Source: Candidatus Omnitrophota bacterium (GTDB lineage: Bacteria > Omnitrophota > Omnitrophia > Omnitrophales > Aquincolibacteriaceae). From it: DNA of 64,000 bases. This document shows positions 1 through 64,000 of the stretch, piece after piece. The stretch spans positions 12,962-76,961 of the forward strand of contig JAUYMS010000017.1 in assembly GCA_030698625.1 (NCBI GenBank), in the 5' to 3' direction. Every line of letters begins with the position of its first letter. The stretch's first letter is position 1. The notes beneath the pieces were generated by a model. It saw only the letters and a program-made list of their open reading frames with translations, made no database searches and had not been told where the DNA came from. A program made the position numbers and the translations under genes.

Positions 1-253
1 TACCGCCCTCTTCAAACACAGCATTGAATTTGCCCTCGCCCACCGTCAAGACGCTCTCGATTATGCTATCGACTTCGGCCGCGGCATTCAGCCCGAACTC
101 AATGATCGGTTTGTAGGGATGTACGTCAATCATTACACAGTTGATATGGGCGAAAGCGGCATTCAAGGGTTTCAAACTCTGCTCGACAAGGGTTTTGAAG
201 CCGGTGTGATCCCTCATAAAATCACGCTCGACGTTGTCGGCGAGCCAGCGTAA
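1..253 (+). CDS. 3' fragment (C-terminal 83 aa) of an MqnA/MqnD-family menaquinone-via-futalosine protein; the 5' end lies outside the window
   Basis: In-frame translation ...GMYVNHYTVDMGESGIQGFQTLLDKGFEAGVIPHKITLDVVGEPA* ends at TAA 251-253. The YVNxYT(L/V)D(L/M)GExG C-terminal block is typical of MqnA/MqnD (DUF178). Confidence 0.45.
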   Translation, partial: TALFKHSIEFALAHRQDALDYAIDFGRGIQPELNDRFVGMYVNHYTVDMGESGIQGFQTLLDKGFEAGVIPHKITLDVVGEPA

Positions 254-444
254 AAACCCCTCCTAGTATCCCTTAAGAGCAAGCTAACTTTAGGTTCTTA
301 TAAGCACTCTATTGATAATAATAGATATCTAATACTACATATCAAGCTATATCTTCCTTGAATTTACCCCATCCTGTGGTACGCTTTCCCTTATACGTAT
401 TCACACTTTAGAAAAGTCTTTATCTGACCTTTGAGGGAGGGCCA
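254..444 (+). promoter_or_regulatory. AT-rich 5' region of giant gene 1 with a strong Shine-Dalgarno GAGGGAGGG (433-441) ahead of the TTG start at 445
   Basis: GC drops sharply compared with the flanking coding DNA. SD is 3-4 nt upstream of TTG. A TTGATA...(-10-like) element lies near 312-345, but the exact promoter is not resolved. Confidence 0.4.
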
Positions 445-2202
445 TTGAAGACCGGACTTTCTATAACTGGGTTCTGGAAGTTTACTGCTTTCCACACGCT
501 CGTCTTTTTCAGCATGACGACCATTTTGTGGTCCGCGCCCTCGCTCACCGTCAACGACGTCCTCAGGCAGGGCCTCACCAGTGACAACATCGGACTGCCC
601 TCACTCGTTAATCGCATTGAAGTCCCCGAGACAAGCGGCTCCATCCTAAAGCGTTTCGAAGCGAATTCCTCAGGCCCGTCTATCGTTCACATTCAAGATG
701 CCCACACCCATTACGAAGCGCAACAGAATATCCGCCGCATATTGAATCACCTGTCCGAGGAGTATCAAGTTCAGCACATCTTTCTGGAAGGCGCTATGGA
801 TCGCGTTGATCCGGAACTCATGCGCTATTTCAAAGACACAGAAGCCAACCGTGACATCGCTGAGCTTTTGGCAAAAGAAGGCGTTCTTGGCGGTGCCGAG
901 CTTTTCTTGCTGCAGGCGACAGAGAATGCACAGCAATTAAAAACACAAGCACACGGCGTCGAAGACCCCGATCTTTACAGGAGAAATATCGCGCTGTATC
1001 AAACTGTTTATGCCGACAAGGAAATAGCCGACAACTATTTGACATCGGTGAAAGCCCAGATAGTGACGCGAGCATCCCACGTTTTCGGCAAAAAATTGCG
1101 AAACTTCTTTCGCGAATGGCTTTTTTATCAAGACATCCCCAACGAACTGTTAAGGCAGCTGAACACACTGCGCAAGTATGCTGCCGAAGAACTCGGAGTG
1201 GAGCTAGGCGATGCGCGAGAGCAGATAGACTGGCCCCAGCTCGTGAGATTCTTTAGGCTGCAGCAACTGGAAACAGAAATTGATTTCGAGAAAGCCGGTA
1301 CGGACAAAGGAAGACTTATTGCGTGGATTCGCGAGCAGGAAATAGGTGAGAACTTTGCGGAAGAGTTGAGCGCATGGGACATCAAAAAATCATTTCTCGG
1401 CCGCCAACATGCTGATCTCAGAACTTTCTTAGAGGCGTTACATCAATCTTCGAGGGAGCGGAATTTCAGTTTTGAAACCTACGGAGAGTTGAAGCTGGTG
1501 TTAGGAGCAGCCATCTTGAGGAGTGAGATTAGTGCTACGGAGCTTTTTGATGAAAGCGAGCGCCTCACAGCCCGCATGCTGGGGCGGTTGGCCGCCACCC
1601 CCGAAGAAGAGGCGCTTGTTTCTATATATAAGGATTACGTTCTCTCGGAAAAGCTCTTTTCGCTGGAGCTTGTTTCGGAAGACCATAATGAGCTTGAATC
1701 CAGATTCCGCACCCTGAAACCCTCGCAGCTTATCGCCCGAATCGACGGCGAATACGCAAAATCCTTCGAGAGCAGAGAATTAACGGAGCTGGACGGCTTA
1801 TTCGAGCAGGCACGGGATTTTTATCGTGTTGCCGTAGAGCGAGAAGAGGCCATTTTTGAAAATATGACCCGGCGAATGAAAGAACAGGGCATCGAAAGCG
1901 CCGTGCTGATTACCGGAGGGTTCCATGCGACGGGCTTGCACAGGCTTTTTGAAGAACGGGGTTTTTCCTATGCAAATGTTGTCCCGCATATGCTTGAAGT
2001 TGGCGACAGCAAAAGCTATACGGATCTTTTGATGTTACGGGGGGACTCCCTCACGCGGCGCGCTTACCTAAGCGCGCCGCGCCTCCCTGACATCTCCTTT
2101 CAGCACCAGCTGCCCGAGCACTTCGAAAGTTACCTGGTCTATCACGTGCTTCCGGCTCTTTCCCGGGAGCTTCTGAAGCGTCTCAGCTTAGGGCACGATC
2201 TG
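445..2202 (+). other. Shared N-terminal module of the giant-protein family (copy 1); function unknown
   Basis: Hydrophobic N-terminus MKTGLSITGFWKFTAFHTLVFFSMTTILWSAPS. Blocks conserved across all three copies: IVHIQDAHT (about 682-708), GGAELFLL, WPQLVRFFRL (about 1231-1260), ITGGFHATGL (about 1902-1937). Ends at the first RSELR (2203-2217). Confidence 0.6.
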
Positions 2203-5200
2203 CGCAGTGAGCTTCGAAGTCTAAATCAACAGGCAGCTCTCCTTGATCGTGGCGTCTTGGTTGACGAGGTCACCGGTGAAGTTTCTATTGCCGGTGAGTC
2301 ACTCGGGTTACTGTTCACGGATCGCGGATTGAAAAAGGCGCTGACCGCAACCGCCAATTCAGACGCGGTGAATATCGGGCTTTACGGTAAATGGTTAGCG
2401 GTTCACAGCGCGGCAGGAGAACGCTATACGCTGCAAAAATACAGCGCAGCTCGCGGCGAAGTGATAACCACCAACGCTGTCTATCTGAATAAAGGCGGAA
2501 ATGTCGACCGGGCCCTTTATTCGCCCAACCGAAGAGTTAAGCCGAGCGACGGTAATCGATATGTCGCACGCCAGGTCATCATCTCAGAGTTTGCTAAGGC
2601 GCGGGGGCTTTCCTTTGTGCCGCAGATCATAGATGTCAAGCCTGCCGACTCGACGGTCAGTGAAAACGGACTCATTCAGTTCGAGGATCGGAGTGCCGCC
2701 GAAGACTCACGCGATAAGGTCCTGTATGTGCGCAAGAACGCAGCCGGAATTCCCGCAGACGAGCAGATCGGAAAGTTGAATCCCGCCGAGCGGAGCCTGA
2801 TCTTGCTCGACGTGTTTCGTGCAGTCAAAAAGCTCTTTGACAGCGGTCTTGCGATCGAGGATCTAAAGTTCGACAATTTCCTGATTCGGAAGGATTATTT
2901 GGAAATTCTAAATCACAGAAAGGAGCAGCCGCTGGAGGAACCGGAAACTCTGAGTGTCATTCTTCATGACTTGGGAGGGGCGCTATTTGTTGACCCCGAT
3001 AGCCTGGTGCAATGGCTCGAAACGGAGCGTGCGGGCGGCGCTAAACATCCGCTGGCTGATTTGGTCGACGGGGGAAGGCGTTACAGTCTGGATGGGCGAG
3101 ACAACGGCACCATGCACGCAATTCATAAAAACCAGCAAACGAGTTTTCTGCAAGACGCCGGAAATCTAGTTCGCTTTGAAAGCAGGCTTGATAAAGCCTG
3201 GGCAGGAAACGCTTCGCGAAAGGCGCTTCTTGGTTATTTGGTCATTCATCAACTTGCGAAAACCGCGATCAGCTGGATGACCAAAAGCGTTGATCCGAAA
3301 GAATATTCGCGCCGTGCCTTCGCCGGGATGAGCCATCACGCATGGACTTTTAACAACATCATGCAGGACATCGAGGCTTTAACGCAGCCCGATGCATTCA
3401 GGGCGTTAGAATCCGACGATGTGCTTCAAGAGCGAATGAGCGAGACGGGTCCGCTGAGCAATGAATCTCGTCGGGAGCTCCAAGAGCGTCTTATTGAGCA
3501 GCAATTCGCGGCGCTCTACCAAAATTTAACCTGGATTCATTTGCTCATTCGTCAGGCGCGCCAGGAGACCACCGAGACGAAGACGGACTCGGGCGAAGTG
3601 GCAAGCAGTACGTTCGATACGCTCGATGCGTCCATCGAATCTACCGTGACTCCCGGCGGCGCAGGAATAACGGATGTCATGGAAGCCAAGGCCGAGCGCC
3701 CGACGTTGCCGCGCACAGAAGTGATGGATGCGCGCAGTCCCGTACGCTCTGAGCTGCGCATGGACCCGTTTGATAAGGAAAGCCTGACGGCAGAGGAAAT
3801 GGGCGCGCGCTTAAATGAAAAGGCCAGGGGTAATTCCATCGTCGCAAAGTTCAAGGATACGCTCTTAAGTGTCCAAAGAGATCTGCCATTGGGGCAGATG
3901 CTCAAAGAGATGGAGCAGCAAGTCATTCTGGAAATAGGATCGGGTGAGGATATGCAGCTGATCAACTTCTGGGTACGCGACTTGAAGTTCGATCCCGCGA
4001 AAATCTATGCCATTGAGCCTGCGCTAACCACAGGTTCGAATAACCCGCTTGGTCGAGAAAACTTTGCCGCAGGGCTTTTCCGAGAAGACTTGCCGGAATC
4101 ATGGAAATCGATCCGCTTTGATTGGATATTTGCGTACCACGTGGCCGAAGCATTGCATTCGGGTAAGCCCCTGGACGGTATTAATCATGAGGATTTGCAA
4201 ACGGCTTATGGCCTATTACGAACCGGGGGTCAGCTTACGGTACATCCGCTCGATTTTAATCTCGCTATGGACAAACTGATCCCCGAGTTTGGAATACCTT
4301 CCGGAATTCCACTACCCGCTGAAAGATCCGCTGTGGCAAAGTTTCTGGAAAGTGTGAATTTTGAATACCCATACCGTCCGCTGCTACATGGCGGCTTTAC
4401 TTTCGCCAAGGGTGTCCGTTCCGAGCTCCGCTACGAAGTTAGTGATTTGGTGGGAGGCGAGGCGAATCTCGAGTATCTGCGAAACATTGAAGCGGCGGTC
4501 AATCAGGATATGGAAGCGCCTGCTTACGCGCGACTTGCGATCTATCTTGCTTCGGGTGCGGACATTTCGACCGCGCTTCTTGCGACCGATGCGGACGAAT
4601 ACCTCTTTGTAGAGAGAAGACCCTTTATCAATCCCAACTGGACGTGGGATGAATCAACCGAAAAGCACCTGAATCGCTATGTGGAGGGTAAACAATTTTC
4701 CGATTACGGAATGACAGATGACATGGCAGCTGCGGGAGAGACGCGGAGTTATTTGCGCGGGGAATTAGAGGTTCTCGGGGCCGCAAATATTATCGTGCCT
4801 GGCGCAACCCGTGAGGACGGTATCTACGAGATCTTTTTCACCTGGCAGGGTAGAGAGAGGAAGATTACCTATGTCAGCGCGGAGTCAGAAGCGGAAAGAC
4901 GCGTACAAATCGCCCATGTGATGAAAGGGCGTAAAGGCGCAGATTATCTGATCGTGAAAGCCGGTGACTATGGAGCGAATGTGGGAGGCGTAACCACCAC
5001 GGAATTGAATGGCGTGATCAGCCGTTTCGTTGGGGGCGGGGGGCACCTGATTCTCGATTTTCCGCATCGCCGTAACGACACCGAACCTGTGTCCGTGAAA
5101 CAACCATTATCTGCGAAGTTCGGCTACGGTAAGGCAATGCTGATGCAGGACAGGGCTTTTGTTTACCGGATCGTTCTTTCACGGTCTCACCTACCGGATC

Positions 5201-8200
5201 TGAGCGGGGCGATGAGAACGGCAAGAGAGTGGTTGTGGCTGGCAGCACCATATGGCTTGGTCGGCAGCGGACACCGCATGGGCGGACCCGCGCGCTCCGA
5301 ACTGCGTGAAGGCGGGGAGCAGCTTGAAGATCTACAGATTGTACAAATGGTCAGGATGGATCGTGCGCTTACGAGACTGACCTCAGAGGACACAGAGTAC
5401 GGCAATGAATTGGGGATTACCCCTACCCAGGAAGGGGTAGGGTCTACTTACGTCGAAGGAGAAGTGCGTAGGTTCCTCGAATTTGCGGGCCAAAGTGATT
5501 TACGCGATCAATTGAGTTTCGATCCTTCGCTTGAGGGCGCCCGGGTTCATGTTTTTGGATTCGGAATGCAGGGCTATGAGATTCTGGCCTTTCTCCAGGA
5601 ACTGGGTGCCGGGCGTATCGATGCGGTCAGCGCGTTACCTTCAGACTTTCGCGGGCTTGACCGAACGTTGAAGGATAACGGTCTCCAAGACGCCCATGTC
5701 GACGGATATCTTTGGCAGGGGCAAAACTTGATTTCGGAACTCGCAGAACCTGAAAGTCAAGCCGATATTGTTTTTCTGGCGGATGTCGTGGATGAAAGAC
5801 ACTTCACCCCGGAAGAAATCAGAGCTATTGCCGAAAATCTCATCCGCTATGTTAAACCCGGAGGCCTGCTAATCTCGGCAGGGCAGGTTTACCGGCTTCA
5901 CGAGCTGGGTGCCATACATCCCGAAGACCCTATCGTCAGAATCGAGCACCCCGTTGAAACCCCTGAAGTCGCTTTCTTCTTAAAGGAAAAAACAGATCGC
6001 TCCGAGCTGCGTGCGGATAAAGCGGAGTTGGCGAAGTTAACGGCGGCGTTGGAGCGTGTGTATGCAGCCGTAGCGCTTGATGTTGACGGCACCTTGCTGG
6101 ACGGAACCGGCGACGGGTTCATGAAGAATATCCATCATATCATCGGCTTTCTCCGCGAAGGAGTCCCGGTGGCCATCGTTACCGGAAATAATGAAAGCAT
6201 GGTTAAGGCCATTTTGATTCGCACGATCAAGAATCTCCTCACCTCCGCGAAGGACTACAACATGACAGATGCCGATGCTGCCGCCGCTATGGAGAACCTT
6301 CATATCTATGTCTACAACGGGGCCAAGGGGTTCAATGCCGGAACAGGGGAAGTCTACTACAACAGGTTTTTTGACGAACTGACGGGGCACAGCACGCGCC
6401 ACTTCATCGAGGCAATCTCGAGGGACCCGGGTCTCAGAGATATTGCAGAAAACTCTATGGTTCAGGATGCGCGAGCCTATGGATTTCATTTCTTTCCTTA
6501 CGGCCAGACGCCAGACCTGGATGGATATGCCGACAGACTGAACAAATTTTTTGAGCGCGAGGGTTACCCGCTTGAGGCAAAGACGTCTTCGGTCGGTGTC
6601 GACGTTTTCCCGAAGGGTGTTGATAAGGGCTATGCGATCGCCGATCTTGCTTTGCGAATTGGTGCTGAGCCGAATCAGATCGCCAAGATCGCTGACCGCA
6701 TGCAAAAGGGCGGCAACGATGACGCGTTTAATGATGAAAGCAGTTTTGCGGTAAAGTCTTATGATGAAGATAATCCGAGGCAGATTTCTATGGTTAAGGC
6801 GGTCGAACTCACCGGGGCGGCAGCTACCGGCTATCTGCTGGAACGCTTGAAAATAAAGGGCCGCGCCGACCGATCGGAGCTGCGGACCGAAGACGTGCAG
6901 ATTCTGGATGTCGTCTTCGATCCTGAAACGGGGGCCTATGTTTCGCGGGCGGAACTCGATAGGCGGTCCCGGGAAGAAGCGGGGCGGTCGCGCGAAGCGG
7001 CGATCATTGCAAAGGCGGCAGAGCCGCGCACACCGCTCCAGACCGCCGGAAAATTGCTGGATGTCGCGGGATTTGCTTTTATGGTTCTCGGGGCTAACCT
7101 CTTTACGGCGGGCATTGTTGCGGCCCTCCTGTTTAATATTACGTCGGTCATCGGGATTGTTCTCGTAACGTTGGGAATCGCAACTCTTGCGGTGGTCGTG
7201 GGCGAAAGCACCTTTGTCGGCCTTCCGTATCTATTCGGACGTTACGATTTTGCGAAGCTGGTCGGAATCAGCAATGAAGAGGCGGTAGATCGCGCCGAAC
7301 AGGCGTTTGTCGATGTTAAAGAAACGGCCTTGACGAAGGAAGACTGGCATGTACTCGGCGGCTTGCGTCATGTCGGGGAACCGCGCGGCTTCTTCCGTAT
7401 TGCCTATGACATCATTGAAGTGGTGGTAGGCAAAGGCGATACGGTCCATCCGGCTATTGCCTTCGGGCCGGTACTGCGTTATCAGACCGTGCGCCGATTA
7501 GGGCTTGGAAACGACTTTGACAGACTAATGCCGCGTTACATCAAGAATCTGTCGGGAGATCAACCGTCATTATTGGCGCGCTCTTTTTGGTGGGTTTACG
7601 GGGATTATGAGCTCTTGAAACGCGCTTATTCGTACGGCTACCTTTCTATCGTTCCTTTCTACGCGCTGCCGCACTTTCTCCTAAGCAGCACGCTCTTTCT
7701 GGCTTTGACTGCGCTCAGAATTCTTTCACTCCCGCTCACACTCAGGGGCGGTATCAAGGCGTTCCTTGAAAGACTGAGCATGATGAAAGCTTATGCTGCA
7801 ATTACCCTGCTTTACCTCTCAACCGCGGCGGAATCTATGACGGATAAAACCGTGACAAACGAATTGCCCGATGCGATTACGGTCGGTAAGATGACGGTTG
7901 AGGGCCGAGCGCGGTCTGAATTAAGAGATGATGTCGAAGAGGCTATAGCGCAATGGGCGGCAGGCAAGGAGGTCGAACTCTTGCAAACAGTCTCTGTCGA
8001 CGGATCCGAATTCCGATTTGTGCACCGAGCACTTCCCGTCATGGATGCGTATCCGGGTATGCGTGAGACCATCGAGGTTTATGCGGGGCAGACCCGTATC
8101 GGCGGCATTGTCTTTCGCGTGAGGAGTTCGGGGGTTTGGCGCGACACGCTGATCGGCGGCCCGCTGACGGGCGTCGATGACGCCCTTGATGTGGAGGCTT

Positions 8201-11200
8201 TATACCGTGAACGTTATGAAGGCATTGGAAGAACACTGCTTGCGCTTGTGGTCCTTTTAACCCACGCGCGCGGGATTCCGAAAATCAAAGCGGCCAAGCA
8301 GTTGAATATGCAGCAGTATGAAGATCTGGGCTTCCACTATTCCCCTTCGGTGGATGAATATGTGGCCGACTTGACCCATTTACGCGACGACGTGCCGGGA
8401 CGGGCCGAAGGTGCGGTAGGTATCGTGAAGCGCTCCGAGCTGCGCGATGATGAAATGAGCGGCCTTGTTACCGTTCCAGAAGATAATCCTTACGAGACAA
8501 CTTATGCGGCTCGGCCCACTTTTAGCCAGGCCTTTCCGGACTCAAGTCAATTGATCAGAGAACTTGATACCGTTTCCGTCGGGTCCTTTATGTGGTCCGC
8601 TGGAGTTATTGAGAACACGGAGCAGAATGAATCCGTGACGATATTTGATAATGCCATCGCACTGGCGTTAAGCCTTGCGGCGATCGGGGTACTGTCCTTT
8701 TTCTGGTTGGGGATCTTGAGTTCGCCATCAGGCGTGGTTCACGAACTATTTAATGGACTGGTCGATGGCTACTTGTTCCGGATCTTGATGTCGCTTGCGA
8801 TCTCGACGATTCCCGTTGCCCTCTTGACGTTTATCACCGGGCTCTATTTTTCGGGAATACGGGTATCTCATAAGAAAGTCTTCGCTCAGATCCGGGACGA
8901 TCTCACAGAGAATCCGCCTGCAGGGAAGCTGAGATTGATCGGCCTGCTCTTGACCGCTTTAACCGACAGGAACCAAAATATTCGCAAAGCCGCTGAGAGC
9001 GAGCTGAACCGAATTACAAAGCAGGTTCCGAGCGTAAGACAGGCCTTAGACGCCGGCGTAGCAGGTATCGCTCGCTCCGAACTTCGCAGTGATGAAATGA
9101 GCACCGATGAGGTGCGCGAGCTTCTGAGCCGTGTCCCGCCACCGACACCGGTCTTTGAACAACGGGGAGGGGTCACAGAGGAAAATCCTTATGGGGTGCT
9201 TCTGGAGATATGGCCGACAGTGGGGCAGGCGTTTCCCGAGCTTTCGCAGTTACTTCGCGATCTGGATAATATTTCGGCGTTAGACCTTGAGTTCGCAATC
9301 GACGCTGTTGCTGAGACGACTAAGGGGAGATATGAAGGAAAAATCCATAATGTTTTTGTGGCGTGGCTCACGCTGCCAATGCTTTATCTGTTTTCTGTTG
9401 TGGGGGTGTTACTTTGGAGCGAAATGAGCACTTTGCCTCGGATAGCGAAAGATGCCGTGCGTGATTTCGTCGTTGACGGGCCTCTGTTGTGGCTTGCAGT
9501 CGCATCGTTTGCGACGGGTCTAATATTGGCGGTGAGAGTATTATTCTTTGCTGCGCCAAAGGGGTCTCATAAAGAAACCGTTTCGGGCATCAAAAAAAAC
9601 TTATATGAAAATCCCCTAGCGGGGAAACTCGAGGCGCTTCGCTTTCTTTGGAGTCACGCTAATCATAGGGATCAGAAGATTCGCGAAAGTGCGGGCAAAG
9701 CGCTCGAATTTGTAGCAAGTAAAGTCCCGAGTGTGAGACAGGCTTTAGATCGTGGCGTGCAGACCCCCACTCGGTCTGAATTAAGGACTGATGAGGAGCA
9801 AGTCTCGATATTCCTGGGGGCGCTCTTGAGATTAGCGGAGTCGGTGAATATTGAGAGACGCGACTCGCTTTCCGTGGCGCGCGTATTGGACGACGGAACG
9901 CGCCTCTATGAGTTACCTCTCGAAGTTTCTTACCTAAAATCGCGTAACATTCAGCCGGGGAATCCGGTTCCGCTCGAAGAGCTGACCCGTTTCTTTACGG
10001 CGCAGGGCATTGAGGATCTTTCAAATATCTCCTTAGGCTACGGTGCCTCGGAGCTGAAAGGTCCGGCACTCCTCGCAGTGGAAGACCGCGGCGGCGACTT
10101 GCAGTTAATCGGTCTGTCGTTTTACCGTTTCAGCAAAGACTCGGATGACTACGGTCTCGGACTCATCAGTTTTGGAAATGCTGACGATCTCATCCGTCAG
10201 TATCAAGGCTCGCTGGATTATCCCGGGAACCGCGCAGCCGGAATTATTACTCCTCAGGTGGAGTTCATTACGGACGGGATTTCCGTCGAAGCAACTTTTC
10301 AAGCTCAGGGAGCCCGACGGGAAGTCCTGATCAAGCGCCTCCGCTCCAAGGCAAAGATTCGTCAGGTAGATCTCCCGCGGCCGTCTCGCCACATGGCCCG
10401 CTCTGAGCTGCGGGCCGCAACGGTTAAAGGTAAAGATCAGGATTTCTTTGGCCGGGGTCTGGTCAAGGACCATTATGACACGGTAAGGCTTTTGGTGCCC
10501 GAACCGCTGATTCGCGATGTCGCCGGAGAAGGCTTCTTGATTCCGGAGCCGCTTCAGAACCCCGATTTGGTTATGGCGAGCACCGGTGCGCGCGAGTCAA
10601 ACCTCACATTTGCTGCTGATAAGGCCTTTTTCTCGGTAATTTTTAAATCAAAAGACGTCCACCGGCCTTTTCTTAAATCCGATTTCATCTATTACGGAAA
10701 AACGCTCGAGATCTTGCCGGGAACGATGCGGCCATTTCGCGAAGATCAGGAACGAACCGACATTGTCGCGGCGGACAGGACGTTTGCATGGTGGTTCCGG
10801 CATAACGTCGTCCCTTTTGCGCAGGCGCTCGGCTATGAAAAGATCGGGATCACGATCGTGAAAGGCCTCTCTAAGCGTATCAGTCAGTCCACGCTCAGGG
10901 AACTTGGCTTCCGTGAGCCCCGGATAGGAGGGCGCGCGATCTGGATTTACGATCTAAAGCCGGAGCAGCAAGCGTCGCGTTCCGAACTGGGCGTCACACC
11001 GGATCCGCTTAAAGCGCTTCGGCGCCCGGCCCTCCGCCAGTTTATCCGTGATCTTTTAGTGAACAACTACAGCAGGTTCCTTCCGGAATTTTTTCAAACG
11101 AAACCGCAGGGCCCGTATGTGGATATCGAAGCCTGGGTAGACGGTATTCTTCAAGCCGGCGCGGACTTCAGCGGGGATCCGGTTGCCGCGGCGAGGTTTT

Positions 11201-13536
11201 TGAATGACCATCGCGTTACCTTTGATCCCGGCAATATCTTTCGCTGGGGCGGCGCTGTGGAGCTGCGCGCGAGCTTGCGTGATTTTGAGCAGGCCGAGCT
11301 GGAATATGCGGACCGCTTTCATCCGGGTCCGCGGGTATTCGATGTGGGGGGCGGCTCGGGCCGCTGGCTCAGCGGAATCGCAGACCGGCACCCCGGGCGC
11401 TTCACGCACCTGCTTATGTCTGAGCGCTATGCCGAAGGCTATAATGTCACCGACGAGCGCATCGTGCAAATTGCGCAGAGCGGCGAGCGCATTCCGCTGG
11501 ATGAAATCATTGCGGCCGCGGGCGGTGACGGCGTGGAAAGCGCTCAACTGCGTTATGTGCTTCACCACACCTATGGCGAGCTCCAGGACCCCAACGACCC
11601 GGCAGCCGAAGAAAAGGTTGTTGAGTTTCTGAGCGATGTCCGCAGCGCGATCGGCCACGGCGGTCAACTCTTTGTTTATGAAGATACCTATCCTCTCGGT
11701 GACGCTCAGCGTTTTCCGCTTCCGGAAGCTCTCAGCGAAGCCCAGCAGAAGGAATTTACCGAGCGCTTCCTCACGCTGAGCGAAGAAGACAAATACCTCT
11801 ACATGGTTTTTACTGATTGGTACTGGAATGTCTTTCTCGGCCGTCATTATGGCATGTCCATGGCCTACCGTTATTACCCCATGGAGAAGTGGGTGGAGAT
11901 CTTCAACCGGGCGGGCTTTGAGGTCGAACGTGCTGAGTATCTGGGATTTCTCAAGCAGCGTGTTCACGGTGCTACCCAGGGCGTATTCGTCTTACGCAAT
12001 CCCGAACGCTCGGAATTGCGGGCGATGAGCCGGCGCGGCTTTCTCGAGCGGGTTATGAAAACAGCCGTTCTTGCGTCCTTGTCCTTGCCCTCTCTGCCAA
12101 GCGGCCCCGGTTTAGGTGAAACAGCGAGCCTATTATTGGGCTCTCCGCGGGGGTACATGGGGACCCCGGCAGGGTCATTGATCCATGTGATGCGTAGCGG
12201 AGGTGTCATCGTTTTCGACTCGAAGAACATGATGACTCCGGCCACCCTTTTACGTCTGGAGAGGACGTTCAGCGCCAAGTCAGGTCCGTCAGCCAGAGTG
12301 AAAAAGATACCAAGCGAGAGGGACTTAGTGAAGCAAAGACGGCAGGCAATCGAATCTCAAATCGCCGCCGCCAAAGAAGAAATCCAAAATATTGTCTGGG
12401 ACGGTCCTTTTGACGGGATTAGCGGTGACGCCATCGAACTGGTACTGCGCGAACAGGAGATCGAGCAAAGAATCACCCAATTAGAGAAAGAATGGACCCG
12501 TGTGGATACAACCGAGCCTGCGTCGGAAGCGTCGCGATCTGAGCTCCGTGCGATGGATGTTTCTCACCTTTCAGCGGCGGATCAGGCCCTTTTAGCGGAT
12601 CGATTTCCGGATACCGATGCCCTTGAGGCGGTCATTGCGGTTACTTTTGTCGCCGAGAAGACGGTATCTCTTAAATACTATCAAGAACCCGCCCTGGTGC
12701 GGGTCCTTATTGAGGCTGTGGCCCCCGAAATTGCGGTGGTCCAGGCGGATCAAGCCGAGGTCGCTCGAGAGATGGAAGCCTGGGCCAATGTCCTGGCACG
12801 GCTTGTGACCGAAAGAAAACTCCTTAGTGATGGGACCGGGACCGTCGTCTCCACCACGGAAGGTGATTTCGAGAAGAGAAAAGCGGTTACGCTGGCAAAA
12901 CTTCCGCTTATGGCGGCTGTGGCTAAGCGCGACCCCCGCGGCAACTTTCTCCAGAACTTCGTCATCGGGGGACCGCATGCCGAGGCTATCCATAGAACCG
13001 TGTTCAGCCGCAATAATGACCTAGACGCTACGGTGAAAGCCTTTGCCGGAAAATTGAGATGGGGTAAGCAGGAAGAGCCGCTCGGAGACCTGATTACTGA
13101 AGCGATCAAGGAAGAAGCCAGGAGTTCGACGCCCGGATCGGTGATTTCATCAGTCACAGCACAAGAGGCTGACGCCATCCCTGAGGTGATTACCCGGGTT
13201 TTGAGGATGATTCAAGACGAAAGCGAGCTCCGGAACCTTGATCTATGGAATCCCGAAGAAATTGCCGCATTCGCAGCCGCAGATTTAGCGCGTGACTTGA
13301 TGTTACAGGACTTTGCGTCGCGCGAACAAGTGGATCCTGAGCGATTAAAGCTTGATCGGGACTATGCGAATGGTATTGCAGAGCTTCTCAAACAATATAT
13401 TGCAGCCAATTACCCTGATATCGATCTTAACCAGGTTGCTATCCGGGGAGGACGCTTCCATATCTCGTTACAGGAAGTCTCTAAACAGCTACAGAGCTTG
13501 CGCCAGGCTCAGGAAGAGATTAGCAGCGCCGCGTAA
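445..13536 (+). CDS. Giant multidomain protein 1 (4363 aa): signal/TM anchor + conserved N-module, then at least 14 RSELR-delimited modules
   Basis: Uninterrupted 13.1 kb ORF with a TTG start and strong RBS. Its N-terminal 586 aa are paralogous to those of the ORFs at 21986 and 48511. Recognisable domain motifs are listed as separate features. Confidence 0.9.
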   Translation: MKTGLSITGFWKFTAFHTLVFFSMTTILWSAPSLTVNDVLRQGLTSDNIGLPSLVNRIEVPETSGSILKRFEANSSGPSIVHIQDAHTHYEAQQNIRRILNHLSEEYQVQHIFLEGAMDRVDPELMRYFKDTEANRDIAELLAKEGVLGGAELFLLQATENAQQLKTQAHGVEDPDLYRRNIALYQTVYADKEIADNYLTSVKAQIVTRASHVFGKKLRNFFREWLFYQDIPNELLRQLNTLRKYAAEELGVELGDAREQIDWPQLVRFFRLQQLETEIDFEKAGTDKGRLIAWIREQEIGENFAEELSAWDIKKSFLGRQHADLRTFLEALHQSSRERNFSFETYGELKLVLGAAILRSEISATELFDESERLTARMLGRLAATPEEEALVSIYKDYVLSEKLFSLELVSEDHNELESRFRTLKPSQLIARIDGEYAKSFESRELTELDGLFEQARDFYRVAVEREEAIFENMTRRMKEQGIESAVLITGGFHATGLHRLFEERGFSYANVVPHMLEVGDSKSYTDLLMLRGDSLTRRAYLSAPRLPDISFQHQLPEHFESYLVYHVLPALSRELLKRLSLGHDLRSELRSLNQQAALLDRGVLVDEVTGEVSIAGESLGLLFTDRGLKKALTATANSDAVNIGLYGKWLAVHSAAGERYTLQKYSAARGEVITTNAVYLNKGGNVDRALYSPNRRVKPSDGNRYVARQVIISEFAKARGLSFVPQIIDVKPADSTVSENGLIQFEDRSAAEDSRDKVLYVRKNAAGIPADEQIGKLNPAERSLILLDVFRAVKKLFDSGLAIEDLKFDNFLIRKDYLEILNHRKEQPLEEPETLSVILHDLGGALFVDPDSLVQWLETERAGGAKHPLADLVDGGRRYSLDGRDNGTMHAIHKNQQTSFLQDAGNLVRFESRLDKAWAGNASRKALLGYLVIHQLAKTAISWMTKSVDPKEYSRRAFAGMSHHAWTFNNIMQDIEALTQPDAFRALESDDVLQERMSETGPLSNESRRELQERLIEQQFAALYQNLTWIHLLIRQARQETTETKTDSGEVASSTFDTLDASIESTVTPGGAGITDVMEAKAERPTLPRTEVMDARSPVRSELRMDPFDKESLTAEEMGARLNEKARGNSIVAKFKDTLLSVQRDLPLGQMLKEMEQQVILEIGSGEDMQLINFWVRDLKFDPAKIYAIEPALTTGSNNPLGRENFAAGLFREDLPESWKSIRFDWIFAYHVAEALHSGKPLDGINHEDLQTAYGLLRTGGQLTVHPLDFNLAMDKLIPEFGIPSGIPLPAERSAVAKFLESVNFEYPYRPLLHGGFTFAKGVRSELRYEVSDLVGGEANLEYLRNIEAAVNQDMEAPAYARLAIYLASGADISTALLATDADEYLFVERRPFINPNWTWDESTEKHLNRYVEGKQFSDYGMTDDMAAAGETRSYLRGELEVLGAANIIVPGATREDGIYEIFFTWQGRERKITYVSAESEAERRVQIAHVMKGRKGADYLIVKAGDYGANVGGVTTTELNGVISRFVGGGGHLILDFPHRRNDTEPVSVKQPLSAKFGYGKAMLMQDRAFVYRIVLSRSHLPDLSGAMRTAREWLWLAAPYGLVGSGHRMGGPARSELREGGEQLEDLQIVQMVRMDRALTRLTSEDTEYGNELGITPTQEGVGSTYVEGEVRRFLEFAGQSDLRDQLSFDPSLEGARVHVFGFGMQGYEILAFLQELGAGRIDAVSALPSDFRGLDRTLKDNGLQDAHVDGYLWQGQNLISELAEPESQADIVFLADVVDERHFTPEEIRAIAENLIRYVKPGGLLISAGQVYRLHELGAIHPEDPIVRIEHPVETPEVAFFLKEKTDRSELRADKAELAKLTAALERVYAAVALDVDGTLLDGTGDGFMKNIHHIIGFLREGVPVAIVTGNNESMVKAILIRTIKNLLTSAKDYNMTDADAAAAMENLHIYVYNGAKGFNAGTGEVYYNRFFDELTGHSTRHFIEAISRDPGLRDIAENSMVQDARAYGFHFFPYGQTPDLDGYADRLNKFFEREGYPLEAKTSSVGVDVFPKGVDKGYAIADLALRIGAEPNQIAKIADRMQKGGNDDAFNDESSFAVKSYDEDNPRQISMVKAVELTGAAATGYLLERLKIKGRADRSELRTEDVQILDVVFDPETGAYVSRAELDRRSREEAGRSREAAIIAKAAEPRTPLQTAGKLLDVAGFAFMVLGANLFTAGIVAALLFNITSVIGIVLVTLGIATLAVVVGESTFVGLPYLFGRYDFAKLVGISNEEAVDRAEQAFVDVKETALTKEDWHVLGGLRHVGEPRGFFRIAYDIIEVVVGKGDTVHPAIAFGPVLRYQTVRRLGLGNDFDRLMPRYIKNLSGDQPSLLARSFWWVYGDYELLKRAYSYGYLSIVPFYALPHFLLSSTLFLALTALRILSLPLTLRGGIKAFLERLSMMKAYAAITLLYLSTAAESMTDKTVTNELPDAITVGKMTVEGRARSELRDDVEEAIAQWAAGKEVELLQTVSVDGSEFRFVHRALPVMDAYPGMRETIEVYAGQTRIGGIVFRVRSSGVWRDTLIGGPLTGVDDALDVEALYRERYEGIGRTLLALVVLLTHARGIPKIKAAKQLNMQQYEDLGFHYSPSVDEYVADLTHLRDDVPGRAEGAVGIVKRSELRDDEMSGLVTVPEDNPYETTYAARPTFSQAFPDSSQLIRELDTVSVGSFMWSAGVIENTEQNESVTIFDNAIALALSLAAIGVLSFFWLGILSSPSGVVHELFNGLVDGYLFRILMSLAISTIPVALLTFITGLYFSGIRVSHKKVFAQIRDDLTENPPAGKLRLIGLLLTALTDRNQNIRKAAESELNRITKQVPSVRQALDAGVAGIARSELRSDEMSTDEVRELLSRVPPPTPVFEQRGGVTEENPYGVLLEIWPTVGQAFPELSQLLRDLDNISALDLEFAIDAVAETTKGRYEGKIHNVFVAWLTLPMLYLFSVVGVLLWSEMSTLPRIAKDAVRDFVVDGPLLWLAVASFATGLILAVRVLFFAAPKGSHKETVSGIKKNLYENPLAGKLEALRFLWSHANHRDQKIRESAGKALEFVASKVPSVRQALDRGVQTPTRSELRTDEEQVSIFLGALLRLAESVNIERRDSLSVARVLDDGTRLYELPLEVSYLKSRNIQPGNPVPLEELTRFFTAQGIEDLSNISLGYGASELKGPALLAVEDRGGDLQLIGLSFYRFSKDSDDYGLGLISFGNADDLIRQYQGSLDYPGNRAAGIITPQVEFITDGISVEATFQAQGARREVLIKRLRSKAKIRQVDLPRPSRHMARSELRAATVKGKDQDFFGRGLVKDHYDTVRLLVPEPLIRDVAGEGFLIPEPLQNPDLVMASTGARESNLTFAADKAFFSVIFKSKDVHRPFLKSDFIYYGKTLEILPGTMRPFREDQERTDIVAADRTFAWWFRHNVVPFAQALGYEKIGITIVKGLSKRISQSTLRELGFREPRIGGRAIWIYDLKPEQQASRSELGVTPDPLKALRRPALRQFIRDLLVNNYSRFLPEFFQTKPQGPYVDIEAWVDGILQAGADFSGDPVAAARFLNDHRVTFDPGNIFRWGGAVELRASLRDFEQAELEYADRFHPGPRVFDVGGGSGRWLSGIADRHPGRFTHLLMSERYAEGYNVTDERIVQIAQSGERIPLDEIIAAAGGDGVESAQLRYVLHHTYGELQDPNDPAAEEKVVEFLSDVRSAIGHGGQLFVYEDTYPLGDAQRFPLPEALSEAQQKEFTERFLTLSEEDKYLYMVFTDWYWNVFLGRHYGMSMAYRYYPMEKWVEIFNRAGFEVERAEYLGFLKQRVHGATQGVFVLRNPERSELRAMSRRGFLERVMKTAVLASLSLPSLPSGPGLGETASLLLGSPRGYMGTPAGSLIHVMRSGGVIVFDSKNMMTPATLLRLERTFSAKSGPSARVKKIPSERDLVKQRRQAIESQIAAAKEEIQNIVWDGPFDGISGDAIELVLREQEIEQRITQLEKEWTRVDTTEPASEASRSELRAMDVSHLSAADQALLADRFPDTDALEAVIAVTFVAEKTVSLKYYQEPALVRVLIEAVAPEIAVVQADQAEVAREMEAWANVLARLVTERKLLSDGTGTVVSTTEGDFEKRKAVTLAKLPLMAAVAKRDPRGNFLQNFVIGGPHAEAIHRTVFSRNNDLDATVKAFAGKLRWGKQEEPLGDLITEAIKEEARSSTPGSVISSVTAQEADAIPEVITRVLRMIQDESELRNLDLWNPEEIAAFAAADLARDLMLQDFASREQVDPERLKLDRDYANGIAELLKQYIAANYPDIDLNQVAIRGGRFHISLQEVSKQLQSLRQAQEEISSAA
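2400..3150 (+). other. Protein-kinase-like / phosphotransferase-like domain
   Basis: Catalytic-loop-like DLKFDNFLI at 2860-2886 (aa 806-814) and a downstream DLGGALF (DFG-like). Resembles the HxDLxxxNxLI of the ePK/APH fold. Confidence 0.4.
3760..4416 (+). other. Rossmann/SAM-methyltransferase-like module
   Basis: Motif-I-like ILEIGSGED at about 3925-3951, followed by an acidic residue and an IYAIEP pattern. The module is bounded by RSELR at 3745 and 4417. Confidence 0.35.
5308..5997 (+). other. Class-I methyltransferase-like module
   Basis: VHVFGFGMQGYEILAFLQELGAGRIDAVS (G-x-G motif I-like), ADIVFLADVV, and YVKPGGLLISA (post-II PGG motif). Confidence 0.35.
6040..6800 (+). other. HAD-superfamily phosphatase domain (Cof/sucrose-phosphatase-like)
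   Basis: Motif I ALDVDGTLLDG at about 6073-6105, 20 aa after RSELR; the loop K in SVGVDVFPKGVDKG; motif IV-like GGNDDAFND at about 6706-6740. Confidence 0.6.
7065..7745 (+). other. Membrane-embedded module (multiple predicted TM helices)
   Basis: AGFAFMVLGANLFTAGIVAALLFNITSVIGIVLVTLGIATLAVVVGESTFVGLPYLF (7065-7240) and YGYLSIVPFYALPHFLLSSTLFLALTALRILSLPLTL (7630-7745). Confidence 0.5.
8446..9072 (+). repeat. Module 8: two TM helices + HEAT/PBS-lyase-like repeat; paralogous to module 9
   Basis: TM stretch 8655-8865; NPPAGKLRLIGLLLTALTDRNQNIRKAAESELNRITKQVPSVRQALDAGV (8905-9060), then RSELR. Confidence 0.5.
9088..9771 (+). repeat. Module 9: duplicate of module 8 (TM pair + HEAT-like repeat)
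   Basis: TM stretch 9352-9557; NPLAGKLEALRFLWSHANHRDQKIRESAGKALEFVASKVPSVRQALDRGV (9610-9760), then RSELR. About 75% nt identity with module 8 over the VPSVRQALD block. Confidence 0.5.
11250..11750 (+). other. SAM-dependent methyltransferase domain
   Basis: Motif I RVFDVGGGSGRWLSGIADRHPG at about 11331-11396, with a downstream acidic residue and a QLFVYED block. Confidence 0.5.
12022..12120 (+). other. Internal twin-arginine (Tat)-like signal-peptide sequence immediately after RSELRA
   Basis: …RSELRA-MSRRGFLERVMKTAVLASLSLPSLPSGPG: the S-R-R-x-F-L-(K/E) motif plus a hydrophobic h-region, at aa 3861 of 4363. Confidence 0.45.
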
Positions 13537-13554
13537 TAGGCCGCCAATAAAAAA

Positions 13555-13581
13555 GGCCGCTCTTTCCGAGCGGCCTTTTTT
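13555..13581. terminator. Rho-independent, probably bidirectional, terminator downstream of giant gene 1
   Basis: GGCCGCTC-tttcc-GAGCGGCC is a perfect 8-bp GC stem with a 5-nt loop, followed by TTTTTT and preceded by AAAAAA. It is 19 nt after the TAA stop at 13534-13536, and the flanking genes are convergent. Confidence 0.7.
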
Positions 13582-13596
13582 ATGCATTTAAAGGGC

Positions 13597-13626
13597 AGTA
13601 GGGGCACCGCGCGCTGTGCCCCTACT
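13597..13626. terminator. GC-rich 11-bp inverted repeat (AGTAGGGGCAC-N8-GTGCCCCTACT); possible terminator for the minus-strand M24 peptidase gene
   Basis: Perfect 11-bp arms with an 8-nt loop in the convergent intergenic region. Only a weak U-tract on the minus strand. Confidence 0.3.
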
Positions 13627-13759
13627 TTCAGGTCCACGTGGAACTGGGCACGTGAACCTCTGGGATACTTTTATTTCCGCGACCTAATTTTAGTATAGCA
13701 CACACTTTTTTTTGTGCAAAAAATTTCACGAAAAAAATGAAAATAATTTCGACTATTAT

Positions 13760-14896
13760 TTAGATTTCTAAAAATTTCGGCGCGCGTGTTAAATTGATGC
13801 ATCCTTTTTTAGTAATGACCACTACATCTTCTAAACGAACGCCGCCGATGCCCTTATAATAGAGTCCGGGTTCAACCGTAACGACATTACCTGCTTTCAT
13901 AATGTCGCCGCCCGGGCTAACGCGCGGCTCTTCATGAATATCCAGTCCCAAACCGTGGCCGGTCCCGTGGAAGAAGCCCTGCATGCGGCCGTTCATGACT
14001 CCCGTGGTGAATCCCAGTGCTTCAAAGCGCTTGTGAATGGCGTTGTGCACGTCTCCGGAGTTAATCCCTTCACGCAACATAGAAAATCCTATGTCTTGTC
14101 CTTCCCGAACGGCCGCATAGATTTTCTTTAGTTTGGGCGAGGCCTTACCACGCACGACCGTACGGGTAAAGTCGGCAAAATAGCGGCTCGCAGAGTCTCG
14201 CGGAAAGATATCCATGATCAGTGATTGATTGGCGTAGATGGGGCCCGACCCTTCATTGTGAGGATCAACGGCATGTTTGCCGCAGGCAACGATCGAATGG
14301 CTGGCGATAAAGCCCGATTCCATCAGTGAGACATTAATGACCTGTTTGAGGCGTTCAGAGGTAAGGATTTTGCCCTGATAGTAGAGTTTTCCGCGCCTAA
14401 TGAGCGACTTACGCAGGACGGCAATAGCTTTAGCGACGGCCTTTTCGGTGTGCCGAATGGCATTACGGATATACCTGATTTCGGCAGGGGTTTTGACCAG
14501 ACGGCGCGTGAAAAAAGGGTCGGGCCTGACCTGGATTCGCAGCCGGCGCTTCCTAAGGAGATCTGCGTATTCTAAGGGGAAATTGCCGGGAACCGTCAGC
14601 GATTTGACCCGGCGGGATTTCACGAATTCTTCGATGATATCCAGATACCCCGGTTTGCGCTGATACTTACGCACAAAGTCTTTCCTAAGCGCAGAAATGG
14701 AGAAAACGCGGTCAACTTTGGCTTGGGAACGGGCGCGATCGACTTCCAGATCGCTCATGAGGAGATATTTCTTACCGCGTATGACTAAATAAGCAAACGC
14801 GTCGGGCGCAATGAAGCGGGTGGCATAATACATGTTAGCATCCTGCTCGCTTGACGCAATAATTAGAATATTTTCAGATTTTGAAGTCTTCTTCAT
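13760..14896 (-). CDS. M24-family metallopeptidase (Xaa-Pro aminopeptidase/prolidase-like)
   Basis: 378 aa with the pita-bread fold signature FHGTGHGLGLDIHEEP, plus VEPGLYY and GVRLED metal-ligand blocks. Confidence 0.85.
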   Translation of the reverse strand: MKKTSKSENILIIASSEQDANMYYATRFIAPDAFAYLVIRGKKYLLMSDLEVDRARSQAKVDRVFSISALRKDFVRKYQRKPGYLDIIEEFVKSRRVKSLTVPGNFPLEYADLLRKRRLRIQVRPDPFFTRRLVKTPAEIRYIRNAIRHTEKAVAKAIAVLRKSLIRRGKLYYQGKILTSERLKQVINVSLMESGFIASHSIVACGKHAVDPHNEGSGPIYANQSLIMDIFPRDSASRYFADFTRTVVRGKASPKLKKIYAAVREGQDIGFSMLREGINSGDVHNAIHKRFEALGFTTGVMNGRMQGFFHGTGHGLGLDIHEEPRVSPGGDIMKAGNVVTVEPGLYYKGIGGVRLEDVVVITKKGCINLTRAPKFLEI

Positions 14897-14923
14897 TGTG
14901 CAATTGGGGCTCTTGACTATAAT
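14896..14923 (+). promoter_or_regulatory. Candidate sigma70-type promoter for the Rieske-tkt operon (TTGTGC-16-TATAAT)
   Basis: -35 TTGTGC at 14896-14901 and a perfect -10 TATAAT at 14918-14923, about 40 nt upstream of the GTG start at 14965. SD AAGGAG at about 14949-14954. Confidence 0.3.
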
Positions 14924-14964
14924 TGTAAAGCCTTAGCATCACGAAGACAAGGAGTTCATCGAAC

Positions 14965-15279
14965 GTGGCGGAATTTGTAAAGGTCGCGAAGACGGCGGAT
15001 ATTCCCAAAGATACCGGATTCCATGTGGAGTCCGGCGGAAGGGATATCGCTCTTTTTAAAGTGGATGGGAAGGTCTACGCAATTGATGCTGTCTGCGCCC
15101 ATTCCGGAGGACCACTCGCCGAAGGCGGCTTGCACGGTAAAGAAGTCATGTGTCCGTGGCACGGATGGCAATTTGACGTGACGACGGGCGAATGCAGCTT
15201 TAATCCTTCGGTAAAACAGGCAACATTCAAGGTCAAGGATGACGGTGAAGACATTTACATATCGATTGACGCTCCCTAG
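14965..15279 (+). CDS. Small Rieske [2Fe-2S] ferredoxin (NirD/dioxygenase-ferredoxin-like)
   Basis: CAHSGGPL...CPWHGWQF is the canonical CxH-X(15-17)-CxxH Rieske ligand pair. 104 aa with a GTG start. Confidence 0.85.
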   Translation: MAEFVKVAKTADIPKDTGFHVESGGRDIALFKVDGKVYAIDAVCAHSGGPLAEGGLHGKEVMCPWHGWQFDVTTGECSFNPSVKQATFKVKDDGEDIYISIDAP

Positions 15280-15302
15280 GAAAGCAGATAAACTCCAAAA
15301 CT

Positions 15303-16121
15303 ATGAAAAAGCCGTCCATTGATGAGCTAAAATCGGTCGCCAAGCAGGTTCGCCGCGATATTGTGGATATGACGGCCGAGGCCGGTTCTGGGCATCCCGG
15401 AGGGTCGTTATCCGGCACCGAAATCCTTACGGCGCTTTACTTTGAGATCATGAATCACGACCCTAAGAACCCGCAGTCGCCGGATCGAGATCGATTTATC
15501 CTCAGTAAGGGGCATGCTTCACCGCTCCTTTACTCGGTTTTGGCCCGGTCAGGTTATTTTGACCCCAAACTTCTACCGACCTTTCGCAAGCTGGGCAGTC
15601 CGCTACAGGGTCATCCCGACAGACGCCGGCTGCCGGGGGTTGAGGCTTCAACCGGGTCTTTAGGTCAGGGGCTCTCCTTTGGAATCGGCCATGCTTTGGC
15701 GCGCCGTCTGAACAAGCAGTCTTACAACACCTATGTACTTATCAGTGACGGGGAATGCAATGAAGGGCAAACCTGGGAAGCCGCGGCGATGGCCGCCCAT
15801 CATAAACTGGACCATCTTACTGTCTTTCTTGACTACAACAAATTTCAGCTCGACGATGCTACTGCGGTTATTTGCAACATGGAGCCGATGGTTGACAAGT
15901 GGGTGTCTTTCGGCTGGGATGTCCAGGAAATCAACGGCCACGACTTCGAGCAGATTCTTGCCGCAGTCAAAAAGGCCCAGGCGGTCAAAAATCAGCCCAC
16001 CATGATCGTTTGCCATACTATTAAGGGTAAAGGTATTTCCTTCATGGAGAACAACAATCACTACCATGGGGTTGCCCCCACCCAGGCAGAAAGGGAAAAA
16101 GCATTAAAGGAACTTGTTTGA
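15303..16121 (+). CDS. tkt: Transketolase, N-terminal (TPP-binding) subunit of a split transketolase
   Basis: GHPGGSLS and SKGHASP blocks, plus the TPP-binding GDGECNEGQTWEA motif. 272 aa. Confidence 0.9.
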   Translation: MKKPSIDELKSVAKQVRRDIVDMTAEAGSGHPGGSLSGTEILTALYFEIMNHDPKNPQSPDRDRFILSKGHASPLLYSVLARSGYFDPKLLPTFRKLGSPLQGHPDRRRLPGVEASTGSLGQGLSFGIGHALARRLNKQSYNTYVLISDGECNEGQTWEAAAMAAHHKLDHLTVFLDYNKFQLDDATAVICNMEPMVDKWVSFGWDVQEINGHDFEQILAAVKKAQAVKNQPTMIVCHTIKGKGISFMENNNHYHGVAPTQAEREKALKELV

Positions 16122-17080
16122 TGGAAAAAAAACTCGGTAAAGCCACTCGAGACGCCTATGGGCAGGCCCTGGTTGAAATTGGGGAGACTCATCCGGACGT
16201 TATCGTATTGGATGCGGATCTTTCGAAATCAACGAAAACCGTCACGTTTAGCGAAATGTTCCCTGAGCGCTTCTTCAATGTGGGCATTCAGGAAGCCAAT
16301 CTCGTGGGTGTCGCAAGCGGACTTGCGGCGTGCGGGAAAATTCCCTTCGTCTCCAGTTTCGCGTCCTTTCTTGTTTGCAAGGGCTTCGATCAGATGCGTA
16401 TCGGGGCCGCCTATTCGGAGCTGCCCATTAAAATGGTTGCCTCTCACGGAGGAATCTCAGTCGGTGAAGACGGGCCGTCGCAGATGAGCATCGAGGACGT
16501 GGCGCTCGCCTGCACCCTACCCAAGTTTGCCGTCATGGTGCCCTCTGATGAGATTTGCGCGCGCGCTTTAGTGCATGCCGCTGTCGAGTATAAAGGCCCC
16601 ATCTATATGAGAACGGGACGCCCCAAGGCCCCGATCGTCCATACCGAGAAATCAAGCTTTGAGATCGGCAAGGGCATTCGCCTGCGCGAAGGAAATGATG
16701 TGACTCTTGTCGCCAACGGACTGCTTGTATTTGAAGCCTTGCAGGCAGCCGAGACTCTCGCTGAAGAAGGTATCAGCGCGAGCGTCATCGAGTTACATAC
16801 CGTTAAGCCGCTCGATCGCCAACTGCTGATCGAAGAGGCGAGTAAAACGGGACACTTTGTTGTTGCCGAAGAGCATCAAATTTGGGGCGGCCTCGGAAGT
16901 GCCGTTGCTACGTGCCTGGCCCAGGAGGTGCCTTCCAAGATTGAGTTTGTTGCCATTCAGGATACGTATGCCGAATCAGGCACGCCTGATGAATTGCTGA
17001 TCAAGTACGGTCTCTCGGCAGCCAACGTCGTAAAAGCTGCCAAAAAAGTCCTTGGGAAAAGTGTGAAGAGCGAAACCTGA
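16118..17080 (+). CDS. tkt: Transketolase, C-terminal (pyrimidine-binding + C-terminal domain) subunit
   Basis: Blocks FNVGIQEANLVGVASGLA and SHGGISVGEDGPSQM. The start overlaps the upstream stop as ATGA, indicating translational coupling. Confidence 0.9.
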   Translation: MMEKKLGKATRDAYGQALVEIGETHPDVIVLDADLSKSTKTVTFSEMFPERFFNVGIQEANLVGVASGLAACGKIPFVSSFASFLVCKGFDQMRIGAAYSELPIKMVASHGGISVGEDGPSQMSIEDVALACTLPKFAVMVPSDEICARALVHAAVEYKGPIYMRTGRPKAPIVHTEKSSFEIGKGIRLREGNDVTLVANGLLVFEALQAAETLAEEGISASVIELHTVKPLDRQLLIEEASKTGHFVVAEEHQIWGGLGSAVATCLAQEVPSKIEFVAIQDTYAESGTPDELLIKYGLSAANVVKAAKKVLGKSVKSET

Positions 17081-17154
17081 AGACTGTCCTCTTAATTTTT
17101 CTCGCGTTTCTCATCACCTCGAATCAAGCCTTCGCTGCCACCGGTGAGAAGGCG

Positions 17155-18687
17155 ATGGTTGCTACAGCCCATCCTTATGCTACCGACGCCGCTCTGGAAA
17201 TTCTCCGCTCAGGCGGTAATGCCGTTGACGCAGCGATCGCTGCCCAGTGGGTTCTCAATGTCGTGGAACCTTTTTCTTCAGGAATCGGCGGCGGCGGATT
17301 TTTTCTCTTTTATGGTGCGGACAACGGGCGGGTCTATACTTTTGACGGTCGTGAGAAAGCCCCGGCTGCCGCAGATCCTGAAATGTTTCTGGATGCGACG
17401 GGTAATCCCCACCCCTTTTTTCCTGATCGAATCACCGGAGGCTTACCGGTCGGGGTTCCCGGGACATTGAAATTACTCGAGACGGTTCACGCACGATTCG
17501 GAAGCAGAAAAATGACTTTCTCGGAACTCTTTGAGCCGGCAATTCGCCATGCGCGAGAAGGTTTCATGGTCTCGGCACGCATGAACCGGTTTACCGAAGA
17601 GCAACGGGAGCGTCTTTATCTTTTTGACGCGTCGCGACGGATTTTTCTGACGACCGGAGGTAAACCATTGCCCTCAGGAACCGTTTTAAAGCAGCCGGAT
17701 CTGGCGCGCACGTTTGAGGCAATTCGCGACGGGGGAATCGATGTGTTCTATAAGGGTGAGATCGCGGAAGCGATCGTTCAAGCCGTACGAGATGCCCCCT
17801 TTCATCCCGGACGCATGACGAAAGCCGATCTTGCGAACTATGAGGTCCTTGAGCGTGACGCGCTTCGCGGCACATACCGGGGGTATGAAATCGTCGGCAT
17901 GGGCCCGCCTTCATCAGGCGGTACCACATTGCTCGAGATGTTGAATCTCTTAGAGCTTACGAATTTGTCCGGATTAGATACCCTGGAAGAAGCCGCCGTC
18001 ATGGTTGAAGCCCAAAAGCTGGCTTTTGAAGACCGCAATCGTTTTATCGGGGATCCGGATCAAGTGGATGTGCCGGTTGAGCGATTGATATCTAAGGAAT
18101 TTGCCCGCGGACGGGCCGAACCCATTCACACTTCTCATATCTCCATCGTAGACGATTACGGCAATATGGTGGCTTTTACTACGACGATCGAACACACCTA
18201 TGGTTCGGGGCTCGTGGTGCCGGGATGGGGATTTTTACTGAACAATGAACTCACCGATTTTGACGTTGAACCTCTCGCAGACGGCACCCCGCATCCGAAC
18301 GCCCCTGCTGCACAGAAACGGCCGCGCAGCAGCATGACACCAACCTTCGTATTCAAAGAGAGTCGGCCGTATCTGGTCATCGGGTCACCGGGCGGCTCGA
18401 CCATCATCGGAACGGTACTCAATATTATCGTCAATATGATCGATCATGAAATGACGCTCGATGGGGCGCTTACGGCTGCCAAGAAGATTCACCGGGGCCG
18501 CGGCGTGGAACTTGAGACACCTCTCTACGAGTCGGGGGCGATGCGGCAGTTTTTAACAGACCGAGGTTATGCCGTAGGGCATAACGACTCCTTTGGGAAT
18601 GCCCAGGGTATTTGGTTTAACGAAGCCGAACGGGTTTTGGTGGGAGCCAGTGATCCTCGCGGAGAAGGCAAAGCGGAAGGCTATTAA
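17155..18687 (+). CDS. ggt: Gamma-glutamyltranspeptidase (Ntn-hydrolase); the true start is probably upstream at CTG 17077 (see findings)
   Basis: GGT signature HTSHISIVDDYGNMVAFTTTIEHTYGSGLVVPGWGFLLNNELTDF, with the nucleophile Thr in the TTTIE block. An in-frame signal-peptide-like sequence (LLIFLAFLITSNQAFA) lies 5' of the ATG at 17155. Confidence 0.85.
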   Translation: MVATAHPYATDAALEILRSGGNAVDAAIAAQWVLNVVEPFSSGIGGGGFFLFYGADNGRVYTFDGREKAPAAADPEMFLDATGNPHPFFPDRITGGLPVGVPGTLKLLETVHARFGSRKMTFSELFEPAIRHAREGFMVSARMNRFTEEQRERLYLFDASRRIFLTTGGKPLPSGTVLKQPDLARTFEAIRDGGIDVFYKGEIAEAIVQAVRDAPFHPGRMTKADLANYEVLERDALRGTYRGYEIVGMGPPSSGGTTLLEMLNLLELTNLSGLDTLEEAAVMVEAQKLAFEDRNRFIGDPDQVDVPVERLISKEFARGRAEPIHTSHISIVDDYGNMVAFTTTIEHTYGSGLVVPGWGFLLNNELTDFDVEPLADGTPHPNAPAAQKRPRSSMTPTFVFKESRPYLVIGSPGGSTIIGTVLNIIVNMIDHEMTLDGALTAAKKIHRGRGVELETPLYESGAMRQFLTDRGYAVGHNDSFGNAQGIWFNEAERVLVGASDPRGEGKAEGY

Positions 18688-18693
18688 CGTTAT

Positions 18694-19224
18694 ATGGAAC
18701 CGGAGCTTTTATACAAGGGAGATTACTTACAACTCCTACGCAAGGATGACTGGGAGTATGCCGAAAGATTAAACTGTAGCGGAGTTGTCTTTATTATCGC
18801 GATAACCGATGATGAGAAGATTGTTTTGATTGAGCAGTTCCGGGTCCCTGTCGGCAAAAGGTTGATTGAAATCCCTGCGGGCATTGCCGGTGATGATCAT
18901 CACGCCGGTGAAACCAACGAAACCGCGGCGAAAAGGGAACTTGTGGAAGAGACCGGCTATGAAGCAAAAGTCCTGGTCCCGCTTGTCACAGGGCCGGTGG
19001 CTCCGGGATCGTCTTCGATGGTGATGACTTTTTATCTGGCCCAGGGGCTCAAGAAAATCGGCCAAGGCGGCGGAGATCACACCGAAGATATCAAGGTCCA
19101 TGAAGTTCCCTTGAGTGAAGTTGATGAGTGGTTGAAAAACAAGCACGGTGATGACCTGTGGGTGGATCCCCGAGTCTTCATCGCGCTCTATCTATTGAGA
19201 CACCGTATGCCTAAGGACAGGTAA
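18694..19224 (+). CDS. NUDIX hydrolase (ADP-ribose pyrophosphatase-like)
   Basis: Nudix box GETNETAAKRELVEETGYEA (GX5EX7REUXEEXGU). Confidence 0.85.
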   Translation: MEPELLYKGDYLQLLRKDDWEYAERLNCSGVVFIIAITDDEKIVLIEQFRVPVGKRLIEIPAGIAGDDHHAGETNETAAKRELVEETGYEAKVLVPLVTGPVAPGSSSMVMTFYLAQGLKKIGQGGGDHTEDIKVHEVPLSEVDEWLKNKHGDDLWVDPRVFIALYLLRHRMPKDR

Positions 19225-19225
19225 C

Positions 19226-19471
19226 ATGACAAGACGTTGGTATTTGATACCCTTATGTCTGATACTGTTCGCCTCATGTGCAAGCAATCCCGATATCGGC
19301 ATGACGGCTTATGATATCTACGAGCTGCGGGTCGCGGAACTACAGGCGGCGGTCGAAAGCCAAAAGATGACTACAGCGCAAGCCGAGATCGAGCGGAGAG
19401 CGGCGTATAATGAGTACTTACAAGGAGTTAAGGATTATACGATTCAACGTGAAGGGACGCGAAATTGGTAA
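19226..19471 (+). CDS. Small lipoprotein of unknown function
   Basis: Signal peptide + lipobox MTRRWYLIPLCLILFASC|ASN. The start is 1 nt after the NUDIX stop. Confidence 0.55.
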   Translation: MTRRWYLIPLCLILFASCASNPDIGMTAYDIYELRVAELQAAVESQKMTTAQAEIERRAAYNEYLQGVKDYTIQREGTRNW

Positions 19472-19478
19472 GATACGG

Positions 19479-19487
19479 TGGTATAAT
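19479..19487 (+). promoter_or_regulatory. Extended -10 element (TGGTATAAT) upstream of the BI-1 gene
   Basis: TGnTATAAT at 19479-19487, about 30 nt upstream of the ATG at 19517, which carries a perfect SD AGGAGGTGA. Confidence 0.3.
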
Positions 19488-19516
19488 GTCACTGATATCA
19501 TTCTCACAGGAGGTGA

Positions 19517-20212
19517 GTGAACATGGATCAGAATAGAGATAAGTCATTTTCAGGAGCGAGTTCGGAAGCCTTGACCCAGACCTTCATGCAGCGGGTCTAT
19601 CAGTGGATGTCTGCGGGGCTGGCACTTACGGGGTTTATCGCCTATTGGGCTTCAGGTAATGTGAGCCTCATGCGCTCCCTGCACGGCGGTGCCTTTATCG
19701 TTTTGGTTTTAGTGGAGCTGGGCATCGTTTTTTGGCTTTCCTCACAGGCCATGCGTATTTCAGCGACGGCCGCAACAGCCGGATTTTTGATCTATTCGGC
19801 GTTGAACGGGTTAACTCTCTCCTATATTTTTATCATTTACACATCGGCCTCGATTGCCTCGACCTTTTTTATCACGGCCGGCACCTTCGCCGCTGTCAGT
19901 CTCTATGGCTGGACCACTAAGCAGGATCTCACCTCGCTCGGCGGTTTCTTTATCATGGGCCTGATCGGCATTATCATCGCAAGCGTAGTCAACATGTTTA
20001 TGCGCTCACCCCTATTGTATTGGGCCATCAGCTACATCGGCGTGGGGTTATTCATCGGCCTTACTGCCTATGACACGCAAAAGCTGAAGAACATTCATCA
20101 GAGCAACCCCGGGGCTCCGGATCAATTGGCCATTTTGGGCGCGTTATCGCTGTATCTCGATTTTATTAACATGTTCATCTTTCTGCTGAGAATATTCGGG
20201 AGACGCCGTTAA
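19517..20212 (+). CDS. Bax-inhibitor-1/YccA (TMBIM) family membrane protein
   Basis: 231 aa with 7 predicted TM helices and the family C-terminal block GALSLYLDFINMFIFLLRIFG. Confidence 0.85.
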   Translation: MNMDQNRDKSFSGASSEALTQTFMQRVYQWMSAGLALTGFIAYWASGNVSLMRSLHGGAFIVLVLVELGIVFWLSSQAMRISATAATAGFLIYSALNGLTLSYIFIIYTSASIASTFFITAGTFAAVSLYGWTTKQDLTSLGGFFIMGLIGIIIASVVNMFMRSPLLYWAISYIGVGLFIGLTAYDTQKLKNIHQSNPGAPDQLAILGALSLYLDFINMFIFLLRIFGRRR

Positions 20213-20775
20213 TTCGTCTTAGAAAGTCGTCGCCGAACCCGCATGGCTGCCAAGCCACCCAGCATGAGAGCCAGAGTGCCGGCCTCAGGGGTTTGAGGGA
20301 TCTTATCGTAATCGATATCCAGACGCGATCGAATAAGCTCAATTTTTTCTGAGTTGAAAGCCGTCTGCTCTGAGAGCCCAACCAGAAAACTCTCGCTGCC
20401 CGACTCTAGCAAAGTTTTAAGTAAACCCACATCCAAAGACCAGGTATCGGTGCGGCCGGCAGCGTCGCTTTCCAGAAGTGTCCCCAGAAGAGTGCCGCTT
20501 GGGGTCGTCGCGATCCAGATTTCCCGCGTTGGGCCCTCGTTAAGATTTCCCTTGTGGGTGAGACTGAGCTCGACCGAATGGATTTTTGCCGCCTGCGGAA
20601 AGGCCGTCAGATCATGGGCGTAGGTGTAATTGATCTGATTTCCGGACAACGTATCAGTCACGACAAGCGGTCCCGAAAAATCTAAGGCATCGAAGAAAGT
20701 TACGGCGTAAGCCGGTGTAGAGGTAGCTAAAGCCACGGCGGCAAGCAGGGCCGCAAGTGTAAGTGTTCGGTTCAT
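20209..20775 (-). CDS. Secreted PEP-CTERM-anchored protein (exosortase substrate)
   Basis: Signal peptide MNRTLTLAALLAAVALATSTPAYA. C-terminal PEP-CTERM-like sorting signal IPQTPEAGTLALMLGGLAAMRVRRRLSKTN. The ATG at 20773-20775 has an AGGAGG SD; the ORF-track start at 20868 is probably too long. Confidence 0.75.
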   Translation of the reverse strand: MNRTLTLAALLAAVALATSTPAYAVTFFDALDFSGPLVVTDTLSGNQINYTYAHDLTAFPQAAKIHSVELSLTHKGNLNEGPTREIWIATTPSGTLLGTLLESDAAGRTDTWSLDVGLLKTLLESGSESFLVGLSEQTAFNSEKIELIRSRLDIDYDKIPQTPEAGTLALMLGGLAAMRVRRRLSKTN

Positions 20776-20959
20776 GGGGATCCTCCTCATGAGGGGTTGT
20801 GAGGAAGAATCACGATCCGACAGGAATACCCTCAGATGCAAGAAACACGCCATGGTGTATAAAGACAAAATTTTAATTCATTAATTATCATAAGCAACTT
20901 CATCAAACCTACTTAGGGAAAAGCTCAAAATGCCGACAATCGCATAAGGATATGTTTGT

Positions 20960-21706
20960 ATGTCTATGTCGCTAAACACTTTGACGAAAAAAATATACTT
21001 CGGATTCCTGTTGCTCACGGGTCTACTTGCGCTTAATGCTTTACGGGTTCAGGCAGAAACCGCGAAGTCTCCCGAGACGATTGTCATCGCCGGCGTCGAG
21101 CGAGTGCTTGAAAAATTCGAAGACGAGCATCCCAAAGACAAATCAAAAGTCATGTATACCTACTACACGGATGGAGGGAGGCCCGTTTTGCAGGGAACCT
21201 TTATGCGTTGGTCGAGTGGGGGGGAGAAGATATTTGAAGCCCGGTACGAACAAGGGAAACTCAATGGCAGAGTCACTGAGTGGTATGGATTGGGCGAGAC
21301 AAAGTCCGAGGTCGATTACGTCGATGGAGAGAAGCACGGAAAACGGCAGGACTGGTTTCAGGGAGGCGAGAAATCGACGGAAATTGACTATATCCACGAC
21401 GAAGTGCAAGGGAAAGTTGTCCGCTGGTACCGGTCGGGCCAGATGGAGTCCGAGGCCCCCTATGAGCTGGGGCTGTTGAATGGGACATGGACGGGCTGGT
21501 ATGAAAACGGAAACAAGAAATTCGAAAGAAACTTCAAAAACGGCCTCAGGCAGGGAAAATCCATCCGCTGGTACGAGAACGACGATAAGATGTATGAGAC
21601 GGATTATGATAACGACCAGCGTCACGGTAACCACCTCTGGTGGGACGAGAACGGGAACCTCGTCAAGAAGGTTCAGTACAGGGACGGCAAGCTCATATCC
21701 TCCTAA
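20960..21706 (+). CDS. Secreted MORN-repeat protein (YwqK-like)
   Basis: Signal peptide followed by multiple YxxGxxxGxxxxWYxNG MORN-type repeats (WYGLGETKSEVDYVDGEKHG, WYRSGQMESEAPYELGLLNG, WYENGNKKFERNFKNGLRQG...). Confidence 0.8.
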   Translation: MSMSLNTLTKKIYFGFLLLTGLLALNALRVQAETAKSPETIVIAGVERVLEKFEDEHPKDKSKVMYTYYTDGGRPVLQGTFMRWSSGGEKIFEARYEQGKLNGRVTEWYGLGETKSEVDYVDGEKHGKRQDWFQGGEKSTEIDYIHDEVQGKVVRWYRSGQMESEAPYELGLLNGTWTGWYENGNKKFERNFKNGLRQGKSIRWYENDDKMYETDYDNDQRHGNHLWWDENGNLVKKVQYRDGKLISS

Positions 21707-21985
21707 ACACCCCTAGTCATCCCAAAGGTCAGAAGGACCCCAGGACACCCCGAAAAATCCCCACTTTTTTTCAGATGAGTCAAAATGGCAACATTTTAAG
21801 TCGTTTAATTAAAAAGACTTAGAATGTCCTGATTTTCGCCCTCAAATAGTTGTTCCCTCCGATTTGATAAACCTCAAAACGCATGGCACACTTTTATAAC
21901 TCTTGTTTTCGTGGGATTTCCTAGCAATTTATAGCGCTCGGGGATCCTGCAACTACTTTAAATACGACAAGTTAAGGAACTGGGA
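21707..21985 (+). promoter_or_regulatory. AT-rich promoter island upstream of giant gene 2
   Basis: About 280 bp of low-GC sequence with several TTGATA/TATAAC-like hexamers. SD AAGGA at 21974-21978 is 7 nt before the ATG at 21986. Confidence 0.35.
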
Positions 21986-23980
21986 ATGTCTAAAAATACG
22001 TCCATTCTTTATCCCTGGATAAAGTTAATTGCCACAGTGACCGTGTGTCTGTTTACGCTCAACACAGTTGCTTGGTCCGCACCCACAGTCCCACAGGCCA
22101 ATATCACGCTTAGCGCACCGTTCAAGTCTCCCGAAATCAAGGACCTGTCGTTACTCGAACGGTTTACGATTCCGCCTCATCTCGGCAGTATCGAAGCGAT
22201 CCATATTCCGCAAGACATCAGCGAGCGCATGGCTTCGCCGACAATCATTCACATTCAAGACGCCCACACCAGCCTCGAAGCCCAGATCAAGATGAAGGAA
22301 TTGATTCACTACCTCCACGAAAAGCACAATTTTGATCTTATCCTGGTGGAAGGAGGCCAGGGTGCGCTAGACGCAGAACGACTCGATTTCTTTGACAACC
22401 CGGCATTAAACCAAAAGGTCGCAACCGATCTCGCCCAGAAAGGGGAAATCGGCGGCGCGGAACTCTATCTTCTAGAGAACCGTGAACAGGGAGCTGAGGT
22501 CGTCGGTGTTGAAGATGACCGGCTGTACTGGGAAAACCTGGCCGCGTTTCGGCGCGTGCTAGCGGGACGCGATAAGTCAGATGATTTTCTCGACAATCTC
22601 AAAACGAGTTTAGGCTCTTTGAGCTCTCTGTACTTCAGCCCCGAGCTGCGCGATTTTACAAGGGATTGGCTGCTCATCCAAGATTCAACCGAAAAGACGA
22701 TTCAACGTTTAGGCGTTTTGAAGAAAGCCGCCCTCGGCCACCTACAGGTCGATCTCGACAATGCCGCCGAACAGAAATCATGGCCGTATTTGGTGCGCTT
22801 TTTTAAAGTGAGAGAGCTTGAGCGCGCGCTGGATTTTAAGCAGGCCGGTATGGAAAAAGGGCATATCGTAGAATGGCTAGCAACGCAGAAACTCGATAGC
22901 TATTGGGCCGAGGGCCTTCAATTGCTCTTTGATGAGGGCAATCAAAACCCGACAGACCCCAACGATGTCCGCAAGAATCCGCGGCCTTTCTTGGAGCGCT
23001 TTTACCAGGCGGTAAAACCGCTCGGTTTTAACTTTGACAAGTACGAAAACTTTGGGCGATACCTCGCTCTTGTAACCCTTGAGCGTGAGATTGATGCCTC
23101 TGCATTCTTTCGGGAAATCCAAAACCTGACAAAGAAAATTACCGTGAGTCTCGCGCACAGCGACGAAGCCGGTCGCCTGGTTGAGTTGCTAGAAGACTAT
23201 CAGCTATGTAAGAAACTGTTTGGCCTGGAACTTACGCGCTCAGAGTTTTCGGCGATCCAGAAATCCCGGGATAAATACCTCCCCCGCGCCATGGCGGACC
23301 GCGCCCTCGCATTTGATAATGGCAGGACAAAGCTGACGTTTAATTCCCTCTCAGACCTCGACGCGCTTTTCCGGTTGGTACTCCGGTTTTACGAAGGGAC
23401 GATGCAGCGCGATATGGCGATGATCGAAAACGCCATGAGCGTCATGAAAAGCAAGAAGTCGAACAAGGCCATACTCGTGACCGGCGGATTTCACAGCGAA
23501 GGGCTTCGCGGACTCTTTGAAGAAAAGGGATTCGCTTACGCGCAAGTGGCTCCGAGAATCTCAGAACTCAATTCGACCGTGAACTATCACGACGTGATGC
23601 AGGGGAAAATCGATGACGTCCTCCTGCAGAACTCACAATTAAAGAGCGCGTTGTATCTAATAGCGCGTAGTAACGTGCGCCCGGAGCGGGCGATTCGAAT
23701 TCTTCGCGCGGCCGGCTTTCGGCCACAGGACCTACTTAACATCCCCGCTGAAAACATCCTCTCCGATCCGAGAACAAGAGCCCTGCCGAATGGAGCGCAA
23801 CGCGACTTAGCGCTTCATTTTCTTAGACTTCAAGTCGCGCTTTATCAGGAACTCAAACAGGCCGAATCCGTAGCCGCGGTGCTCAGTGGACGCACTCAGC
23901 GCACCGCGGACGGATTCGGTTCCGCAGAACCCAGATTTGCCCGTTCCGTAACAGGTGTGGTCACACAGTGGGTGCGCTCA
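21986..23980 (+). other. Shared N-terminal module (copy 2)
   Basis: Hydrophobic leader MSKNTSILYPWIKLIATVTVCLFTLNTVAWSAPT. Conserved blocks IIHIQDAHT (about 22243-22270), GGAELYLL, WPYLVRFFKV, and VTGGFHSEGL (about 23470-23510). Confidence 0.6.
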
Positions 23981-26900
23981 CGCTCGGAACTACGAGCGTC
24001 GTTGGTTGCGACAGAGATGATGCTCTCCGATATTCTGCCTGCGGGTGAGGTCATCGACCGCGTCATTATCGTTGCGGACAATAGCGGCACTCTTACCGAA
24101 CACCGCAAAAAACCCCTGGAGGGAGAGATGCTCAATGCGCTGCGTGCATTTCTGGGCGAGGCAGGCAATGCGCTGCTAGTTAATTCCGGCGATCCGTTCG
24201 CGATGATCACGACCGTGTCTCAGGAGCCTCTTCTTACCTCACTCGACGCGGAATCGGCCTCCCGCATGCGCCTAATTACCGATGGGGGGAAGACAAAACT
24301 CTCAGTAGGCGCGGGCGGTACCATCGAAAACAAAGTAACGGACCCCGATTGGAGCCGCGACGTACAGATCGCGTACACTCGTGCGCTGATTGAAAGTTTT
24401 TATGATGCGGTTAAGAAAAGACACGGACCGCTCAAAGACATGATCGGTGACATAGCGGACAGTACACTGGAGGATTTCAGGGCAGAGTTGCTTGGAAAAC
24501 TTCGGGATGAGGACGAGCTGGGCCGTTGGGGTATACCGTCCAGCGGGGAGCAGGTTTACGAATTCTCCATTGTTACCGATGCCTTACGTGAAAAGATCGG
24601 CGACGTATTTGTTTATGAAGCCGGCTCCAAGGTAACACTCGAGATGGAAAGCGCCCGAGACGCTTATTCTCTGGCGCTCATCCAGGATATTGAAGCGGGT
24701 TTTAGGGCTAGGCACGTCACCGGTGATGGGAGCTTGTACGTTGCGTCGGGAGATTGGTTCGTTGACATTACAGCGACGACGAAGGCTCTAGCCGTTAAGA
24801 AGACATTGGAAGACATCTTCTCAGAAATAGGGCCGGAAGAAAATGTGGTGATATTTATCATAGGCGACGGCGGCAACGATCTCGATACGCTGAATCTGGA
24901 CCTCTCAGGCCGAGCGCACACGGCAGTCATCCCTGTTTTTCTACAGCATGATGAAATTTACGGCGAAGCCTTGCCGGCGCATGCATGGGTCTCGCGGGAG
25001 ACGAAAATGGATGGCGGTCTTGAGGTGGTCCGTTATGCCTTAGGCCTTGTCGGTAAGAAGGTATCCGAGACAGCCGCATTGCCGCTGCTGAAATGGCAGC
25101 GCTCGGAACCGCGCGCTGATGAAGCCACAGAGGCGATTGATCTAAAAGATAAAACCGTATTGCTGCTTCCGGGAGGCGGCTCCCTTGTTGAGAAGATGGG
25201 CAAAGTCCTCTACGAGGAAGACGAGACTTACCGCAAGGTCATGGACGATGCCGCCAAGATCCTGGGGTATAACCTGGCCGAAAAGATTTTTACGCTTTCC
25301 GAAAAAGAGCTCGAGAACCCGATCTATGATGAACCCGCCATTGTATTGACGCTGTATGCGCTTTATGCGTCGGTTGAAGCAGCACTCGGTTATCCGCCAG
25401 AGGAAGGCGCCATTTACGGTCTCTCACGCGGTGCGATTACGGCCGCGATGATTGCCGGCTCACTTTCATTTGAAGATGGGGTGCGTCTTGCACAGCGGTA
25501 CGGCGAGGCTTTGAGCAAGACGCCTGCGGGTGCCATGATTCAGGTCATGGGGTTGCCCGGTGAAACCGTCGAAGGCATTGCCGCGGATCTCGACCTTGAT
25601 ATCGGTGTAGATCTTGGGGAAACACCGGCCATGGGGCACGTCCTGACGATCTCCGGACCGGCTGAGGTCATTAAGGAGGCGGCCCGCCGCGTTGAAGCAG
25701 CGAAAACGGTTGAACACCCGCATGTTCAGGTTGTCCAACTCGCCAATGGGGGTGTGGCCAGTCACAGCCGTGTCATTCAAGAGGCTGTGGATGATATCGA
25801 AAACTTCATTAAGACGCTCGAGGTGCGGAAGCCCTATGTGCCGCTCGTCAGCAATATTGACGGCAGTTTCCTTACGACTGCCGCGCAAGTTGAAAACGAG
25901 CTCTCCCAACACCTGGCTAACCGTATCCGCTTTCCGGCAGTACAAGAAACACTCAAAGCCGCCGGTGCCAACCGGTTTATGGAACTCGGGACCCGCCGCA
26001 AGGGTGTGCTGTCACGATTCCTCTATAAGACTGACCCGCGGCCGGAATACGTGGACGCACCGGCCGCAGGCGATGCCACCAACTGGGAACGCTTCGTCGC
26101 GAAATTCAAGACACCGGCGATGCCCGAAAGGCTTGTCACAAAGCTGCGCAGCGTCAACCAAGAAGGTGCGGACAATCTCAAAGTATCAGATGAAAACGAG
26201 GAATACCGCCGGCACTGGATCCGTACGAACCAGCTGATACGTCAGGGGCTTGAGGAAGCAGGCGACGGCGGCACGGTCTTATTGTTCGGGCTTGGGAATG
26301 GTAATGAATTCGCAGAACGTTACAAGCGAGAAGATCCGGACTTTTTAACATTGGCGGATCTTGCGCGCCGCGTCGACCGTATTGTTGTCTTTGAGGCCGA
26401 TCCCGAATCCGCACAGCGAACCATTGCCTCGATTGGGGATCCCGCCCTCGAAGCCAAATTCACACTTGAACTCGGAGACGTTACGCGCTTAGGGGCCGCG
26501 TTTGCGCGAAAGGCCGGAAAAGTCATTCAGACATCCTCGCGCGATGATGTGATTGAAGACCTGACCGAGATGATTTCTCAGATTAGGATTCCGGTTATGG
26601 ACTACAGCGAGTACGAAGCCTCGCTGGTGCTTGCACCGACTGTCCTCTCACAGATATTTCTCCATACGCGCAGGGCTCTCTATGAGATGCTCGACGAACA
26701 ATTCGGTGATTTTGGAGGCGTTAACCTTTCGGGTCCCGAAGACGAAAAGCTGCCGCTCGCTGTTGCCATGTCCATGCTGGAGGGAGACATTCACCTCGCC
26801 TTTCTCCGTTCCCTGCGGAGGGGTGTCACCGACGACGGGCGAGCCGTCATTTCGTGGACGAAAGACCGGGTTCAGGGTGTTACGTCAGAAGACGGAGTGT

Positions 26901-29900
26901 TTACGGTGAAACATACGGAATATTTGCTATTCAGTAATTACATTAGAGATGTCATGGAGCTCTTCGAAGGGGAATTCGCTGCTTGGCACTGGATGCTCAT
27001 TTCGGATTTTCAGTCGCCCACCGGCATGAGTGTTGGGTTTAATGTGCAGGGGGCTTTGCTTTCCCCGAAAGCCGTTGATATGAACTCGCTGTCGAAACCC
27101 GGCGCGTTTTTGCCTTTGGTGAGCACTAAGAAAACAAAACAGGCGATGGCGGCGGGAAAGAAACGCGATCCGAACGAACCGCTTCCGCACGGTGCCGAAT
27201 GGCGCTTTGAGCGGGTGCGTGAGCCGGCTGACAGCCGAAAATATCTGCGGTTGGCCGAAAAGGCGCAGCGCTTGAGCCGTGTTTATTCGGCCGATGCGTC
27301 TTCGACCGTCGCTTTCTACTTCATTTCGCGAAGCCTCCGGGAGTTTGAAGAAAGAGGCGAACAGGCCTGGGAGATTTTCGACCACACCGGCCGCACCGTC
27401 GGCTTGAGTGTTCTTTCAAAGCCGAGATCCGATACATTGTCTGCCGAGCTTCGGAGTCTCATCGCCGCAGGCGGGGAGCTTGCCGAGCGGGAAACCGCGA
27501 TTATTCCCGAGTATCAGCGCCGCGGCATCGGGGCAGGTATCGGTATTGAGACCTTGCGCTACCTGCAGGACCATGCCGATGAAGGCATACGTTTTCTTCA
27601 TTCCAGGATTGATTACGGCCATGAGTCGTCTTTTCGCTTTCTGCACCGGGCGGCCCAGGAACTGGGACTGCCGATCCGCCTTGTGCCGGGCCCCGCAGGG
27701 GAAACCGGGGCACATCATCTGCTGGTTGATTTGTATCCGACAGAAGACCGCAGCGATGAAATTAAGACGATCATTAAGGAGTTTGCGGGACTGTCAGCGA
27801 ACATCGACAAGGCGTGGGAACAGTTGCAGAAACTGGAACAGACCGAACGGTCCGAATTAAGAGCCACGCCTATACATGACGAGCGCCTCGGGGAGCGCGC
27901 CTACATCAAAGAGTCCCAGACGGCCCGCTTGCAGGGCAGTGACCGGTTTCCGGCCGGCTATCGATCCCTTTTTATCGGCAACGGTTCCGATCCCTATCCT
28001 GTCGAAGAGGCCCGCTTGGGTGCGGTGAGTGACGCTATCGATACCCGCTATGGCGACGAAATAATGGCAGGCACCGAGAAAGTTTTCCGCGAGGCAGCCG
28101 ATCGCTTTAGTATTCCGATGGTAGGGGAGCAACCTGTTCTCAGATTCCTCCGCGGCGACATCAACGACCGGACAGAGAGTGAGACTCAGGCGCAAACGAT
28201 CGCCAGGCTTCTCGGCCTTCCGTCGGCAGAAGATGCCCTTGACCATATTTCGGTTCTGGATTTCTTTATCGATCCGGGCGATGCCGGTCCCACCGGGTCC
28301 TTTGATTTTCTGCTTCGCAACGCGATGCAGGCACAATTGCTACAGCGCGGAGTTCAGGGAATTGTGGAAGACAGTGTGCGCGCGGAGCCTGCTATCAACC
28401 TTTTCAAGGCACTCCTGGAACTCGTAAAGCCCGGAGGGACGATCGAGTTCAGCGAGGAGCCCCTCGTCCCGGAAGGCCGGTTGCCGGTCACGGCCTTCAG
28501 CGTCTTCGAGACCCTGCTGAAAGACTCTGGTTATCAGGAAGGCCGCGATTACCGGCGCGAGATCGTCGGCACAACCAACATCGAACACAATGGCATCGCC
28601 CTATATACCATTCTCAATAAACCCGAGCTCGGTCCGGCACAGATTGACGTGCAATTCGCCGGGCGAATCGAGAGATGGGGAGCTGAGAGAGGGTCCGATG
28701 AAGATATGGCATCGGCTATCCACGACTTTTTCCTTGGCGGCAGCGAAGACACCCTGGCAGTGGCCGAGCAATTGTTTGGCGAGGCGATACGAATGCGCGA
28801 TATCGAAAAAATCGAAGCCCGTCACTTTGCCCATGACCCCGTTCTCCATATGTTCGATGCGAAGATGACTCTCAAAGACGGAAACAGCCGGGATTTCTCT
28901 CTGATCCTGCCGGTCGAAGTGGGGGATGAGGAGTCCGATTTTGTTCGCGGTTTCAGGAATGTAGAAGAAATGCAGCGGCGCGGTTTTACAAACACAATCA
29001 AGCTGCTGCGGCTAGGCCGCGGGCAGATCGCTGCGCGGCACCCGCAGATGAATGGTAAGCCGCTGGCGATTGCTGCCGTGGAAGATCTCGGGGGCTTTGC
29101 AATCCTCCAGCCCCGCTACTATGCGCGGGCAGATTTTAGCGTACGGGGCCTGGACAATAGTAACCGGGTTCTCAGAGAAGTGAAAGTATTCGAAGAACCC
29201 CTTCCGGTGCAACACGCCATTCTGAGTGAAGTGGGAAAGTATATGACCCTCCTGACCGGGCATGAACCCGATTCGGATGAGATCAGCTATGTGTCGGTCA
29301 ATTTCGGGCTCCGTGATGTGCTCACCCGAATTTATCGCGGCCACGACTTTGATATCAAGACGCTCTTAGTACGCGGCATCGCGGATAATCGTAAGCCTGA
29401 GAATTTCCTGGATTATTTGATGGGCGGTAGGTTCGTCTTGCTCGATGGCCGCGCGCTCTTTCCTGTGGAGCCCCTGCTAAGGGGTATCGCCATGGGGCTT
29501 ATCGAGAAATTCGGCAAACAGGATGGCAGCCGCTACTTCAAAGACTGGATGCAGCGCTACAGAGAAGTTCTTAGCAACCGCGCCGAAGCATTGCGTGCCT
29601 GGCAGTCCAAGCTATACGATGGGGGAGCGAACCCCAGAGATTTTCTGGACGCGGATCTGGTGAGCTGGCTCGAAATGCAAATAGAGGATGCCAAAAAGGA
29701 CGAAGACCTAGCGGTTTTCTATCCGTGGGGCACGGAAAAATTCGAAACCTATCTTGAAACCGGCAAACGTGATTCCGACGGAACGATCGTTAAATTTCCG
29801 GCTGCGATCCTCAAGGTCACAGAGCGCGTCCTCGCGGCCGTGGAGGCCCTGCCGAAAACGCAAAGTGAAATACAAGCATTTGCCGCGGAAAGACCCGAGA

Positions 29901-32900
29901 TTCGCTTTGCCGGACCGGTCGATCAGTTGCCCGAACGATCCGAGCTTAGAGCCGACGATCCGTGGCATGAGACGCAGCTTGCTTATCTTATGCAGCAATC
30001 CGATGAAGCCTACCGCGACGCAAAAATTGGGGAGCTTGTTGAGGCCGGCCAGTTCACTCGGAGTACTCGTGATGCGACCGTTCCCGCAGCCTCCCGTGTG
30101 TTGGAGCAGCAAAAAAGCGAGACAGCGCCTATTGGTTACTTCAGTAGCCTGCTTCGCCTTGCCGGCGGCGACGAGGTCGGTGCATCATTTGAAGCGCGCT
30201 TCGGAACCGAAGGTTCTGTGACCGTCGATGAGGTCTTTCATTACTTCTTGGAACAGATCGATACAATCACCCATGAAGACGGCACCTCAATCGTTAACGA
30301 CTCTCTGCTCGACACCAACGAGAGCAAGAAGAGATTGTTGAACGAAATCTATCCGGTAATCCTGTTCAGTTTTGCCGGAATTACGCGGAAGCATGTCACA
30401 ATTCCGTATATTTTTCACCTGCTCGGTGTTGCCCTGCTGACGGTTCAGACCCTTGCGGAGAGCAACATTACCCACACCCAGCCCCGGAACGAAAGAGAAG
30501 CGTGGGTCATGGATATGCTCATCGCCTCGCTTTACCATGACCTCATTGAAGATACTGCCTTCTCCCCGTTCAACCTCGAGAAGTTCACATCGCGGAAGGC
30601 GCGGTTGCGCATTGAAGCGCTGACGAAACTGGATGTCCTCGAGAATATAGAGGGTATTCCGGCAGAACCCCTGGCGAAGCTCAAGAAACGAATTGAGAAG
30701 ATCAATTATACGGAGCTTAAAAAAGGCCCTAAAACGCTGGTGATCAAATTCGCCGACCGCATGTACAACCTGGCCGACGCGTTTGTGACCGCAAACTTTC
30801 TTCGCGGTACTGACGAGGCTGTGTTCGCGACGGCGGAGGCATTTCGAATCAAGTACGTGACCCAAACTACGGGAGAAGACGGTTTCCTTGCAAATCTTGT
30901 TTATGGGGAGAATCTCCCGACCGGCGAACCGTGGTTCATCGATGTGGCCAATTTTTTTGTCGCGCGTATTAATGAAATTACCGGAGAGAGTAACCCGCAA
31001 TTGGCGCGGGAATCGGAGGCGGCACAGGCGGGGGAATGGATCGATCTGCTGGATCGTGATTATGAGCGTGCCCGTCAGACGCTCATGAGTATGGAAGCCG
31101 ATGAGCGGGACAGAGTTCGTCTCGACGCGATCGAAGCGCTCAGGAATGAAATTGCCAGGATGCATCGAGGCACGATACACCTGGAGCCCGTTACGGCATT
31201 GACTCAGGACCTGAAGGGCGACTATACGGTTCGGCGCCTTACTTCATTGAGGGAAGACCTCGTTGTGAAGGACTTTGACCATGCGGAAACCCCGGGCTAT
31301 GAAGGAGATTATCTTCGGGAATCCCGGCATATCAGTCAACTCGTAGCGCGCCGCGGTACGGAAGAATATCTGATGCGGCTCAAGCTCTTCTGGCTTCAAA
31401 CGCTCCCCGAAGATTTTTCGATCGTGCATGTGGCCAGCGGCGTCAATTATATACCCTCTTACCTCTTTCCCTACACCGCAGTGACTTTGATGACGGTCAA
31501 TGCCAGTGCAGCGAACTTTATCATGTCTTCTGTTACGGGCATTGATGACAGTGCCTGGAACCTCAATCTGATAAAGAATCTCGATTACAGCGACGGCATA
31601 GACGCTCTTGATATTCCGAAGTTGAGGGGTGCGATCGACTCAAGCCCGCAGGCGAAACCGTCGCAGCGCGTTTTCTTTTTTAGCAACTTCGAACCCTGGG
31701 CCCGAAACTCCTGGACCTTTTTCGAAAATCAACGCACCCGTTACCGGACGAAGGAACCGCCGGCCGACCTTGCGGAAACCTGGGCGCGTGAAGCCGACGA
31801 AGGCCTCATTCGAGAGGGCGATACCCTGATTTTTTCAGGCGACGGTGACAGCGCTATCATGGAGGCACTTATCGCGCGAGGGTTTGTGGAGTTGCGCTAC
31901 CCTGCGGGCGTCCAAGAGAGCCTATTGGCAGCCGACGCCGGAGATTACAGCGTCAACTATATTGACGACCAGTATATCGAATGGGCCCGGACATTTCGCG
32001 TTTTGCAGAAACCTTACAGCGATGCGGCTGCAACTGAGACCGATCCTATCTCGAGTGCGCAATGGGTGAAATCCGATCGCTCCGAGCTGCGGGAAGATAC
32101 AGCGGTAGATACGGCAGTCAAAGTGGGGGCGGTGGTCGTTGGAACCGCCGCGGCGGGCACTGCGGGTTACTACCTATTAAGGAAGAAAGGCGACGGCTCA
32201 GGTAAGCCGGAGCCGATTCGGGTTGAGGCGCGCCAGGTCGGCCGGCGCGAATTCATGCAGACAAGTACTGCGGTCATGGCCTCGATGTCGCCGGCGGCGA
32301 AATTGTTTCTCGGCCAAGCGGCGGCTGAAACCGCGGTCGAAACAGTCGCCGGCACATTTAACGCGCAGACGGAAATGATGTTTGCCATTGCGCGGGCGAT
32401 CAACGGGATCGCGCGGGTCGAAGACGGAAGCTCCTCCGGCGCTCCGCTCGTAACTGATATCCTGCCTTGGCATCTGGAAAATAATCCCGACCTTATGCCC
32501 GACCAGGTCGAGGCCTTGAGAGAGAAAATTCTCGTCGCGCAAGATCACGTCAGCAAAAGTGTTTCGAAGCAGATATTCGCGCGGGCGTCCCGAATCCAAT
32601 TACCCGAGGGTATTTCGAATAGTACCGAATTGGATGAGTTCGTCAGGAAGTTTTTGTTGCCGCTCACCCGCACGTTGGGTAATGAGGTCGGCACGATCGT
32701 CAAAGGCCTCAAGACACGCGCCTTTGCGCAGATGGCGCTCCGGAAAGCAGCAGAGACGGCAAAACCGGCAGGGCTCAAAGATTATAATGCTGAGAAAGCA
32801 GCGAAAGCCGAACAGGGACAGCAGTACGCTGACTACGCCAAAGACGAGGCTGCGCGGATTTTCCGTATCGAGACGGCGCTCGAAGATAAGCGCCGGCGAT

Positions 32901-35900
32901 TTTCGGCCGAGTATGACCGCCTGCAGGCAGAACTCAAAATCGTACGTGACGAAGCAGCAGAGCCGCTAATCGGTAGTGACCTCGGCGGTGATCAGGATAA
33001 GCACTATGCCCGCTCTCTTTTGCCGATCCTGGCGGCCGAGGCCAAGGCACTGGCCGCAAAACTCGGGGAATTGAGAACTCTTATCGGGATCAGCCGCAAG
33101 CGCCAGAAGGCAGAAATGTGGTACGACACGGAGTTGGGCAATCTTGCGAATTCGTTCGGCCGGAAGATCGATACTTACCTACAAGGCTTCCGCAGAAGCG
33201 GCGAGGCCGATCCCAAACCGGCACTTCAAATCATTACCGATTTCCTGCGTGAGATCGGACGCGAGGACTTGTTATCCACCCTCGAACTTTACCAATACGA
33301 CAATCCGCAAATCAAGGACAATAAAATGTGGGCCGTGATTGTCGACGGCCATCAGACGTTGGCGTTTCTTCAACTCAGCGGTACCTACCACGTATCCCTA
33401 TTGAATGACCCCGTTTACTACGGCAAGACGACCGAAAAGGGTTTTGAGGCGCGCGGTAACGGAGCCCAGCGGGGTGCGCGGCTCTTCCTGCGGTATTTTG
33501 CACCGCGCTCTCTGTATCCTGAAGAGACGCAAGGCGACGTTTCCGTTGTGAAATTGCCAGACGGCCGTACGATCGAGATCCTCCGCGATCCCCAGCTGCT
33601 GGGCCGCTACCTCAGTCTGACCGTCAAAGACGCAGACGGCAACGAAATCAGCCATAGCGTGGAAACGCTCCATACGGTTGTTGAGCTCGGAGCGCCGGAG
33701 CCAAGGACAAAGTATGAATTTACACGTCGGGACGGCAAGTATGTCCTTCTTCCCGCACGTTCCGAGTTGCGCAGCCAGGGCGCGTTTACGTTTTATGAAA
33801 AAGACGAGCCGATCCTGCATGTGCAGATTAACGTGAGCCCGGGTGGCGACTCAGCCGATTTTAATCTGGCGGCGATCGAATCCGCGCTCTTAGGTCTCAT
33901 GAAGACCAAGAGGGCACTGATCAAGTCGGCGGACCCTAAACCGGAACTTCTGTGGCAGATCAGCAAGGCGGGCCCGAACCTCGCGATCGGTGACGAGAAT
34001 AGAACGATTTACCCCATTGCGGTTGAAGGCGCCCGGCCTTCCCTGCTGCTTAAGATTAAAGATCCCGGAAACGCGAGTAACATTATTGCCACGGCTTATA
34101 TCCATGAAGTCTCGGGCGAAATCGTGAGCGATTCCTTTGCGAAAGAACGCGAAATTGCCCGGGAGGCGGTTGCCAGACTAGACCGCAGGACTAAAAAAAT
34201 AGAACGGGTCCTAATTGTCGATGACGAAAGCAACCGGCGCGCCGTGGTTCGCCGCGTGCTTCGCGATGCCAATAAATCAAGCGAAGAGACCGAATACGGT
34301 GAAGCCGAAAACGGCCGCGATGCCGTGAACGTATTTCGTCATAGCACTTATGACCTGGTGATTACGGATATGGATATGCCGAATGGTAACGGCGACGAGT
34401 TCATCCGGGAGATCCGCCGCACGGCCGGCCCCAAGGTGCCGGTCATTCTCTTGAGCGGCTCACAGTGGGCGCATGAGCAGGTCCGCAAAAAACTCGGCCC
34501 CAACGCGATCAGCCTGGCCAAAAAAGGCTCGGGCTACAACGCCAACCTTGTCCTGCAGTTCGTGATCGAAGAACTTCAAAATCAGGTGCGGCGCTCCGAG
34601 CTGCGCCTCAGTATCGGGGAGATCGAGCAATTTCTCAAAACGAAGCAAGAGGGGCTGATCGCCGGTTATGCGCAACATTTTGTCGACGATATCGCGAGCC
34701 TTTCAGACGAGGATATTCAACAGGGGATCCGGGACTTCTCTTTGGATGAGGAAGTCTATGGCCGGCCGGCGCTTGATGCGGAGCAGTTAGAAGACCGCAC
34801 TCCCGAAGGCCGGTACGCCATTGTGACGGAAGCCCTTTTCCGTTATCTCAGGGCACATCAGGGGCGCGTGGCAAACTATGCGATTGAGTTGGCGCGAATG
34901 GTTTCTGACAAATTCCCCGATGAATTTAATTACAACGATGAAGAAGCCCGGAAGTTATTCAGGGTCTCTGTCCTGGCGCACGATATCGGCAAGGTCAAAG
35001 TCAAACCCTCAATCCTTCTCTTTAGTAAGGGGCTATTGAAAGGCGACGATTTGGAAACGATGCGCTCTCATGCCGCGCTCGGGGCGGATATCGCCCGTGA
35101 TTACCTGAATGAGATAGGCGTGGATCCGGAGGTTCGTGATTCGGTTGTGAATGTCGTCAATTTCCATCACGAGGATTGGAACGGAGAGGGTTATCCGCAG
35201 CGCCTCAAGGGAAAGGACATTCCCTTTTTGGCACGGCTCGTCCGTATTGTCGACACCATGGAAGCGATGCGCCCTCTCATTCCGCGCTTCCACTCCTATA
35301 AGAGTTCCACGGTTGCTCAAGTGATGGGGCTGCTTGAAACAGGCAAAGAAAAGTATTTTGACCCAAGCTTGGTCGACATTCTCTTAGACGGCATCCGCGA
35401 GGATAAGGCCACGGCGCGGCGATTCGCGGGGTTGCTTCTCACGGATTTAGAGACGCTCGATGACGCGCTGGGCATCGAACGCTCCGAACTGCGGAGTTCA
35501 ACAGAAACCGCGGATGATGATTTTGAACAGCAGCTGGCGGACGTTGCCGAAATCGTTCAAAACTTAGTCCGAGGCACGGGAGAAGCCTCAAAGTCAGCCG
35601 TGTCTATCGTCATGAGCCTTGCCGAGAGCGGCTATTTCCATCCGCACCAATCGTGGCTCCAACGTAGACGTCCGTTACAGGGTAGTCAATTGGAAGCGCA
35701 GCGCCGCCGTATAAAGCTCTCCTTTACCGATGCGCCTTACCCGGGCCATACCCCGGAAAATGCTTTTTTTAGCCTGACGATCACGGGAATCCCGAACAAT
35801 GAAAGGCTGCGCAACCTCGCCGCGGCCCTTAAGGAAGCTCATATTGTTTCTGCGACCTCCTCGTTGGATCTGCTGGTCATTTTAGAGGCCCTTGTAAAAC

Positions 35901-38900
35901 AATTGCCCTCAAGTAATTTTGACGCAGAAAAGCTGCAGCAATTGGCGGCTCGCGTACAGGCGGTGAACGAGGAGTCGGGTACGTTGGGATTGTCTCAGGT
36001 ATTGCTTGCATTACGCGAGCTCACGAAGAACCACTTTTTCCATCGCAGGGGATTTAACGATGTCATGCGGGCGATAGACGTTTTGGAGAGTATTGCTGCG
36101 GACGAGCGGCGGGAGCAATTATTCAGTCTATTCTATTATCTCAACAAGGAAGAATTCTTTCTTGAAAGGGGATGGTCGCTCGCCCGAATTTCCCGAGGAC
36201 TCGTGCTGATTGTGTCAAAAATCCCTGTTGTGAATTTTATCCTTGGCCTTTTCCTGCAGTGGTTGTGGATGAGAGCAGAGTGGCTCGTCAGTTTCTTTCT
36301 TGCAGAGAAGCAAAGTGTGTCGAGACTCGAGTGGGCCGGTCTTGCGGCATCGTCGGAAGACCTGCAAGAAATTACTTCTGCGTGGGCGAAACTCTCGCTT
36401 TCTGTAGAAAACAGGGGAATATCGCGCAGATTCTATCTGAATGCCCATTTGTTAAGGCAATTGGGCCCGAAAGGGGCTCGCGCGGCTCTCCCGTCGTGGA
36501 TGAGCAGGTTGGAGGTTTGGGAGAAAGATCACGCAAGGGAATTTTTATCTGAGGCGTTTCTGAGCGGCCCTGTAGATCAACCGGATGCCGCATCCCCGCA
36601 GCCTTCAAGTAGTCGTGCCTTGAGCACAATGATTAACACCAGGCTGTCCGATAGTTTTCTGAACCTGGGTCCCGGGATGCCTGGCGATAGAAAAATCGGT
36701 GTCTATTACGGCTATCTGCTTAACCATATTCTCGCCCAATCGATCGTAGATACGGATAAGGACCCTGCGCACTTAAAGCAGATGGCTTTTGAACTTGCCG
36801 CGCTTCTCATCGCGGATAAGAAGGTCATGCCATGGGTTGTCATTGCGGTGCTGGATGAATTGGAGCTGTTTGAGGCTAAGCAGGAGATTGTAACGGTTGT
36901 CGGCACCGCGGCGGCGATTGCGGCCCATCATGGTGCCGATTTCAAAGAGGAGCTGTATTCAAAATTTCTGACGCACAGCATTCCGAGAATTGCGTTGGAA
37001 TCGCCCGAATTACCCATGGAGTTCAGCGCGCTTCAGCGGGCGGTGGCGGGAATCCTGGGTTTTTATCAGGATGAGCGTTACGCGTTGGATCTGATCAAAG
37101 TGACGGGCCGCTATCTCAGTGATGAAGGCCGTCCCGATGTGATCGCAGATCGCATAGCGGAATTGGACGCAGTGGAGTCGATCCATTTCGAGACGCCGCG
37201 GATTCGAAAACAGGTCATTGACAAACTTGCACGTGTGCACACCCGGGCCCAGGGCAGTCGCTTTTTTGTCAGCGATGAAGTGCAGCAGCGGCGGCAAGAA
37301 GTCCTCGAAAACCTGAGGGCTGAGAAACAGCCCGCGCGTATTGTGACTGCCGGGCTGCTGGCAGAGTTTGAAGAATATATAAGCACGGTTGCCTCTGAGG
37401 ATGAGATCGGTCTTGTGAAGTCGCTAAATCGATACGGGCACTTGCTGCATAGGAACAGGAGAGGGGCCGTACCATTTGGGGCCTTGGGTGTGCTAGGGAC
37501 GCCGGGGTCGCGTTGGCACGACGAGTTCCCGGCCGTGAAGCTGACAAATACGAGTCTCGACGAAGTCGATATCTATGAAGGTTACGATGGCCCGAACTGG
37601 CTTATGGGCGAGGGTTTCAGCAGTCGAGCGGCGTACCGCGCGGTGCAGGAAAAAATCCGTGATGCGGTCAACGCCGGCCGTATTGACTATGCGAATGCTG
37701 CTGCCGTCATGAACGCTCAAGCAAAGCGAATCGAACGCTCCGAACTGCGGCTTCCCGGTGAAAAAGTAGCGGTCATCGGCGGGGCCGGATTTGTGGGTGC
37801 CACCGAGGCGTCCATGCTTTCGGCTCGCTTTGGCCATGATGTCACGGGCGTCGACATCAAAGACGAAAGCGTGAAGTCGCTCAATGGCGGCACATTGGTC
37901 AATTATGCCCCCGGCCTCGAAGAAATTCTCCAGGAGGGATTGAACACGAATCGCCTGCGGTTCACAACACATTTGGAACAGGCGATCAAGGATCGCGAGT
38001 TTATTTTTCTTGCCTTGCCCACACCCTATAAGGAAGACACCGGGGAGGCGGATATAAGTTTTCTCGAGAACGCCGTGCGGGACATTGTCCGCCTTGCGGA
38101 ACCCGGAAAGAGGAAAATCATCATCGGTAAAAGTACGGCCCCTCCTGCCACGGCGAAACGTCTGAAGGAAATTATTGCCGAAGAACTCCCCGAGGGAGCA
38201 GAAGTGCACCTGGCATGGATCCCCGAATTCCTGCGCGAGGGCATGGAAGTCGAAGACGCGTTGGGCGGATCGGGCCGTATGGTGATCGGTGCCGACAGCC
38301 CGGAGATCGCGGAGCGCGTCGCGTCTCTTTATGCGCCGGAGAGAATCAATCCTAAGTACCCGACTCGAAACCCGAATCGACCGGGCGAGCCCATCCCCAT
38401 TGTCAAAATGGGGATTGAAAGCGCCATGCTGGTCAAATACGCCGCGAACGGTTTCCGCGCCACCAAGATTTCCTTTATTAATCTTATCAGTTGGTTTACC
38501 GAAGAGCTCGGTTTCAAAATTGGCGACATCTCGGCAGCGATTGGCGAAGATCCGCGAATTTTGAAACCCTTTTTACAGGCCGGGTGCGGTTGGGGCGGAT
38601 CGTGCTTCCCGAAGGATTCTTTATCCTTTCTGCGCCAAGTCGTAGATGCCGGAATCCCTTACGGATTGATGCTCGATACCTTTGCCGTGAACGAAATCCA
38701 GTGGAGGACCTTTGTCCACCGGATCGATGAGCAGTTAAGCGGCGTAAAAGACAAGACCGTTGTCATCTTGGGAGGTTCCTTCAAACCGGGAACGAGTGAC
38801 GTAAGGGAAGCCCGCTCGATCCTGATTATCAAAGAGTTGTTGAGTCGGGGTGCCCGCGTGCGGGTCTTTGATCCCGTTGCCATTCCCTTTTTGAAGAAGG

Positions 38901-41900
38901 AGTTTCCGGGCGAGGCGGGCATCGAATATTTTGAGGTTTCCGAGGACGGCCTCGAAGCAGCTGATTACGAAAGCATGAAGGGTGCGGATGCCGTCGCGCT
39001 GGTGACCGCATGGGAGACTTTTAAATCCTTGGATTTTGAACACCTCAGAGATGTGACTTTTTCCGGCAGAGCCCTTCCGACGATCTTTGACGGCTTCAAC
39101 GGTTGGAATCCCGAAACCCTGGGGGGTCTCGGTTTTAGTTATACGGGGATCAGCCATAATAAATTTGATAGTGACCTGGTCGGAGAAGCAACCGTCGATA
39201 ACCAGGAGGAGTTTGTGGAGCTTACCAAACAACTCTTTCTCGCCCTTCGAGTCTCGTACACCAATATGCTTGCAGAGATGGCCGAAGCCGCGGGTGCCGA
39301 TATTCGCGAGGTCCTGACGGGAATCGGCTTTGATCCGGTTATCGGTCCCGAGCATCTGAAGCCCGGTCTCGGCTTTGGCGGTTTACACCTTTCCCGTGCC
39401 TTGGAGCGTTTTGAGAGCATGGCGGTGGCACTCAATTTCCGCGCATTCTATTCCGCAGAATACGTCACACGCAGACATCAGATTCAGGACCATTTTGGTT
39501 TTGGAAAGAACGGAATGGGGGATAGCCCGGACCGCATTCCTTTTGTATCCGCGATTCGTGAGGAAAATGAAAGGTCCATCAGGCTACATGTGGATATGAT
39601 ACGAGAGGCAGCGGGGGGTGACTTGACGGGAAAAAAAATCGCGGTTTTGGGGTTGGCATATAAGCCCGGTACCAACGTCATTGACAACGCGCCTTCTGTG
39701 AAATTGATAAATACGCTGCTTGAAGCAGGCGCAATTATTCAGGCGACCGATGAGGATGAGCAGGTCATAGCGAAGATCAAACAGGAGTTCCGTCAGGTTG
39801 AGTCCGGGCGACTTCAGTTTTTCGCGGATGCCCGCGATGCAGTACAAAAGAGTCAGGTTCAGGTTTTGGTGACCGAATGGCCAAGATATCGGGATTGGAA
39901 TGATTTTGTCTTCGAAGCAGCTCAAGTTAATTTTGTCGACGGCCGTCATTTTTACGATCCCGCGGAGTTCAAGAACAGCGGTATTAATTACTATGCCATA
40001 GGTGTTCCCCGCGGCGACCGTGATCGCTCCGAGTTACGTTCAGAAGAAGGTCTGGCGTCCACGGTGTTTAAGATGCTCGAGTCATTCGACAAACCTTTTA
40101 AAGACAACCGGAAGGCCATTACGGATTATATCCGGCCGCTCGGTCGGGAACAGAAGATCGAAGCTTTCAATCTGCTTGTCGATGTTCTCGTGGATGCGAC
40201 GGCCAAGGGGCGGGCGCGCGAACTGGCGGGCCGTGTCCTTCCTAAAGTGATCGAAGATCTCGGCCGGGACGACAAGGTCGACAATGTGGCCGTCATTCTC
40301 CCCGCGCTGCGCAAGGTGATTGCAACGATTGATCAAATCGTGAAAGGCATGCGGCCGAAGACGCGCGAAGAAGGGATTTTCGTTTGGTATGCGATGGACT
40401 TTGTCGAAACCGTTGAAGACTATGCGAGCGGCAAGAATATTCAGCATGTCGTAGACAAGGCGCTGGGGAACAAGCTCAAGAACATCGAAGGCGAACTCGG
40501 CACCATTTTCTGGATCCGTGAAGTAGACAGCCCCTGGTGGAGATTCGAGGGCCAGACCGAAGACCTTGGTTATCTGCATATTTCCGCGCGTCATCATGCC
40601 AAAGAGCTCAAGCGTGTCGCAAAGCGGATCAAACGGCCGGCTGAAGATACAGAAGAACGTGAGACGCCGGAGGAGTTGTGGGCGCGTGCGGTTCGGGCCT
40701 ATGAAGGCATGGGTCTTCTGCGGCAGCAGGCCCTGATCCTGTGGCAGCTGGAAAGCCGCGACATGACCGCAGAGAATCCGCATCAATACGAGATCGAAGA
40801 CAAGATTCATGAGATCGCACGGCTTGCCGCGGAATCTCGGCCCGTCTTTGAAGGCATCACTGCAGATCTAAGAAAAACTTACACAAAGCCCTGGCCGAAG
40901 CGCGACCCAAAGAAAAAGACTCTGTTCCCCGGACTCTCAGCTCTTCCTTCTGAGCAGGTAGCACTCGAAGCGGATGAGCGCATGATCGAGAAGCCGAATG
41001 GCATGAAGCAGGAGCTTGCGAATCAGATCTTTGGGCTCTTCGCCAAAATGAAACGGCATTCGAAAGAGATTGCGCGTTGGGGCGCGATTACTACGGGCAT
41101 CATCAATAAGATTCAGGAAGGCTCCAGCGAAGATCAGGGCGTTGCGATCAAGGAGCTCAGAGAAATCATTCGCGAGCGGGCCTATCCGGAACTCGAAGAA
41201 CTTTCACGGCTTTCGGCGGAGATCATGATGACAATCGGATGGCTCGGGACGACCACTGAAGAAGATCACGCCGCCGAGATTAATGCAGCGCAGGACCTGG
41301 GCCGACAGATTCGAGAAGCCCTGCGATCGGATCCGGATGACGATGGAAAGGACACCGAAGTAAGAGAATATCTCAACTCCGAAGAGTTCCGGGAGATGGA
41401 GCCCAATGACCGCCTGGGAGCCGTTATCGATCAACTCAGGAACAATGGCCTCAATCTCGACGGTGAAAACATGAACGACATCTACAATAAACTGCCCCTG
41501 CAGCTTGGCGACTATGTCAGCCGGGACGACATTACGACCTATGACATGGAAGCTTCCATATATAGAAAGATCCGCGAAGCTGTTGCCGACCCGCAGATTC
41601 AGCGGTTCCTTCTCGCGGAAGATTTCATGAAGCTGGATCCGCTGGAAAGGCTTCCCGCGCTCATTGCCGAAATTCGCCAGGCTCGGCTGCCGCTTGACGC
41701 CGAAAACGTCATGCAGATCCGGCAGGCCCTGCCGCGCGTGCTGGCAGACCATACCGAGGTCACAAGACCTATTAGTGACGACGGCGAACTGGGTGAAGAA
41801 TACGAAAAACGGACTCAGATCTTCAAGCAGGATATTCCGGCCCTCGACCTGCCTTTCAATGTCTTTGTGCAGATGCGGGATCTGGTCGAGATGAGTGAAG

Positions 41901-44900
41901 TTCAATCGTATCTGGATTCTCCGGAATTCCGTGCTGTTCCCGCCGAACGGAAGCTCGCCACATTTGTCGCAAAACTTCAGGACGGAGAGACGGGCATGAA
42001 TTTCATTCTGGAAACCGATGACTTGGAACTTATCCACCGTGCTCTTCCCGAAGATCTCAGTAACAAGACGAAAAAGACGGAGATGCCGTTACCGGTCGCC
42101 GAAGACGCCGAGGCGGAAACCGCCGGCTATCTCGGCTGGGTGCGGCCGTTTCTCGATTTCTTACGCAAATTGTTCCGGGCGGCGGTCGAGTACTTTCCGA
42201 ACCGGATTCAGTTGGGCCGCGACCGCAAGGCCGTGGAACAGGCAACGCGTGTTGCTTTTGAAACACGGGCCATTCACGAAGAGTCCCGCAAATACTATCT
42301 GGATATATTCGAAGAAATCGAGAAGCTTCGCAAAGCGACCGGTCGCAACACCTTTCCGATCGCCGCAGAAGACACTTATGGGCTTAGCCCCGAACCCGCA
42401 TCACCGCCTGCAGTTGACCCTTCCGGTACAGGCCGCTCCGAGCTGCGCAGTGATTTTGAGGTTGCGAGGGCGGCTACGCAAGATCAATTGAAGGAATTGT
42501 TGGGGCAGCACTTTGCGATCGAGGTCCTTGACGATGCGCTGACCGATCGCTTGTCGCCCGACATCTTTACTTTCTGGTATGCCCTTATTAAAGCGGCGCA
42601 CCTCGACAAATCCGCGCTCAGGAGAGTGATTTTTACCCTGTGGGACCGGGCCCATGAAAAGACCCTGGTGTATGAGGGGAAGGAGATTGAGTTAACGGAA
42701 ACCGACAAGCTTCTTTACCATAGCCAAGGCGGTTATCATAAGGATACGAGTTCCGTCATCGTAAATACCTCGGGTACGATGCCCCTTGCGATGATTGTCG
42801 CGCACGAGATCGGCGAAGCGATTGTTAAGGTTTACGGATTCCGCTATTACCTACCCGAATCGCAGCATGAATACCTGGTTCATTATGTCCTCAAAAGTCT
42901 TCTCAAAGAGGTGGATCCGAAATATATCCAGGAATATGACGATGCAACGTCGGGCTCTTTAGGTAAGGTCGGATACGACGTGAGCAGGAGTAGAGTCAGC
43001 ATGATCGAATCCGTAGGGAATGCGATTCTGAAAAACGCGAAATTTGCGAAGGCGAAAAAGAGAGCAGGCTTTTTGCCCGAGCTCGAACGATTCGAAGAGG
43101 ATGTCCCGTGGAGTGCGTTACGCGATAAGGATCCCGCCGCGAGATCCAAAACATATTTCAAGGAGGGCGACCGGGTCGTCATTGACGTAAGGGGACGGGA
43201 GGGGCCGTATATCGGGAGTGGTGTTCTTGCCGTGAAAGGAGTAATAAGCAGTGTGAACCGTGACGGACAGAGTGTCTACGTCAACCTCGTCACCGACAGC
43301 GGTGAAATTCAAAACTCGGTATTCGGAACAAATATTGGCGACGCCAAATTGTGGAAATGGGATGAGGGAAAGGAACCGTTTGTGCCCGAGGGCGGAGAAT
43401 TACGGAAGGAGGAGTATACTTCCGTCTTAGAGCTTCCCGCCGCCATCGCGAAGGCACTCTGGGATGATGCCAGTTTTCTCACCGTCGGTGAGCTGAGAAA
43501 TGCCCTTGGGATGGGCTTGCTGCATCTTATCCCGGGCATTGATTATGAAGCGATTCGCACAATCAGAGAGAAACTTGCGAGTGTCCGCTCCGAGCTGAGG
43601 GCTGAATACGACGCCTACATTGTTTCCGGTGCGGAGAGGGCCTTAAGGCCGGCCGGTGAAGTCAGTCGCAAGGGCGCGAACCTGTTGACGATGGCGTCAC
43701 TCGGTCTTCCGGTTCCTGATTTTGTTATTGTGACGACGGACCTCGCCAAAGACCGGGGCGGCAATATCGACTTTGATGAATTGGCTGCGGCATTGACCGC
43801 CCAATTCGAAGGAAAGCTTGGCGAGGATTACCGCCTGCGTGTCAGACCCGCGGCGATTGAGACTATGCCAGGGGTTCTGGATACTTATGCCGGTATTGCA
43901 TCGGGCACAGATCTCGCGGAAGCGCTTCGTCGGGCCTACGCACAGTGGGAGGACCCTTTTACCTCGGCTTATCGAGACGAATTTGGCATTCCGCATGATT
44001 CGGGAATCGCGATTACTGTGCAGGTCGAAATCAATGTGAGCGGAACTCCGAAAAGTGCTGCAGGTGCTTTTCATACGCGTGACCCGAAAAGCGGAGAAGA
44101 CCGGCTGACGGGAACTTATTATATCGGAGCGCCCGGGGAAAAGACGATGTCGGGGTCTGAAGACCCGGCCTTCCGGACCGTCGAAGACCATTTGCAGACT
44201 GACTTTCCGGATCTTCATACGAAACTTGTCGAAATCAAAGGCATTCTCGAAAAGCATTACGGGTACCCGCAGATCGTGGAGTTCATTATTGAAGACGGCA
44301 AGATTCATCTTCTGCAGACCGATCATATGGACCTGGATGAGGCCGGCATCGGCGAACGCGTCATGGACGACATGTTCCGCCAGAAGCTTACGAGCATCAA
44401 GCGTATCACGGCTGCCCGCAAGGCCCGTGAAGCGCTCAAGGTAGCGATTAGGGCGGTCCGCGAAGACGCCAAAAAGGAAACAGTGCCGGGCTTCGCGCTT
44501 TCGCGCGGAGCTGCTGTGGGAGTCCTGGCTTTCTCACTTGAGGCGGCCGAGCGTTACCGGGCGGACGGCAAGCAGGTAATCTTGCTTGTGCCGGAGCGTA
44601 ACCGCGCAGTGTGGACGGCGATGATACAAAAGAAACTTGACGGTCTTCTGCTCCTTTTCGGTAATTACAATATGCATGAAGCCCGCATTGCACGGCGCAT
44701 CGCCCTGCCCGCGGTTTCCAGTCTGGAAGACCGGGAATTCGACGGCGCATCCTTTCGGGTTGGCAATATCTCGTTAAAGGAAGGCGACCGCATTGCCATT
44801 GACGGAAACACGGGCAAAATCGTGCTGCCCCAGGGCCGGCATGTGCTCGAGACCGTTGCGGAGACTGCGGTTGAGACGGCCTCGGAAGTGGATCCCGAAG

Positions 44901-47900
44901 AAGTCGCTCAGAAGACGCGCGAGGCGTTTGGCGCCCTCTCGTATCAGCAGCTTGTGGTTCTGCATTCGGTACTCGCGGCCAATGTCTCCTATGAAGACCT
45001 GACACACAGCGGGGCTGCCGACGATGCCATTGCCCTCGAGACTGCCCTCGATGAGATTCATATCCTGGTGACGAAGGCCGGCACCGTGCTTGGGCGTACG
45101 GAACTGGAAATTGGGCGCGAACTTCAGACGGTTCGGAACACCTACTGGCAGCATGTGGAGGCGCGTGAGATTCCTGAAGCGATTCGTTTCACTACCCAAG
45201 ATGAACTCATCGCTAACGGGATCGCCAAAACGGGGTTAATTCTTGCCCCTGTGCGCGGACTCAGGATCGAAAGCATCGACAAGCTCAAAGGGTTTGGCAA
45301 AGACCTCGTATTGCGGAGTGCCGATCTGAATCTGCCGATCGAATTTACAGCTACGCTTGCCGGCGACCTGACGGCATTGGAAGCAACGCCGGACCTCTTG
45401 GCCATCGGCATGGCAATTGAGATAGAAGCCGAATACATCAACCTCATCGGTGAAGAGGCTATCGCCTCGTTCTTTTTTGAAAAGGAAAAAGTGAAAAAGA
45501 CGCAACTCGTCAACGTGACGGTAACTGTCGAGGATGCAGCATCGGGAAGGGTCAAGATTCGTGGTGAGTTCCCCTTCGAACAATACATGCCGGTGTTTAC
45601 TGCTCAGATCCGGATTCTAACGGCAGCAGGTGATAAATGGTACTCAGAGTGGCGGGATGACGACCGCGGCGATCTGGTCGGAATTCACTGGGAGAAGCCT
45701 TCGACGGTACGCAGGGAGCGCATCGAACAATTGATTCGCGCAAAAGAATTTAAGGCAGCCTCGGCGGACAGCGATCGGCTGAAGCAGGAGCGCGCCTACG
45801 AACTTGTGCGCGAAGCCCTGAATAACACCACGTTCAGCTATGGCATGGGCAGCGGCTACAGCAACCGGTTGGACGGAATCCTTGAGGAACTCGGCGAGGA
45901 GGGGCATCGCTGGCGCCTCAATTATCAGTTTCTCGGAAACTATGCCAGTGAAGTGACGATCGCTTCGGAGGTGCAGAAGCCTTCGAGAATGCACTTCGAC
46001 GATAGCGAAGCCTATGCGCAGATGCTCAATGAGATGTTCGGCGCCGAACTGAAAACCAGAGCGGGGTCCTGGTCGGAAAACTCGAAACGGGCCGGGGACC
46101 CCATCCACGCCTGGTCATACCATTACATGAACGTTCTGCCGGTCGATGATGCGATTGCGAAACGCCTGGCCGAGGGGCTCGTGGAACTGCAGGATACGAT
46201 CGATGTTCTAGGCCTCACCCGGTATCAAGATAAAGACGCACTGAATTACCTTGATGCCGAGGCCCTTGTCATTGCCCTTTATCTCAAACATCAGGGCCGC
46301 CTGCAACCTCACCGCTCCGAACTTCGAAGCGAACAAGAAGATTTAACGGAACAGGATCTCTCCGCTCTCCTAAGGCCATGGATTGTCCATTTTGATCCCG
46401 ATGCCGGCTATACGGCTTTTACGCGAAACAAAGACGGAAAAATCTATGAAATCGTTCTGTGGGTCAGCACTCCCAAAGACGAGGCAGGCAAGCGTCATCG
46501 CTACCTAAGAACACCGATACATATTATCCAGGGCTTGTACCCTCAGTACAAACTCGACGGCGATATACAAACAGATAAGGTTTCGGTCGGAGGCGGGAAG
46601 CGCAGATTTTATGTGTCGCTGAAGTTTGAAGAGGAGGAGAAAGCCGCGGAGGCGGATGAGTGGGCCCTTGATCTGCAAATCAATGACCGTCCCTTTCGCA
46701 GAAAAAAACCGGCCGCCGTCTGGAAGCTGGAGTTTTGGACCCAACCGTTAGTTGTGGTCCTCGCCGTCGCAGGGTTCCTCATTATGCCGGTACTCATTGT
46801 TCTGTCCTTCTTCGGCACACGACCTTCAGAGGAAGGGGAAAACGCGAAAAGCCGGCGCGATACATCAGGCGGCACAATTACAGTCCCGGGTTCAGCGGTA
46901 CCCGCTGAACCTGAGGCCAAGCTGAAGCCGCCCGCCGCGCCCGCCCGTCAACTCGTGAATCTTTATCCGTCGAAGGAGAACGAGATTGCCAATCTCAGGT
47001 TGCCGGTAAAATATGAAAATAACAGCGTGGTGCTTACGCAGGGAACCGGGTTTGTGGAATGGCGGACGCCTTTGTCGGGTGCGGATATTCATCCCGACAG
47101 CGGGTACAAATACATGACTATTTTCATCGATGCCGACGTTCCCTACGGACTTTTTCTGGAGTTAAAAAATAGTACGGCCGAGCGTCTGGCCGGCCATGAC
47201 CCATTGGATCCTTCAGGGCTCGTAAAGCTTTATATCGGGGGTGACGAAACAGCTCGCGCGCAAGGTTATGTCACGATCCGGCTTCAAGGCAAGCATGTCG
47301 CCAATTTAACGGACTATTTTGTCTCGGCAATTGCCGTATCTGACGTCATGGTGGGTGAAGGCAAGTCAGTTACGATACGCGGCTACCGCTTTCACGATAC
47401 TCCTTCGCCTAACACTGCCGCCGACAGCCGTGGCCGCTCGGAACTTAGGACGGTTTCGGCGAGGCCGGCCTTGAGCACGGAACGCGTCGATCAGGTTGCG
47501 CAGGTGGCTCTTGCGCGTGATCTCCTGTTTGGTATTTTGGCCGTTCGCGTCGCTGCGGAACTGGCAGCGAACATCTATAAGAAGCTGCTCATCGAAATGA
47601 ATGTCTTGGAGCCGGAAGTTGTGTCTGTGCTCAGCGACGATCTGCGGAAGGCGCTCAGCATTCCGGTCGATCCGCGCGAACGTAATGGATTTGGTGTTTC
47701 TGTCGTGCAGGCCGATCAATTCGATGCGGTCGGTTACTATGCCGCCGATATTCTGCTGCGTGAATATCCGAACAAACTTCAGATTGTGATCACCTCAATG
47801 ACGGAGGCCGAAATCGACAGGTTGGAAGGCAGTCTTAAAGAACCGCTTACGGGCCGCCTCTTTCTGGTGCCGGCAAGCGAGGATTATTCTACGACCCTGC

Positions 47901-48319
47901 TGAACCTGTTACGGGGTATTCGCAAAAAAGTCGCGGCTTTGCCCCGTATCATGAGTACCGCATCGCGCCTGGCCGAGAATGCCGGCGATGTCGGTAATGT
48001 GACCTTAGGAAATTTGCATCAGTTCATTAGCGTGGTGGGAACACCTGCGAATGGGATTGATCTCAGCCAAATGCGTTTGAGCCTCTTAAGCTGGCGCTTG
48101 GTGCACGAGCTTCAATTGATTACGGCCGCGCTAACGCTATCGCTTGCGACAGCAGGGATTCTTAGCGCGGATCAACTGGATTTGAACACCGTCCATAGCC
48201 TGGACAATTTGCATCGCGAAGGCTCAAGTCATGTCGCGACCATCTCTCCTCAGCAGGCATTACTTGAGGCCCTGCAACAACTTACGCAAATTGCCCAGAC
48301 CCTTGCCGCCGCTGCATAA
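21986..48319 (+). CDS. Giant multidomain protein 2 (8777 aa; 26.3 kb ORF)
   Basis: Uninterrupted ORF. The N-terminal 665 aa are paralogous to those of giant gene 1. There are 14 RSELR-type junctions, and many enzyme-domain signatures are listed separately. Confidence 0.9.
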   Translation: MSKNTSILYPWIKLIATVTVCLFTLNTVAWSAPTVPQANITLSAPFKSPEIKDLSLLERFTIPPHLGSIEAIHIPQDISERMASPTIIHIQDAHTSLEAQIKMKELIHYLHEKHNFDLILVEGGQGALDAERLDFFDNPALNQKVATDLAQKGEIGGAELYLLENREQGAEVVGVEDDRLYWENLAAFRRVLAGRDKSDDFLDNLKTSLGSLSSLYFSPELRDFTRDWLLIQDSTEKTIQRLGVLKKAALGHLQVDLDNAAEQKSWPYLVRFFKVRELERALDFKQAGMEKGHIVEWLATQKLDSYWAEGLQLLFDEGNQNPTDPNDVRKNPRPFLERFYQAVKPLGFNFDKYENFGRYLALVTLEREIDASAFFREIQNLTKKITVSLAHSDEAGRLVELLEDYQLCKKLFGLELTRSEFSAIQKSRDKYLPRAMADRALAFDNGRTKLTFNSLSDLDALFRLVLRFYEGTMQRDMAMIENAMSVMKSKKSNKAILVTGGFHSEGLRGLFEEKGFAYAQVAPRISELNSTVNYHDVMQGKIDDVLLQNSQLKSALYLIARSNVRPERAIRILRAAGFRPQDLLNIPAENILSDPRTRALPNGAQRDLALHFLRLQVALYQELKQAESVAAVLSGRTQRTADGFGSAEPRFARSVTGVVTQWVRSRSELRASLVATEMMLSDILPAGEVIDRVIIVADNSGTLTEHRKKPLEGEMLNALRAFLGEAGNALLVNSGDPFAMITTVSQEPLLTSLDAESASRMRLITDGGKTKLSVGAGGTIENKVTDPDWSRDVQIAYTRALIESFYDAVKKRHGPLKDMIGDIADSTLEDFRAELLGKLRDEDELGRWGIPSSGEQVYEFSIVTDALREKIGDVFVYEAGSKVTLEMESARDAYSLALIQDIEAGFRARHVTGDGSLYVASGDWFVDITATTKALAVKKTLEDIFSEIGPEENVVIFIIGDGGNDLDTLNLDLSGRAHTAVIPVFLQHDEIYGEALPAHAWVSRETKMDGGLEVVRYALGLVGKKVSETAALPLLKWQRSEPRADEATEAIDLKDKTVLLLPGGGSLVEKMGKVLYEEDETYRKVMDDAAKILGYNLAEKIFTLSEKELENPIYDEPAIVLTLYALYASVEAALGYPPEEGAIYGLSRGAITAAMIAGSLSFEDGVRLAQRYGEALSKTPAGAMIQVMGLPGETVEGIAADLDLDIGVDLGETPAMGHVLTISGPAEVIKEAARRVEAAKTVEHPHVQVVQLANGGVASHSRVIQEAVDDIENFIKTLEVRKPYVPLVSNIDGSFLTTAAQVENELSQHLANRIRFPAVQETLKAAGANRFMELGTRRKGVLSRFLYKTDPRPEYVDAPAAGDATNWERFVAKFKTPAMPERLVTKLRSVNQEGADNLKVSDENEEYRRHWIRTNQLIRQGLEEAGDGGTVLLFGLGNGNEFAERYKREDPDFLTLADLARRVDRIVVFEADPESAQRTIASIGDPALEAKFTLELGDVTRLGAAFARKAGKVIQTSSRDDVIEDLTEMISQIRIPVMDYSEYEASLVLAPTVLSQIFLHTRRALYEMLDEQFGDFGGVNLSGPEDEKLPLAVAMSMLEGDIHLAFLRSLRRGVTDDGRAVISWTKDRVQGVTSEDGVFTVKHTEYLLFSNYIRDVMELFEGEFAAWHWMLISDFQSPTGMSVGFNVQGALLSPKAVDMNSLSKPGAFLPLVSTKKTKQAMAAGKKRDPNEPLPHGAEWRFERVREPADSRKYLRLAEKAQRLSRVYSADASSTVAFYFISRSLREFEERGEQAWEIFDHTGRTVGLSVLSKPRSDTLSAELRSLIAAGGELAERETAIIPEYQRRGIGAGIGIETLRYLQDHADEGIRFLHSRIDYGHESSFRFLHRAAQELGLPIRLVPGPAGETGAHHLLVDLYPTEDRSDEIKTIIKEFAGLSANIDKAWEQLQKLEQTERSELRATPIHDERLGERAYIKESQTARLQGSDRFPAGYRSLFIGNGSDPYPVEEARLGAVSDAIDTRYGDEIMAGTEKVFREAADRFSIPMVGEQPVLRFLRGDINDRTESETQAQTIARLLGLPSAEDALDHISVLDFFIDPGDAGPTGSFDFLLRNAMQAQLLQRGVQGIVEDSVRAEPAINLFKALLELVKPGGTIEFSEEPLVPEGRLPVTAFSVFETLLKDSGYQEGRDYRREIVGTTNIEHNGIALYTILNKPELGPAQIDVQFAGRIERWGAERGSDEDMASAIHDFFLGGSEDTLAVAEQLFGEAIRMRDIEKIEARHFAHDPVLHMFDAKMTLKDGNSRDFSLILPVEVGDEESDFVRGFRNVEEMQRRGFTNTIKLLRLGRGQIAARHPQMNGKPLAIAAVEDLGGFAILQPRYYARADFSVRGLDNSNRVLREVKVFEEPLPVQHAILSEVGKYMTLLTGHEPDSDEISYVSVNFGLRDVLTRIYRGHDFDIKTLLVRGIADNRKPENFLDYLMGGRFVLLDGRALFPVEPLLRGIAMGLIEKFGKQDGSRYFKDWMQRYREVLSNRAEALRAWQSKLYDGGANPRDFLDADLVSWLEMQIEDAKKDEDLAVFYPWGTEKFETYLETGKRDSDGTIVKFPAAILKVTERVLAAVEALPKTQSEIQAFAAERPEIRFAGPVDQLPERSELRADDPWHETQLAYLMQQSDEAYRDAKIGELVEAGQFTRSTRDATVPAASRVLEQQKSETAPIGYFSSLLRLAGGDEVGASFEARFGTEGSVTVDEVFHYFLEQIDTITHEDGTSIVNDSLLDTNESKKRLLNEIYPVILFSFAGITRKHVTIPYIFHLLGVALLTVQTLAESNITHTQPRNEREAWVMDMLIASLYHDLIEDTAFSPFNLEKFTSRKARLRIEALTKLDVLENIEGIPAEPLAKLKKRIEKINYTELKKGPKTLVIKFADRMYNLADAFVTANFLRGTDEAVFATAEAFRIKYVTQTTGEDGFLANLVYGENLPTGEPWFIDVANFFVARINEITGESNPQLARESEAAQAGEWIDLLDRDYERARQTLMSMEADERDRVRLDAIEALRNEIARMHRGTIHLEPVTALTQDLKGDYTVRRLTSLREDLVVKDFDHAETPGYEGDYLRESRHISQLVARRGTEEYLMRLKLFWLQTLPEDFSIVHVASGVNYIPSYLFPYTAVTLMTVNASAANFIMSSVTGIDDSAWNLNLIKNLDYSDGIDALDIPKLRGAIDSSPQAKPSQRVFFFSNFEPWARNSWTFFENQRTRYRTKEPPADLAETWAREADEGLIREGDTLIFSGDGDSAIMEALIARGFVELRYPAGVQESLLAADAGDYSVNYIDDQYIEWARTFRVLQKPYSDAAATETDPISSAQWVKSDRSELREDTAVDTAVKVGAVVVGTAAAGTAGYYLLRKKGDGSGKPEPIRVEARQVGRREFMQTSTAVMASMSPAAKLFLGQAAAETAVETVAGTFNAQTEMMFAIARAINGIARVEDGSSSGAPLVTDILPWHLENNPDLMPDQVEALREKILVAQDHVSKSVSKQIFARASRIQLPEGISNSTELDEFVRKFLLPLTRTLGNEVGTIVKGLKTRAFAQMALRKAAETAKPAGLKDYNAEKAAKAEQGQQYADYAKDEAARIFRIETALEDKRRRFSAEYDRLQAELKIVRDEAAEPLIGSDLGGDQDKHYARSLLPILAAEAKALAAKLGELRTLIGISRKRQKAEMWYDTELGNLANSFGRKIDTYLQGFRRSGEADPKPALQIITDFLREIGREDLLSTLELYQYDNPQIKDNKMWAVIVDGHQTLAFLQLSGTYHVSLLNDPVYYGKTTEKGFEARGNGAQRGARLFLRYFAPRSLYPEETQGDVSVVKLPDGRTIEILRDPQLLGRYLSLTVKDADGNEISHSVETLHTVVELGAPEPRTKYEFTRRDGKYVLLPARSELRSQGAFTFYEKDEPILHVQINVSPGGDSADFNLAAIESALLGLMKTKRALIKSADPKPELLWQISKAGPNLAIGDENRTIYPIAVEGARPSLLLKIKDPGNASNIIATAYIHEVSGEIVSDSFAKEREIAREAVARLDRRTKKIERVLIVDDESNRRAVVRRVLRDANKSSEETEYGEAENGRDAVNVFRHSTYDLVITDMDMPNGNGDEFIREIRRTAGPKVPVILLSGSQWAHEQVRKKLGPNAISLAKKGSGYNANLVLQFVIEELQNQVRRSELRLSIGEIEQFLKTKQEGLIAGYAQHFVDDIASLSDEDIQQGIRDFSLDEEVYGRPALDAEQLEDRTPEGRYAIVTEALFRYLRAHQGRVANYAIELARMVSDKFPDEFNYNDEEARKLFRVSVLAHDIGKVKVKPSILLFSKGLLKGDDLETMRSHAALGADIARDYLNEIGVDPEVRDSVVNVVNFHHEDWNGEGYPQRLKGKDIPFLARLVRIVDTMEAMRPLIPRFHSYKSSTVAQVMGLLETGKEKYFDPSLVDILLDGIREDKATARRFAGLLLTDLETLDDALGIERSELRSSTETADDDFEQQLADVAEIVQNLVRGTGEASKSAVSIVMSLAESGYFHPHQSWLQRRRPLQGSQLEAQRRRIKLSFTDAPYPGHTPENAFFSLTITGIPNNERLRNLAAALKEAHIVSATSSLDLLVILEALVKQLPSSNFDAEKLQQLAARVQAVNEESGTLGLSQVLLALRELTKNHFFHRRGFNDVMRAIDVLESIAADERREQLFSLFYYLNKEEFFLERGWSLARISRGLVLIVSKIPVVNFILGLFLQWLWMRAEWLVSFFLAEKQSVSRLEWAGLAASSEDLQEITSAWAKLSLSVENRGISRRFYLNAHLLRQLGPKGARAALPSWMSRLEVWEKDHAREFLSEAFLSGPVDQPDAASPQPSSSRALSTMINTRLSDSFLNLGPGMPGDRKIGVYYGYLLNHILAQSIVDTDKDPAHLKQMAFELAALLIADKKVMPWVVIAVLDELELFEAKQEIVTVVGTAAAIAAHHGADFKEELYSKFLTHSIPRIALESPELPMEFSALQRAVAGILGFYQDERYALDLIKVTGRYLSDEGRPDVIADRIAELDAVESIHFETPRIRKQVIDKLARVHTRAQGSRFFVSDEVQQRRQEVLENLRAEKQPARIVTAGLLAEFEEYISTVASEDEIGLVKSLNRYGHLLHRNRRGAVPFGALGVLGTPGSRWHDEFPAVKLTNTSLDEVDIYEGYDGPNWLMGEGFSSRAAYRAVQEKIRDAVNAGRIDYANAAAVMNAQAKRIERSELRLPGEKVAVIGGAGFVGATEASMLSARFGHDVTGVDIKDESVKSLNGGTLVNYAPGLEEILQEGLNTNRLRFTTHLEQAIKDREFIFLALPTPYKEDTGEADISFLENAVRDIVRLAEPGKRKIIIGKSTAPPATAKRLKEIIAEELPEGAEVHLAWIPEFLREGMEVEDALGGSGRMVIGADSPEIAERVASLYAPERINPKYPTRNPNRPGEPIPIVKMGIESAMLVKYAANGFRATKISFINLISWFTEELGFKIGDISAAIGEDPRILKPFLQAGCGWGGSCFPKDSLSFLRQVVDAGIPYGLMLDTFAVNEIQWRTFVHRIDEQLSGVKDKTVVILGGSFKPGTSDVREARSILIIKELLSRGARVRVFDPVAIPFLKKEFPGEAGIEYFEVSEDGLEAADYESMKGADAVALVTAWETFKSLDFEHLRDVTFSGRALPTIFDGFNGWNPETLGGLGFSYTGISHNKFDSDLVGEATVDNQEEFVELTKQLFLALRVSYTNMLAEMAEAAGADIREVLTGIGFDPVIGPEHLKPGLGFGGLHLSRALERFESMAVALNFRAFYSAEYVTRRHQIQDHFGFGKNGMGDSPDRIPFVSAIREENERSIRLHVDMIREAAGGDLTGKKIAVLGLAYKPGTNVIDNAPSVKLINTLLEAGAIIQATDEDEQVIAKIKQEFRQVESGRLQFFADARDAVQKSQVQVLVTEWPRYRDWNDFVFEAAQVNFVDGRHFYDPAEFKNSGINYYAIGVPRGDRDRSELRSEEGLASTVFKMLESFDKPFKDNRKAITDYIRPLGREQKIEAFNLLVDVLVDATAKGRARELAGRVLPKVIEDLGRDDKVDNVAVILPALRKVIATIDQIVKGMRPKTREEGIFVWYAMDFVETVEDYASGKNIQHVVDKALGNKLKNIEGELGTIFWIREVDSPWWRFEGQTEDLGYLHISARHHAKELKRVAKRIKRPAEDTEERETPEELWARAVRAYEGMGLLRQQALILWQLESRDMTAENPHQYEIEDKIHEIARLAAESRPVFEGITADLRKTYTKPWPKRDPKKKTLFPGLSALPSEQVALEADERMIEKPNGMKQELANQIFGLFAKMKRHSKEIARWGAITTGIINKIQEGSSEDQGVAIKELREIIRERAYPELEELSRLSAEIMMTIGWLGTTTEEDHAAEINAAQDLGRQIREALRSDPDDDGKDTEVREYLNSEEFREMEPNDRLGAVIDQLRNNGLNLDGENMNDIYNKLPLQLGDYVSRDDITTYDMEASIYRKIREAVADPQIQRFLLAEDFMKLDPLERLPALIAEIRQARLPLDAENVMQIRQALPRVLADHTEVTRPISDDGELGEEYEKRTQIFKQDIPALDLPFNVFVQMRDLVEMSEVQSYLDSPEFRAVPAERKLATFVAKLQDGETGMNFILETDDLELIHRALPEDLSNKTKKTEMPLPVAEDAEAETAGYLGWVRPFLDFLRKLFRAAVEYFPNRIQLGRDRKAVEQATRVAFETRAIHEESRKYYLDIFEEIEKLRKATGRNTFPIAAEDTYGLSPEPASPPAVDPSGTGRSELRSDFEVARAATQDQLKELLGQHFAIEVLDDALTDRLSPDIFTFWYALIKAAHLDKSALRRVIFTLWDRAHEKTLVYEGKEIELTETDKLLYHSQGGYHKDTSSVIVNTSGTMPLAMIVAHEIGEAIVKVYGFRYYLPESQHEYLVHYVLKSLLKEVDPKYIQEYDDATSGSLGKVGYDVSRSRVSMIESVGNAILKNAKFAKAKKRAGFLPELERFEEDVPWSALRDKDPAARSKTYFKEGDRVVIDVRGREGPYIGSGVLAVKGVISSVNRDGQSVYVNLVTDSGEIQNSVFGTNIGDAKLWKWDEGKEPFVPEGGELRKEEYTSVLELPAAIAKALWDDASFLTVGELRNALGMGLLHLIPGIDYEAIRTIREKLASVRSELRAEYDAYIVSGAERALRPAGEVSRKGANLLTMASLGLPVPDFVIVTTDLAKDRGGNIDFDELAAALTAQFEGKLGEDYRLRVRPAAIETMPGVLDTYAGIASGTDLAEALRRAYAQWEDPFTSAYRDEFGIPHDSGIAITVQVEINVSGTPKSAAGAFHTRDPKSGEDRLTGTYYIGAPGEKTMSGSEDPAFRTVEDHLQTDFPDLHTKLVEIKGILEKHYGYPQIVEFIIEDGKIHLLQTDHMDLDEAGIGERVMDDMFRQKLTSIKRITAARKAREALKVAIRAVREDAKKETVPGFALSRGAAVGVLAFSLEAAERYRADGKQVILLVPERNRAVWTAMIQKKLDGLLLLFGNYNMHEARIARRIALPAVSSLEDREFDGASFRVGNISLKEGDRIAIDGNTGKIVLPQGRHVLETVAETAVETASEVDPEEVAQKTREAFGALSYQQLVVLHSVLAANVSYEDLTHSGAADDAIALETALDEIHILVTKAGTVLGRTELEIGRELQTVRNTYWQHVEAREIPEAIRFTTQDELIANGIAKTGLILAPVRGLRIESIDKLKGFGKDLVLRSADLNLPIEFTATLAGDLTALEATPDLLAIGMAIEIEAEYINLIGEEAIASFFFEKEKVKKTQLVNVTVTVEDAASGRVKIRGEFPFEQYMPVFTAQIRILTAAGDKWYSEWRDDDRGDLVGIHWEKPSTVRRERIEQLIRAKEFKAASADSDRLKQERAYELVREALNNTTFSYGMGSGYSNRLDGILEELGEEGHRWRLNYQFLGNYASEVTIASEVQKPSRMHFDDSEAYAQMLNEMFGAELKTRAGSWSENSKRAGDPIHAWSYHYMNVLPVDDAIAKRLAEGLVELQDTIDVLGLTRYQDKDALNYLDAEALVIALYLKHQGRLQPHRSELRSEQEDLTEQDLSALLRPWIVHFDPDAGYTAFTRNKDGKIYEIVLWVSTPKDEAGKRHRYLRTPIHIIQGLYPQYKLDGDIQTDKVSVGGGKRRFYVSLKFEEEEKAAEADEWALDLQINDRPFRRKKPAAVWKLEFWTQPLVVVLAVAGFLIMPVLIVLSFFGTRPSEEGENAKSRRDTSGGTITVPGSAVPAEPEAKLKPPAAPARQLVNLYPSKENEIANLRLPVKYENNSVVLTQGTGFVEWRTPLSGADIHPDSGYKYMTIFIDADVPYGLFLELKNSTAERLAGHDPLDPSGLVKLYIGGDETARAQGYVTIRLQGKHVANLTDYFVSAIAVSDVMVGEGKSVTIRGYRFHDTPSPNTAADSRGRSELRTVSARPALSTERVDQVAQVALARDLLFGILAVRVAAELAANIYKKLLIEMNVLEPEVVSVLSDDLRKALSIPVDPRERNGFGVSVVQADQFDAVGYYAADILLREYPNKLQIVITSMTEAEIDRLEGSLKEPLTGRLFLVPASEDYSTTLLNLLRGIRKKVAALPRIMSTASRLAENAGDVGNVTLGNLHQFISVVGTPANGIDLSQMRLSLLSWRLVHELQLITAALTLSLATAGILSADQLDLNTVHSLDNLHREGSSHVATISPQQALLEALQQLTQIAQTLAAAA
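24050..24960 (+). other. HAD-like hydrolase domain
   Basis: RVIIVADNSGTLTE (motif-I-like, about 24062-24100) and IFIIGDGGNDLDTLNL (the GDGxND motif, about 24845-24900). Confidence 0.45.
25150..26000 (+). other. FabD-like acyltransferase (malonyl-CoA:ACP transacylase fold)
   Basis: LLLPGGGS (resembling LFPGQGSQ), the active-site GLSRGAITAAMIAGSLSFEDGVRLAQRYGEAL (a GxSxG nucleophile elbow), and a downstream VQLANGGVASHS (His of the dyad). Confidence 0.55.
27300..27690 (+). other. GNAT N-acetyltransferase domain
   Basis: Motif A IIPEYQRRGIGAGIGIETLRYL at 27501-27566, with flanking beta-strand pattern. Confidence 0.55.
30380..30830 (+). other. RelA/SpoT-type HD hydrolase domain ((p)ppGpp-hydrolase-like)
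   Basis: HLLGVALLT at about 30410, LYHDLIEDT at about 30521-30550, and IKFADRMYNL at about 30741-30775 (like ADRLHNM). Confidence 0.5.
34200..34560 (+). other. Response-regulator receiver (CheY-like) domain
   Basis: VLIVDDESNRRAVVRRVL... with the phospho-acceptor context DLVITDMDMPNGNGDEFIREIRR, then PVILLSGS. Confidence 0.7.
34880..35400 (+). other. HD-GYP phosphodiesterase domain
   Basis: VLAHDIGKV (HD), FHHEDWNGEGYPQRLKG (HHExxDGxGYP), and ARLVRIVDTMEAM. Confidence 0.7.
37751..39760 (+). other. UDP-glucose/GDP-mannose 6-dehydrogenase family domain with an extra duplicated C-terminal UDP-binding subdomain
   Basis: Rossmann KVAVIGGAGFVGATEAS starts 5 aa after RSELR. Catalytic GCGWGGSCFPKD at about 38582-38618. 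C-terminal domains VILGGSFKPGTSDVREARS (about 38760) and IAVLGLAYKPGTNVIDNAPS (about 39640). Confidence 0.75.
43601..44830 (+). other. Pyruvate-phosphate-dikinase/PEP-synthase-like nucleotide-binding + phosphohistidine domains
   Basis: SRKGANLLTMASLGLPVPDFVIV (like GGKGANLAEMASIGLPVP), VEFIIEDGKIHLLQTDH (like VEFTIE-GKL-LQTR), GNYNMHEARIARRIALPAV (like GGxTSHAAVVAR), and LKEGDRIAIDGNTGKI. Confidence 0.6.
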
Positions 48320-48510
48320 GCGATAGCAATTTATAACAGGGCCCAGTTTATTATCACTTGCTGTCATCCCCCCTATTCTATTAGGCCAGGGCATAATTCC
48401 ACTAAGTCGTTGGGTTGAAAACGGTTAGTTCATGTGCGAACCTTTCTCGATCTTCACATCAAACCAAAATTCCGTCTTACAACGTCAAAGGACTGGGGGG
48501 TTTTTCGACG
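48320..48510 (+). promoter_or_regulatory. Intergenic region between giant genes 2 and 3 (no terminator hairpin seen; SD-like AAAGGACTGGGGGG at 48487-48500)
   Basis: Moderately AT-rich 190 bp. It shares an AAGGA(A)CTGGG element with the region upstream of gene 2. Confidence 0.3.
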
Positions 48511-50253
48511 GTGCAGAAGGACTATAGTTATTTCCAGAGAGTGGTTGCGCTCGTCACGGCGCTTGTCTTCTTTACGACAAGCGTGGTCGAGTGGAGCTAT
48601 GCCTCTGCGGCCCCTACTCCCGAGACCCATCTTCAATTCATTTCCGAGCTCGGCATCCCTGCCGATATTGCGACTGTCCGCGATAGCTTCGGTGACTTCT
48701 CCGAAAAGGGGGATCATGTCTTCGTCATCGAAGACGCGCATACCAACTATGATGCCCAGACCAATACCAAAGCCCTTTTAGAATACCTGCAGACGAAACT
48801 CAATATTCACCACGCCTATGTTGAGGGCGCAGCAGCACCGCTTGCACCTGAGCGCATCCGCTTTTACGAAGACGAGGCCACCAATGTGCGGCTCGCCGGG
48901 GAATTGGCAAAAAAAGGCGAAGTCACGGGCATTGAACTTTTTCTGCTTGAGCATGGAAATCATTTCCAGGCTAACGGTGTTGAAGACCTCGGCATGTACG
49001 CCGAAAACCTGGCACTTTACCGCCGTGTCCTTGGGGCAAAGGCCGAATCCGTAGAGCTTTTGAAAATCCTGCGATCGCAAACGGAGCGCATCATCAGCCG
49101 TCTTTTTGGCGCCCGGCTGCGCGAGATCGTCAGGCAGTGGATGGCCTTTCGTGAGCAGCGCATGGATCTCGACCAGTGGATACCCGAGCTCGAACGCGCG
49201 GCGCGGGATTTAGTGCATGTTGATTTTGAAGATCCTATGGCACAGCTCAAGTGGCCGCAGCTGGTCCGGCTCTATCGGCTGAAGCAATTGGAGCAGGATA
49301 TTGACACGGAGAAAATGGAGCAGGAACTCATCCGCGTCGAGGTCTTGATGAAAGCCGCCGGTCAGGAAGGGCTTGCGCAGGAATTTAGACAGCTGCTGAC
49401 CGTCGAGGGCGAACCGGAGTTACGCTTACGGCGTGCCATGGAAGATCTTTACCGGCGCATGCAACCCCTGGGATTTTCTTTCAACGCCTACCCCGCGCTC
49501 CGGAATTTTACCGCGGTCACTATTTTCCGCCGAGAGATGAACGCCCTCGAGATGATGACGGAACTGGAACGGCTCGTCGATACTCTCATGGAAACACTTG
49601 CCGTAACGGATGCTGAAAAGGAATTCCTGCCGTTCATCAAACGTCTTTACCTTCTCGAGAACGCCCTCACACTGACGCTTACGCGTGAGCAGTGGGATCA
49701 GCTGGGTGACGAAGTCCGTCCCGAGGCCCTGCTCGACGAATTGTCTCGGCACAGCAGAAACCTGGCCATCGAGGGACTTGATGAAGAATCCTTGAACAAA
49801 CGGTATGCACGCGTCTTTAATCTGACGGAGTCGGTCAAACGTTTCTATGAGACGGCGCGCGCGCGTGAAAGAGTTCTGGTTAAAAACACCCTTGCCGGGA
49901 TGAAAAGCGAGGGGATTAACAACGCAGTCATGATTGCCGGGGGGTTTCACACCGACGGCATTGCCGCGCTTCTTCGCGAGGCCGGAGTGTCGCACCTCGT
50001 CCTCAGCCCGAATATTCGCAATATCAAGGATGATGAGCAGGACTACTACTGCATGATGACGGGGCGCTGTGATACGGCGGTGCCCGTGCTGCATACCGGA
50101 TTAAATAGTGCGGCGATTCATCGCGAATCGGCCGGCCTGCGGGCTTACCGCTATCGACTTAGGCGCATCGTGGAGACCATAGTGGGATTAGGAATCGGCT
50201 CGCTTGAAGACGACCGGGAACGCGTTTTGCGCTCTTTCGGACTCCTGGCCGAC
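48511..50253 (+). other. Shared N-terminal module (copy 3)
   Basis: VFVIEDAHT (48714-48743), GIELFLLEH, WPQLVRLYRL (about 49250), IAGGFHTDGI (about 49927-49965). Ends at RSELR 50254-50268. Confidence 0.6.
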
Positions 50254-53200
50254 CGTTCGGAACTGCGGGATCAACCCGTACCTACCGATGCCGTTGAAGA
50301 CCACCTTATTAAACCTGTCCTGAATCGCCTGCAGGCCTCGCATCCGGATGTGGCCGCGAACCTAAAATTGAATATTACTTTTGAAGGAGAAGCGAATATT
50401 TTTTGGGCAAAAAACATGACGAAGCCGGTTGCGATTTACAGTGAGGTCCTCGATATTGGCCCGAGGACCGCCTCGCTCGCCATTGATAGCCGCCTGAGGA
50501 GTGCTTTTATCGAGGCGAGCAACAGCGGAAATCCTCTCTTTGCAGCTGCAGCTGAGGATGCCCTGCTACTGCTCGTGTTGAGAGAAGCGATCGCCTTAAA
50601 CAGTCCCCACGTATCGGATACCCTCAACTTGCCTGTGGCGATCGCTTTCACTTCCTTTCTCGAACAAAGTATGAGCTTTAAAGAATTGAGCAGCCGGCTG
50701 GCTTTAGAACATGTGTCTGATTGGGAAGATTATTTCAAGCAAGTGATAGGAATTCTGGATGCGGCGGCCCCGGAGTTTCGTCTTGCGACTTTACATCGAT
50801 TGTGGATGGAGCAGGCAGCCGGACATCAGACACTGGGAGACATAGACGAGATCATTAACTTCGTCAGTAAAGAAGGCGGTGTCGACATGGGAAGCGATGT
50901 CGTCACGATGACGGTCTCAGAAGGCCTGGCAAGCGCTTCTGCGAACAGAAGGGCCGTGCTCGAATCGCGTAAAAGAATTCTGCTCAGAGAACTCGCGGCC
51001 ATGCAACAGGGGCCTGCGCGGTTCCGAGGAGTCGGTTCTCTGGTTCCGTGGGACCTTCCGGCCGAGGATGGGTATAACCTGGCCGGGGAACCCCAGGGCC
51101 TGTTTTCTCAGGACGGAAAGTATGTCGCCCTCGGTCTGCGCTATGAGCAAGGAGACTCGGGGCTTTCCGGCGTTAGCGATGGTGATCTGGTCACCGAAGG
51201 GGCGAGCAACGGCATCATGAACCAAGTGGTGCTTTACGGCGTTTTGCATGATGCACAAAGCCATATCGTAGACGATGTGCGGGAGTATCGAACGATTCCG
51301 GCGGAAGCACTAACGCGCTTTGCGGAGATCACCGGTCTTGTTATGTCATCTGACAATCAACTCTTGGTCGTCTCCGGTCCTGCGCGCGACGGGGGTAAGA
51401 CTCTCGTTTCCGTTTTTAATATCAGCGGAAAATTGCAACTCAAAGACGGTCAGGCGGTTGATGGTGAGGTCTACGATGAACTCAGAACTTTGGAATTCGA
51501 TGAGACGCCTGATTTTGTCGAGATCGCCGCCGATAACTATGCTCTCTTTGTCGGCCTCGGTAAAGAGCTCAGACGTTATGAATTTATCATGGACGAAGCC
51601 GAGATCAGCGGTTTGAAGGCACCGGTTATCGGTAAGACGGCAACCTATGAGGTTAAGGCGGCGGCGGAGATCCCCGAGGCCGTTCCGCTTCTCGCGCGGC
51701 TAAAATTCGTCGAGGGGAAGAGCCCGGAGCTTTCACTGCGGCACGACGGGAATGTGGCCGAAGCCATGATTCAAATGCTGAGTAGCATTCCGATTGCTGC
51801 GCTTTCGGACGGCAGTGCCGTGCTTGCTGTTTCTGCGAGCAAGGCGCTCATGATGGGACTTCAAGCAGAAACGGTCGGCTCCTTGGCTGTCGCGGAGGCG
51901 ATTCAGGCCCGGGTCCGGGTCATCGAAACCGAGATCGCGGCAATTGATGCGCCTCAGCGCTCGGAGCTCAGGACGGCGGATTTTGATCCCGAAAAGCACC
52001 CTGCGACGATCGAAATCACCTCCTATTACACCTCCCGCGATCATTTGCGTATGGCCTTGGCCATCGGAAATGCCGAGCTCTACACCCAAGCGCTCGGCGA
52101 GTCTATTCACTTTGCCAAAAAGGCTATGGATTTAATCGATCACCGCGGAGAAGTGCAAACCATTGTCAGTTACCTCAGGACCAAACAGGATGTGCCCTTT
52201 CAGCGCGACACAATCGGCGATACCTTTGAGATCACACGAGTGCAGGAAGACAAATTTTCCCGTGAGGAGCAGGAGATGATCGAAGTCGAAACCCAGAAAT
52301 TTCTCAAGGCCCTTGGGTTCCAAGGCAGTGTCGCCGAGGATCTGGCGCGCGAAATCATGCTTGTGAGTTATCCTTTGAGCCTCGCGAACATGATGCCCCC
52401 TACCATTGAGGGTGCGGAGTTTCAGCCGGAAATGACGCGTGAAATCGGCAAGAGTTTGCATCAATTTGTGTTTGCGGAATCCCTAACTTTGGGCGGCGCC
52501 GTCGTCGTTAACCCCTCCCTTGCCAAAGATATCACCATTCAGATTCTGCAAAAGAACGATCCGATTGCTTTCAAAGGGTCCTTTCTTCATGAGGTCGTCC
52601 ACTTTCTGGCGCTTAAGAATGCGCTTCCCTTCGATGTGAGCCGCGAGCTTGTGACGCAGGCAATCACGACCGCCGTTTTTCTTACGGAGGCGGGCAGCCT
52701 GGAGCCCATTCTTTCGCAGATCCCCGAAGACATGCAGGAGTGGCGAATTCTCTATGAAACCGTCGTGAGTTGGGGCGAGACCGCTGCCGAACAGGGGCAT
52801 CGCATCAAGCGGCCGGAAGAACTCGATTCGATGGTGCGTGATTTTATTGAAACCCGCGTCCCGGAGATCATGAATATGCCTTATGCGAAATACAATGACT
52901 TTGTCGATCGTTTGAGCGGTGTCTATCTGGGCGCTTTTGCCGCCAAGACGAAGGCCCTGGATCCTAAAACGAATCTTTATAAATTCATCGTCGACTACGG
53001 CATTCGCCACCTGCCGCGCGTGAGGAACAATGCGTTTACCCGCAGCCTGACGCAGCGCGACCACGCCTTTATTCAAGAAGTCATGAAAACGCTTTCGGCG
53101 GTTGCACAGGTTACGATTCCCGACGGCCGCATTACTTTCAAAGAGCAGTCGATGAAGGAAACGCAGGAAAGAGGGCTCGGCCGTATGGTCTATGATGCTG

Positions 53201-56200
53201 ATAAGCATGTCATCTACTACTTGCCGTGGGATATCGTGGAGTTCGGCAAAGACGCCTCCGTCGGACATCTGCTCCAGGAAATCTTTCGCTATCAGCATAC
53301 CTACGACGGGGAAATAGAAGAGGCCTATGACCATACCGCATTTCGTCTGCTCTTTAGCGTTGCCGAAAGCGCCCGTGTGGTGGCGCTCGGTTTGGCCGAG
53401 TTTCCGGAGCGCCTGATCGACATCGAGGCCTTTTATGAGCGGAAGCTCAGGATTTTGGACTTGGAAATAGAAAAGGACCGTATGGCCGAACAGCCGAAAT
53501 TTGTGCAATACGTCGAGGGGCTCTTTTATGCCCTGGCAAAATCCGGCGATCCGGAGAACCCCGAATGGGATCCGAGAATTGTGACGGACATTGTAAAGGA
53601 AGCTCTGAATGATACTTTTGCGGTGGTCGCCGAAGCCATGGCCGCCGAAGGGCCGACGGCGGGCCGTTATTTTTACGAAGTCATACGCGACCAGGTGTGG
53701 CCCGTCGTTGAAAGACTTCTCGAGCTGGACAAAAAGGAAGCGCTCGAGCAGGAACTCGAAAATCAGACCATGAGTCAGATGATCGAGAACGGAGATTTTG
53801 AAATCGTCGAAGCCCCGCCTTCGGAAGGGGAGCCGAGCCCGATGCCGTTACCCCCGGGCGCAAAACTGAAGATCAACATATCCCCGGGGTCCACAGCCGG
53901 TGCGATCGATATGAAAGATCTCAGTCCCGAGGCTCGAGCCGCACTTGAAGAGGCGATGAAGAAGTTTATGGAAAATATGGATGACGAGCAGAAGAAAAAA
54001 TTCGAGGAAGCGGCCCGCCAAGCCTTGGAAAATTCTCTGGAAGATGCCGTCGACGGCATGGCGCCCATTACTTCCGGCATGGACGGAGAATTGCCGGGGC
54101 AGGGCAAATTCAAGCCCGGCCGGGGATCTCCTCAAGTGCCCGGGCGCGGCGATGTGTCGACGGACGCCCTCGGCGAGCTCTATCAGGATCTCGAAGAGGC
54201 GGAGGATCAAGCCAATAGAATCAGTCAGCAAGCGGATGCGATCGAAGCCGAGGCGGCCAGAGTTATCCAAGAGGCGCTTGATGCGGCACGGCAGGCTGCG
54301 GAGATCGATCGAGAAGGGGAAGGCGATAAAGCAAAAGCCCTCGAGATGGAAAAGGCCCTCGCCGGCTTGGCGCAACAGCTTAAGAACCTGCGTGCTGAAG
54401 CGAACCGGTTTCACGATATGGCCGACGATGTGGAAGCAAAAATCGATGACGTTCGCGACGACCCGGATCTCGATCAGGATCAAGTCCAAGAAATACGTGA
54501 CCGCGTGGATGACCTCCAAGGAAAGGCCCTTGAGATTGACGATGATGCGGCCGGTGCCGACAAGGACGGTCAGCAGGCCGTCAAGAGCGGCGACGAGATG
54601 AAGGACATGATGGAACGCGATCCCGACCGAACCAACTTTATTAAAGGACGCGCCAAGAGAGTTCAAGAGACACTGGAGGACGCGAAAGGGCGCCTCGATG
54701 AGGTGCAGAAAGATGCTCAGGAAGCCGCAGCGCAATCCGGCGATCTGAAAGGCGAAACCCGCGCGATGCGCCAGGGAGTTGTTCAGAATGCCCCCATGGA
54801 AGTGGAGGAAAGTCCGGTGCCGGATATATCGGTGGATGACGGCCTAGAAGATGCCCCGGGTGAAGGGGGTGTCGGCGCAGGCGGCGGAGATCCGGGGGGA
54901 CACATCAAAATCAAGATGCCGAACAGGAGCCGGCCTGGTAAGAAAAGGAGACGTAAGCAAGCGCAAAAGAAGGGCCTACAACCCGAAAAGGTCAGAAAAC
55001 ACACGGTCGATCCGCGCGTCGCGGAATCACTCCGGGAACTTTTGCAGGACGAGGCCTTTCAGGCGCCTGAAAAGCCTTTTGACATTGACGACTTTTATAC
55101 CGCGACAGAGCCCGGAGATGTGAGCCCGGACCAACGCCACATCTATGACATGATTCGCAATCTCTCACGCTCACATGAAGCCACCATTAGGGACGCTATT
55201 CTCAGTGTCCTCGACGAGCTTGAGAGCACCGAAGATATCCCCCGTCAGAAAAAGGGGCGCCTCGACGGGCGCCGTCTTGCGGTGGTCGACAGCGGTATCA
55301 AGGACATCAATAAACGTAAAGTGACACCGGATGCTCCCGTAGTCCGCGTTTCAATTCTGATCGACGTGTCGGGGAGTATGTTTTCGGATGTCAATAACCT
55401 GCAGGTCATCCCGCCCGTTAGTGACGAGTATCTCGAGCAGGCCCTAAAGACAAAAAACAGAATCACGAATGCCGTTCGCACCGCACTCCTTTTCATGGAG
55501 GCATTTCGCAACGAAGAGCGCGTCGAGCTCGAGATCGGGCTCTTTGCGGCCAGGCAAAAAATCATCCTTCGTTTCGGCGAGGAGATCACGGATGCGAAGG
55601 CTTATGAAGTGATACGCACTATTTTAAATCACGGTTTGGGCGGTGATAATACCGATTTGGCAGGTCTTCAGATGATGGTTAACAGCCAGCGTGAACGGGA
55701 GGCCGAAATGGGGCCGGCCTCTAAGATCGTGGTCATTATCGCCGACGGCGGAATTAATTATACGGACGCCCTAGGCTTGCAGACCACGATGCAAAACAAT
55801 ACGGATATGGCATTTCTACCGCGCGGCATCGGCCCGGCATCGGCAAATGTTAAAGGGGCATACGCCCCTTTCGGTAAAGAAGTTGATGATGTGACAAAAC
55901 TGGCCAAAGGGCTTGGCGACGATGTGCTGAACGAGATTGAAAGGCTTCGGCCGACGGGCGGTGACGACCGGTCGGAATTAAGGGTGATGCATCCGGTGAT
56001 TGTGCGGCCCGAGAGGTTCGAGACAGACAATTTTAAAGTTGTGCGGGAAGGTAAAGACGAATTTCTGGTCGTCAAGGGAGGGCGATACCCGACTTTTAAG
56101 GCAAAAGTGGACAAGGGCGGCAGAAATGTGCCGGATGAGGATTTGTATGAGACTGAGACCAACGTCGCCGACGTCGTACAGATTATCAAGCATGTACGAA

Positions 56201-59200
56201 ACCAGGACCTGGATCGCAGTCCGCTTTATATCGAAGGTGAAGCAGGAACGGCGAAGAACAAGAAGGTCTACTATGCCGCAAAACTATTACGCAAAGCCAC
56301 GCGATACATGGCGATGCACGATGACATTCACGATGACGACCTGACGGAAAGACGCGGCGTGAATGAAAAGGAAGAAGGTAAGACCGACTGGATCCCTTCG
56401 CCGTTAGTCGAGGCGATGATGAACGGAGATTGGATTATTCTCGATGAGGTCAACAAGGCGAAGACAACGGTTCTTCAGAAACTGAACCAGATCATTCAAT
56501 CCCGCCGCGTGGTACTCCACGACGGAACAGTGGTGACGGCCAAGCCGGGATTTGCGGTCATCATGATGGCCAATCCGCCGCCGAGTTCCGGGGATGCAAA
56601 GGTTTACAGCGTACAAAAGATCTCAGCCGAGATCATGGACCGCCTCCGTTACATGAAGATCGACTACCTGCCGCGCCACGAAGAACTGCAGTTATTGTTC
56701 CATATCCTCATGAAGAAGCGCGGCTTAAAGACCGCAAGTTCGATCCCCAACGTAGACAAAGAAATGGTGCGGAAATTAGTGGACGCGGCGCGTATCATTC
56801 GCGAGAGATATGAGGATGTCGATCCGGCAACCAACTTGAGCCGCGGTCGGGGAAAAAAAGTGGCCCGTCCGTTTTCGACACGCGCATTGGTCAATATCGT
56901 CGAGCATATTGCGGCATATCCCGAAGAAAGAGACCGGATTCGTTCGGTCATCAAACGCTTTTATTCGTATGAGTGGGAAAAGGACGATCAGGTCAGAAAG
57001 GTCGAAGAGGCCTTGAACAACAAGCTGCCGCGTTTTGACGAGCCGTATGTGTTTTCCGACGGCGATTTGATGGGGCCGAAGTATTCGACAAACGCCGAGG
57101 GAAAGCGCGTGTTGGAATTTGCAGGCGTCCAGGTGGAACTCGGGGAACATGCGCCGCTCGGCATGGACGATGTCCCCCTTGAGATGCGCCTGACATGGAC
57201 TTCGAAAAACCTGGAGTATCTGCGCCACATGATGATGGACCTAAGGGCGGGCAATCACATGCTGTTTATCGGTGAGGCCGGCACGGGAAAAGACACGATC
57301 GCAGAATACGTGACTTACTTGACGCATGGCCCGGTGGTGGAAACCTTCGGGGTGACGAAGAATGCAATGGCCGAGGACTTTATCGCCTATGTCGGTTTGG
57401 GCGAGGGTGAGAAGGTCGCCAAAGACGGGTTGGTCCTTGCCGTGGGTAAAAATGAAACAGGTCTCGTGCCGTCGTATGTGGTGCGCGCCATGTTGGCCGG
57501 ACGGCCGGTGATCTTGAGTGAAATCAACAAAGGGAAACCGGAGGTATTCGCGGCACTCAATAATATTTTGGAATACGGGTGGATCGATCTGGCCAACGGC
57601 CGTCGTGTCCATGCCGAGCCCGGTTTTGTGATTATCGGTACGATGAATCCTCCGAAACGGCAGTACATGGGGAACTACGGGCTCTCGGGAGAATTTATCG
57701 ACCGGTTCTCGACCTATAAATTTGATTATCTGGAGAGGGATCAGGAAGTCGATATCCTGGAAGATTTTAATCAGTATATCAGGACGCTTCCGGACCGGAA
57801 TTTCTACCGGTTAAAACGGGAGTTCATCGAGAAAATTACCGATATGGTGCGGATCCTGCGCAGGAGATACGACGACAACGAACTGCCGCACCCGGTGTCG
57901 ATGCGTGCCCTCAAACGGCTGATCGTGACGTTTGCCGAGTATCCTGAAATCTATAAGGCCGAGAAGAAAGATACCGAAAAACAGACGCCGCTCGAGAAGG
58001 CGATCCTCAGCTCCATTTTCTTCCACGACCCGGTTCATCAGGAAGAGGTGTTGAAGGCGATGAGGGCTGCCAATGTGAAGGGGCTGCGCGACATTGTGGA
58101 GTTTGATGTCTCGACCGGTTCGCAGGTCCTGGATGCCGCTTTTCAGCAATTGCGCTCGAATCTCGGAAGCATCGACTCCATGATCCGCGCCCTGGCCGAG
58201 TTTGACCGGTTGATTGAAGACAATAAGGATAAAATCCCTCCGGCGATTTTCAAGAAGGCACAGCCGGCGTACCGCCATTTGGTGGCTAATGAATTTCCGC
58301 CGAAGTGGGGCGAAAGCCAGCTAGCCGACGCGGTGGTGGTGCATGTGCTCCAGCGCCTTGGCGGTGAATTAGCACTACCGGTACTGCCGCCAATTAACCG
58401 CGAAGTGCTGCGTACGGGGCCACTTGATCTCGCGGCGCATCCGGAATTCGGGGTGAGGTTTATCGGCGACATGGTGCAGGGTATTGCCGAAGTTACAGGT
58501 CAGAAGCAGGACGCCAGGTTCCTGAAGATCGCAGGTAAGGTGTTTTTGGGGTTGAGGAAGGGTTTTTCGGCCAAACAGATCGTGCGGGCCTTCGAACGTG
58601 ACGGCCTGAAACTTTACGGGACCGAGCGTACCGGGGATAGCAAGGGTGGGGAATACTTCGCGGCATTCTTCGGTTTGGCCAAGGATGTGCAGGATGCGGT
58701 GCGCAGCAATACGGCGATTACCGAGGTGGCCAATTACGAGGCACGCATTAAAGTGCTCGGGTTATCTCAGGACTGGGTGGATGTATTCGCCAAGCTGAGC
58801 CGTCCGGCGGTGAACCCGGTTTTGGCGAAGACCTGGCGCGATCAATTGATTACGGCCGTTGATCTCTCCAAACGCGACCGAATAGTCCGTCTTGCGATTC
58901 TCCTGACGCTTCAGATTCTCTTTAAGAATAGCGACCGCGTCTTTATGGATCAAGTGGTCCGTGAACGTATCAAGATTCTCTCGCGGTCCGAATTGCGGTC
59001 TGACGAAGACTCACAGCCCCAACAGCATCTTTCGATTTGGCCCGTTCAAGGGAAGCCGGCTCCGTCATCGGGCTTCGTTCCGGTAGACGAAATTGACGTC
59101 AAGCTGGTCCTATCGGCTGCCCTGAAGGAACTTCGCACTCAACATTTTGCTCTTTATCAAAACCTCTGGACGGAGATCAATGCCGAATGGGGTCCGAATT

Positions 59201-62200
59201 TTCTGTGGGTCGAAGGGCTGCCGGCGCCGGCCATGGTGTACGCACATGAACTGGACGGTGGCGATCGCGCGACGGTTTTTGCGCTTGATGTCGGCCTCAG
59301 AGGCTATCTTGAGAAGGCTTACTCGGAGAAAAACGAAAAGCGCAAAGAAGCGGCGACGGAATTCCTGCTTATGCTCTTAATCGGGGAAGCGGCTTCGCTT
59401 GAGGGACGTCCTATGAAGGAAACCCGCACGCCGGATTTAAAAAATGATTTACTCGCCGCGCTTACTGTTGCTAAGCACTTCTACAGTGTTCCGTCTCAGG
59501 CGCCAGTGCAGCAATCCGCTCTTTTTGCCGTGGTCAAAGAAGGAAACCGGTTTGTCTTTAAGCGAAGCGACGGACCCGCCATTGATTTGTCGCGGGGGCT
59601 CGAGGCGGTAAACGGGGTCCAGTTTACGGTCAACGAAGGCGGAGAGCCGCGGGTCCATTTTCACGGATCAGGCCAGGGCGTTTGGGGTCTCTATGACCAG
59701 TTTGGGAGAAAAGTCGGCCCCTTTGAACAGATCGTGCCGTGGCCTGTTGAATATCCGGTTTCTATGCGTGATGGGAAGGGCGGTATCCAAACCTATTTCT
59801 GGGTATTGCAGGATGGGCAATGGATTTTGTACAACCAGGACGGCGTCATCGGCGACGGCCTAAACGACTTAAAAAATACCTTTGCTCACGTTGAAAGGCC
59901 GAGACTCTATGAGAACGAGAACGGCGATCCGTATATCCTTTTTATAGGGCAACCGGCGGGGAGTAACTGGGGCCTCTATTCGGTAACGCAATCCGAAGGT
60001 CAGGGACCTGTGGTGACTCTTTTTCAAGGTGGTTTTGACAGCCGGCGCCATAGGGACTTTGATGAGAAGGAATCCGGTGTCGGTTATCCACAGCCACTTC
60101 GCCTGCCGGACGGCAGACGCAGTCTCGTCGTGCAGAACAATCTCCAACTGATCTATCGAGGGGCCGCTCTCGGTGAAGAGGCGATCTTTCACAATCGAAA
60201 AACCGTTAAAGCCGGCTTTGAAGAAACCGGGGAACCCCACCCTGCTGCGGATTCAAAAGGCAGGATTTACACCTTCTTCCGGGCTAAAGAAAAGAACCCC
60301 GCGGAACCCAATGAGAAAGGGTTATGGCGTATTTACAATAATGCGGTCCCTGTGTCGGCGCCGCTGGCTGAGATCGGCGAGCCGGAGCCCTTTTTTGACA
60401 AACAGGAAGGAGCGCATGCACTCTATAAAGGAAGGGCTGCCGGAGACGATGCGCCCTGGCACCTTTATCAAGACGGCATGCCCCTAACCAAAGCTTATGA
60501 AGAAATCGGCGATGTACGGGTCGTTGTGACTCCGGATAAAGAGGTGGCGATTATTTTTGCCGCGAGGACTTCGGAATCGTGGGGTGTCTATCAGCAGAGT
60601 CCCGGCGCGGAGCCCGGTACGGAGGTCCTTCATGAAGACGGTTTTAGCAATATCCGCCACTTGACCGTTGCCGTTGATGAGCGGGGCACCCGGCGTATCT
60701 ACTTCACCTCATTGAATGATACGACCTGGGCCGCTCATGTTGACTTTCGCGCTGTGTGGCATGGTCCCGAGGAACCCTCCGCGGCGCGGGTGATGCACAC
60801 CGATGACGGAAATGTGGATTTCTATTTTGAAGCGGCATATTCGGGGCACAGGGCCCTATTTAACGGAGACGGAGAGATCGCAAAATCATTCGGCACGCTG
60901 CTGGATGCCGTCGTGGCCTTTGAAGCCGTGAACTTTGGACGCGAGGAAGGTGCCGTCCAAAAACTGAAACCCGAAGAGCGGGGCAAAAGAAGGCGGGATT
61001 TGCTGGCGGCTCTTCTTAAAGAATTAGGCGAACGGCCCGCGGCAGCGCATATGACCCAGTTACTCCAGGTGTTACGCCGCTTCAGCGGCGAGTCTGTAAG
61101 CGGTGAGGCCGGCATCACGGCGCTCACCGACCATCTTTTCACTCAGCCGGCATATCAGAAAGCATACCAGCGTACCGGGCAGGATGTCATGGCGACTATT
61201 CAAGAGGTTGTCGCTGAGAACCGGAAACGCTCTGAACTCCGATCAGACGGCCCGAAGGAGCCGAAGATTGCGCCTGTCGACGAAATTAATATCGAAATGC
61301 TGCGAGGGGCGCTGGATGTATTGAAGGCCAAGAACCCTGATGTCTATGCCGATATCGACCGTGCCGTCTCTTCGCAGTACGGTAAAAGTTACTTATGGGT
61401 GCAGAACATTCCGGGCATTGCGGCCCTCTATACGGACACCCTGGATGACGGCGAAGTGTATTCTTCGCTCGGGATCAACGTCGCGTGGAGGGGACTCATC
61501 GAAGCGGTGTACGCGTCGTTGAAAGTAGACGCAATGAAGGACTTGGATTATTTCCTCTATCTCGTGCTGCTGCGCGAAGGCCGCAAGCTACGCGGCGGGG
61601 ATTTCAACGAGACGATTACACCGAATCCCGCTCTGGAATTGAGGGCGTTCCTCAGCGCCGCAGACGGGTACTTCACATTGGGTTCCGGAGCGACGGAAAG
61701 GCATATCGTCATGGCTCAGGTCCATGCGGAAAACGGAAAACACTTTATTCGTACGAGCGACGGTCAAACCCTTCAAGTTGAATACAACCTGCAATTGGAC
61801 GACATCAAAAATCTTATGATGGCGATCGATGATGTCGGGAATCCGCATCTTTTTTACACGGGCCAGCGTCCCGACGGAAAAATGAGCCTTTATGACAGCA
61901 ATGAGGCATTAGCCGAGGCATATGATGAGATCAAATTTGCGGCCGGCCCCATCGACCGAACGGGATTCGTACAGGCCTTTTATTTCGGCAAGAGGGACGG
62001 GAAGTGGGCCCTGTTCCGGAACAAAGAACATTTGATCTCGGGGCTTGAGGGTGTCGGGGCTGCACGCATTGCCCTCGATAAACGAGGGGATACGCATCTC
62101 TTTTTTACCGCATTGAAGGGCGGCGTTTGGCGGCTCTATCGTGATGGAGAGCTCTACTTCAAGGATGCCGAAGAGGAGCTCGCCGATACCGATGAGCCGG

Positions 62201-64000
62201 ACATGTCAACGCCGGAGGCGCGGGGGCGCGCGCTGCGGGCCGCCGTTGAAGAAACCGCCGCAGGACGGGTGATAAGAGATGCCCTGGAGAATATGGGCAT
62301 CACCTCACCTAACCCGGGAGAATCCATGCTCGATGAATTTTCGGGCGGCCCTATCGATGATGACCTCGCCTTCCAACTCTTAGAGGACTTAGAGGGCGGC
62401 GCCGCTGATGAGCATATCCTTATCCCATTCGAAGAATTAGACGCGGAGCCCGATTTCGAAGAGGTGCCCGCAGTTACAGGGCCCGAATTGGCCCTTGCGC
62501 AGAGAATGGAAAAACAGATCCTTGCGATTCTGAACATCCCCAGCCCGACTCGGGCGGCCGTTCTACAGGACCTAGTTGAAAAAATCGCAACGCTGCTGAA
62601 CCCGCGCATTATTGCGCGAGTTCCGGAATCGATTCTCATTAACATCTCGGGGCGCTTACAGCGGGCACAGGAAACACCCGGTTTTAAGAAATATAGCCGC
62701 GCGCTTCAGGGCATGGTGGACAAAGTGAAAGCGAGGCTGGAAGAAGTCAAAGCGGCAAAACGGACGGCTGGCGAAAGGAGACCCTCCGCCGGGGCGGTCC
62801 TTGCCGGCGCAAGCGCGGCCCTAACCCGGGGAATCGGTTTGAAGCCGAATCGGCGACACATTTTTGCGGTCGAGACGATGCAGGACGGAGACGACCGCAC
62901 CCAGGTTTTTATTGCTGCCAGGGTGCAGAATGGGAAGGTCAGCCTCTTTCGGGAAACGACGCGCCTCGTTGCGGAAGTCGATAAGGTGCAAGATATGATA
63001 ACCGTCGCCGACGGTGAAGGAAATCCGCACCTCATTTCCGTCGTAAAGCGCGGAGTGAACTCGGTGCTTTATCTGGATTCTGATGAGGTCAAGGGAGACT
63101 TTGAAGAGGTGGGGCATGTCGCACCTCTGGTGGATAAACGAGGCCGAGTGCAGGTTTACTTTACGGCGAAGAAAAACGGGACGTGGGAGCTTTACCGAAA
63201 TGCAGTCAAACTGATGGCGAGCGCCGATGATATTCAAAAACCGGTGGTCCTGCTTGACGGAAACGGCAATGAACATGTCGTTGTGCCGCGCGCCTCCAGG
63301 ACGACTTCCGTCGAGATGATCGATTTTCTCATCCAAACACGGCCGAAAACTGACGAGCCGGCCGAAGAAGAACTCTATAACGAAAAACAGGTCCTCGCGA
63401 GCGGCTTTAAGAGATTCGGAAAACCGGCCGTGGGGCTGGATACGAACGGCAGGATCCGCATTGTCTTTACCGGGACCAAAGAAAAGGGGAGCGGGTCCGA
63501 TCGCACCGAAGTCTGGAGCCTCTTTGACGGTGAAAACGAGATCCTCAAAGGGAGTGCGTTCATCGGTGACCCGGTCGCTGCGAATGATAAAACCGGGAAA
63601 TTTATTTATTATTATGTCGCCAAAGAGACGGGTTTTATAATGAGAAGCGAAACGTATGCCCTCTATAAGGACGAGGGGTACGGCCCCGTGAAGACGGCGG
63701 CGGGATTTTCAGACATGCAACCGCCCGTGCTCATTCCGGCGGCGAGGGGAGGAGTCGAAGGTTATTTTACCGGCCGCAAGAAGAGCGCCTTCGGTATCTA
63801 TGATGAAAGTGGGGCCCTCGCCAGGGGTTTCGGAGAAGGGCTCGTCGAGGTTGCCGGTATGGGTGCGGATGTCGTGACGCGGGATGACACGGATACCCAG
63901 AAAACGGCCGCAGACACGCTCCTGCTGCGGCAGCGCGTGCAATCGTTGATCGGACGTCTAAGACCCAAAGAGATGCACGCAGGCTGGAAGACATTTTTTG
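48511..64000 (+). CDS. Giant multidomain protein 3, 5' partial (more than 5163 aa; continues beyond the window end)
   Basis: Open in one frame from the GTG at 48511 to position 64000; the frame was verified at six widely spaced points. The N-terminus VQKDYSYFQRVVALVTALVFFTTSVVEWSYASAAP...HVFVIEDAHT aligns with genes 1 and 2. The alternative TTG at 48415 is less likely. Confidence 0.85.
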   Translation, partial: MQKDYSYFQRVVALVTALVFFTTSVVEWSYASAAPTPETHLQFISELGIPADIATVRDSFGDFSEKGDHVFVIEDAHTNYDAQTNTKALLEYLQTKLNIHHAYVEGAAAPLAPERIRFYEDEATNVRLAGELAKKGEVTGIELFLLEHGNHFQANGVEDLGMYAENLALYRRVLGAKAESVELLKILRSQTERIISRLFGARLREIVRQWMAFREQRMDLDQWIPELERAARDLVHVDFEDPMAQLKWPQLVRLYRLKQLEQDIDTEKMEQELIRVEVLMKAAGQEGLAQEFRQLLTVEGEPELRLRRAMEDLYRRMQPLGFSFNAYPALRNFTAVTIFRREMNALEMMTELERLVDTLMETLAVTDAEKEFLPFIKRLYLLENALTLTLTREQWDQLGDEVRPEALLDELSRHSRNLAIEGLDEESLNKRYARVFNLTESVKRFYETARARERVLVKNTLAGMKSEGINNAVMIAGGFHTDGIAALLREAGVSHLVLSPNIRNIKDDEQDYYCMMTGRCDTAVPVLHTGLNSAAIHRESAGLRAYRYRLRRIVETIVGLGIGSLEDDRERVLRSFGLLADRSELRDQPVPTDAVEDHLIKPVLNRLQASHPDVAANLKLNITFEGEANIFWAKNMTKPVAIYSEVLDIGPRTASLAIDSRLRSAFIEASNSGNPLFAAAAEDALLLLVLREAIALNSPHVSDTLNLPVAIAFTSFLEQSMSFKELSSRLALEHVSDWEDYFKQVIGILDAAAPEFRLATLHRLWMEQAAGHQTLGDIDEIINFVSKEGGVDMGSDVVTMTVSEGLASASANRRAVLESRKRILLRELAAMQQGPARFRGVGSLVPWDLPAEDGYNLAGEPQGLFSQDGKYVALGLRYEQGDSGLSGVSDGDLVTEGASNGIMNQVVLYGVLHDAQSHIVDDVREYRTIPAEALTRFAEITGLVMSSDNQLLVVSGPARDGGKTLVSVFNISGKLQLKDGQAVDGEVYDELRTLEFDETPDFVEIAADNYALFVGLGKELRRYEFIMDEAEISGLKAPVIGKTATYEVKAAAEIPEAVPLLARLKFVEGKSPELSLRHDGNVAEAMIQMLSSIPIAALSDGSAVLAVSASKALMMGLQAETVGSLAVAEAIQARVRVIETEIAAIDAPQRSELRTADFDPEKHPATIEITSYYTSRDHLRMALAIGNAELYTQALGESIHFAKKAMDLIDHRGEVQTIVSYLRTKQDVPFQRDTIGDTFEITRVQEDKFSREEQEMIEVETQKFLKALGFQGSVAEDLAREIMLVSYPLSLANMMPPTIEGAEFQPEMTREIGKSLHQFVFAESLTLGGAVVVNPSLAKDITIQILQKNDPIAFKGSFLHEVVHFLALKNALPFDVSRELVTQAITTAVFLTEAGSLEPILSQIPEDMQEWRILYETVVSWGETAAEQGHRIKRPEELDSMVRDFIETRVPEIMNMPYAKYNDFVDRLSGVYLGAFAAKTKALDPKTNLYKFIVDYGIRHLPRVRNNAFTRSLTQRDHAFIQEVMKTLSAVAQVTIPDGRITFKEQSMKETQERGLGRMVYDADKHVIYYLPWDIVEFGKDASVGHLLQEIFRYQHTYDGEIEEAYDHTAFRLLFSVAESARVVALGLAEFPERLIDIEAFYERKLRILDLEIEKDRMAEQPKFVQYVEGLFYALAKSGDPENPEWDPRIVTDIVKEALNDTFAVVAEAMAAEGPTAGRYFYEVIRDQVWPVVERLLELDKKEALEQELENQTMSQMIENGDFEIVEAPPSEGEPSPMPLPPGAKLKINISPGSTAGAIDMKDLSPEARAALEEAMKKFMENMDDEQKKKFEEAARQALENSLEDAVDGMAPITSGMDGELPGQGKFKPGRGSPQVPGRGDVSTDALGELYQDLEEAEDQANRISQQADAIEAEAARVIQEALDAARQAAEIDREGEGDKAKALEMEKALAGLAQQLKNLRAEANRFHDMADDVEAKIDDVRDDPDLDQDQVQEIRDRVDDLQGKALEIDDDAAGADKDGQQAVKSGDEMKDMMERDPDRTNFIKGRAKRVQETLEDAKGRLDEVQKDAQEAAAQSGDLKGETRAMRQGVVQNAPMEVEESPVPDISVDDGLEDAPGEGGVGAGGGDPGGHIKIKMPNRSRPGKKRRRKQAQKKGLQPEKVRKHTVDPRVAESLRELLQDEAFQAPEKPFDIDDFYTATEPGDVSPDQRHIYDMIRNLSRSHEATIRDAILSVLDELESTEDIPRQKKGRLDGRRLAVVDSGIKDINKRKVTPDAPVVRVSILIDVSGSMFSDVNNLQVIPPVSDEYLEQALKTKNRITNAVRTALLFMEAFRNEERVELEIGLFAARQKIILRFGEEITDAKAYEVIRTILNHGLGGDNTDLAGLQMMVNSQREREAEMGPASKIVVIIADGGINYTDALGLQTTMQNNTDMAFLPRGIGPASANVKGAYAPFGKEVDDVTKLAKGLGDDVLNEIERLRPTGGDDRSELRVMHPVIVRPERFETDNFKVVREGKDEFLVVKGGRYPTFKAKVDKGGRNVPDEDLYETETNVADVVQIIKHVRNQDLDRSPLYIEGEAGTAKNKKVYYAAKLLRKATRYMAMHDDIHDDDLTERRGVNEKEEGKTDWIPSPLVEAMMNGDWIILDEVNKAKTTVLQKLNQIIQSRRVVLHDGTVVTAKPGFAVIMMANPPPSSGDAKVYSVQKISAEIMDRLRYMKIDYLPRHEELQLLFHILMKKRGLKTASSIPNVDKEMVRKLVDAARIIRERYEDVDPATNLSRGRGKKVARPFSTRALVNIVEHIAAYPEERDRIRSVIKRFYSYEWEKDDQVRKVEEALNNKLPRFDEPYVFSDGDLMGPKYSTNAEGKRVLEFAGVQVELGEHAPLGMDDVPLEMRLTWTSKNLEYLRHMMMDLRAGNHMLFIGEAGTGKDTIAEYVTYLTHGPVVETFGVTKNAMAEDFIAYVGLGEGEKVAKDGLVLAVGKNETGLVPSYVVRAMLAGRPVILSEINKGKPEVFAALNNILEYGWIDLANGRRVHAEPGFVIIGTMNPPKRQYMGNYGLSGEFIDRFSTYKFDYLERDQEVDILEDFNQYIRTLPDRNFYRLKREFIEKITDMVRILRRRYDDNELPHPVSMRALKRLIVTFAEYPEIYKAEKKDTEKQTPLEKAILSSIFFHDPVHQEEVLKAMRAANVKGLRDIVEFDVSTGSQVLDAAFQQLRSNLGSIDSMIRALAEFDRLIEDNKDKIPPAIFKKAQPAYRHLVANEFPPKWGESQLADAVVVHVLQRLGGELALPVLPPINREVLRTGPLDLAAHPEFGVRFIGDMVQGIAEVTGQKQDARFLKIAGKVFLGLRKGFSAKQIVRAFERDGLKLYGTERTGDSKGGEYFAAFFGLAKDVQDAVRSNTAITEVANYEARIKVLGLSQDWVDVFAKLSRPAVNPVLAKTWRDQLITAVDLSKRDRIVRLAILLTLQILFKNSDRVFMDQVVRERIKILSRSELRSDEDSQPQQHLSIWPVQGKPAPSSGFVPVDEIDVKLVLSAALKELRTQHFALYQNLWTEINAEWGPNFLWVEGLPAPAMVYAHELDGGDRATVFALDVGLRGYLEKAYSEKNEKRKEAATEFLLMLLIGEAASLEGRPMKETRTPDLKNDLLAALTVAKHFYSVPSQAPVQQSALFAVVKEGNRFVFKRSDGPAIDLSRGLEAVNGVQFTVNEGGEPRVHFHGSGQGVWGLYDQFGRKVGPFEQIVPWPVEYPVSMRDGKGGIQTYFWVLQDGQWILYNQDGVIGDGLNDLKNTFAHVERPRLYENENGDPYILFIGQPAGSNWGLYSVTQSEGQGPVVTLFQGGFDSRRHRDFDEKESGVGYPQPLRLPDGRRSLVVQNNLQLIYRGAALGEEAIFHNRKTVKAGFEETGEPHPAADSKGRIYTFFRAKEKNPAEPNEKGLWRIYNNAVPVSAPLAEIGEPEPFFDKQEGAHALYKGRAAGDDAPWHLYQDGMPLTKAYEEIGDVRVVVTPDKEVAIIFAARTSESWGVYQQSPGAEPGTEVLHEDGFSNIRHLTVAVDERGTRRIYFTSLNDTTWAAHVDFRAVWHGPEEPSAARVMHTDDGNVDFYFEAAYSGHRALFNGDGEIAKSFGTLLDAVVAFEAVNFGREEGAVQKLKPEERGKRRRDLLAALLKELGERPAAAHMTQLLQVLRRFSGESVSGEAGITALTDHLFTQPAYQKAYQRTGQDVMATIQEVVAENRKRSELRSDGPKEPKIAPVDEINIEMLRGALDVLKAKNPDVYADIDRAVSSQYGKSYLWVQNIPGIAALYTDTLDDGEVYSSLGINVAWRGLIEAVYASLKVDAMKDLDYFLYLVLLREGRKLRGGDFNETITPNPALELRAFLSAADGYFTLGSGATERHIVMAQVHAENGKHFIRTSDGQTLQVEYNLQLDDIKNLMMAIDDVGNPHLFYTGQRPDGKMSLYDSNEALAEAYDEIKFAAGPIDRTGFVQAFYFGKRDGKWALFRNKEHLISGLEGVGAARIALDKRGDTHLFFTALKGGVWRLYRDGELYFKDAEEELADTDEPDMSTPEARGRALRAAVEETAAGRVIRDALENMGITSPNPGESMLDEFSGGPIDDDLAFQLLEDLEGGAADEHILIPFEELDAEPDFEEVPAVTGPELALAQRMEKQILAILNIPSPTRAAVLQDLVEKIATLLNPRIIARVPESILINISGRLQRAQETPGFKKYSRALQGMVDKVKARLEEVKAAKRTAGERRPSAGAVLAGASAALTRGIGLKPNRRHIFAVETMQDGDDRTQVFIAARVQNGKVSLFRETTRLVAEVDKVQDMITVADGEGNPHLISVVKRGVNSVLYLDSDEVKGDFEEVGHVAPLVDKRGRVQVYFTAKKNGTWELYRNAVKLMASADDIQKPVVLLDGNGNEHVVVPRASRTTSVEMIDFLIQTRPKTDEPAEEELYNEKQVLASGFKRFGKPAVGLDTNGRIRIVFTGTKEKGSGSDRTEVWSLFDGENEILKGSAFIGDPVAANDKTGKFIYYYVAKETGFIMRSETYALYKDEGYGPVKTAAGFSDMQPPVLIPAARGGVEGYFTGRKKSAFGIYDESGALARGFGEGLVEVAGMGADVVTRDDTDTQKTAADTLLLRQRVQSLIGRLRPKEMHAGWKTFF
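53690..54800 (+). other. Long acidic coiled-coil region followed by a Gly-rich and highly basic stretch (KKRRRKQAQKKG, about 54930-54965)
   Basis: Heptad-like, E/D/A/K-rich sequence with low complexity (…DAIEAEAARVIQEALDAARQAAEIDREGEGDKAKALEMEKALAGLAQQLKNLRAEANRFHDMADDVEAKIDD…). Confidence 0.5.
55320..55900 (+). other. von Willebrand factor A (vWA) domain with a MIDAS motif
   Basis: VRVSILIDVSGSMFSD (the DxSGS MIDAS at 55363-55377) and a later IVVIIADGG strand. Confidence 0.6.
56180..56640 (+). other. AAA_5 / MoxR-like ATPase domain 1
   Basis: Walker A IEGEAGTAKN (about 56236-56262); Walker B-like WIILDEVNKA (about 56436-56460); VVLHDGTVVTAKPGFAVIMMANPP. Confidence 0.6.
57200..57700 (+). 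other. AAA_5 / MoxR-like ATPase domain 2
   Basis: Walker A FIGEAGTGKDT (about 57271-57300); Walker B VILSEINKG (about 57508-57534); HAEPGFVIIGTMNPP. Confidence 0.65.
59600..64000 (+). repeat. Array of at least 15 degenerate repeats of about 45-50 aa, each ending in a G-x-W-x-L-Y(R/N/Q) motif (putative beta-propeller blades); interrupted by RSELR at 61228 and an acidic linker at about 62180-62480
   Basis: Examples: DKRGDTHLFFTALKGGVWRLYRDGELYF; DKRGRVQVYFTAKKNGTWELYRNAVKL; DTNGRIRIVFTGTKEKGSGSDRTEVWSLFDGENE; QGVWGLYDQFGRK; SNWGLYSVTQSEG; ESWGVYQQSPGAE. Confidence 0.55.

Follow-up and report, generated by a model that had tools for sequence, protein, structure and literature searches.

Giant bacterial ORFs raise a simple question: does such a gene encode one protein, or a chain of units separated at defined junctions? 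The roles of these ORFs are "poorly understood" (PMC10066038), missing cleavage points block their structural dissection (10.1101/2023.11.21.568195), and the motifs that proteases might recognise are unknown (PMC11573180). We addressed the question for a 64,000-nt stretch of a contig from a Candidatus Omnitrophota metagenome-assembled genome (MAG); this whole stretch is called the window below.

Three ORFs on the plus strand, termed G1, G2 and G3, occupy 54,916 of the 64,000 nt (85.8%) and are free of internal stops. A first-pass annotation had described three giant genes of these sizes covering about 86% of the window, each with a hydrophobic start, and the ORF coordinates and a hydropathy scan of the N termini agree with this. 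The TTG start codon of G1 is preceded by a Shine-Dalgarno sequence, GAGGGAGGG. NCBI proteins from the Candidatus Omnitrophota MAG match G1 and G3 exactly, and the complete G3 product (MDP3919639.1, labelled 'AAA family ATPase') ends ~992 nt past the window. The exact G2 sequence had no match in the protein collection. The tandem arrangement proposed earlier holds for G2 and G3, which are adjacent, but not for G1 and G2, between which lie eight unrelated ordinary genes, two of them on the minus strand. Neighbours in the window encode an M24 peptidase, a split transketolase, GGT, NUDIX, Bax1-I, a MORN protein and a menaquinone gene product; the M24 peptidase and GGT are exopeptidase-type enzymes. 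No tRNAs, T1SS genes, T2SS/T4P (pilus) genes or glycoside-hydrolase genes were found within the window, and promoter and terminator scans gave background levels. Special AT-rich regulatory islands upstream of the ORFs (254-444, 21707-21985, 48320-48510) were rejected, as their GC contents (0.37, 0.41 and 0.445) are within the range of the other intergenic spacers (0.31-0.49).

The parallel drawn earlier to giant Omnitrophota genes is literally correct, because the contig itself belongs to a MAG of this phylum. These are genuine, mosaic genes of great length; however, proteins of this kind have already been described in the phylum, and size and domain promiscuity alone are thus not new. More interesting than gene size, and overlooked in the first-pass annotation, are a recurring RSELR punctuation, a TIKI-like head and a conserved C-terminal signature. 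The coordinates of these and other features are compiled in the table.

Table. Features of the three giant ORFs (window positions; aa, residue numbers of the respective protein)
Feature	Position	Strand	Remarks
G1	445-13536	+	4363 aa; exact match to NCBI MDP3919627.1 'hypothetical protein'
G1 head	445-2202	+	hydrophobic anchor and TIKI/TraB/ChaN-like domain, through to first RSELR
G1 RSELR, 13 copies	2203..12549	+	0.014 expected; 15-nt sites start at 2203, 3745, 4417, 5293, 5998, 6871, 7912, 8431, 9073, 9772, 10399, 12007, 12535
G1 HAD-type hydrolase	6070..6696	+	aa 1876-2084, between motifs at aa 1852 and 2143; PF08282
G1 membrane region	7054..9549	+	aa 2204-3035; about 7-8 hydrophobic helices (hydropathy scan)
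G1 paralogous 2-TM modules	8446-9072, 9088-9771	+	each RSELR-bounded; Smith-Waterman z=45
G1 Tat-like-signal module	12022..12534	+	RSELR-AMSRRGFLERVMKTAVLASLSLP, signal directly after motif
G1 C-terminal module	12550..13533	+	class C0; ends SSAA
G2	21986-48319	+	8777 aa; ATG start; stop-free over 26.3 kb (ORF list)
G2 head	21986-23980	+	aa 1-665
G2 RSELR, 13 copies	23981..47449	+	0.024 expected; 15-nt sites start at 23981, 27848, 29936, 32078, 33758, 34592, 35480, 37736, 40025, 42434, 43586, 46313, 47435
G2 RSEPR variant	25100	+	
G2 malonyl-CoA:ACP transacylase-like acyltransferase	25151..26065	+	aa 1056-1360; 13 aa past RSEPR
G2 receiver and HD-GYP-type phosphodiesterase	34202..35428	+	aa 4073-4160 and 4290-4481; RSELR at aa 4203 between
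G2 UDP-glucose 6-dehydrogenase	37763..39964	+	aa 5260-5722; 4 aa past RSELR at aa 5251; nt range includes an extra partial copy (aa ~5742-5993)
G2 pyruvate phosphate dikinase-like ATP-grasp and phosphohistidine domains	43841..44824	+	aa 7286-7613
G2 C-terminal module	47450..48316	+	ends AAAA
G3	48511 to beyond 64000	+	GTG start; 5163 aa in window, 5493 aa in full
G3 head	48511-50253	+	aa 1-581
G3 RSELR, 5 copies in window	50254..61242	+	15-nt sites start at 50254, 51958, 55969, 58984, 61228
G3 sixth RSELR			aa 5221, outside window
G3 weak VWA and two MoxR/midasin-type AAA_5	55354..57636	+	aa 2282-2428; aa 2492-3042

All-vs-all BLASTP revealed that an N-terminal head of ~540 aa is the only region shared by the three proteins (29-33% identity, E 1e-57 to 1e-83), and no homology among them was found outside it even at E 0.01. 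One common head with unrelated tails had been proposed before, and this was borne out; the size of 580-660 aa given for the shared module was not, being the distance to the first RSELR. In an exhaustive representative search the head matched 8993 cluster representatives at E<=1e-3. In the 150 best of these 8993 matches it was located at residues ~1-600 without exception (150/150), in proteins of 500-7818 aa, and it opens the ORF in 44 of 44 genomic loci. A word index of 5.8 billion proteins, searched with one head sequence and then with a 33-sequence profile, returned one protein. The relatives are almost exclusively found on Omnitrophota contigs, and other Omnitrophota genomes also carry head-family genes in clusters. 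Stand-alone heads exist as well, and these have neither motif nor tail. G1, G2 and G3 belong to a very large family of modular mega-proteins that is centred on Omnitrophota and whose layout is fixed. Heads from other genomes are up to 39-42% identical to those of the window, more than the window heads are to one another (28-33%). The birth of the locus by a recent tandem duplication was therefore rejected, and the three heads are old paralogues.

In G2 a transmembrane helix (aa ~5-30) and a disordered linker (aa 30-53) precede an alpha/beta core that carries a helical insert of ~300 aa. The AF2 model of the head (pLDDT 84.4) predicts the core as a parallel sheet with helices on its flanks. Its top structural matches were BcR135/136, EreC, HopBA1, ChaN and TraB, and a Foldseek search with the head gave no significant match. 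As modelled, the core resembles the TIKI/TraB/PrgY/ChaN/erythromycin-esterase hydrolase fold. The commonest weak Pfam match was PF04187 (ChaN, Tiki superfamily), obtained for 4 of 33 relatives with a best E of 3e-4. A Pfam scan of the three window heads gave no match, NCBIfam yielded nothing for heads or C-terminal modules, and neither the head profile compared with PDB sequences nor a PDB search with the G1 sequence returned anything relevant. The invariant residues, in G2-head numbering, are H94, E122, E159, E176, R475 and H503. Five of them (H94, E122, E159, E176 and H503) do not vary across 33 sequences and are positioned after core strands; H94, E122, E176 and H503 each lie just after a core beta-strand in the alignment and the AF2 model. 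A conserved Arg precedes a G-G-F-H strand motif. The modelled placement of His and Glu appears to match the 2His/2Glu logic of TIKI enzymes (PMC6254334), and we consider the head a putative hydrolase. The head is predicted to lie outside the cytoplasmic membrane, because a positively charged N terminus is followed by a hydrophobic helix and the positive-inside rule applies. Indeed, positive-inside bias predicted an N-in/head-out orientation in 122 family members versus 3. Further internal transmembrane segments were seen in G1 and G2 by hydropathy scan, and G3 has no other transmembrane helix.

Behind the head, the exact pentapeptide RSELR occurs 13, 13 and 6 times in G1, G2 and G3, that is 32 times compared to 0.05 expected. 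The first copy is found at aa 587, 666 and 582, respectively, 20-130 aa past the head. In head-bearing ORFs the motif density is 0.74 per kaa; the remaining ORFs of these loci have 0.055 per kaa, and none of the eight genes between G1 and G2 contains RSELR. Small residues precede the motif and acidic ones follow it. AF2 places it in a linker with pLDDT<50 ahead of the folded C-terminal module. HAD, REC, HD-GYP, UGDH, AAA_5 and acyltransferase domains are flanked by it (by RSEPR in the case of the acyltransferase), and a Tat-like signal peptide follows directly 12 times, one of them at G1 aa 3855. Homology blocks begin at the motif in 23% of cases versus 5% at random, and span it in 16% versus 37%. 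In other lineages R-[SA]-E-x-R is kept as a peptide with differing x. Some members use another motif, x[AS]SLG, which never occurs together with R[SAP]ExR; which of the two is present follows the head clade (17/17 nearest neighbours), and this may be plain shared ancestry. In the tails of the distant family members L028, L031, L032, L037 and L044 no punctuation was recognisable. A literature search on RSELR or on Omnitrophota polyproteins found nothing relevant. Tryptic peptide data would not discriminate for cleavage, because Arg flanks the motif. The peptide GHDLRSELRSLNQ would be a candidate fluorogenic substrate for the head.

The tail modules, ~170-1300 aa long, are unrelated to one another. 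Among them are enzymes, domains for signalling and membrane hairpins, along with many segments that lack annotation; most modules stayed unannotated in per-module Pfam scans. Repeat modules, which had also been claimed, were found at neither DNA nor protein level except for the 2-TM duplication in G1 and the two AAA_5 units in G3, which begin right after RSELR at aa 2487. Likewise, the window contains no tandem or long repeats, and its sole DNA repeats are the RSELR 15-mers. The UDP-glucose 6-dehydrogenase of G2 is followed by an extra copy of its central and UDP-binding parts (aa ~5742-5993). No stand-alone homologue of the G1 Tat-signal module turned up in a search. Whole-protein and per-module Pfam scans detected no other protease domain in G1, G2 or G3. 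The class C0 module at the end of G1 is common to 16 other family members; its AF2 model (pLDDT 78.8) gave generic Rossmann-like matches only. A C-terminal [AS]A was present in 13 of 15 complete tail-bearing ORFs from independent genomes.

Beyond the observed architecture, motif statistics, family distribution and fold resemblance, we infer the catalytic activity of the head, the topology and cleavage at the motif. The reading that we favour, with a little less than even confidence, is that G1, G2 and G3 are exported, membrane-anchored polyproteins cut at the RSELR junctions, possibly by their own head. The positively charged N terminus and single hydrophobic helix would act as a membrane anchor, leaving the remainder extracytoplasmic. 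The layout is a fixed one of anchor, ~540-aa head, module chain and conserved C-terminal module ending Ala-Ala or Ser-Ala, with a short junction peptide, here R-S-E-L-R, in a flexible linker ahead of each module. This peptide would serve as a site-specific processing signal recognised by the head or by another dedicated protease, and cutting after export would release or separate the modules. In evolution, junction-bounded units would be gained, duplicated and exchanged, and one head would therefore come with many tails. Two aspects of the tails sit uneasily with an extracytoplasmic head: cytoplasm-type enzymes that need NAD+, ATP, UDP-glucose or c-di-GMP, and Tat signals, which are functional only from the cytoplasm. 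The lack of a further transmembrane helix in G3 speaks against this topology too. A more specific and rather doubtful version holds that the precursor, secreted and tethered to the membrane, brings its own TIKI-like protease and is cut at R-S-E-x-R into a dozen proteins, forming modular effector polyproteins. As cytoplasm-type enzymes and ATPases would be sensible only if delivered, the products would then be effectors that host-dependent Omnitrophota direct at host or prey cells.

The ORFs might instead encode single, uncleaved, membrane-anchored scaffolds, a 'multi-enzyme cluster' in which RSELR is conserved as a linker or as a motif for capping or docking; the helical insert of the head or a partner protein could, for instance, bind RSELR and organise the chain. 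We regard this as possible and on balance unlikely. Published work handles such ORFs as single proteins, and peptides of a single giant ORF have been reported (PMC10066038; 10.1101/2023.11.21.568195). A location in linkers is also compatible with a binding motif, and three divergent heads share the same one. However, passive linkers rarely stay an exact pentapeptide 32 times amid synonymous codon turnover, and a signal peptide placed right behind the motif could hardly work unless its N terminus were free. In addition, UGDH, HAD and acyltransferase domains start 4-20 aa past the motif at profile position 1-4, resembling native N termini. Cleavage could also be performed in trans, by a separate protease or an export-coupled machinery, leaving the head as a ligand- or haem-binding domain like ChaN, an esterase like Ere, an anchor or the like. 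The TIKI superfamily does include non-protease members, namely ChaN, Ere and PMT (PMC6254334), and the head also occurs alone without a motif-bearing tail. An identical motif over heads of only ~30% identity suggests one genome-wide recognition factor; it is explained equally well by a trans-acting factor common to all three and by the heads themselves. Against this, the motif is tied in density to head-bearing ORFs and starts close behind the head, the three ORFs lack another detected protease domain, and the neighbouring M24 peptidase and GGT are of the exopeptidase type. Processing in trans with a non-proteolytic head is thus improbable in our view.

Two further explanations dispense with a peptide function or with the genes themselves. 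The motif may act as DNA or RNA, either as a 15-nt microhomology for in-frame cassette exchange or as an internal translation signal, with the peptide as a by-product. Module exchange and duplication exactly at the motif would fit, as would the 15-mers being the only DNA repeats of the window and the restricted use of CGN for the first Arg (always) and TCN for Ser (30 of 31 sites). Third positions vary freely, though: at the 31 sites Glu is encoded by GAG 16 times and by GAA 15 times, and six Leu codons and six codons for the last Arg are used. Moreover, around the motif there was no sign of conserved flanking nucleotides, of RNA structure or of a start-codon context, and other lineages preserve R-[SA]-E-x-R as a peptide. 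This makes a nucleic-acid signal very unlikely. Even less credence is due to the notion that the giant ORFs are artefacts of assembly or annotation, for instance through chimeric joining or through frameshift errors that fuse an operon. The source is a metagenome-assembled genome, and frame breaks occur in the related loci L003 and L041, but a 54.9 kb open frame is impossible by chance and long or tandem repeats that could collapse are absent. In each ORF, moreover, the family head comes first and a C-terminal module of the family with [AS]A comes last, an order also seen in assemblies obtained independently at many sites.

Omnitrophota proteins that are very long, anchored in the membrane and made up of several enzymes have been described (10.1101/2023.11.21.568195; 10.64898/2026.06.07.730766; PMC10066038). 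The length thresholds applied were ORFs >20 kb (Seymour et al. 2023, PMC10066038), >=10 kaa (Nielsen & Lui 2026, 10.64898/2026.06.07.730766) and >30 kaa (West-Roberts et al. 2023, 10.1101/2023.11.21.568195). With 4363, 8777 and 5493 aa, G1, G2 and G3 fall below 10 kaa and 30 kaa, and only G2 (26.3 kb) exceeds 20 kb. They share with these proteins the phylum, an N-terminal signal/TM segment, many unrelated cytoplasm-type domains (HAD, HD, receiver, sugar-nucleotide enzymes) per polypeptide, mainly unannotated sequence and poorly conserved tails. In contrast, they are shorter (4.4-8.8 kaa), and T2SS/pilus genes are absent from the window. SecA_DEAD, C39, S8 and dockerin/TSP3 domains, as in the Archaeovorin and Dockerin types, were not detected in G1, G2 or G3 by whole-protein and per-module Pfam scans. 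In the papers that we searched and read we found no mention of a TIKI-like head, an R-S-E-x-R junction, module starts at a motif or an [AS]A end; one of the papers gives the cleavage points as unknown (10.1101/2023.11.21.568195).

The head shares with the TIKI/TraB/PrgY/GumN/ChaN/erythromycin-esterase superfamily its alpha/beta core with conserved His and Glu after core strands, and with TraB/PrgY, ChaN and Tiki ectodomains a predicted extracytoplasmic location. It differs in that the core is split by the helical insertion, stands in front of multi-kiloresidue tails and has no significant match to any superfamily Pfam model; within the superfamily, PMT lacks the 2His/2Glu motif (PMC6254334). 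As in MARTX toxins and viral polyproteins, unrelated modules form a mosaic within one ORF, a protease-like domain is present in cis, a short junction signal recurs, and family members exchange modules. Indeed, G1, G2 and G3 consist of independent units split by a recurring junction signal, with 32 RSELR copies at domain boundaries. Unlike in either group, the candidate protease sits at the N terminus and is TIKI-like, the junction consists of a strict pentapeptide instead of a loose Leu-X, and processing is conjectural. Assignment to MARTX toxins was rejected, since RTX-type repeats, Pfam matches to the CPD cysteine protease or RTX, and T1SS genes are all absent. A PKS/NRPS megasynthase was rejected likewise: G2 has a lone acyltransferase-like domain, and KS, carrier and condensation domains are absent. 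A polymorphic toxin reading was also rejected.

A junction peptide that is strict, specific to the family and conserved as protein, in one ORF with a protease-like head, provides a concrete and cheaply testable hypothesis. RSELR offers a rule for where to divide giant proteins into modules before predicting their structure and annotating them. If the effector-polyprotein reading is true, the junction motif would let giant Omnitrophota ORFs in general be split into functional units. If processing takes place at all, the family would represent a large, unnoticed class of bacterial polyproteins, comprising thousands of metagenome clusters, and would reveal a new role for the TIKI/TraB fold.

The three very long plus-strand genes of the window, G1, G2 and G3, were borne out as open reading frames, and a search for internal stops found none in any of them. 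Between them they account for 85.8% of the window. In an all-vs-all BLASTP, the first ~540 residues, termed the head, were the sole similarity among the three proteins (29-33% identity, E 1e-57 to 1e-83); beyond this module G1, G2 and G3 gave no match to each other, even at E 0.01. The first-pass annotation, which had described three giant genes with one common N-terminal module and differing tails, is thus confirmed on this point. Its further interpretation stood with respect to long mosaic genes and a common head, but not to a tandem array or AT-rich upstream islands. The genes do share a strand, but G1 is split from G2 by eight ordinary genes: an M24 peptidase, a split transketolase, gamma-glutamyltranspeptidase, NUDIX, Bax1-I, a MORN protein and one gene whose function is unknown. 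Two of the eight are on the minus strand. The GC content of the supposed islands (0.37-0.445) falls within the range of other intergenic spacers (0.31-0.49), and tandem or long dispersed DNA repeats were sought in the window without result. The database proteins of G1 and G3 lie on the same contig, 80,174 bp long, from a Candidatus Omnitrophota MAG. Both are present in a 15-billion-protein collection from which the exact G2 protein is missing; G2 may be annotated with a different start or in several pieces. The accession gap from MDP3919627 to MDP3919639 has room for it.

Genes, domains and protein ends (aa, protein residues; other numbers, window positions)
Feature	Location	Strand	Length	Remarks
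Menaquinone (futalosine-route) biosynthesis gene, 3' end	2-253			PF02621; cut by window start
G1	445-13536	+	4363 aa	Identical to NCBI MDP3919627.1
HAD hydrolase	G1 aa 1876-2084			Flanked by RSELR at aa 1852 and 2143
Hydrophobic-helix cluster	G1 aa 2204-3035			
G1 ending SSAA	13525-13533			
Transketolase, N- and C-terminal subunits as separate genes	15303-17080			4-nt overlap (16118-16121)
ORF between Bax1-I and MORN genes	20209-20868	-	219 aa	No Pfam match
G2	21986-48319	+	8777 aa	
Malonyl-CoA:ACP transacylase-like domain	G2 aa 1056-1360			RSEPR variant 13 residues ahead of acyltransferase domain
Receiver domain	G2 aa 4073-4160			Split from HD-GYP by RSELR at aa 4203
HD-GYP phosphodiesterase	G2 aa 4290-4481			Closed by RSELR at aa 4499
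UDP-glucose 6-dehydrogenase, complete	G2 aa 5260-5722			Begins 4 residues past RSELR at aa 5251, at profile position 2
Partial second copy, central and UDP-binding domains	G2, 39155-40024			After complete enzyme
Pyruvate phosphate dikinase ATP-grasp and phosphohistidine domains	G2 aa 7286-7613			
G2 ending AAAA	48308-48316			
G3	48511 (GTG) to window end	+	5163 aa in window	First 5163 residues of MDP3919639.1 (5493 aa)
Weak VWA domain, then two MoxR/midasin-type AAA_5 units	G3 aa 2282-3042			AAA_5 block begins right after RSELR at aa 2487
G3 ending AIAA				

Pfam and PDB-sequence searches annotated a minority of the G1, G2 and G3 sequence. The domain content fits the long Omnitrophota proteins classed as 'multi-enzyme' (Nielsen & Lui, 10.64898/2026.06.07.730766; West-Roberts et al., 10.1101/2023.11.21.568195), although the three proteins are shorter than the published catalogued sets. 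Size and domain promiscuity, which had been called extremely rare in prokaryotes, are therefore by themselves not new, and the locus is an instance of a known phenomenon, the long mosaic genes of Omnitrophota.

A profile of the three window heads and one relative was searched against the cluster representatives of an exhaustive library; 8993 matched at E<=1e-3 and 4775 of them at E<=1e-30. For the best 150 of these 8993 the match always spans residues ~1-600, with protein lengths of 500-7818 aa. A genome scan yielded 44 head loci, nearly all in Omnitrophota MAGs. The head opens the ORF in every one; the smallest ORFs are stand-alone heads (521-584 aa) and the largest exceed 3900 aa. In several genomes there are 2-4 copies, and pairs that lie next to each other or diverge are recurrent. 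Heads of other genomes are more similar to the window heads (up to 39-42% identity) than these are to each other, so the three are old paralogues and not the outcome of a recent local duplication. In two related loci the head-family ORF is frame-broken: in L003 (13210-13213) it continues in a 1999-aa ORF with junction motifs, and in the Endomicrobiales bin L041 (10438-10465) a frame change splits the head itself. Such breaks could stem from sequencing error, pseudogene formation or programmed frameshifting.

The AlphaFold model of the G2 head (pLDDT 84.4, pTM 0.75) comprises an N-terminal helix, a disordered linker and an alpha/beta core split by a ~300-residue helical insert. By the positive-inside rule the head is predicted to lie outside the cytoplasmic membrane (mean K+R 3.1 before the helix vs 0.44 after; orientation count 122 to 3). 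H94, E122, E159, E176, R475, G500, G501 and H503 are among the residues invariant in 33 heads. The arrangement R-D-x-x-M ... G-G-F-H is, we presume, reminiscent of TraB/ChaN consensus motifs, a lead rather than a test. In the model, H94, E122, E176 and H503 are placed just after core strands, which is how the residues of the 2His/2Glu centre are positioned in TIKI enzymes (PMC6254334).

Within the tails, the pentapeptide RSELR occurs 13 times each in G1 and G2 and six times in G3, against a composition-expected total of 0.05; a looser pattern gave 0.4-0.7 per protein in shuffled sequences. The eight neighbouring genes contain none. RSELR sites lie at domain boundaries in all three genes, and modelling of the C-terminal module of G1 puts the motif in a low-confidence linker preceding the fold. 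Two paralogous 2-TM modules of G1 are each bounded by RSELR.

The motif is a property of the family. The best 150 representatives contain 314 instances of RSE[LVMI]R (0.79 per kaa), and in the fetched loci head-bearing ORFs have a motif density of 0.74 per kaa vs 0.055 in all others; the few motif-bearing ORFs there without a head are large and 5'-truncated. Small residues are preferred before the motif, and Ser/Thr/Ala then acidic residues after it. In 12 instances a Tat-like signal peptide follows directly, e.g. RSELR-AMSRRGFLERVMKTAVLASL in G1. Within a protein, the uniformity of the variable fourth residue exceeds expectation (0.52 vs 0.34). A minority clade uses another recurring peptide, x[AS]SLG (KSLG in locus L042). 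This peptide and R[SAP]ExR are mutually exclusive, found in 17 and 96 proteins respectively, with both in one. Its users (including P0073, P0078, P0085, P0103, P0110, P0113, P0115, P0123, P0132, P0135, P0148 and L042) follow a single clade of heads and a single C-terminal class. In L013 (CAYJTB010000002.1) an extended junction, SPERARAEVR, is repeated 7-8 times, which suggests that the recognition element may exceed five residues in some lineages. Punctuation was undetected in the long tails of the distant members L028, L031, L032, L035, L036, L037 and L044 (head identity 21-24%), which include Candidatus Omnitrophus magneticus and four genes of one marine-biofilm MAG.

Junctions also tend to bound what tails have in common. 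Any similarity was seen in 4% of ordered tail pairs. Homology blocks start <=15 residues from a motif in 23% of cases vs 5% at random, and blocks spanning a motif are rarer than chance (16% vs 37%). The module that follows the first junction of G2 is found again in P0086, beginning exactly at a junction, and also deep within P0113.

The proteins also share an end. Ala-Ala or Ser-Ala closes 111 of 151 family proteins and 13 of 15 complete tail-bearing ORFs from independent genomes. Across the family (P0002-P0150; loci L005-L042) an amphipathic helix precedes this ending, which is kept in nearly all complete tail-bearing members, even distant ones lacking the RxExR motif. Stand-alone heads have neither junction motif nor such an ending. 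The last ~300 residues form a few recurrent classes, each from the last junction onward; that of G1 is modelled as a generic Rossmann-like alpha/beta fold without informative match. The ending is reminiscent of ssrA/ClpX-type or Tsp-type C-terminal recognition.

The anatomy runs from a predicted exported anchor through a hydrolase-like head to a chain of unrelated modules, with a strict linker peptide in front of each, and ends in a conserved end-piece. This architecture is best explained as a polyprotein processed at its junctions. We infer cleavage, and tentatively favour an exported, anchored polyprotein that could well be cut at these sites, possibly by its own head. The head would be the obvious candidate protease because the motif is confined to head-carrying ORFs, begins just past the head and switches type with the head clade. 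The main difficulties of the polyprotein reading are a head fold match of only moderate strength, a topology that puts cytoplasm-type enzymes and Tat signals behind an exported head and gives G3 no further TM helix, and the use of one motif by three ~30%-identical heads, which suits a trans-acting factor equally well. Cutting by another protease appears improbable. An uncleaved scaffold, with the junction as a docking or linker motif, is a plausible though rather unlikely alternative.

It is very improbable that the motif acts as a DNA-level recombination signal. At the 31 RSELR sites in the window the synonymous codons are varied (Glu GAG 16, GAA 15; six Leu codons; six last-Arg codons), so it is the peptide that is under selection. 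A codon-family bias is seen as well: CGN encodes the first Arg at 31/31 (e.g. 2203, 23981, 50254; background 80%) and TCN encodes Ser at 30/31 (background 60%), with third positions varying freely. That the long ORFs are an artefact is scarcely credible; the C-terminal ends common to the family provide independent evidence that G1, G2 and G3 are complete genes, not assembly chimeras.

Head family, junction motif and C-terminal signature found no mention in the literature searched. The cleavage points of giant proteins (10.1101/2023.11.21.568195) and the motifs that proteases recognise in them (PMC11573180) have been named as obstacles because they are unknown. The locus brings out a family-wide architecture for which no description was found, and with it a testable hypothesis of how these proteins would be processed.

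What the first reader, a model, noticed from the sequence alone, without database searches (positions are those of the whole stretch)
445..2202. Conserved, unassignable N-terminal 'head' module shared by the three giant proteins
About 580-660 aa is conserved across the three paralogues. The invariant blocks are (I/V)xHIQDAHT, GGxEL(F/Y)LL, WP(Q/Y)LVR(F/L)(F/Y)(R/K)(L/V) and (I/V)(T/A)GGFH(A/S/T)xG(L/I). Each copy is preceded by a hydrophobic anchor and ends at the first RSELR (2203, 23981, 50254). The paired His-containing blocks (DAHT ... GGFH), about 400 aa apart, are faintly reminiscent of the TraB/GumN/ChaN-type two-His motifs. I cannot assign the module with confidence. It may be the targeting, secretion or processing head that defines this protein family.
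Basis: partly seen in the sequence, partly recalled or inferred. Interest (0 to 1): 0.65.

Follow-up and report, generated by a model that had tools for sequence, protein, structure and literature searches.

The report
Hydrolase-like head of Omnitrophota giant proteins
The shared N-terminal "head" of the three giant proteins is real, and it is an unannotated, membrane-anchored enzyme-like domain, distantly related to the TIKI/ChaN/erythromycin-esterase hydrolases, that marks thousands of modular giant proteins in the uncultured phylum Omnitrophota and may help cut or release them.

Summary
The head (about aa 1-540) is the only region the three giants share by BLASTP (E 1e-58 to 1e-84).

- **Family size:** it is not private to this genome. 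A profile search finds 9,902 cluster representatives, nearly always at the N-terminus of proteins up to 7,818 aa. At least 559 loci occur in species-representative genomes, almost all Candidatus Omnitrophota.
- **Annotation:** Pfam and NCBIfam do not assign the three window heads.
- **Fold:** four weak but convergent lines place it in the TIKI superfamily. These are repeated sub-threshold ChaN (PF04187) hits, a five-strand core, fold-search hits that are TIKI members (BcR135, HopBA1, ChaN, EreC), and a 99-100% conserved His/Glu/His/Arg set with the canonical 28-residue His-to-Glu spacing. A helical insertion of about 260 aa splits the core.
- **Link to giants:** all four stand-alone heads examined sit directly upstream of giant genes. 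Junction pentapeptides (RSELR here) occur essentially only in head-bearing proteins.
- **Function:** the most likely role is a built-in maturation or release peptidase. This is inferred, not shown. Junction flavour is genome-specific and does not track head phylogeny, which argues for an additional or different reader.

It is a new, very large family of a known superfamily in a new architecture.

The parts
445..540 (+). G1 head, aa 1-32: N-terminal hydrophobic signal-anchor (MKTGLSITGFWKFTAFHTLVFFSMTTILWSAP). It has Lys before the hydrophobic stretch and a conserved F22/W29/P32.
   Evidence: Translation. F22 is 81% and P32 84% conserved over 161 heads. The TTG start is the same as in the NCBI record.
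616..1020 (+). G1 head, aa 58-192: N-terminal half of the TIKI-like alpha/beta core. It holds IxIPE (P61), strand + D85-x-H87, Q93, strand + E115-G116, GGxEL (G150), strand + G171-V-E173, and Y178..N181.
   Evidence: AF2 models with pLDDT 87.2 and 91.5. Conservation 98-99%. Codons: H87 at 703-705, E115 at 787-789, E173 at 961-963.
1021..1791 (+). G1 head, aa 193-449: all-helical insertion of about 260 aa that splits the core. It contains WPQLVR (P264, R268) and conserved R326, E361 and E370.
   Evidence: AF2 secondary structure shows helices only between model residues 131 and 437. Conservation.
1792..2049 (+). G1 head, aa 450-535: C-terminal half of the core. It holds F459-Y460..R466-[ED], strand + G491-G492-F-H494, strand, P514 and Y525.
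   Evidence: R466 is conserved 100% and H494 99%. The Pfam PF04187 partial matches fall here, at profile positions about 158-204. Codons: R466 at 1840-1842, H494 at 1924-1926.
2050..2202 (+). G1 aa 536-586: variable, unconserved linker between the head domain and the first junction.
   Evidence: No conservation in alignments A1/A2. pLDDT is below 50 at the end of the model.
2203..2217 (+). First RSELR junction of G1, the head/cargo boundary.
   Evidence: Synonymous codons vary among the 33 sites, so selection acts on the peptide.
21986..23980 (+). G2 head, aa 1-665: anchor, core with H94/E122/E176/R475/H503, and a longer variable linker.
23981..23995 (+). First RSELR junction of G2.
48511..50253 (+). 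G3 head, aa 1-581, GTG start: anchor and core with H77/E105/E158/R452/H480.
   Evidence: The start agrees with database protein P0017.
50254..50268 (+). First RSELR junction of G3.

Best explanation
The head is an N-terminally membrane-anchored domain of about 500 aa. Its alpha/beta core belongs to the TIKI superfamily (Tiki, TraB/PrgY/GumN, ChaN, erythromycin esterases, RRSP, HopBA1). The core is split by a helical insertion of about 260 aa and keeps a complete catalytic-type residue set: D85-x-H87, E115 exactly 28 residues later, E173, R466 and H494.

It is the defining N-terminal module of a very large, almost Omnitrophota-specific class of modular giant proteins. These are built as head - variable enzyme-like modules - conserved C-terminal cap.

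The most likely mechanism is as follows; it is inferred. The head is a built-in hydrolase, probably an endopeptidase, tethered at the membrane. It acts on its own giant protein, at least at the head/cargo boundary and possibly at the recurrent R-S-E-x-R junctions. That would release the cargo modules, functionally like the protease of a polyprotein.

My estimates by step: real, family-defining domain about 0.97; TIKI-superfamily fold about 0.8; catalytically active hydrolase about 0.65; acts on the giant protein itself about 0.4.
For: **Real and family-defining.**
- The head is the only region shared by the three giants.
- A profile search finds 9,902 representatives at E<=1e-3 and 6,731 at E<=1e-30. 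In 148 of the best 150, the match starts within the first 50 residues of the protein.
- At least 559 loci occur in GTDB species genomes, almost all titled Candidatus Omnitrophota.

**Fold.**
- PF04187 (ChaN, TIKI superfamily) is the only recurrent Pfam hit: 4/18, 4/10 and 12/30 members. The best is E 2.6e-5 at 24.7 bits, against a cut-off of 27.7. The hits always fall on the R-D...GGFH region.
- As a noise control, no NCBIfam family is hit by more than 2/30 members.
- AF2 predicts five strands with each conserved acid or His directly after a strand.
- Foldseek with the core-only model puts BcR135 (E 5.6e-3, probability 0.99), HopBA1 (6.3e-3, 0.96) and BcR135 3b55 (8e-3, 0.80) at ranks 1-3. ChaN (0.66) and EreC (0.66-0.75) are the only other hits with probability above 0.25.
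- These are the structures that PMC6254334 lists as TIKI superfamily. That paper also gives the 2His/2Glu site and His85/Glu113 in Bcr135 and His3902/Glu3930 in RRSP. Both have spacing 28, the same as H87/E115, H94/E122 and H77/E105 here.

**Active enzyme.** H87, E115, E173 and H494 are 99% conserved and R466 100% over 161 heads that are otherwise about 30% identical.

**Link to the giant protein.**
- 4 of 4 stand-alone heads examined lie immediately upstream of giant ORFs, a fusion/fission pattern.
- The first junction always follows the head at about aa 580-670.
- R[SA]ExR is 35-fold enriched in the tails: 508 observed against 14.5 expected.
- The motif is essentially absent from head-less ORFs in about 1.2 Mb of related loci.
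- No conserved accessory gene lies within +/-10 kb.
- Known TIKI members include site-specific endopeptidases: Tiki, and RRSP inside a multi-effector toxin (PMC6254334, PMC6315884).
Against: **Fold evidence is sub-threshold throughout.**
- No Foldseek hit has E<=1e-3, and TM-scores are only 0.3-0.43.
- The full-length model gave nothing significant.
- No Pfam hit passes the gathering score, and the three window heads give no hit at all.
- Profile searches of PDB sequences found nothing.
- hhalign against the E. coli YbaP (TraB) family gave probability below 1%.
- The decisive core model is an engineered deletion of the insertion.

**Evidence against the junction-protease step.**
- Junction flavour is uniform within a genome across heads that are only 25-34% identical. 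It switches (RSExR to RPExR, RSESR or [GA][AS]SLG) independently of head orthology.
- The two heads of the RPExR genome share no parallel substitutions relative to their RSExR orthologues.
- Stand-alone-head systems and distant fused clades have no recurrent junction at all. Junction cleavage therefore cannot be the universal function.

No cleavage has been observed. TIKI members also include esterases and a non-enzymatic haem binder.
Confidence: 0.45

Rival explanations
1. The head is a TIKI-type hydrolase, but its substrate is not the giant protein. It could be a membrane-tethered esterase or peptidase acting on envelope components, signalling peptides (as proposed for TraB/PrgY) or host/prey molecules (as RRSP and HopBA1 act on host targets). 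In this reading the junctions are read by a separate, genome-specific factor.
For: - The catalytic set is conserved.
- TIKI members include macrolide esterases, Ras endopeptidase effectors and pheromone-control proteins (PMC6254334).
- Junction flavour is genome-specific and decoupled from head phylogeny, with no parallel head substitutions.
- Heads also occur with giants that lack junctions.
- The positive-inside rule puts the head outside the cytoplasm.
Against: - It does not explain why the head is always at the N-terminus of, or immediately upstream of, a giant multi-module protein.
- It does not explain why junction motifs are confined to head-bearing ORFs.
- No candidate separate reader is conserved nearby.
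Confidence: 0.27
2. The head is mainly a non-catalytic anchoring, targeting or ligand-binding module, like the haem-binding lipoprotein ChaN. It would bring the nascent giant protein to the membrane or to a secretion route. The conserved His/Glu/Arg would bind a ligand or metal rather than catalyse.
For: - The closest sequence family is ChaN.
- Every head begins with a signal-anchor.
- Published surveys report that 94% of long Omnitrophota proteins carry a signal peptide or TM helices (10.64898/2026.06.07.730766, abstract).
Against: - The full 2His/2Glu-type set plus Arg is kept at 99-100% over heads of about 30% identity. It has the catalytic His-Glu spacing of the enzymatic members (PMC6254334).
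- A simple anchor does not need a conserved 500-aa domain.
Confidence: 0.13
3. The head is not homologous to TIKI proteins. It would be a new alpha/beta-plus-helical fold whose two His motifs resemble TIKI motifs by convergence.
For: - All database similarities are below curated or conventional significance.
- TraB comparisons failed.
- TM-scores are at most 0.43.
Against: - Three independent kinds of evidence point to the same superfamily and to no other: recurrent PF04187 hits at the homologous position, the top fold hits, and motif order with exact His-Glu spacing.
- The NCBIfam control shows no comparable recurrent false hit.
Confidence: 0.12

Closest known systems
TIKI superfamily: Tiki1/2, TraB/PrgY/GumN (PF01963), ChaN/DUF399 (PF04187), erythromycin esterases and BcR135/136, RRSP and PMT C1-C2, HopBA1
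   Same: - A parallel five-strand alpha/beta core.
- Acid-x-His after the first strand, and Glu 28 residues later after the second strand.
- An R-[DE] helix followed by G-G-x-His after the fourth strand.
- Weak ChaN profile hits.
- Best structural hits to BcR135, HopBA1, ChaN and EreC (PMC6254334).
   Different: - It fails every curated profile threshold.
- It carries a conserved helical insertion of about 260 aa, plus extra invariant residues (Q93, E173, Y178, R268, E370).
- It has an N-terminal signal-anchor.
- It is fused to, or encoded next to, multi-kiloresidue modular proteins, an architecture not described for the superfamily.
- Its activity is unknown.
MARTX toxins: giant multi-effector toxins released by a built-in cysteine protease domain
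   Same: It is a giant protein made of unrelated enzyme-like modules, with short processing-type boundaries and (proposed) a built-in processing domain. MARTX toxins even carry a TIKI-fold module, RRSP (PMC6315884, PMC6254334).
   Different: - No RTX repeats or C80 cysteine protease domain were detected in G1.
- In MARTX the TIKI domain is a cargo effector, not the processing enzyme.
- Here the junction is a strict pentapeptide.
- Processing here is hypothetical.
Omnitrophota giant proteins with N-terminal C39 or S8 peptidase domains (West-Roberts et al. 2023, bioRxiv 10.1101/2023.11.21.568195)
   Same: Same phylum. Giant proteins there have an N-terminal signal region next to a putative protease, which the authors propose cuts the giant into smaller products.
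   Different: - The domain is different: TIKI-like, not C39 or S8.
- That paper states that cleavage points are unknown. Here a recurrent junction motif is visible.
- Neither that paper nor Nielsen & Lui 2026 mentions this head or the junctions.
Viral polyproteins with an embedded protease and short conserved cleavage sites
   Same: Unrelated functional modules are separated by one short, strictly conserved peptide with unconserved flanks, and one conserved enzyme-like module sits in every polyprotein.
   Different: This is a cellular organism. The head is membrane-anchored. There is no evidence of cleavage, and the motif flavour does not track the head's phylogeny.

Membership tests
TIKI superfamily (structural/clan level) | Alpha/beta core with five parallel strands flanked by helices (PMC6254334) | tested here: met
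TIKI superfamily (structural/clan level) | 2His/2Glu catalytic-type residues at strand ends, with a His-Glu pair 28 residues apart (Bcr135 H85/E113; RRSP E3900, H3902, E3930, H4030) | tested here: met
   The residues are D85-x-H87, E115 and H494 in G1, H94/E122/H503 in G2, and H77/E105/H480 in G3. Spacing is 28 in all three. H87, E115 and H494 are 99% conserved. Position 85 is D in 122, N in 27 and E in 7 of 161 heads.
TIKI superfamily (structural/clan level) | Hydrolase (peptidase or esterase) activity dependent on the His/Glu residues | not testable with these tools
   This needs biochemistry.
ChaN / DUF399 (Pfam PF04187) | Profile match at or above the Pfam gathering score (27.7 bits) | tested here: not met
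   The best score is 24.7 bits (E 2.6e-5, P0007). Recurrent sub-threshold hits occur in 4/18, 4/10 and 12/30 relatives. The three window heads give no hit.
TraB/PrgY/GumN (Pfam PF01963; TIGR00261) | Profile or profile-profile match to the family | tested here: not met
   There is no PF01963 hit in any scan. TIGR00261 appears at E 0.1 in 1/30. hhalign against E. coli YbaP and its family gave probability below 1%, though that alignment had low diversity, Neff 2.3.
Erythromycin esterase family (PF05139) | Profile match, and structural superposition over the whole enzyme | tested here: inconclusive
   There is no Pfam hit. The structures BcR135 and EreC are among the best fold hits, but with TM-score normalised by target of only 0.17-0.25.
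MARTX-type autoprocessing toxin | RTX repeats and an InsP6-activated C80 cysteine protease domain that cuts between effectors | tested here: not met
   A Pfam scan of the whole of G1 finds only a HAD hydrolase domain. The resemblance is functional analogy only.
Self-processing polyprotein (functional class) | Recurrent short site at module boundaries | tested here: met
   RSELR occurs 13 times in G1 (plus one RSELG), 13 times in G2 (plus one RSEPR) and 6 times in full G3, always between modules. Family-wide, 508 matches are observed against 14.5 expected.
Self-processing polyprotein (functional class) | Actual proteolysis at those sites by the embedded enzyme | not testable with these tools
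   No proteomic or biochemical data were available. The co-evolution test was negative.

The most novel reading that the evidence does not exclude
Head-bearing giants are true bacterial polyproteins. Each would be an 'operon in one polypeptide', bracketed by a TIKI-type maturation peptidase (the head) and a conserved C-terminal cap ending in (A/S)A. After membrane targeting it would be cut at genome-specific junction pentapeptides (RSELR here) into dozens of separate enzymes. This would be a gene-expression strategy used by thousands of protein families across Omnitrophota and so far undescribed in cellular life.
Probability: 0.3. Interest if true: 0.9.

Novelty: new variant of a known kind. 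Interest (0 to 1): 0.75.

Why it matters
Giant genes of Omnitrophota are a current puzzle. The two main surveys could not say whether or where these proteins are cut, and they left most N-terminal regions unannotated.

- **A handle on the family.** This head is sequence-defined, with about 10,000 clusters at 50% identity. It identifies one coherent, phylum-wide class of modular giants.
- **Concrete experiments.** It supplies specific catalytic residues to mutate.
- **Defined boundaries.** Together with the junction pentapeptides, it gives explicit candidate cleavage points. That makes the question 'are bacterial giant proteins polyproteins?' directly testable.
- **Annotation.** It would justify a new family in the TIKI clan and would split thousands of dark giant proteins into analysable modules.

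Tried and rejected
1. **Pfam and NCBIfam on the three window heads.** Nothing meaningful.
2. **HMM profile searches of PDB sequences.** Both the full-head and the core-only profile returned only noise.
3. **Foldseek with the full-length head model.** No significant hit. Coiled-coil proteins matching the helical insertion dominate. This was overcome by modelling the core without the insertion.
5. **TraB test through E. coli YbaP.** I tried a single sequence and a 120-member family alignment. hhalign probability was below 1%, and the family alignment was too shallow to be a fair test.
6. **NCBIfam on core sequences.** No recurrent family. I used this as a noise control.
7. **RSELR as a nucleotide-level signal.** Rejected, because all synonymous codons are used.
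8. **Heads co-evolving with the junction flavour.** There are class-discriminating columns. However, there are no parallel substitutions in the one clean natural experiment, L029/L034.
9. **Conserved accessory gene near head-giants.** None. The neighbours are housekeeping genes.
10. **A single conserved site after the head in distant clades.** None is evident.
11. **Literature.** The RSELR text search gave only unrelated software names. No paper in the held library links Omnitrophota to polyproteins or to TIKI/TraB/ChaN.

Full report
**1. What is in the window**

The window holds three giant + strand ORFs:
- G1, 445-13536, 4363 aa, TTG start.
- G2, 21986-48319, 8777 aa.
- G3, from 48511 (GTG), running off the window end.

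G1 and the complete 5493-aa G3 are identical to MDP3919627.1 and MDP3919639.1. These come from one 80-kb contig of a Candidatus Omnitrophota MAG, so the starts I use are those of the public annotation. The genes between G1 and G2 are ordinary housekeeping genes: an M24 peptidase, a Rieske protein, a split transketolase, gamma-glutamyltranspeptidase, NUDIX, Bax1-I and a MORN-repeat protein.

**2. The observation**

The three N-termini align at 30-35% identity. When the whole proteins are compared by BLASTP at E<=1e-5, the head is the only region that aligns:
- G1-G2: E 9e-84.
- G1-G3: E 3e-58.
- G2-G3: E 2e-58.
- Each alignment covers about 540 residues.

Three small corrections apply:
- The conserved part ends near aa 535-545, and the 50-130 aa before RSELR are variable.
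- G3 departs from two of the 'invariant' blocks (VFVIEDAHT, TGIELFLL).
- The truly invariant residues are best defined family-wide (section 4).

**3. Distribution**

A word-indexed search found only 15 relatives. The exhaustive profile search found 9,902 cluster representatives (50% identity clusters) at E<=1e-3 and 6,731 at E<=1e-30.
- In 148 of the best 150, the match begins within the first 50 residues of the protein.
- The proteins are long: median about 2,100 aa in my set, up to 7,818.
Almost all are titled Candidatus Omnitrophota or Omnitrophica, often with several per genome.

This is one of the large unannotated families of that phylum.

**4. Fold**

Pfam and NCBIfam give nothing for the window copies. 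Four independent weak signals nevertheless agree.

(a) *Profile hits.* PF04187 (ChaN, 'TIKI superfamily') is the only family that recurs when relatives are scanned.
- It hits 4/18, 4/10 and, after removing the insertion, 12/30 members.
- The best is E 2.6e-5 at 24.7 bits, against a cut-off of 27.7.
- The hits always fall on the R-[DE]...GGFH segment.
- In the NCBIfam control, no family recurs in more than 2/30.

(b) *Structure prediction.* AF2 gives a confident model (pLDDT 87.2, pTM 0.81). It has five beta-strands and a purely helical insertion of about 260 residues between strands 3 and 4.

(c) *Fold search.* The full model gives no significant Foldseek hit. A model of the core alone (G1 aa 58-192 + 450-535; pLDDT 91.5, pTM 0.89) does better:
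- Ranks 1-3 are BcR135 2rad_B (E 5.6e-3, probability 0.99), HopBA1 (6.3e-3, 0.96) and BcR135 3b55 (8e-3, 0.80).
- ChaN and EreC are the only other hits with probability of 0.66 or more.
- Everything else scores 0.23 or less.
- PMC6254334 lists exactly these proteins as TIKI-superfamily structures.

(d) *Catalytic residues.* That paper defines the 2His/2Glu site (RRSP E3900, H3902, E3930, H4030; Bcr135 H85/E113).
- The head has D85-x-H87, E115 and H494.
- The His-to-Glu spacing is 28 in all three copies, as in Bcr135 and RRSP.
- Each residue sits directly after a strand.

Over 161 heads that are otherwise about 30% identical, H87, E115, E173 and H494 are 99% conserved and R466 100%.

I put the TIKI-superfamily assignment at about 0.8. 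I treat membership of ChaN or TraB proper as not met.

**5. Link to the giant proteins**

Four of four stand-alone heads (about 505-545 aa) that I could place lie immediately upstream of giant ORFs, with a gap from -11 to +70 nt:
- P0007/L002: giants of 2400 and 5157 aa.
- P0006/L005: ORFs of 467 and 2155 aa.
- L072: a giant of 1673 aa.
- L081: a giant of 2500 aa.

This is a fusion/fission pattern.

In the fused forms, the head is followed at aa 580-670 by the first copy of a pentapeptide that then recurs at every module boundary.
- Here it is RSELR: 13 copies plus one RSELG in G1, 13 plus one RSEPR in G2, and 6 in G3.
- All synonymous codons are used, so the constraint is on the peptide.
- Across 121 tails, R[SA]ExR occurs 508 times against 14.5 expected.
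- Other lineages use [GA][AS]SLG or RPExR in the same positions.
- In about 1.2 Mb of related loci, the motif occurs at 1.6 per 1000 aa in head-bearing ORFs. Head-less ORFs with a visible N-terminus have about 0.08 per 1000 aa, after correcting five head ORFs that my regular expression missed.
- No accessory gene is conserved within 10 kb.

**6. Mechanism**

*Shown:* a conserved, membrane-anchored, catalytically intact-looking TIKI-like domain, obligatorily coupled to giant modular proteins.

*Inferred:* the head is a hydrolase that acts on its own giant. It would act at least at the head/cargo boundary and perhaps at all junctions, releasing modules as in a polyprotein. Precedents are the TIKI endopeptidases (Tiki, RRSP) and the MARTX logic of a giant multi-effector protein cut by a built-in protease (PMC6254334, PMC6315884). 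West-Roberts et al. made the same proposal for C39 and S8 domains in other Omnitrophota giants, while noting that cleavage points were unknown.

**7. Evidence that tempers this**

Junction flavour is a property of the genome, not of the head lineage.
- Heads within one genome are ancient paralogues (25-34% identity), yet they share the flavour. The window is all RSELR, co117_427 is RSESR, co117_27 is RPExR and USST84 is ASLG.
- Their much closer orthologues in other genomes (51-66% identity) use other flavours.
- In the cleanest case (L029 and L034, both RPExR), the two heads share no parallel substitution relative to their RSExR orthologues.
- Systems with stand-alone heads, and distant fused clades, have no recurrent junction at all.

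So junction cleavage cannot be the head's universal role. A shared trans-acting reader is at least as likely for the internal junctions.

Topology is also unresolved. The anchor obeys the positive-inside rule, which would put the head and thousands of residues of cofactor-dependent-looking modules outside the cytoplasm. G3 has no other TM-like segment. Nielsen & Lui reach the same puzzling topology for their multi-enzyme giants.

**8. Novelty**

Neither of the two Omnitrophota giant-gene preprints mentions this head, a TIKI-like domain or junction motifs. The held literature has nothing on Omnitrophota polyproteins.

The head itself is a new, very large and divergent family of a known superfamily, in a new architecture: a helical insertion, a signal-anchor and fusion to giants. 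I therefore rate it 'new variant of a known kind'. The polyprotein reading, if true, would be far more novel.

Noticed in passing
window 2203-2217, 3745, 4417, 5293, 5998, 6871, 7912, 8431, 9073, 9772, 10399, 12007, 12535 (G1); 23981 ... 47435 (G2); 50254, 51958, 55969, 58984, 61228 (G3): RSELR recurs at every module boundary of all three giants, with unconserved flanks, small or acidic residues after it, and free synonymous codon use. Modules are 170-1340 aa long. Two degenerate copies exist: RSELG at 10978 (G1) and RSEPR at 25100 (G2).
   Followed up: yes
window 12550-13533 (G1 C-terminus), 47450-48316 (G2 C-terminus); P0017 C-terminus for G3: The giants also share a C-terminal 'cap'. Of 135 head-bearing proteins of 1000 aa or more, 111 end in Ala (62 in AA, 43 in SA). 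The last 300 aa or so are homologous within subgroups; for example, the G1 cap is 67% identical to that of P0024. There is no Pfam match. G1 ends ...EEISSAA, G2 ...TLAAAA and G3 ...LLTAIAA.
   Followed up: partly
loci L029/L034, L025/L036, L026/L059, and window G1-G3: Junction flavour (RSELR, RSESR, RPExR, [GA][AS]SLG) is uniform within a genome across anciently diverged giants, and it differs between genomes whose heads are close orthologues. This is concerted evolution, which implies a shared reader.
   Followed up: partly
L002:4568-11770 and 12501-; L005:2144-3547 and 3582-10049; L072:11416-16437; L081:11442-18944: Giants encoded downstream of stand-alone heads each have their own N-terminal hydrophobic anchor. 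About 8-12 residues after it comes hydrophobic-[RK]-[PAS]: TTLRP, STLRP, SHFRP, SIFRS, DKLRP, MLKAP. They have no internal junction motif. This could be a single head-recognition site, or chance.
   Followed up: no
window 2218-3744 (G1 module 2): The first cargo module of G1 contains protein-kinase-like strings (DLKFDNFLI ... HDLGG) by eye, but it gives no Pfam hit. Only one Pfam domain (HAD Hydrolase_3, aa 1876-2084) is detected in the whole 4363-aa G1.
   Followed up: partly
window 48511-64000 and beyond: G3 is cut by the window end. The full protein is 5493 aa, is named 'AAA family ATPase' in NCBI, and has no TM-like segment other than the N-terminal anchor. G1 has 7 TM-like segments clustered in aa 2200-3030, and G2 has 3.
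   Followed up: partly
window 20209-20868 (- strand): This 219-aa ORF ends in ...TPEAGTLALMLGGLAAMRVRRRLSKTN. By eye it resembles a PEP-CTERM-type sorting tail (motif, TM helix, basic cluster). It has no Pfam hit.
   Followed up: partly
L021 about 10015-11674 (- strand) and 10 other loci: A long stop-free antisense ORF (up to 553 aa) overlaps the head-coding region in 11 loci and clusters as a 'family'. It is most likely a shadow ORF caused by codon bias. It is not seen in the window copy.
   Followed up: no
window 445-64000: The three giants (4363 + 8777 + 5493 aa, about 56 kb of coding DNA) occupy about 70% of the 80-kb source contig. Ordinary housekeeping genes lie between them, and no secretion or protease genes lie nearby.
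   Followed up: partly

Follow-up and report, generated by a model that had tools for sequence, protein, structure and literature searches.

Three giant genes and their cargo

The 64-kb stretch of DNA analysed here (the window, 64,000 nucleotides) carries three giant genes, g1, g2 and g3, and seven ordinary genes; all features located below are on the + strand. g1 (445..13536) has a TTG start with a GGAGG-like SD upstream, and its product of 4363 aa, identical to database protein P0002, consists of an N-terminal module (N-module), 12 motif-delimited cargo segments and a C-terminal module (C-module). The 8777-aa product of g2 (21986..48319) is likewise built of an N-module, cargo segments and a C-module. 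g3 (48511..64000) has a GTG start, as in P0003, and continues past the window end; the complete protein, P0003, is 5493 aa long.

The earlier note had described these as multi-enzyme proteins, and many unrelated units were indeed found, but they do not form the repetitive modules of a megasynthase. An NRPS/PKS-like modular synthase was rejected, since the giants are concatenations of unrelated proteins, with homology among only a few of their segments. The cargo comprises a Cof-type HAD hydrolase domain in g1 (aa 1876-2084, 6070..6696); a FabD-like acyltransferase (aa 1056-1336, 25151..25993), a response-regulator receiver domain (aa 4075-4160, 34208..34465), an HD-GYP domain (aa 4291-4462, 34856..35371), a complete three-domain UDP-glucose/GDP-mannose dehydrogenase (aa 5260-5708, 37763..39109) and a PPDK_N plus PEP-utilising mobile domain (aa 7286-7610, 43841..44815) in g2; and a VWA domain (55354..55794) and a MoxR/dynein-type AAA_5 ATPase domain (56227..56643) in g3. 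Membrane proteins and a Tat-signal protein are also present. The C-module of g1 (~330 aa, 12550..13533, ending ...ISSAA) has homologs at the very C-terminal end of other giants of the family, and that of g2 (~290 aa, 47450..48316, ending ...LAAAA) belongs to another sequence subfamily but likewise terminates in -[AS]A.

The RSELR pentapeptide and its placement

A six-frame scan of the 64-kb window found RSELR 31 times, with 13 copies in g1, 13 in g2 and five in g3, and not once in the other five frames or the seven ordinary genes; a sixth g3 copy lies beyond the window end in the complete P0003. At all 31 coordinates listed in the earlier note the giant ORF, read in frame, gives R-S-E-L-R; the note's total of at least 33 is slightly too high. 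The expectation from composition is 0.014+0.024+0.009 = 0.047 copies, in agreement with the claim that the motif far exceeds chance. Furthermore, no other pentapeptide occurs more than three times in the giants, indicating that RSELR does not simply arise from internal repeats.

The g1 copies lie at 2203..2217 (immediately past the N-module), 3745..3759 (with Met immediately next), 4417..4431, 5293..5307, 5998..6012 (the HAD domain following 19 aa downstream), 6871..6885, 7912..7926, 8431..8445, 9073..9087, 9772..9786, 10399..10413, 12007..12021 and 12535..12549, the last with the C-module next. Those of g2 are found at 23981..23995 (again immediately past the N-module), 27848..27862, 29936..29950, 32078..32092, 33758..33772, 34592..34606, 35480..35494, 37736..37750 (the UDP-glucose dehydrogenase domain following 4 aa downstream), 40025..40039, 42434..42448, 43586..43600, 46313..46327 and 47435..47449, where the C-module follows. 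In g3 the positions are 50254..50268 (immediately past the N-module), 51958..51972, 55969..55983 (then V-M), 58984..58998 and 61228..61242. Two further sites are probably variant or decayed junctions, namely RSEPR-ADE in g2 (25100..25114), with the FabD-like domain 12 aa downstream, and RSELG in g1 (10978..10992). Spacing had been put at 170-350 aa in g1 and 280-1340 aa in the other two genes; the measured ranges are 173-536 aa in g1, 278-1289 aa in g2 and 568-1337 aa in g3.

The flanks are only loosely constrained. Position +1 is S, A or T in 21/31 copies and +2 is D or E in 16/31, so that the flank consensus proposed before is roughly right but weak; Pro occupies -2 in 8/31, K or R occurs at +1 or +2 in 0/31, and the sequence upstream of the motif carries nearly no information.

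Across 17 Pfam domain envelopes, 0/70 motif copies fell inside an envelope (p about 4e-4, our own estimate from envelope coverage). Domains start 4, 7, 9, 19 and 21 aa downstream of copies, whereas no upstream domain ends closer than 37 aa to one, and in one family member (L040) receiver domains alternate with RSEVR. In g2, the copy at 35480..35494 falls 10-25 aa beyond the C-termini of stand-alone RpfG-type homologs. Likewise, the motif flanks are less hydrophobic than random positions, and an AF2 junction model of the g2 receiver/HD-GYP region places both RSELR copies in low-confidence linker. These data agree with the expectation that the motif sits in linkers outside folded domains. It does not mark every domain junction, as had been claimed, since some segments are multi-domain (e.g. 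UDP-glucose dehydrogenase plus ~300 further residues).

Sequence features of protein N-termini cluster on the downstream side. Six of nine internal twin-arginine (Tat) signals start 1-5 aa past a copy (0.33 expected, p=1.7e-7). The Tat consensus is (S/T)RRxFLK, and it is matched in g1 by the signal peptide MSRRGFLERVMKTAVLASLSLPSLPSG (12025..12105), which starts two residues past RSELR, the copy at 12007..12021 being followed by A-M-SRRGFL. Hydrophobic signal-like stretches are 3x enriched downstream of the motif and depleted on its upstream side; at +1, Met shows a 2x enrichment (23/586 copies). The +1 residue thus behaves as an N-terminus, and such enrichment would be expected only if this residue becomes a free N-terminus.

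The N-module and its family

The region ahead of the first motif copy is an unannotated ~540-aa N-terminal module common to g1 (445..2202), g2 (21986..23980) and g3 (48511..50253), the three versions being ~30% identical to one another. In g1 it consists of an N-terminal hydrophobic helix and a TIKI-fold domain. Sequence-profile searches with the N-module gave no significant match; the fold is that of TIKI/TraB/EreA/ChaN, with a parallel-beta-sheet alpha/beta core whose two halves are separated by an all-helical insert of ~300 aa, and a low-confidence tail leads to the first motif copy. The invariants are D-x-H, a Glu 28 residues past its His, and an Arg with a His 28 residues beyond it. They correspond to D85-A-H87 (703-705), E115 (787-789), R466 (1840-1842) and H494 (1924-1926) in g1; to H94 (22265-22267), E122 (22349-22351), R475 (23408-23410) and H503 (23492-23494) in g2; and to H77 (48739-48741), E105 (48823-48825), R452 (49864-49866) and H480 (49948-49950) in g3. 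The complete signature is strictly conserved across 39 diverse members.

The alpha/beta core is shared with the TIKI superfamily (Tiki1/2, RRSP, TraB/PrgY/GumN, erythromycin esterases, ChaN, HopBA1), and the N-module appears membrane-tethered, as are Tiki, TraB and RRSP. It differs from these proteins in giving no significant profile match, in its helical insert and in being fused to kilobases of cargo. That esterases (Ere), the haem-binding ChaN and inactive proteins (PMT) also belong to the superfamily weakens the case for a protease role. To our knowledge, no TIKI member has a substrate of the present kind. The invariant D-x-H, Glu, Arg and His match the published TIKI catalytic residues, and the His-Glu…Arg-His signature is that of RRSP, a MARTX effector and TIKI-fold site-specific endopeptidase (PMC6254334). 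The N-module therefore looks like a site-specific protease, and the TIKI-superfamily domain with which each giant begins is a candidate for the protease that the earlier note had left without a name. Its hydrophobic helix could be an export signal, placing the domain outside the cell; this would conflict with the Tat signals, which favour cytoplasmic cutting.

The N-module family, comprising 8,966 cluster representatives, is almost confined to Omnitrophota MAGs; the module is always at the extreme N-terminus, of proteins of up to ~7,800 aa, one of which bears dockerin, glycoamylase and CBM30 domains. Family-wide the motif takes the form R-[S/A]-E-x-R, and it emerges de novo as the top pentapeptide in many members. 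R[SA]E.R occurs 124 times in 44 loci (5 expected) and 579 times in 150 member proteins (21.9 expected). The first copy always lies directly past the N-module, at a median position of 630. The motif is absent from ordinary neighbour genes, being confined to N-module-bearing proteins. Proteins consisting of the N-module only occur (L027, L030, L034), and in distant low-GC relatives the N-module is present with no detectable recurrent motif. No description of the motif was found in the searchable literature, as the earlier note had supposed.

Putative processing of the giants and alternative explanations

We favour, with a probability of about 0.5, the explanation that the giants are self-processing polyproteins, putatively cut past the second Arg of RSELR. 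The N-module would act as a membrane-tethered TIKI-fold hydrolase heading a variable string of unrelated units that is closed by the conserved C-module with its -[AS]A terminus, and R-S-E-L-R (R-[S/A]-E-x-R across the family) would be its recognition peptide at unit boundaries. Cutting would take place in the cytoplasm, in cis and probably, with the cell's other giants as substrates, in trans too, with P5-P1 being R-S-E-L-R and a small residue at P1'. Downstream units would be freed with a near-native N-terminus, while the upstream product would retain ...RSELR as a C-terminal tail. The suggestion of a polyprotein processing site is supported, every computational test made being in line with it: the motif is frame-locked, family-conserved, outside domain envelopes and followed by an N-terminus-like residue, and there is a candidate protease. 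In the manner of many viruses, these bacteria may thus produce polyproteins and cleave them.

The same boundary and N-terminus evidence applies equally if the motif is read by an unlinked cellular protease, e.g. an Arg-specific serine or cysteine protease, with the N-module otherwise employed (membrane anchoring, or as an esterase or other hydrolase). Furthermore, the motif variant follows the genome and not the N-module lineage: the three divergent paralogs of this genome all use strict RSELR, although the N-modules closest to each of them in other genomes go with other variants. This is the pattern to be expected of a single genome-level reader, and an unlinked protease explains it equally well; N-modules also occur without motifs, and C39/S8 peptidases have been suggested for other Omnitrophota giants (West-Roberts et al.). 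However, no endopeptidase domain was detected in the giants or adjacent genes, the M24 and GGT genes of the window not being endopeptidases, and both the restriction of the motif to N-module-bearing proteins and the conserved catalytic signature speak against this explanation, which we regard as unlikely, though it deserves serious consideration.

We are more doubtful still that RSExR is an uncleaved linker motif of an intact giant, the alternative raised in the earlier note, serving either for docking or recognition by a partner, a chaperone or the C-module or for modification of Ser or Arg. Its location in linkers is as expected on this account, and the copy at 34592..34606 lies within the linker helix between the g2 receiver and its HD-GYP output domain, which elsewhere form a single protein; we count this copy against self-processing. 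An uncleaved linker leaves unexplained why Tat signals, signal-like stretches and Met cluster only on the downstream side, and leaves the N-module's conserved hydrolase signature without a function. Moreover, a Tat signal would not be expected to work when thousands of residues precede it in the chain, which disfavours an intact giant.

A constraint acting partly on DNA or RNA appears highly improbable; in that case a core such as CGY-KCC-GAR would be a recombination or insertion site for cargo cassettes, or a site of RNA processing, with the peptide as a secondary effect. Codons differ between copies, as the earlier note had observed, but they do not vary freely: Ser is TCN in 30/31 (one AGY, 12.8 expected) and the first Arg is CGN in 31/31 (no AGR, 6.5 expected), while the codons for Glu, Leu and the last Arg match the background. 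In relatives, Ser is TCN in 79/82 and the first Arg is CGY-biased, and the cargo of related giants is almost completely different, implying frequent cassette turnover at junctions. Strict purifying selection that keeps the codon class frozen, or selection for codon accuracy, would also be expected to produce such a bias. All 31 copies lie in the ORF frame, and the opposite strand, the remaining frames and intergenic DNA have none; third positions and codons 3-5 otherwise vary freely, motif position 4 differs by lineage as an amino-acid property, and flanking DNA is unconserved. The argument for selection on the peptide therefore largely stands, with a reservation for the first two codons, whose bias also weighs against self-processing.

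A translational signal, whether nascent-peptide 'skipping' like that of viral 2A or termination-independent re-initiation, would yield separate proteins without a protease, and has even less to recommend it. The frame-locking, the apparent new N-termini and the enrichment of Met at +1 would fit, and an ABC-F-type ATPase gene lies directly upstream in 6-7 related loci; the 64-kb window, however, contains no ABC-F gene, and Met at +1 in only 23/586 copies excludes general re-initiation. Known 2A signals require about 18 or more conserved upstream residues, unlike the nearly uninformative upstream flanks here, and we know of no bacterial 2A analogue. Finally, although 'RSELR' is used in the literature only for an active-site block, R(S/T)E(L/V)R, conserved in PL7 alginate lyases, this reading was rejected because Q(I/V)H and YFKAG(V/I)YNQ, its partner blocks in those enzymes, are absent past every copy, no alginate-lyase Pfam match was found and the flanks are unconserved, and a by-product of repeated homologous modules or composition was rejected on the few homologous segments and the expectation of 0.047.

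Similar arrangements are known elsewhere. The MARTX toxins of Vibrio and relatives are giant bacterial proteins with several unrelated enzyme domains and a protease in the same chain, cut in inter-domain linkers as is proposed here. MARTX chains are cut after Leu by a cysteine protease domain of their own, internal to the chain, whereas the candidate in the giants is the N-terminal TIKI domain, and no Peptidase_C80 or RTX-repeat Pfam match was found in them. The giants further differ in their strict pentapeptide and in their cargo, which resembles everyday proteins of metabolism, regulation and the membrane, Tat substrates among them, and not toxins. Viral polyproteins (potyvirus NIa/TEV, picornavirus 3C, flavivirus NS2B-NS3) also combine many unrelated proteins in one ORF, with a short strict motif in lineage-specific variants at the junctions and a protease (putative in the giants) in the same chain. 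Unlike these, the giants belong to a cellular organism, their putative protease has a TIKI and not a chymotrypsin-like fold, and there are tens of junctions per protein, several giants per genome and very high cargo turnover. Closest in origin are the published giants of what, judging from relatives, is the same phylum ('Dockerin-type'/Archaeovorins, West-Roberts et al. 2023; 'multi-enzyme metabolic clusters', 2026 preprint), in which many distinct Pfams tile one polypeptide. Those papers raise the question of cleavage, say that information on cleavage points is lacking and point to C39/S8 peptidase domains; they describe no cleavage sites, R[SA]ExR motif, TIKI-like N-module or -[AS]A terminus. 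PPDK_N, HAD, AAA_5 and response-regulator domains are common to these giants and to g1-g3.

RSELR in the three giant proteins of the window

The three giant genes lie on the forward strand: g1 (445–13536, +) encodes 4363 aa, g2 (21986–48319, +) encodes 8777 aa, and g3 (+) runs from a GTG at 48511, a start set by the matching database protein, until it exits the window, its full protein having 5493 aa. Seven ordinary genes lie between g1 and g2. The recurrence of the pentapeptide R-S-E-L-R in the giants, reported in the earlier note, was confirmed, and it reaches beyond the window into a very large family of unannotated proteins. All 31 positions that had been listed translate to R-S-E-L-R in the frame of a giant ORF. 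The count of at least 33 was slightly too high, a six-frame scan giving exactly 31 copies, with none in the remaining frames, the opposite strand or the seven ordinary genes; likewise, the spacing in g1, first put at 170–350 aa, extends to 536 aa. Only 0.047 copies are expected from amino-acid composition, and chance or composition was rejected as the source. The five-residue core is invariant, with weak flank preferences (Pro at −2, S/A/T at +1, D/E at +2), and no window copy is followed by a basic residue at +1 or +2. Two further sites have the look of variant or decayed junctions, RSEPR-ADE (25100–25114), 12 aa upstream of a FabD-like acyltransferase domain, and RSELG (10978–10992), within the 536-aa segment g1_s12.

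Pfam and NCBIfam matches in the giants are few and unrelated to one another, comprising a Cof-type HAD hydrolase, the FabD-like acyltransferase, a VWA domain, a MoxR-type AAA ATPase, a receiver and an HD-GYP domain (an RpfG-like unit), a complete three-domain UDP-glucose dehydrogenase and a PPDK/PEP-utilising enzyme. The cargo also includes membrane segments, and one unit opens with a textbook twin-arginine signal. Several of these units are independent proteins elsewhere, a trait of self-processing polyproteins of the viral or MARTX type. No pentapeptide other than RSELR occurs more than three times, indicating that they lack internal repetition. When the 34 motif-delimited segments were compared all against all, homology appeared in few cases only: the three first segments, or N-modules, which are mutually 30–33% identical over ~540 aa; the membrane units g1_s9 and g1_s10 (8431–9771), a homologous pair 33% identical; and g3_s2, s5 and s6 (within 50254–64000), which have a homologous N-terminal region beginning right at the motif. 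The cargo segments of the window have almost no homologs in other family giants.

The motif had been placed at module boundaries, and burial inside folded domains was checked in a set made up of the window and three motif-rich relatives. All 70 copies of this set lie outside its 17 Pfam envelopes (p about 4e-4 under random placement, an estimate from per-protein envelope coverage), and the motif flanks are significantly less hydrophobic than random positions. Moreover, the placement is asymmetric, with domains matched from profile position 1–3 beginning 4 (UDP-glucose dehydrogenase), 7, 9, 19 and 21 aa past a copy and upstream domains ending at least 37 aa before the next one. In L040, a related locus, RSEVR alternates with successive receiver domains.

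A receiver–RSELR–HD-GYP–RSELR stretch is found in g2, where at aa 4075–4462 (34208–35371) a linker RSELR parts two domains that form one protein in other bacteria. The database homologs are ordinary RpfG-type proteins of ~355 aa that span both domains. The first RSELR falls where the last receiver helix ends, within the variable linker between the domains, and the second lies 10–25 residues beyond the homologs' C-termini. An AlphaFold model of the stretch, built on the RpfG-type homolog alignment, agreed with the predicted location of the motif in linkers: the first copy is modelled in a long linker helix with pLDDT around 60–67 and the second in a region with pLDDT <50, both domain cores being in the 80s–90s. 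Cleavage at the linker copy would part the regulator (receiver) from the HD-GYP output domain.

The wider family and its terminal modules

The N-modules of the window match nothing in Pfam, NCBIfam or the PDB at the sequence level. An exhaustive HMMER profile search of 1.84 billion cluster representatives, g1 and g3 themselves among them, returned 8,966 proteins with the N-module (4,753 at E≤1e-30), always at the extreme N-terminus, in host proteins of up to about 7,800 aa. A word-indexed search of 5.8 billion proteins returned one family member, so that family giants are easily missed by the faster search. In a scan of one genome per species, 44 loci with the N-module were found, almost all in Candidatus Omnitrophota MAGs, which makes Omnitrophota the most likely origin of the window as well.

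The most frequent pentapeptide obtained de novo in many of these relatives is RSELR, RSEVR, RSEMR, RSEAR or RAExR. Enrichment in related giants, which the earlier note had proposed to look for, is evident for the generalised motif R-[S/A]-E-x-R, with 124 copies in the 44 loci against 5.0 expected and 579 against 21.9 across 150 family proteins. Position 2 in the latter set is S in 444 copies and A in 135, and at position 4 the residues L, V, M, A and I predominate. The first copy, at a median position of 630, comes directly after the N-module, and the median spacing is 256 aa. Ordinary-sized genes neighbouring the giants show no motif enrichment, and the few motif-bearing long ORFs nearby are further family members. 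The low-GC distant relatives (L029, L032, L033, L036–L039, L043 and L045), which include Ca. Omnitrophus magneticus, have the N-module and no R-[S/A]-E-x-R copies, and k-mer enrichment revealed no alternative recurrent short motif in them; either the site is too degenerate for detection there, or the function of the N-module is independent of the motif. N-module-only ORFs of ~550–600 aa, ending in a stop codon and free of cargo, occur in L027 (a Planctomycetales-labelled MAG, GC 0.67), L030 and L034, and the N-module thus also exists as a stand-alone protein.

The opposite end of the chain is marked as well. An -AA or -SA terminus following an amphipathic helix is found in 109 of the 150 family proteins, the remainder looking like assembly fragments; g1 ends in ...ISSAA (13519–13533) and g2 in ...LAAAA (48302–48316). 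This terminus is reminiscent of ssrA-like or C-terminal-recognition signals. The last motif copy usually lies 270–330 aa before the end, and homologs of the last g1 segment form the extreme C-terminus in at least eight other giants. These C-modules (~300 aa) fall into several sequence subfamilies with the -[AS]A terminus as their only common trait, and a single C-module sequence family was rejected, the g1 type accounting for 27/107 C-termini and g2 and g3 having other types. Giants are often in tandem, as in the window, and L031 has three in a row (3–5543, 5547–9782 and 9905–17821). In such head-to-tail arrangements each giant has its -[AS]A terminus and the next N-module starts within ~100–200 nt, as at the g2/g3 boundary (48319–48511).

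Proposed processing at the motif and a candidate enzyme

Nine internal Tat-like signals, defined as [x]RRxF[hydrophobic] followed by a hydrophobic stretch, were found in family giants. Six of the nine start 1–5 residues past a motif copy, against 0.33 expected (p=1.7e-7), and a seventh follows the variant RPEIR. Examples, with a slash after the motif, are RSELR/AMSRRGFL (window), RAETR/AMGRRDFL, RSEVR/TSTRRKFL and RSEVR/MDRRQFL. Furthermore, the 36 residues downstream of a copy show a three-fold enrichment in hydrophobic 14-mers (5.2% versus 1.7%, p=5e-7), which are depleted upstream, and Met at +1 is two-fold enriched. Of all the evidence, this pattern distinguishes cleavage most clearly from a passive linker. 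A Tat signal functions as the free N-terminus of a protein that folds in the cytoplasm, and the simplest reading is hence that the chain would be cut right after the second Arg, in the cytoplasm. Internal initiation is not the general mechanism, since most copies lack Met at +1.

The proposal that RSELR is a polyprotein processing site is supported by several independent indirect lines of evidence; cleavage itself, as well as the bond cut, the compartment and the protease responsible, is inferred. The broader reading, to which we assign a probability of roughly 0.4, is a phylum-wide strategy in which operon-like sets of unrelated cytoplasmic, membrane and exported proteins would be made as single chains of 2,000–9,000 or more residues. 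A built-in N-terminal endopeptidase of the TIKI fold would cut these chains after R-[S/A]-E-x-R, with a specificity at position 4 that would be tuned in each genome and common to all giants of the cell.

The N-module is a specific and testable candidate for this enzyme. An AF2 model, built on a shallow alignment of 4 sequences, predicts an alpha/beta fold in which helices flank a core of parallel beta-sheet, as in the TIKI/TraB/EreA/ChaN superfamily. The fold search listed (values in brackets) BcR135, which is Ere-like (9.6), EreC (9.4), HopBA1 (9.4), a TraB family protein (9.0), ChaN (8.9), BcR136 (8.6), RRSP (7.8) and PMT (6.7), all of them members of the TIKI superfamily according to the paper on the RRSP structure (PMC6254334). 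Independently, Foldseek ranked BcR135 and EreC first, weakly. At the sequence level, the three window N-modules have no Pfam match, including TraB_PrgY_gumN, Erythro_esterase and Cofac_haem_bdg, and neither PDB profile searches with the N-module nor an hhalign comparison with E. coli YbaP gave a match. When 39 diverse N-modules were scanned singly against Pfam with a lax cut-off, just one family recurred, PF04187 ("Haem-binding uptake, Tiki superfamily, ChaN"), matched weakly in 6 of the 39 (best E 2.8e-4).

The same 39 members have 15 invariant columns, among them two His, one Arg and several Glu. In the superfamily the catalytic residues (2His/2Glu plus Arg) are a His–Glu pair, H85/E113 in Bcr135 and H3902/E3930 in RRSP, accompanied by an acidic residue two before the first His, a conserved Arg (R4001 in RRSP) and a second His (H4030 in RRSP; PMC6254334). 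The g1 N-module has D85-A-H87, E115, R466 and H494, and the g2 and g3 modules have the equivalent residues. In each of the three, D-A-H has a Glu exactly 28 residues on, the spacing of both known pairs, and an Arg has a His 28 residues on (29 in RRSP). The signature residues are placed at the C-terminal ends of the core strands in the model, and the His, Glu, Arg and second His are invariant in the 39 members. By sequence, spacing and modelled position, the N-module carries the catalytic signature of the superfamily. RRSP and Tiki are site-specific endopeptidases, other members being esterases, a haem binder or inactive (PMC6254334).

The strictness of position 4 is lineage-specific. RSELR accounts for 32/33 R-[S/A]-E-x-R copies in the three giants of this genome, RSESR for 9/9 in the family protein P0148 and RSEQR for 10/12 in P0144, and P0060 has up to 15 motif variants. 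The three window N-modules share only ~30% identity but are all paired with one strict site, and their closest relatives elsewhere use other variants; the variant thus tracks the genome. In one view, the N-modules of a cell would co-evolve and process one another's chains in trans. The uniformity of the variant within a genome, despite the divergence of the N-modules, would also be seen if a single unlinked protease read the motif, and we retain this alternative, which we consider rather unlikely, because tracking of the genome fits trans co-evolution or a single reader. No conserved dedicated protease or transporter gene adjoins the giants in related loci, where only an ABC-F-type ATPase recurs, in one clade. 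Its gene, encoding two ABC domains, ABC_tran_Xtn and ABC_tran_CTD, lies ~300–400 nt upstream of the giant on the same strand in L018, L019, L020, L024 and L040, is also found in L023 and L025, and does not occur in the window. Proteins of the ABC-F type are factors that associate with the ribosome. Two of the genes between g1 and g2 encode an M24 (Xaa-Pro/creatinase-type) peptidase (13760–14896, −) and a gamma-glutamyltranspeptidase (17155–18687, +), neither of them an endopeptidase; a link to the trimming of processed products would be speculation.

Separate products could also arise from a 2A-like translational signal, which is unlikely as the flanks upstream of the motif carry no information. 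A DNA-level element or repeat is excluded as the main explanation, the motif being frame-locked with freely varying third positions. In this respect the claim that selection acts on the peptide rather than on DNA mostly held, apart from a bias at the first two codons. Across 31 window RSELR sites and 124 sites in L002–L045, the Ser codon is TCN in 30/31 window copies and 79/82 copies in relatives (TCC favoured), the first Arg is never AGR in the window and preferably CGY in relatives, and Ala at position 2 is preferably GCC, with Glu, Leu and the last Arg at background usage. Possible causes are a codon class frozen under strict selection, which fits the S/A alternation since a single step separates S-TCN from A-GCN, selection favouring accurate codons, or some remaining constraint at the nucleotide level.

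Relation to known systems

In function, the giants come closest to MARTX toxins and viral polyproteins, in which a conserved short motif likewise stands at unit junctions. The giants are not MARTX members; no giant has a Pfam match to Peptidase_C80 or to RTX/glycine-rich repeats, there are no secretion genes among the window neighbours, and the resemblance is functional only. An NRPS/PKS-type modular megasynthase was rejected on the lack of internal repetition and the sparse, unrelated Pfam matches. The only literature use of "RSELR" found was the PL7 alginate-lyase block R(S/T)E(L/V)R, and a PL7 lyase was rejected as the partner blocks Q(I/V)H and YFKAG(V/I)YNQ are absent and no lyase Pfam matches.

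The window giants overlap in domain content with those of West-Roberts et al. (2023). They also belong to class 1 of a 2026 preprint, the "multi-enzyme metabolic clusters", having many distinct Pfams with none dominating on a very long chain, no internal repetition and relatives almost all in Omnitrophota MAGs. Both papers asked about cleavage, knew of no cleavage points and suggested C39/S8 peptidases, and for West-Roberts et al. (2023) the missing cleavage points blocked structure prediction of the pieces. The motif, a TIKI-like domain at the N-terminus and the -[AS]A ending appear in neither paper, and full-text literature searches brought up nothing on polyprotein processing in Omnitrophota.

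How Omnitrophota giants function, as intact chains or as cleaved pieces, is an explicit open question, and the junction peptide, a candidate built-in protease and the conserved C-terminal end make it accessible to simple experiments. If the proposed reading is true, the motif would be a sequence rule for computationally cutting giants into their real functional products, one that could be applied at once to the about 9,000 family members known, so as to annotate their units and predict unit structures. If confirmed, such processing would be a cellular counterpart of viral polyprotein expression, would add a new substrate class to the TIKI superfamily, and would offer a source of orthogonal site-specific proteases with differing position-4 specificities (RSELR, RSESR, RSEQR and others).

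An unusual combination was observed at the start of g2_s5 (32078–32290), where a hydrophobic helix (VGAVVVGTAAAGTAGYYLL) ~12 aa past RSELR is followed by a second Tat-like stretch, GRREFMQTSTAVMASM.
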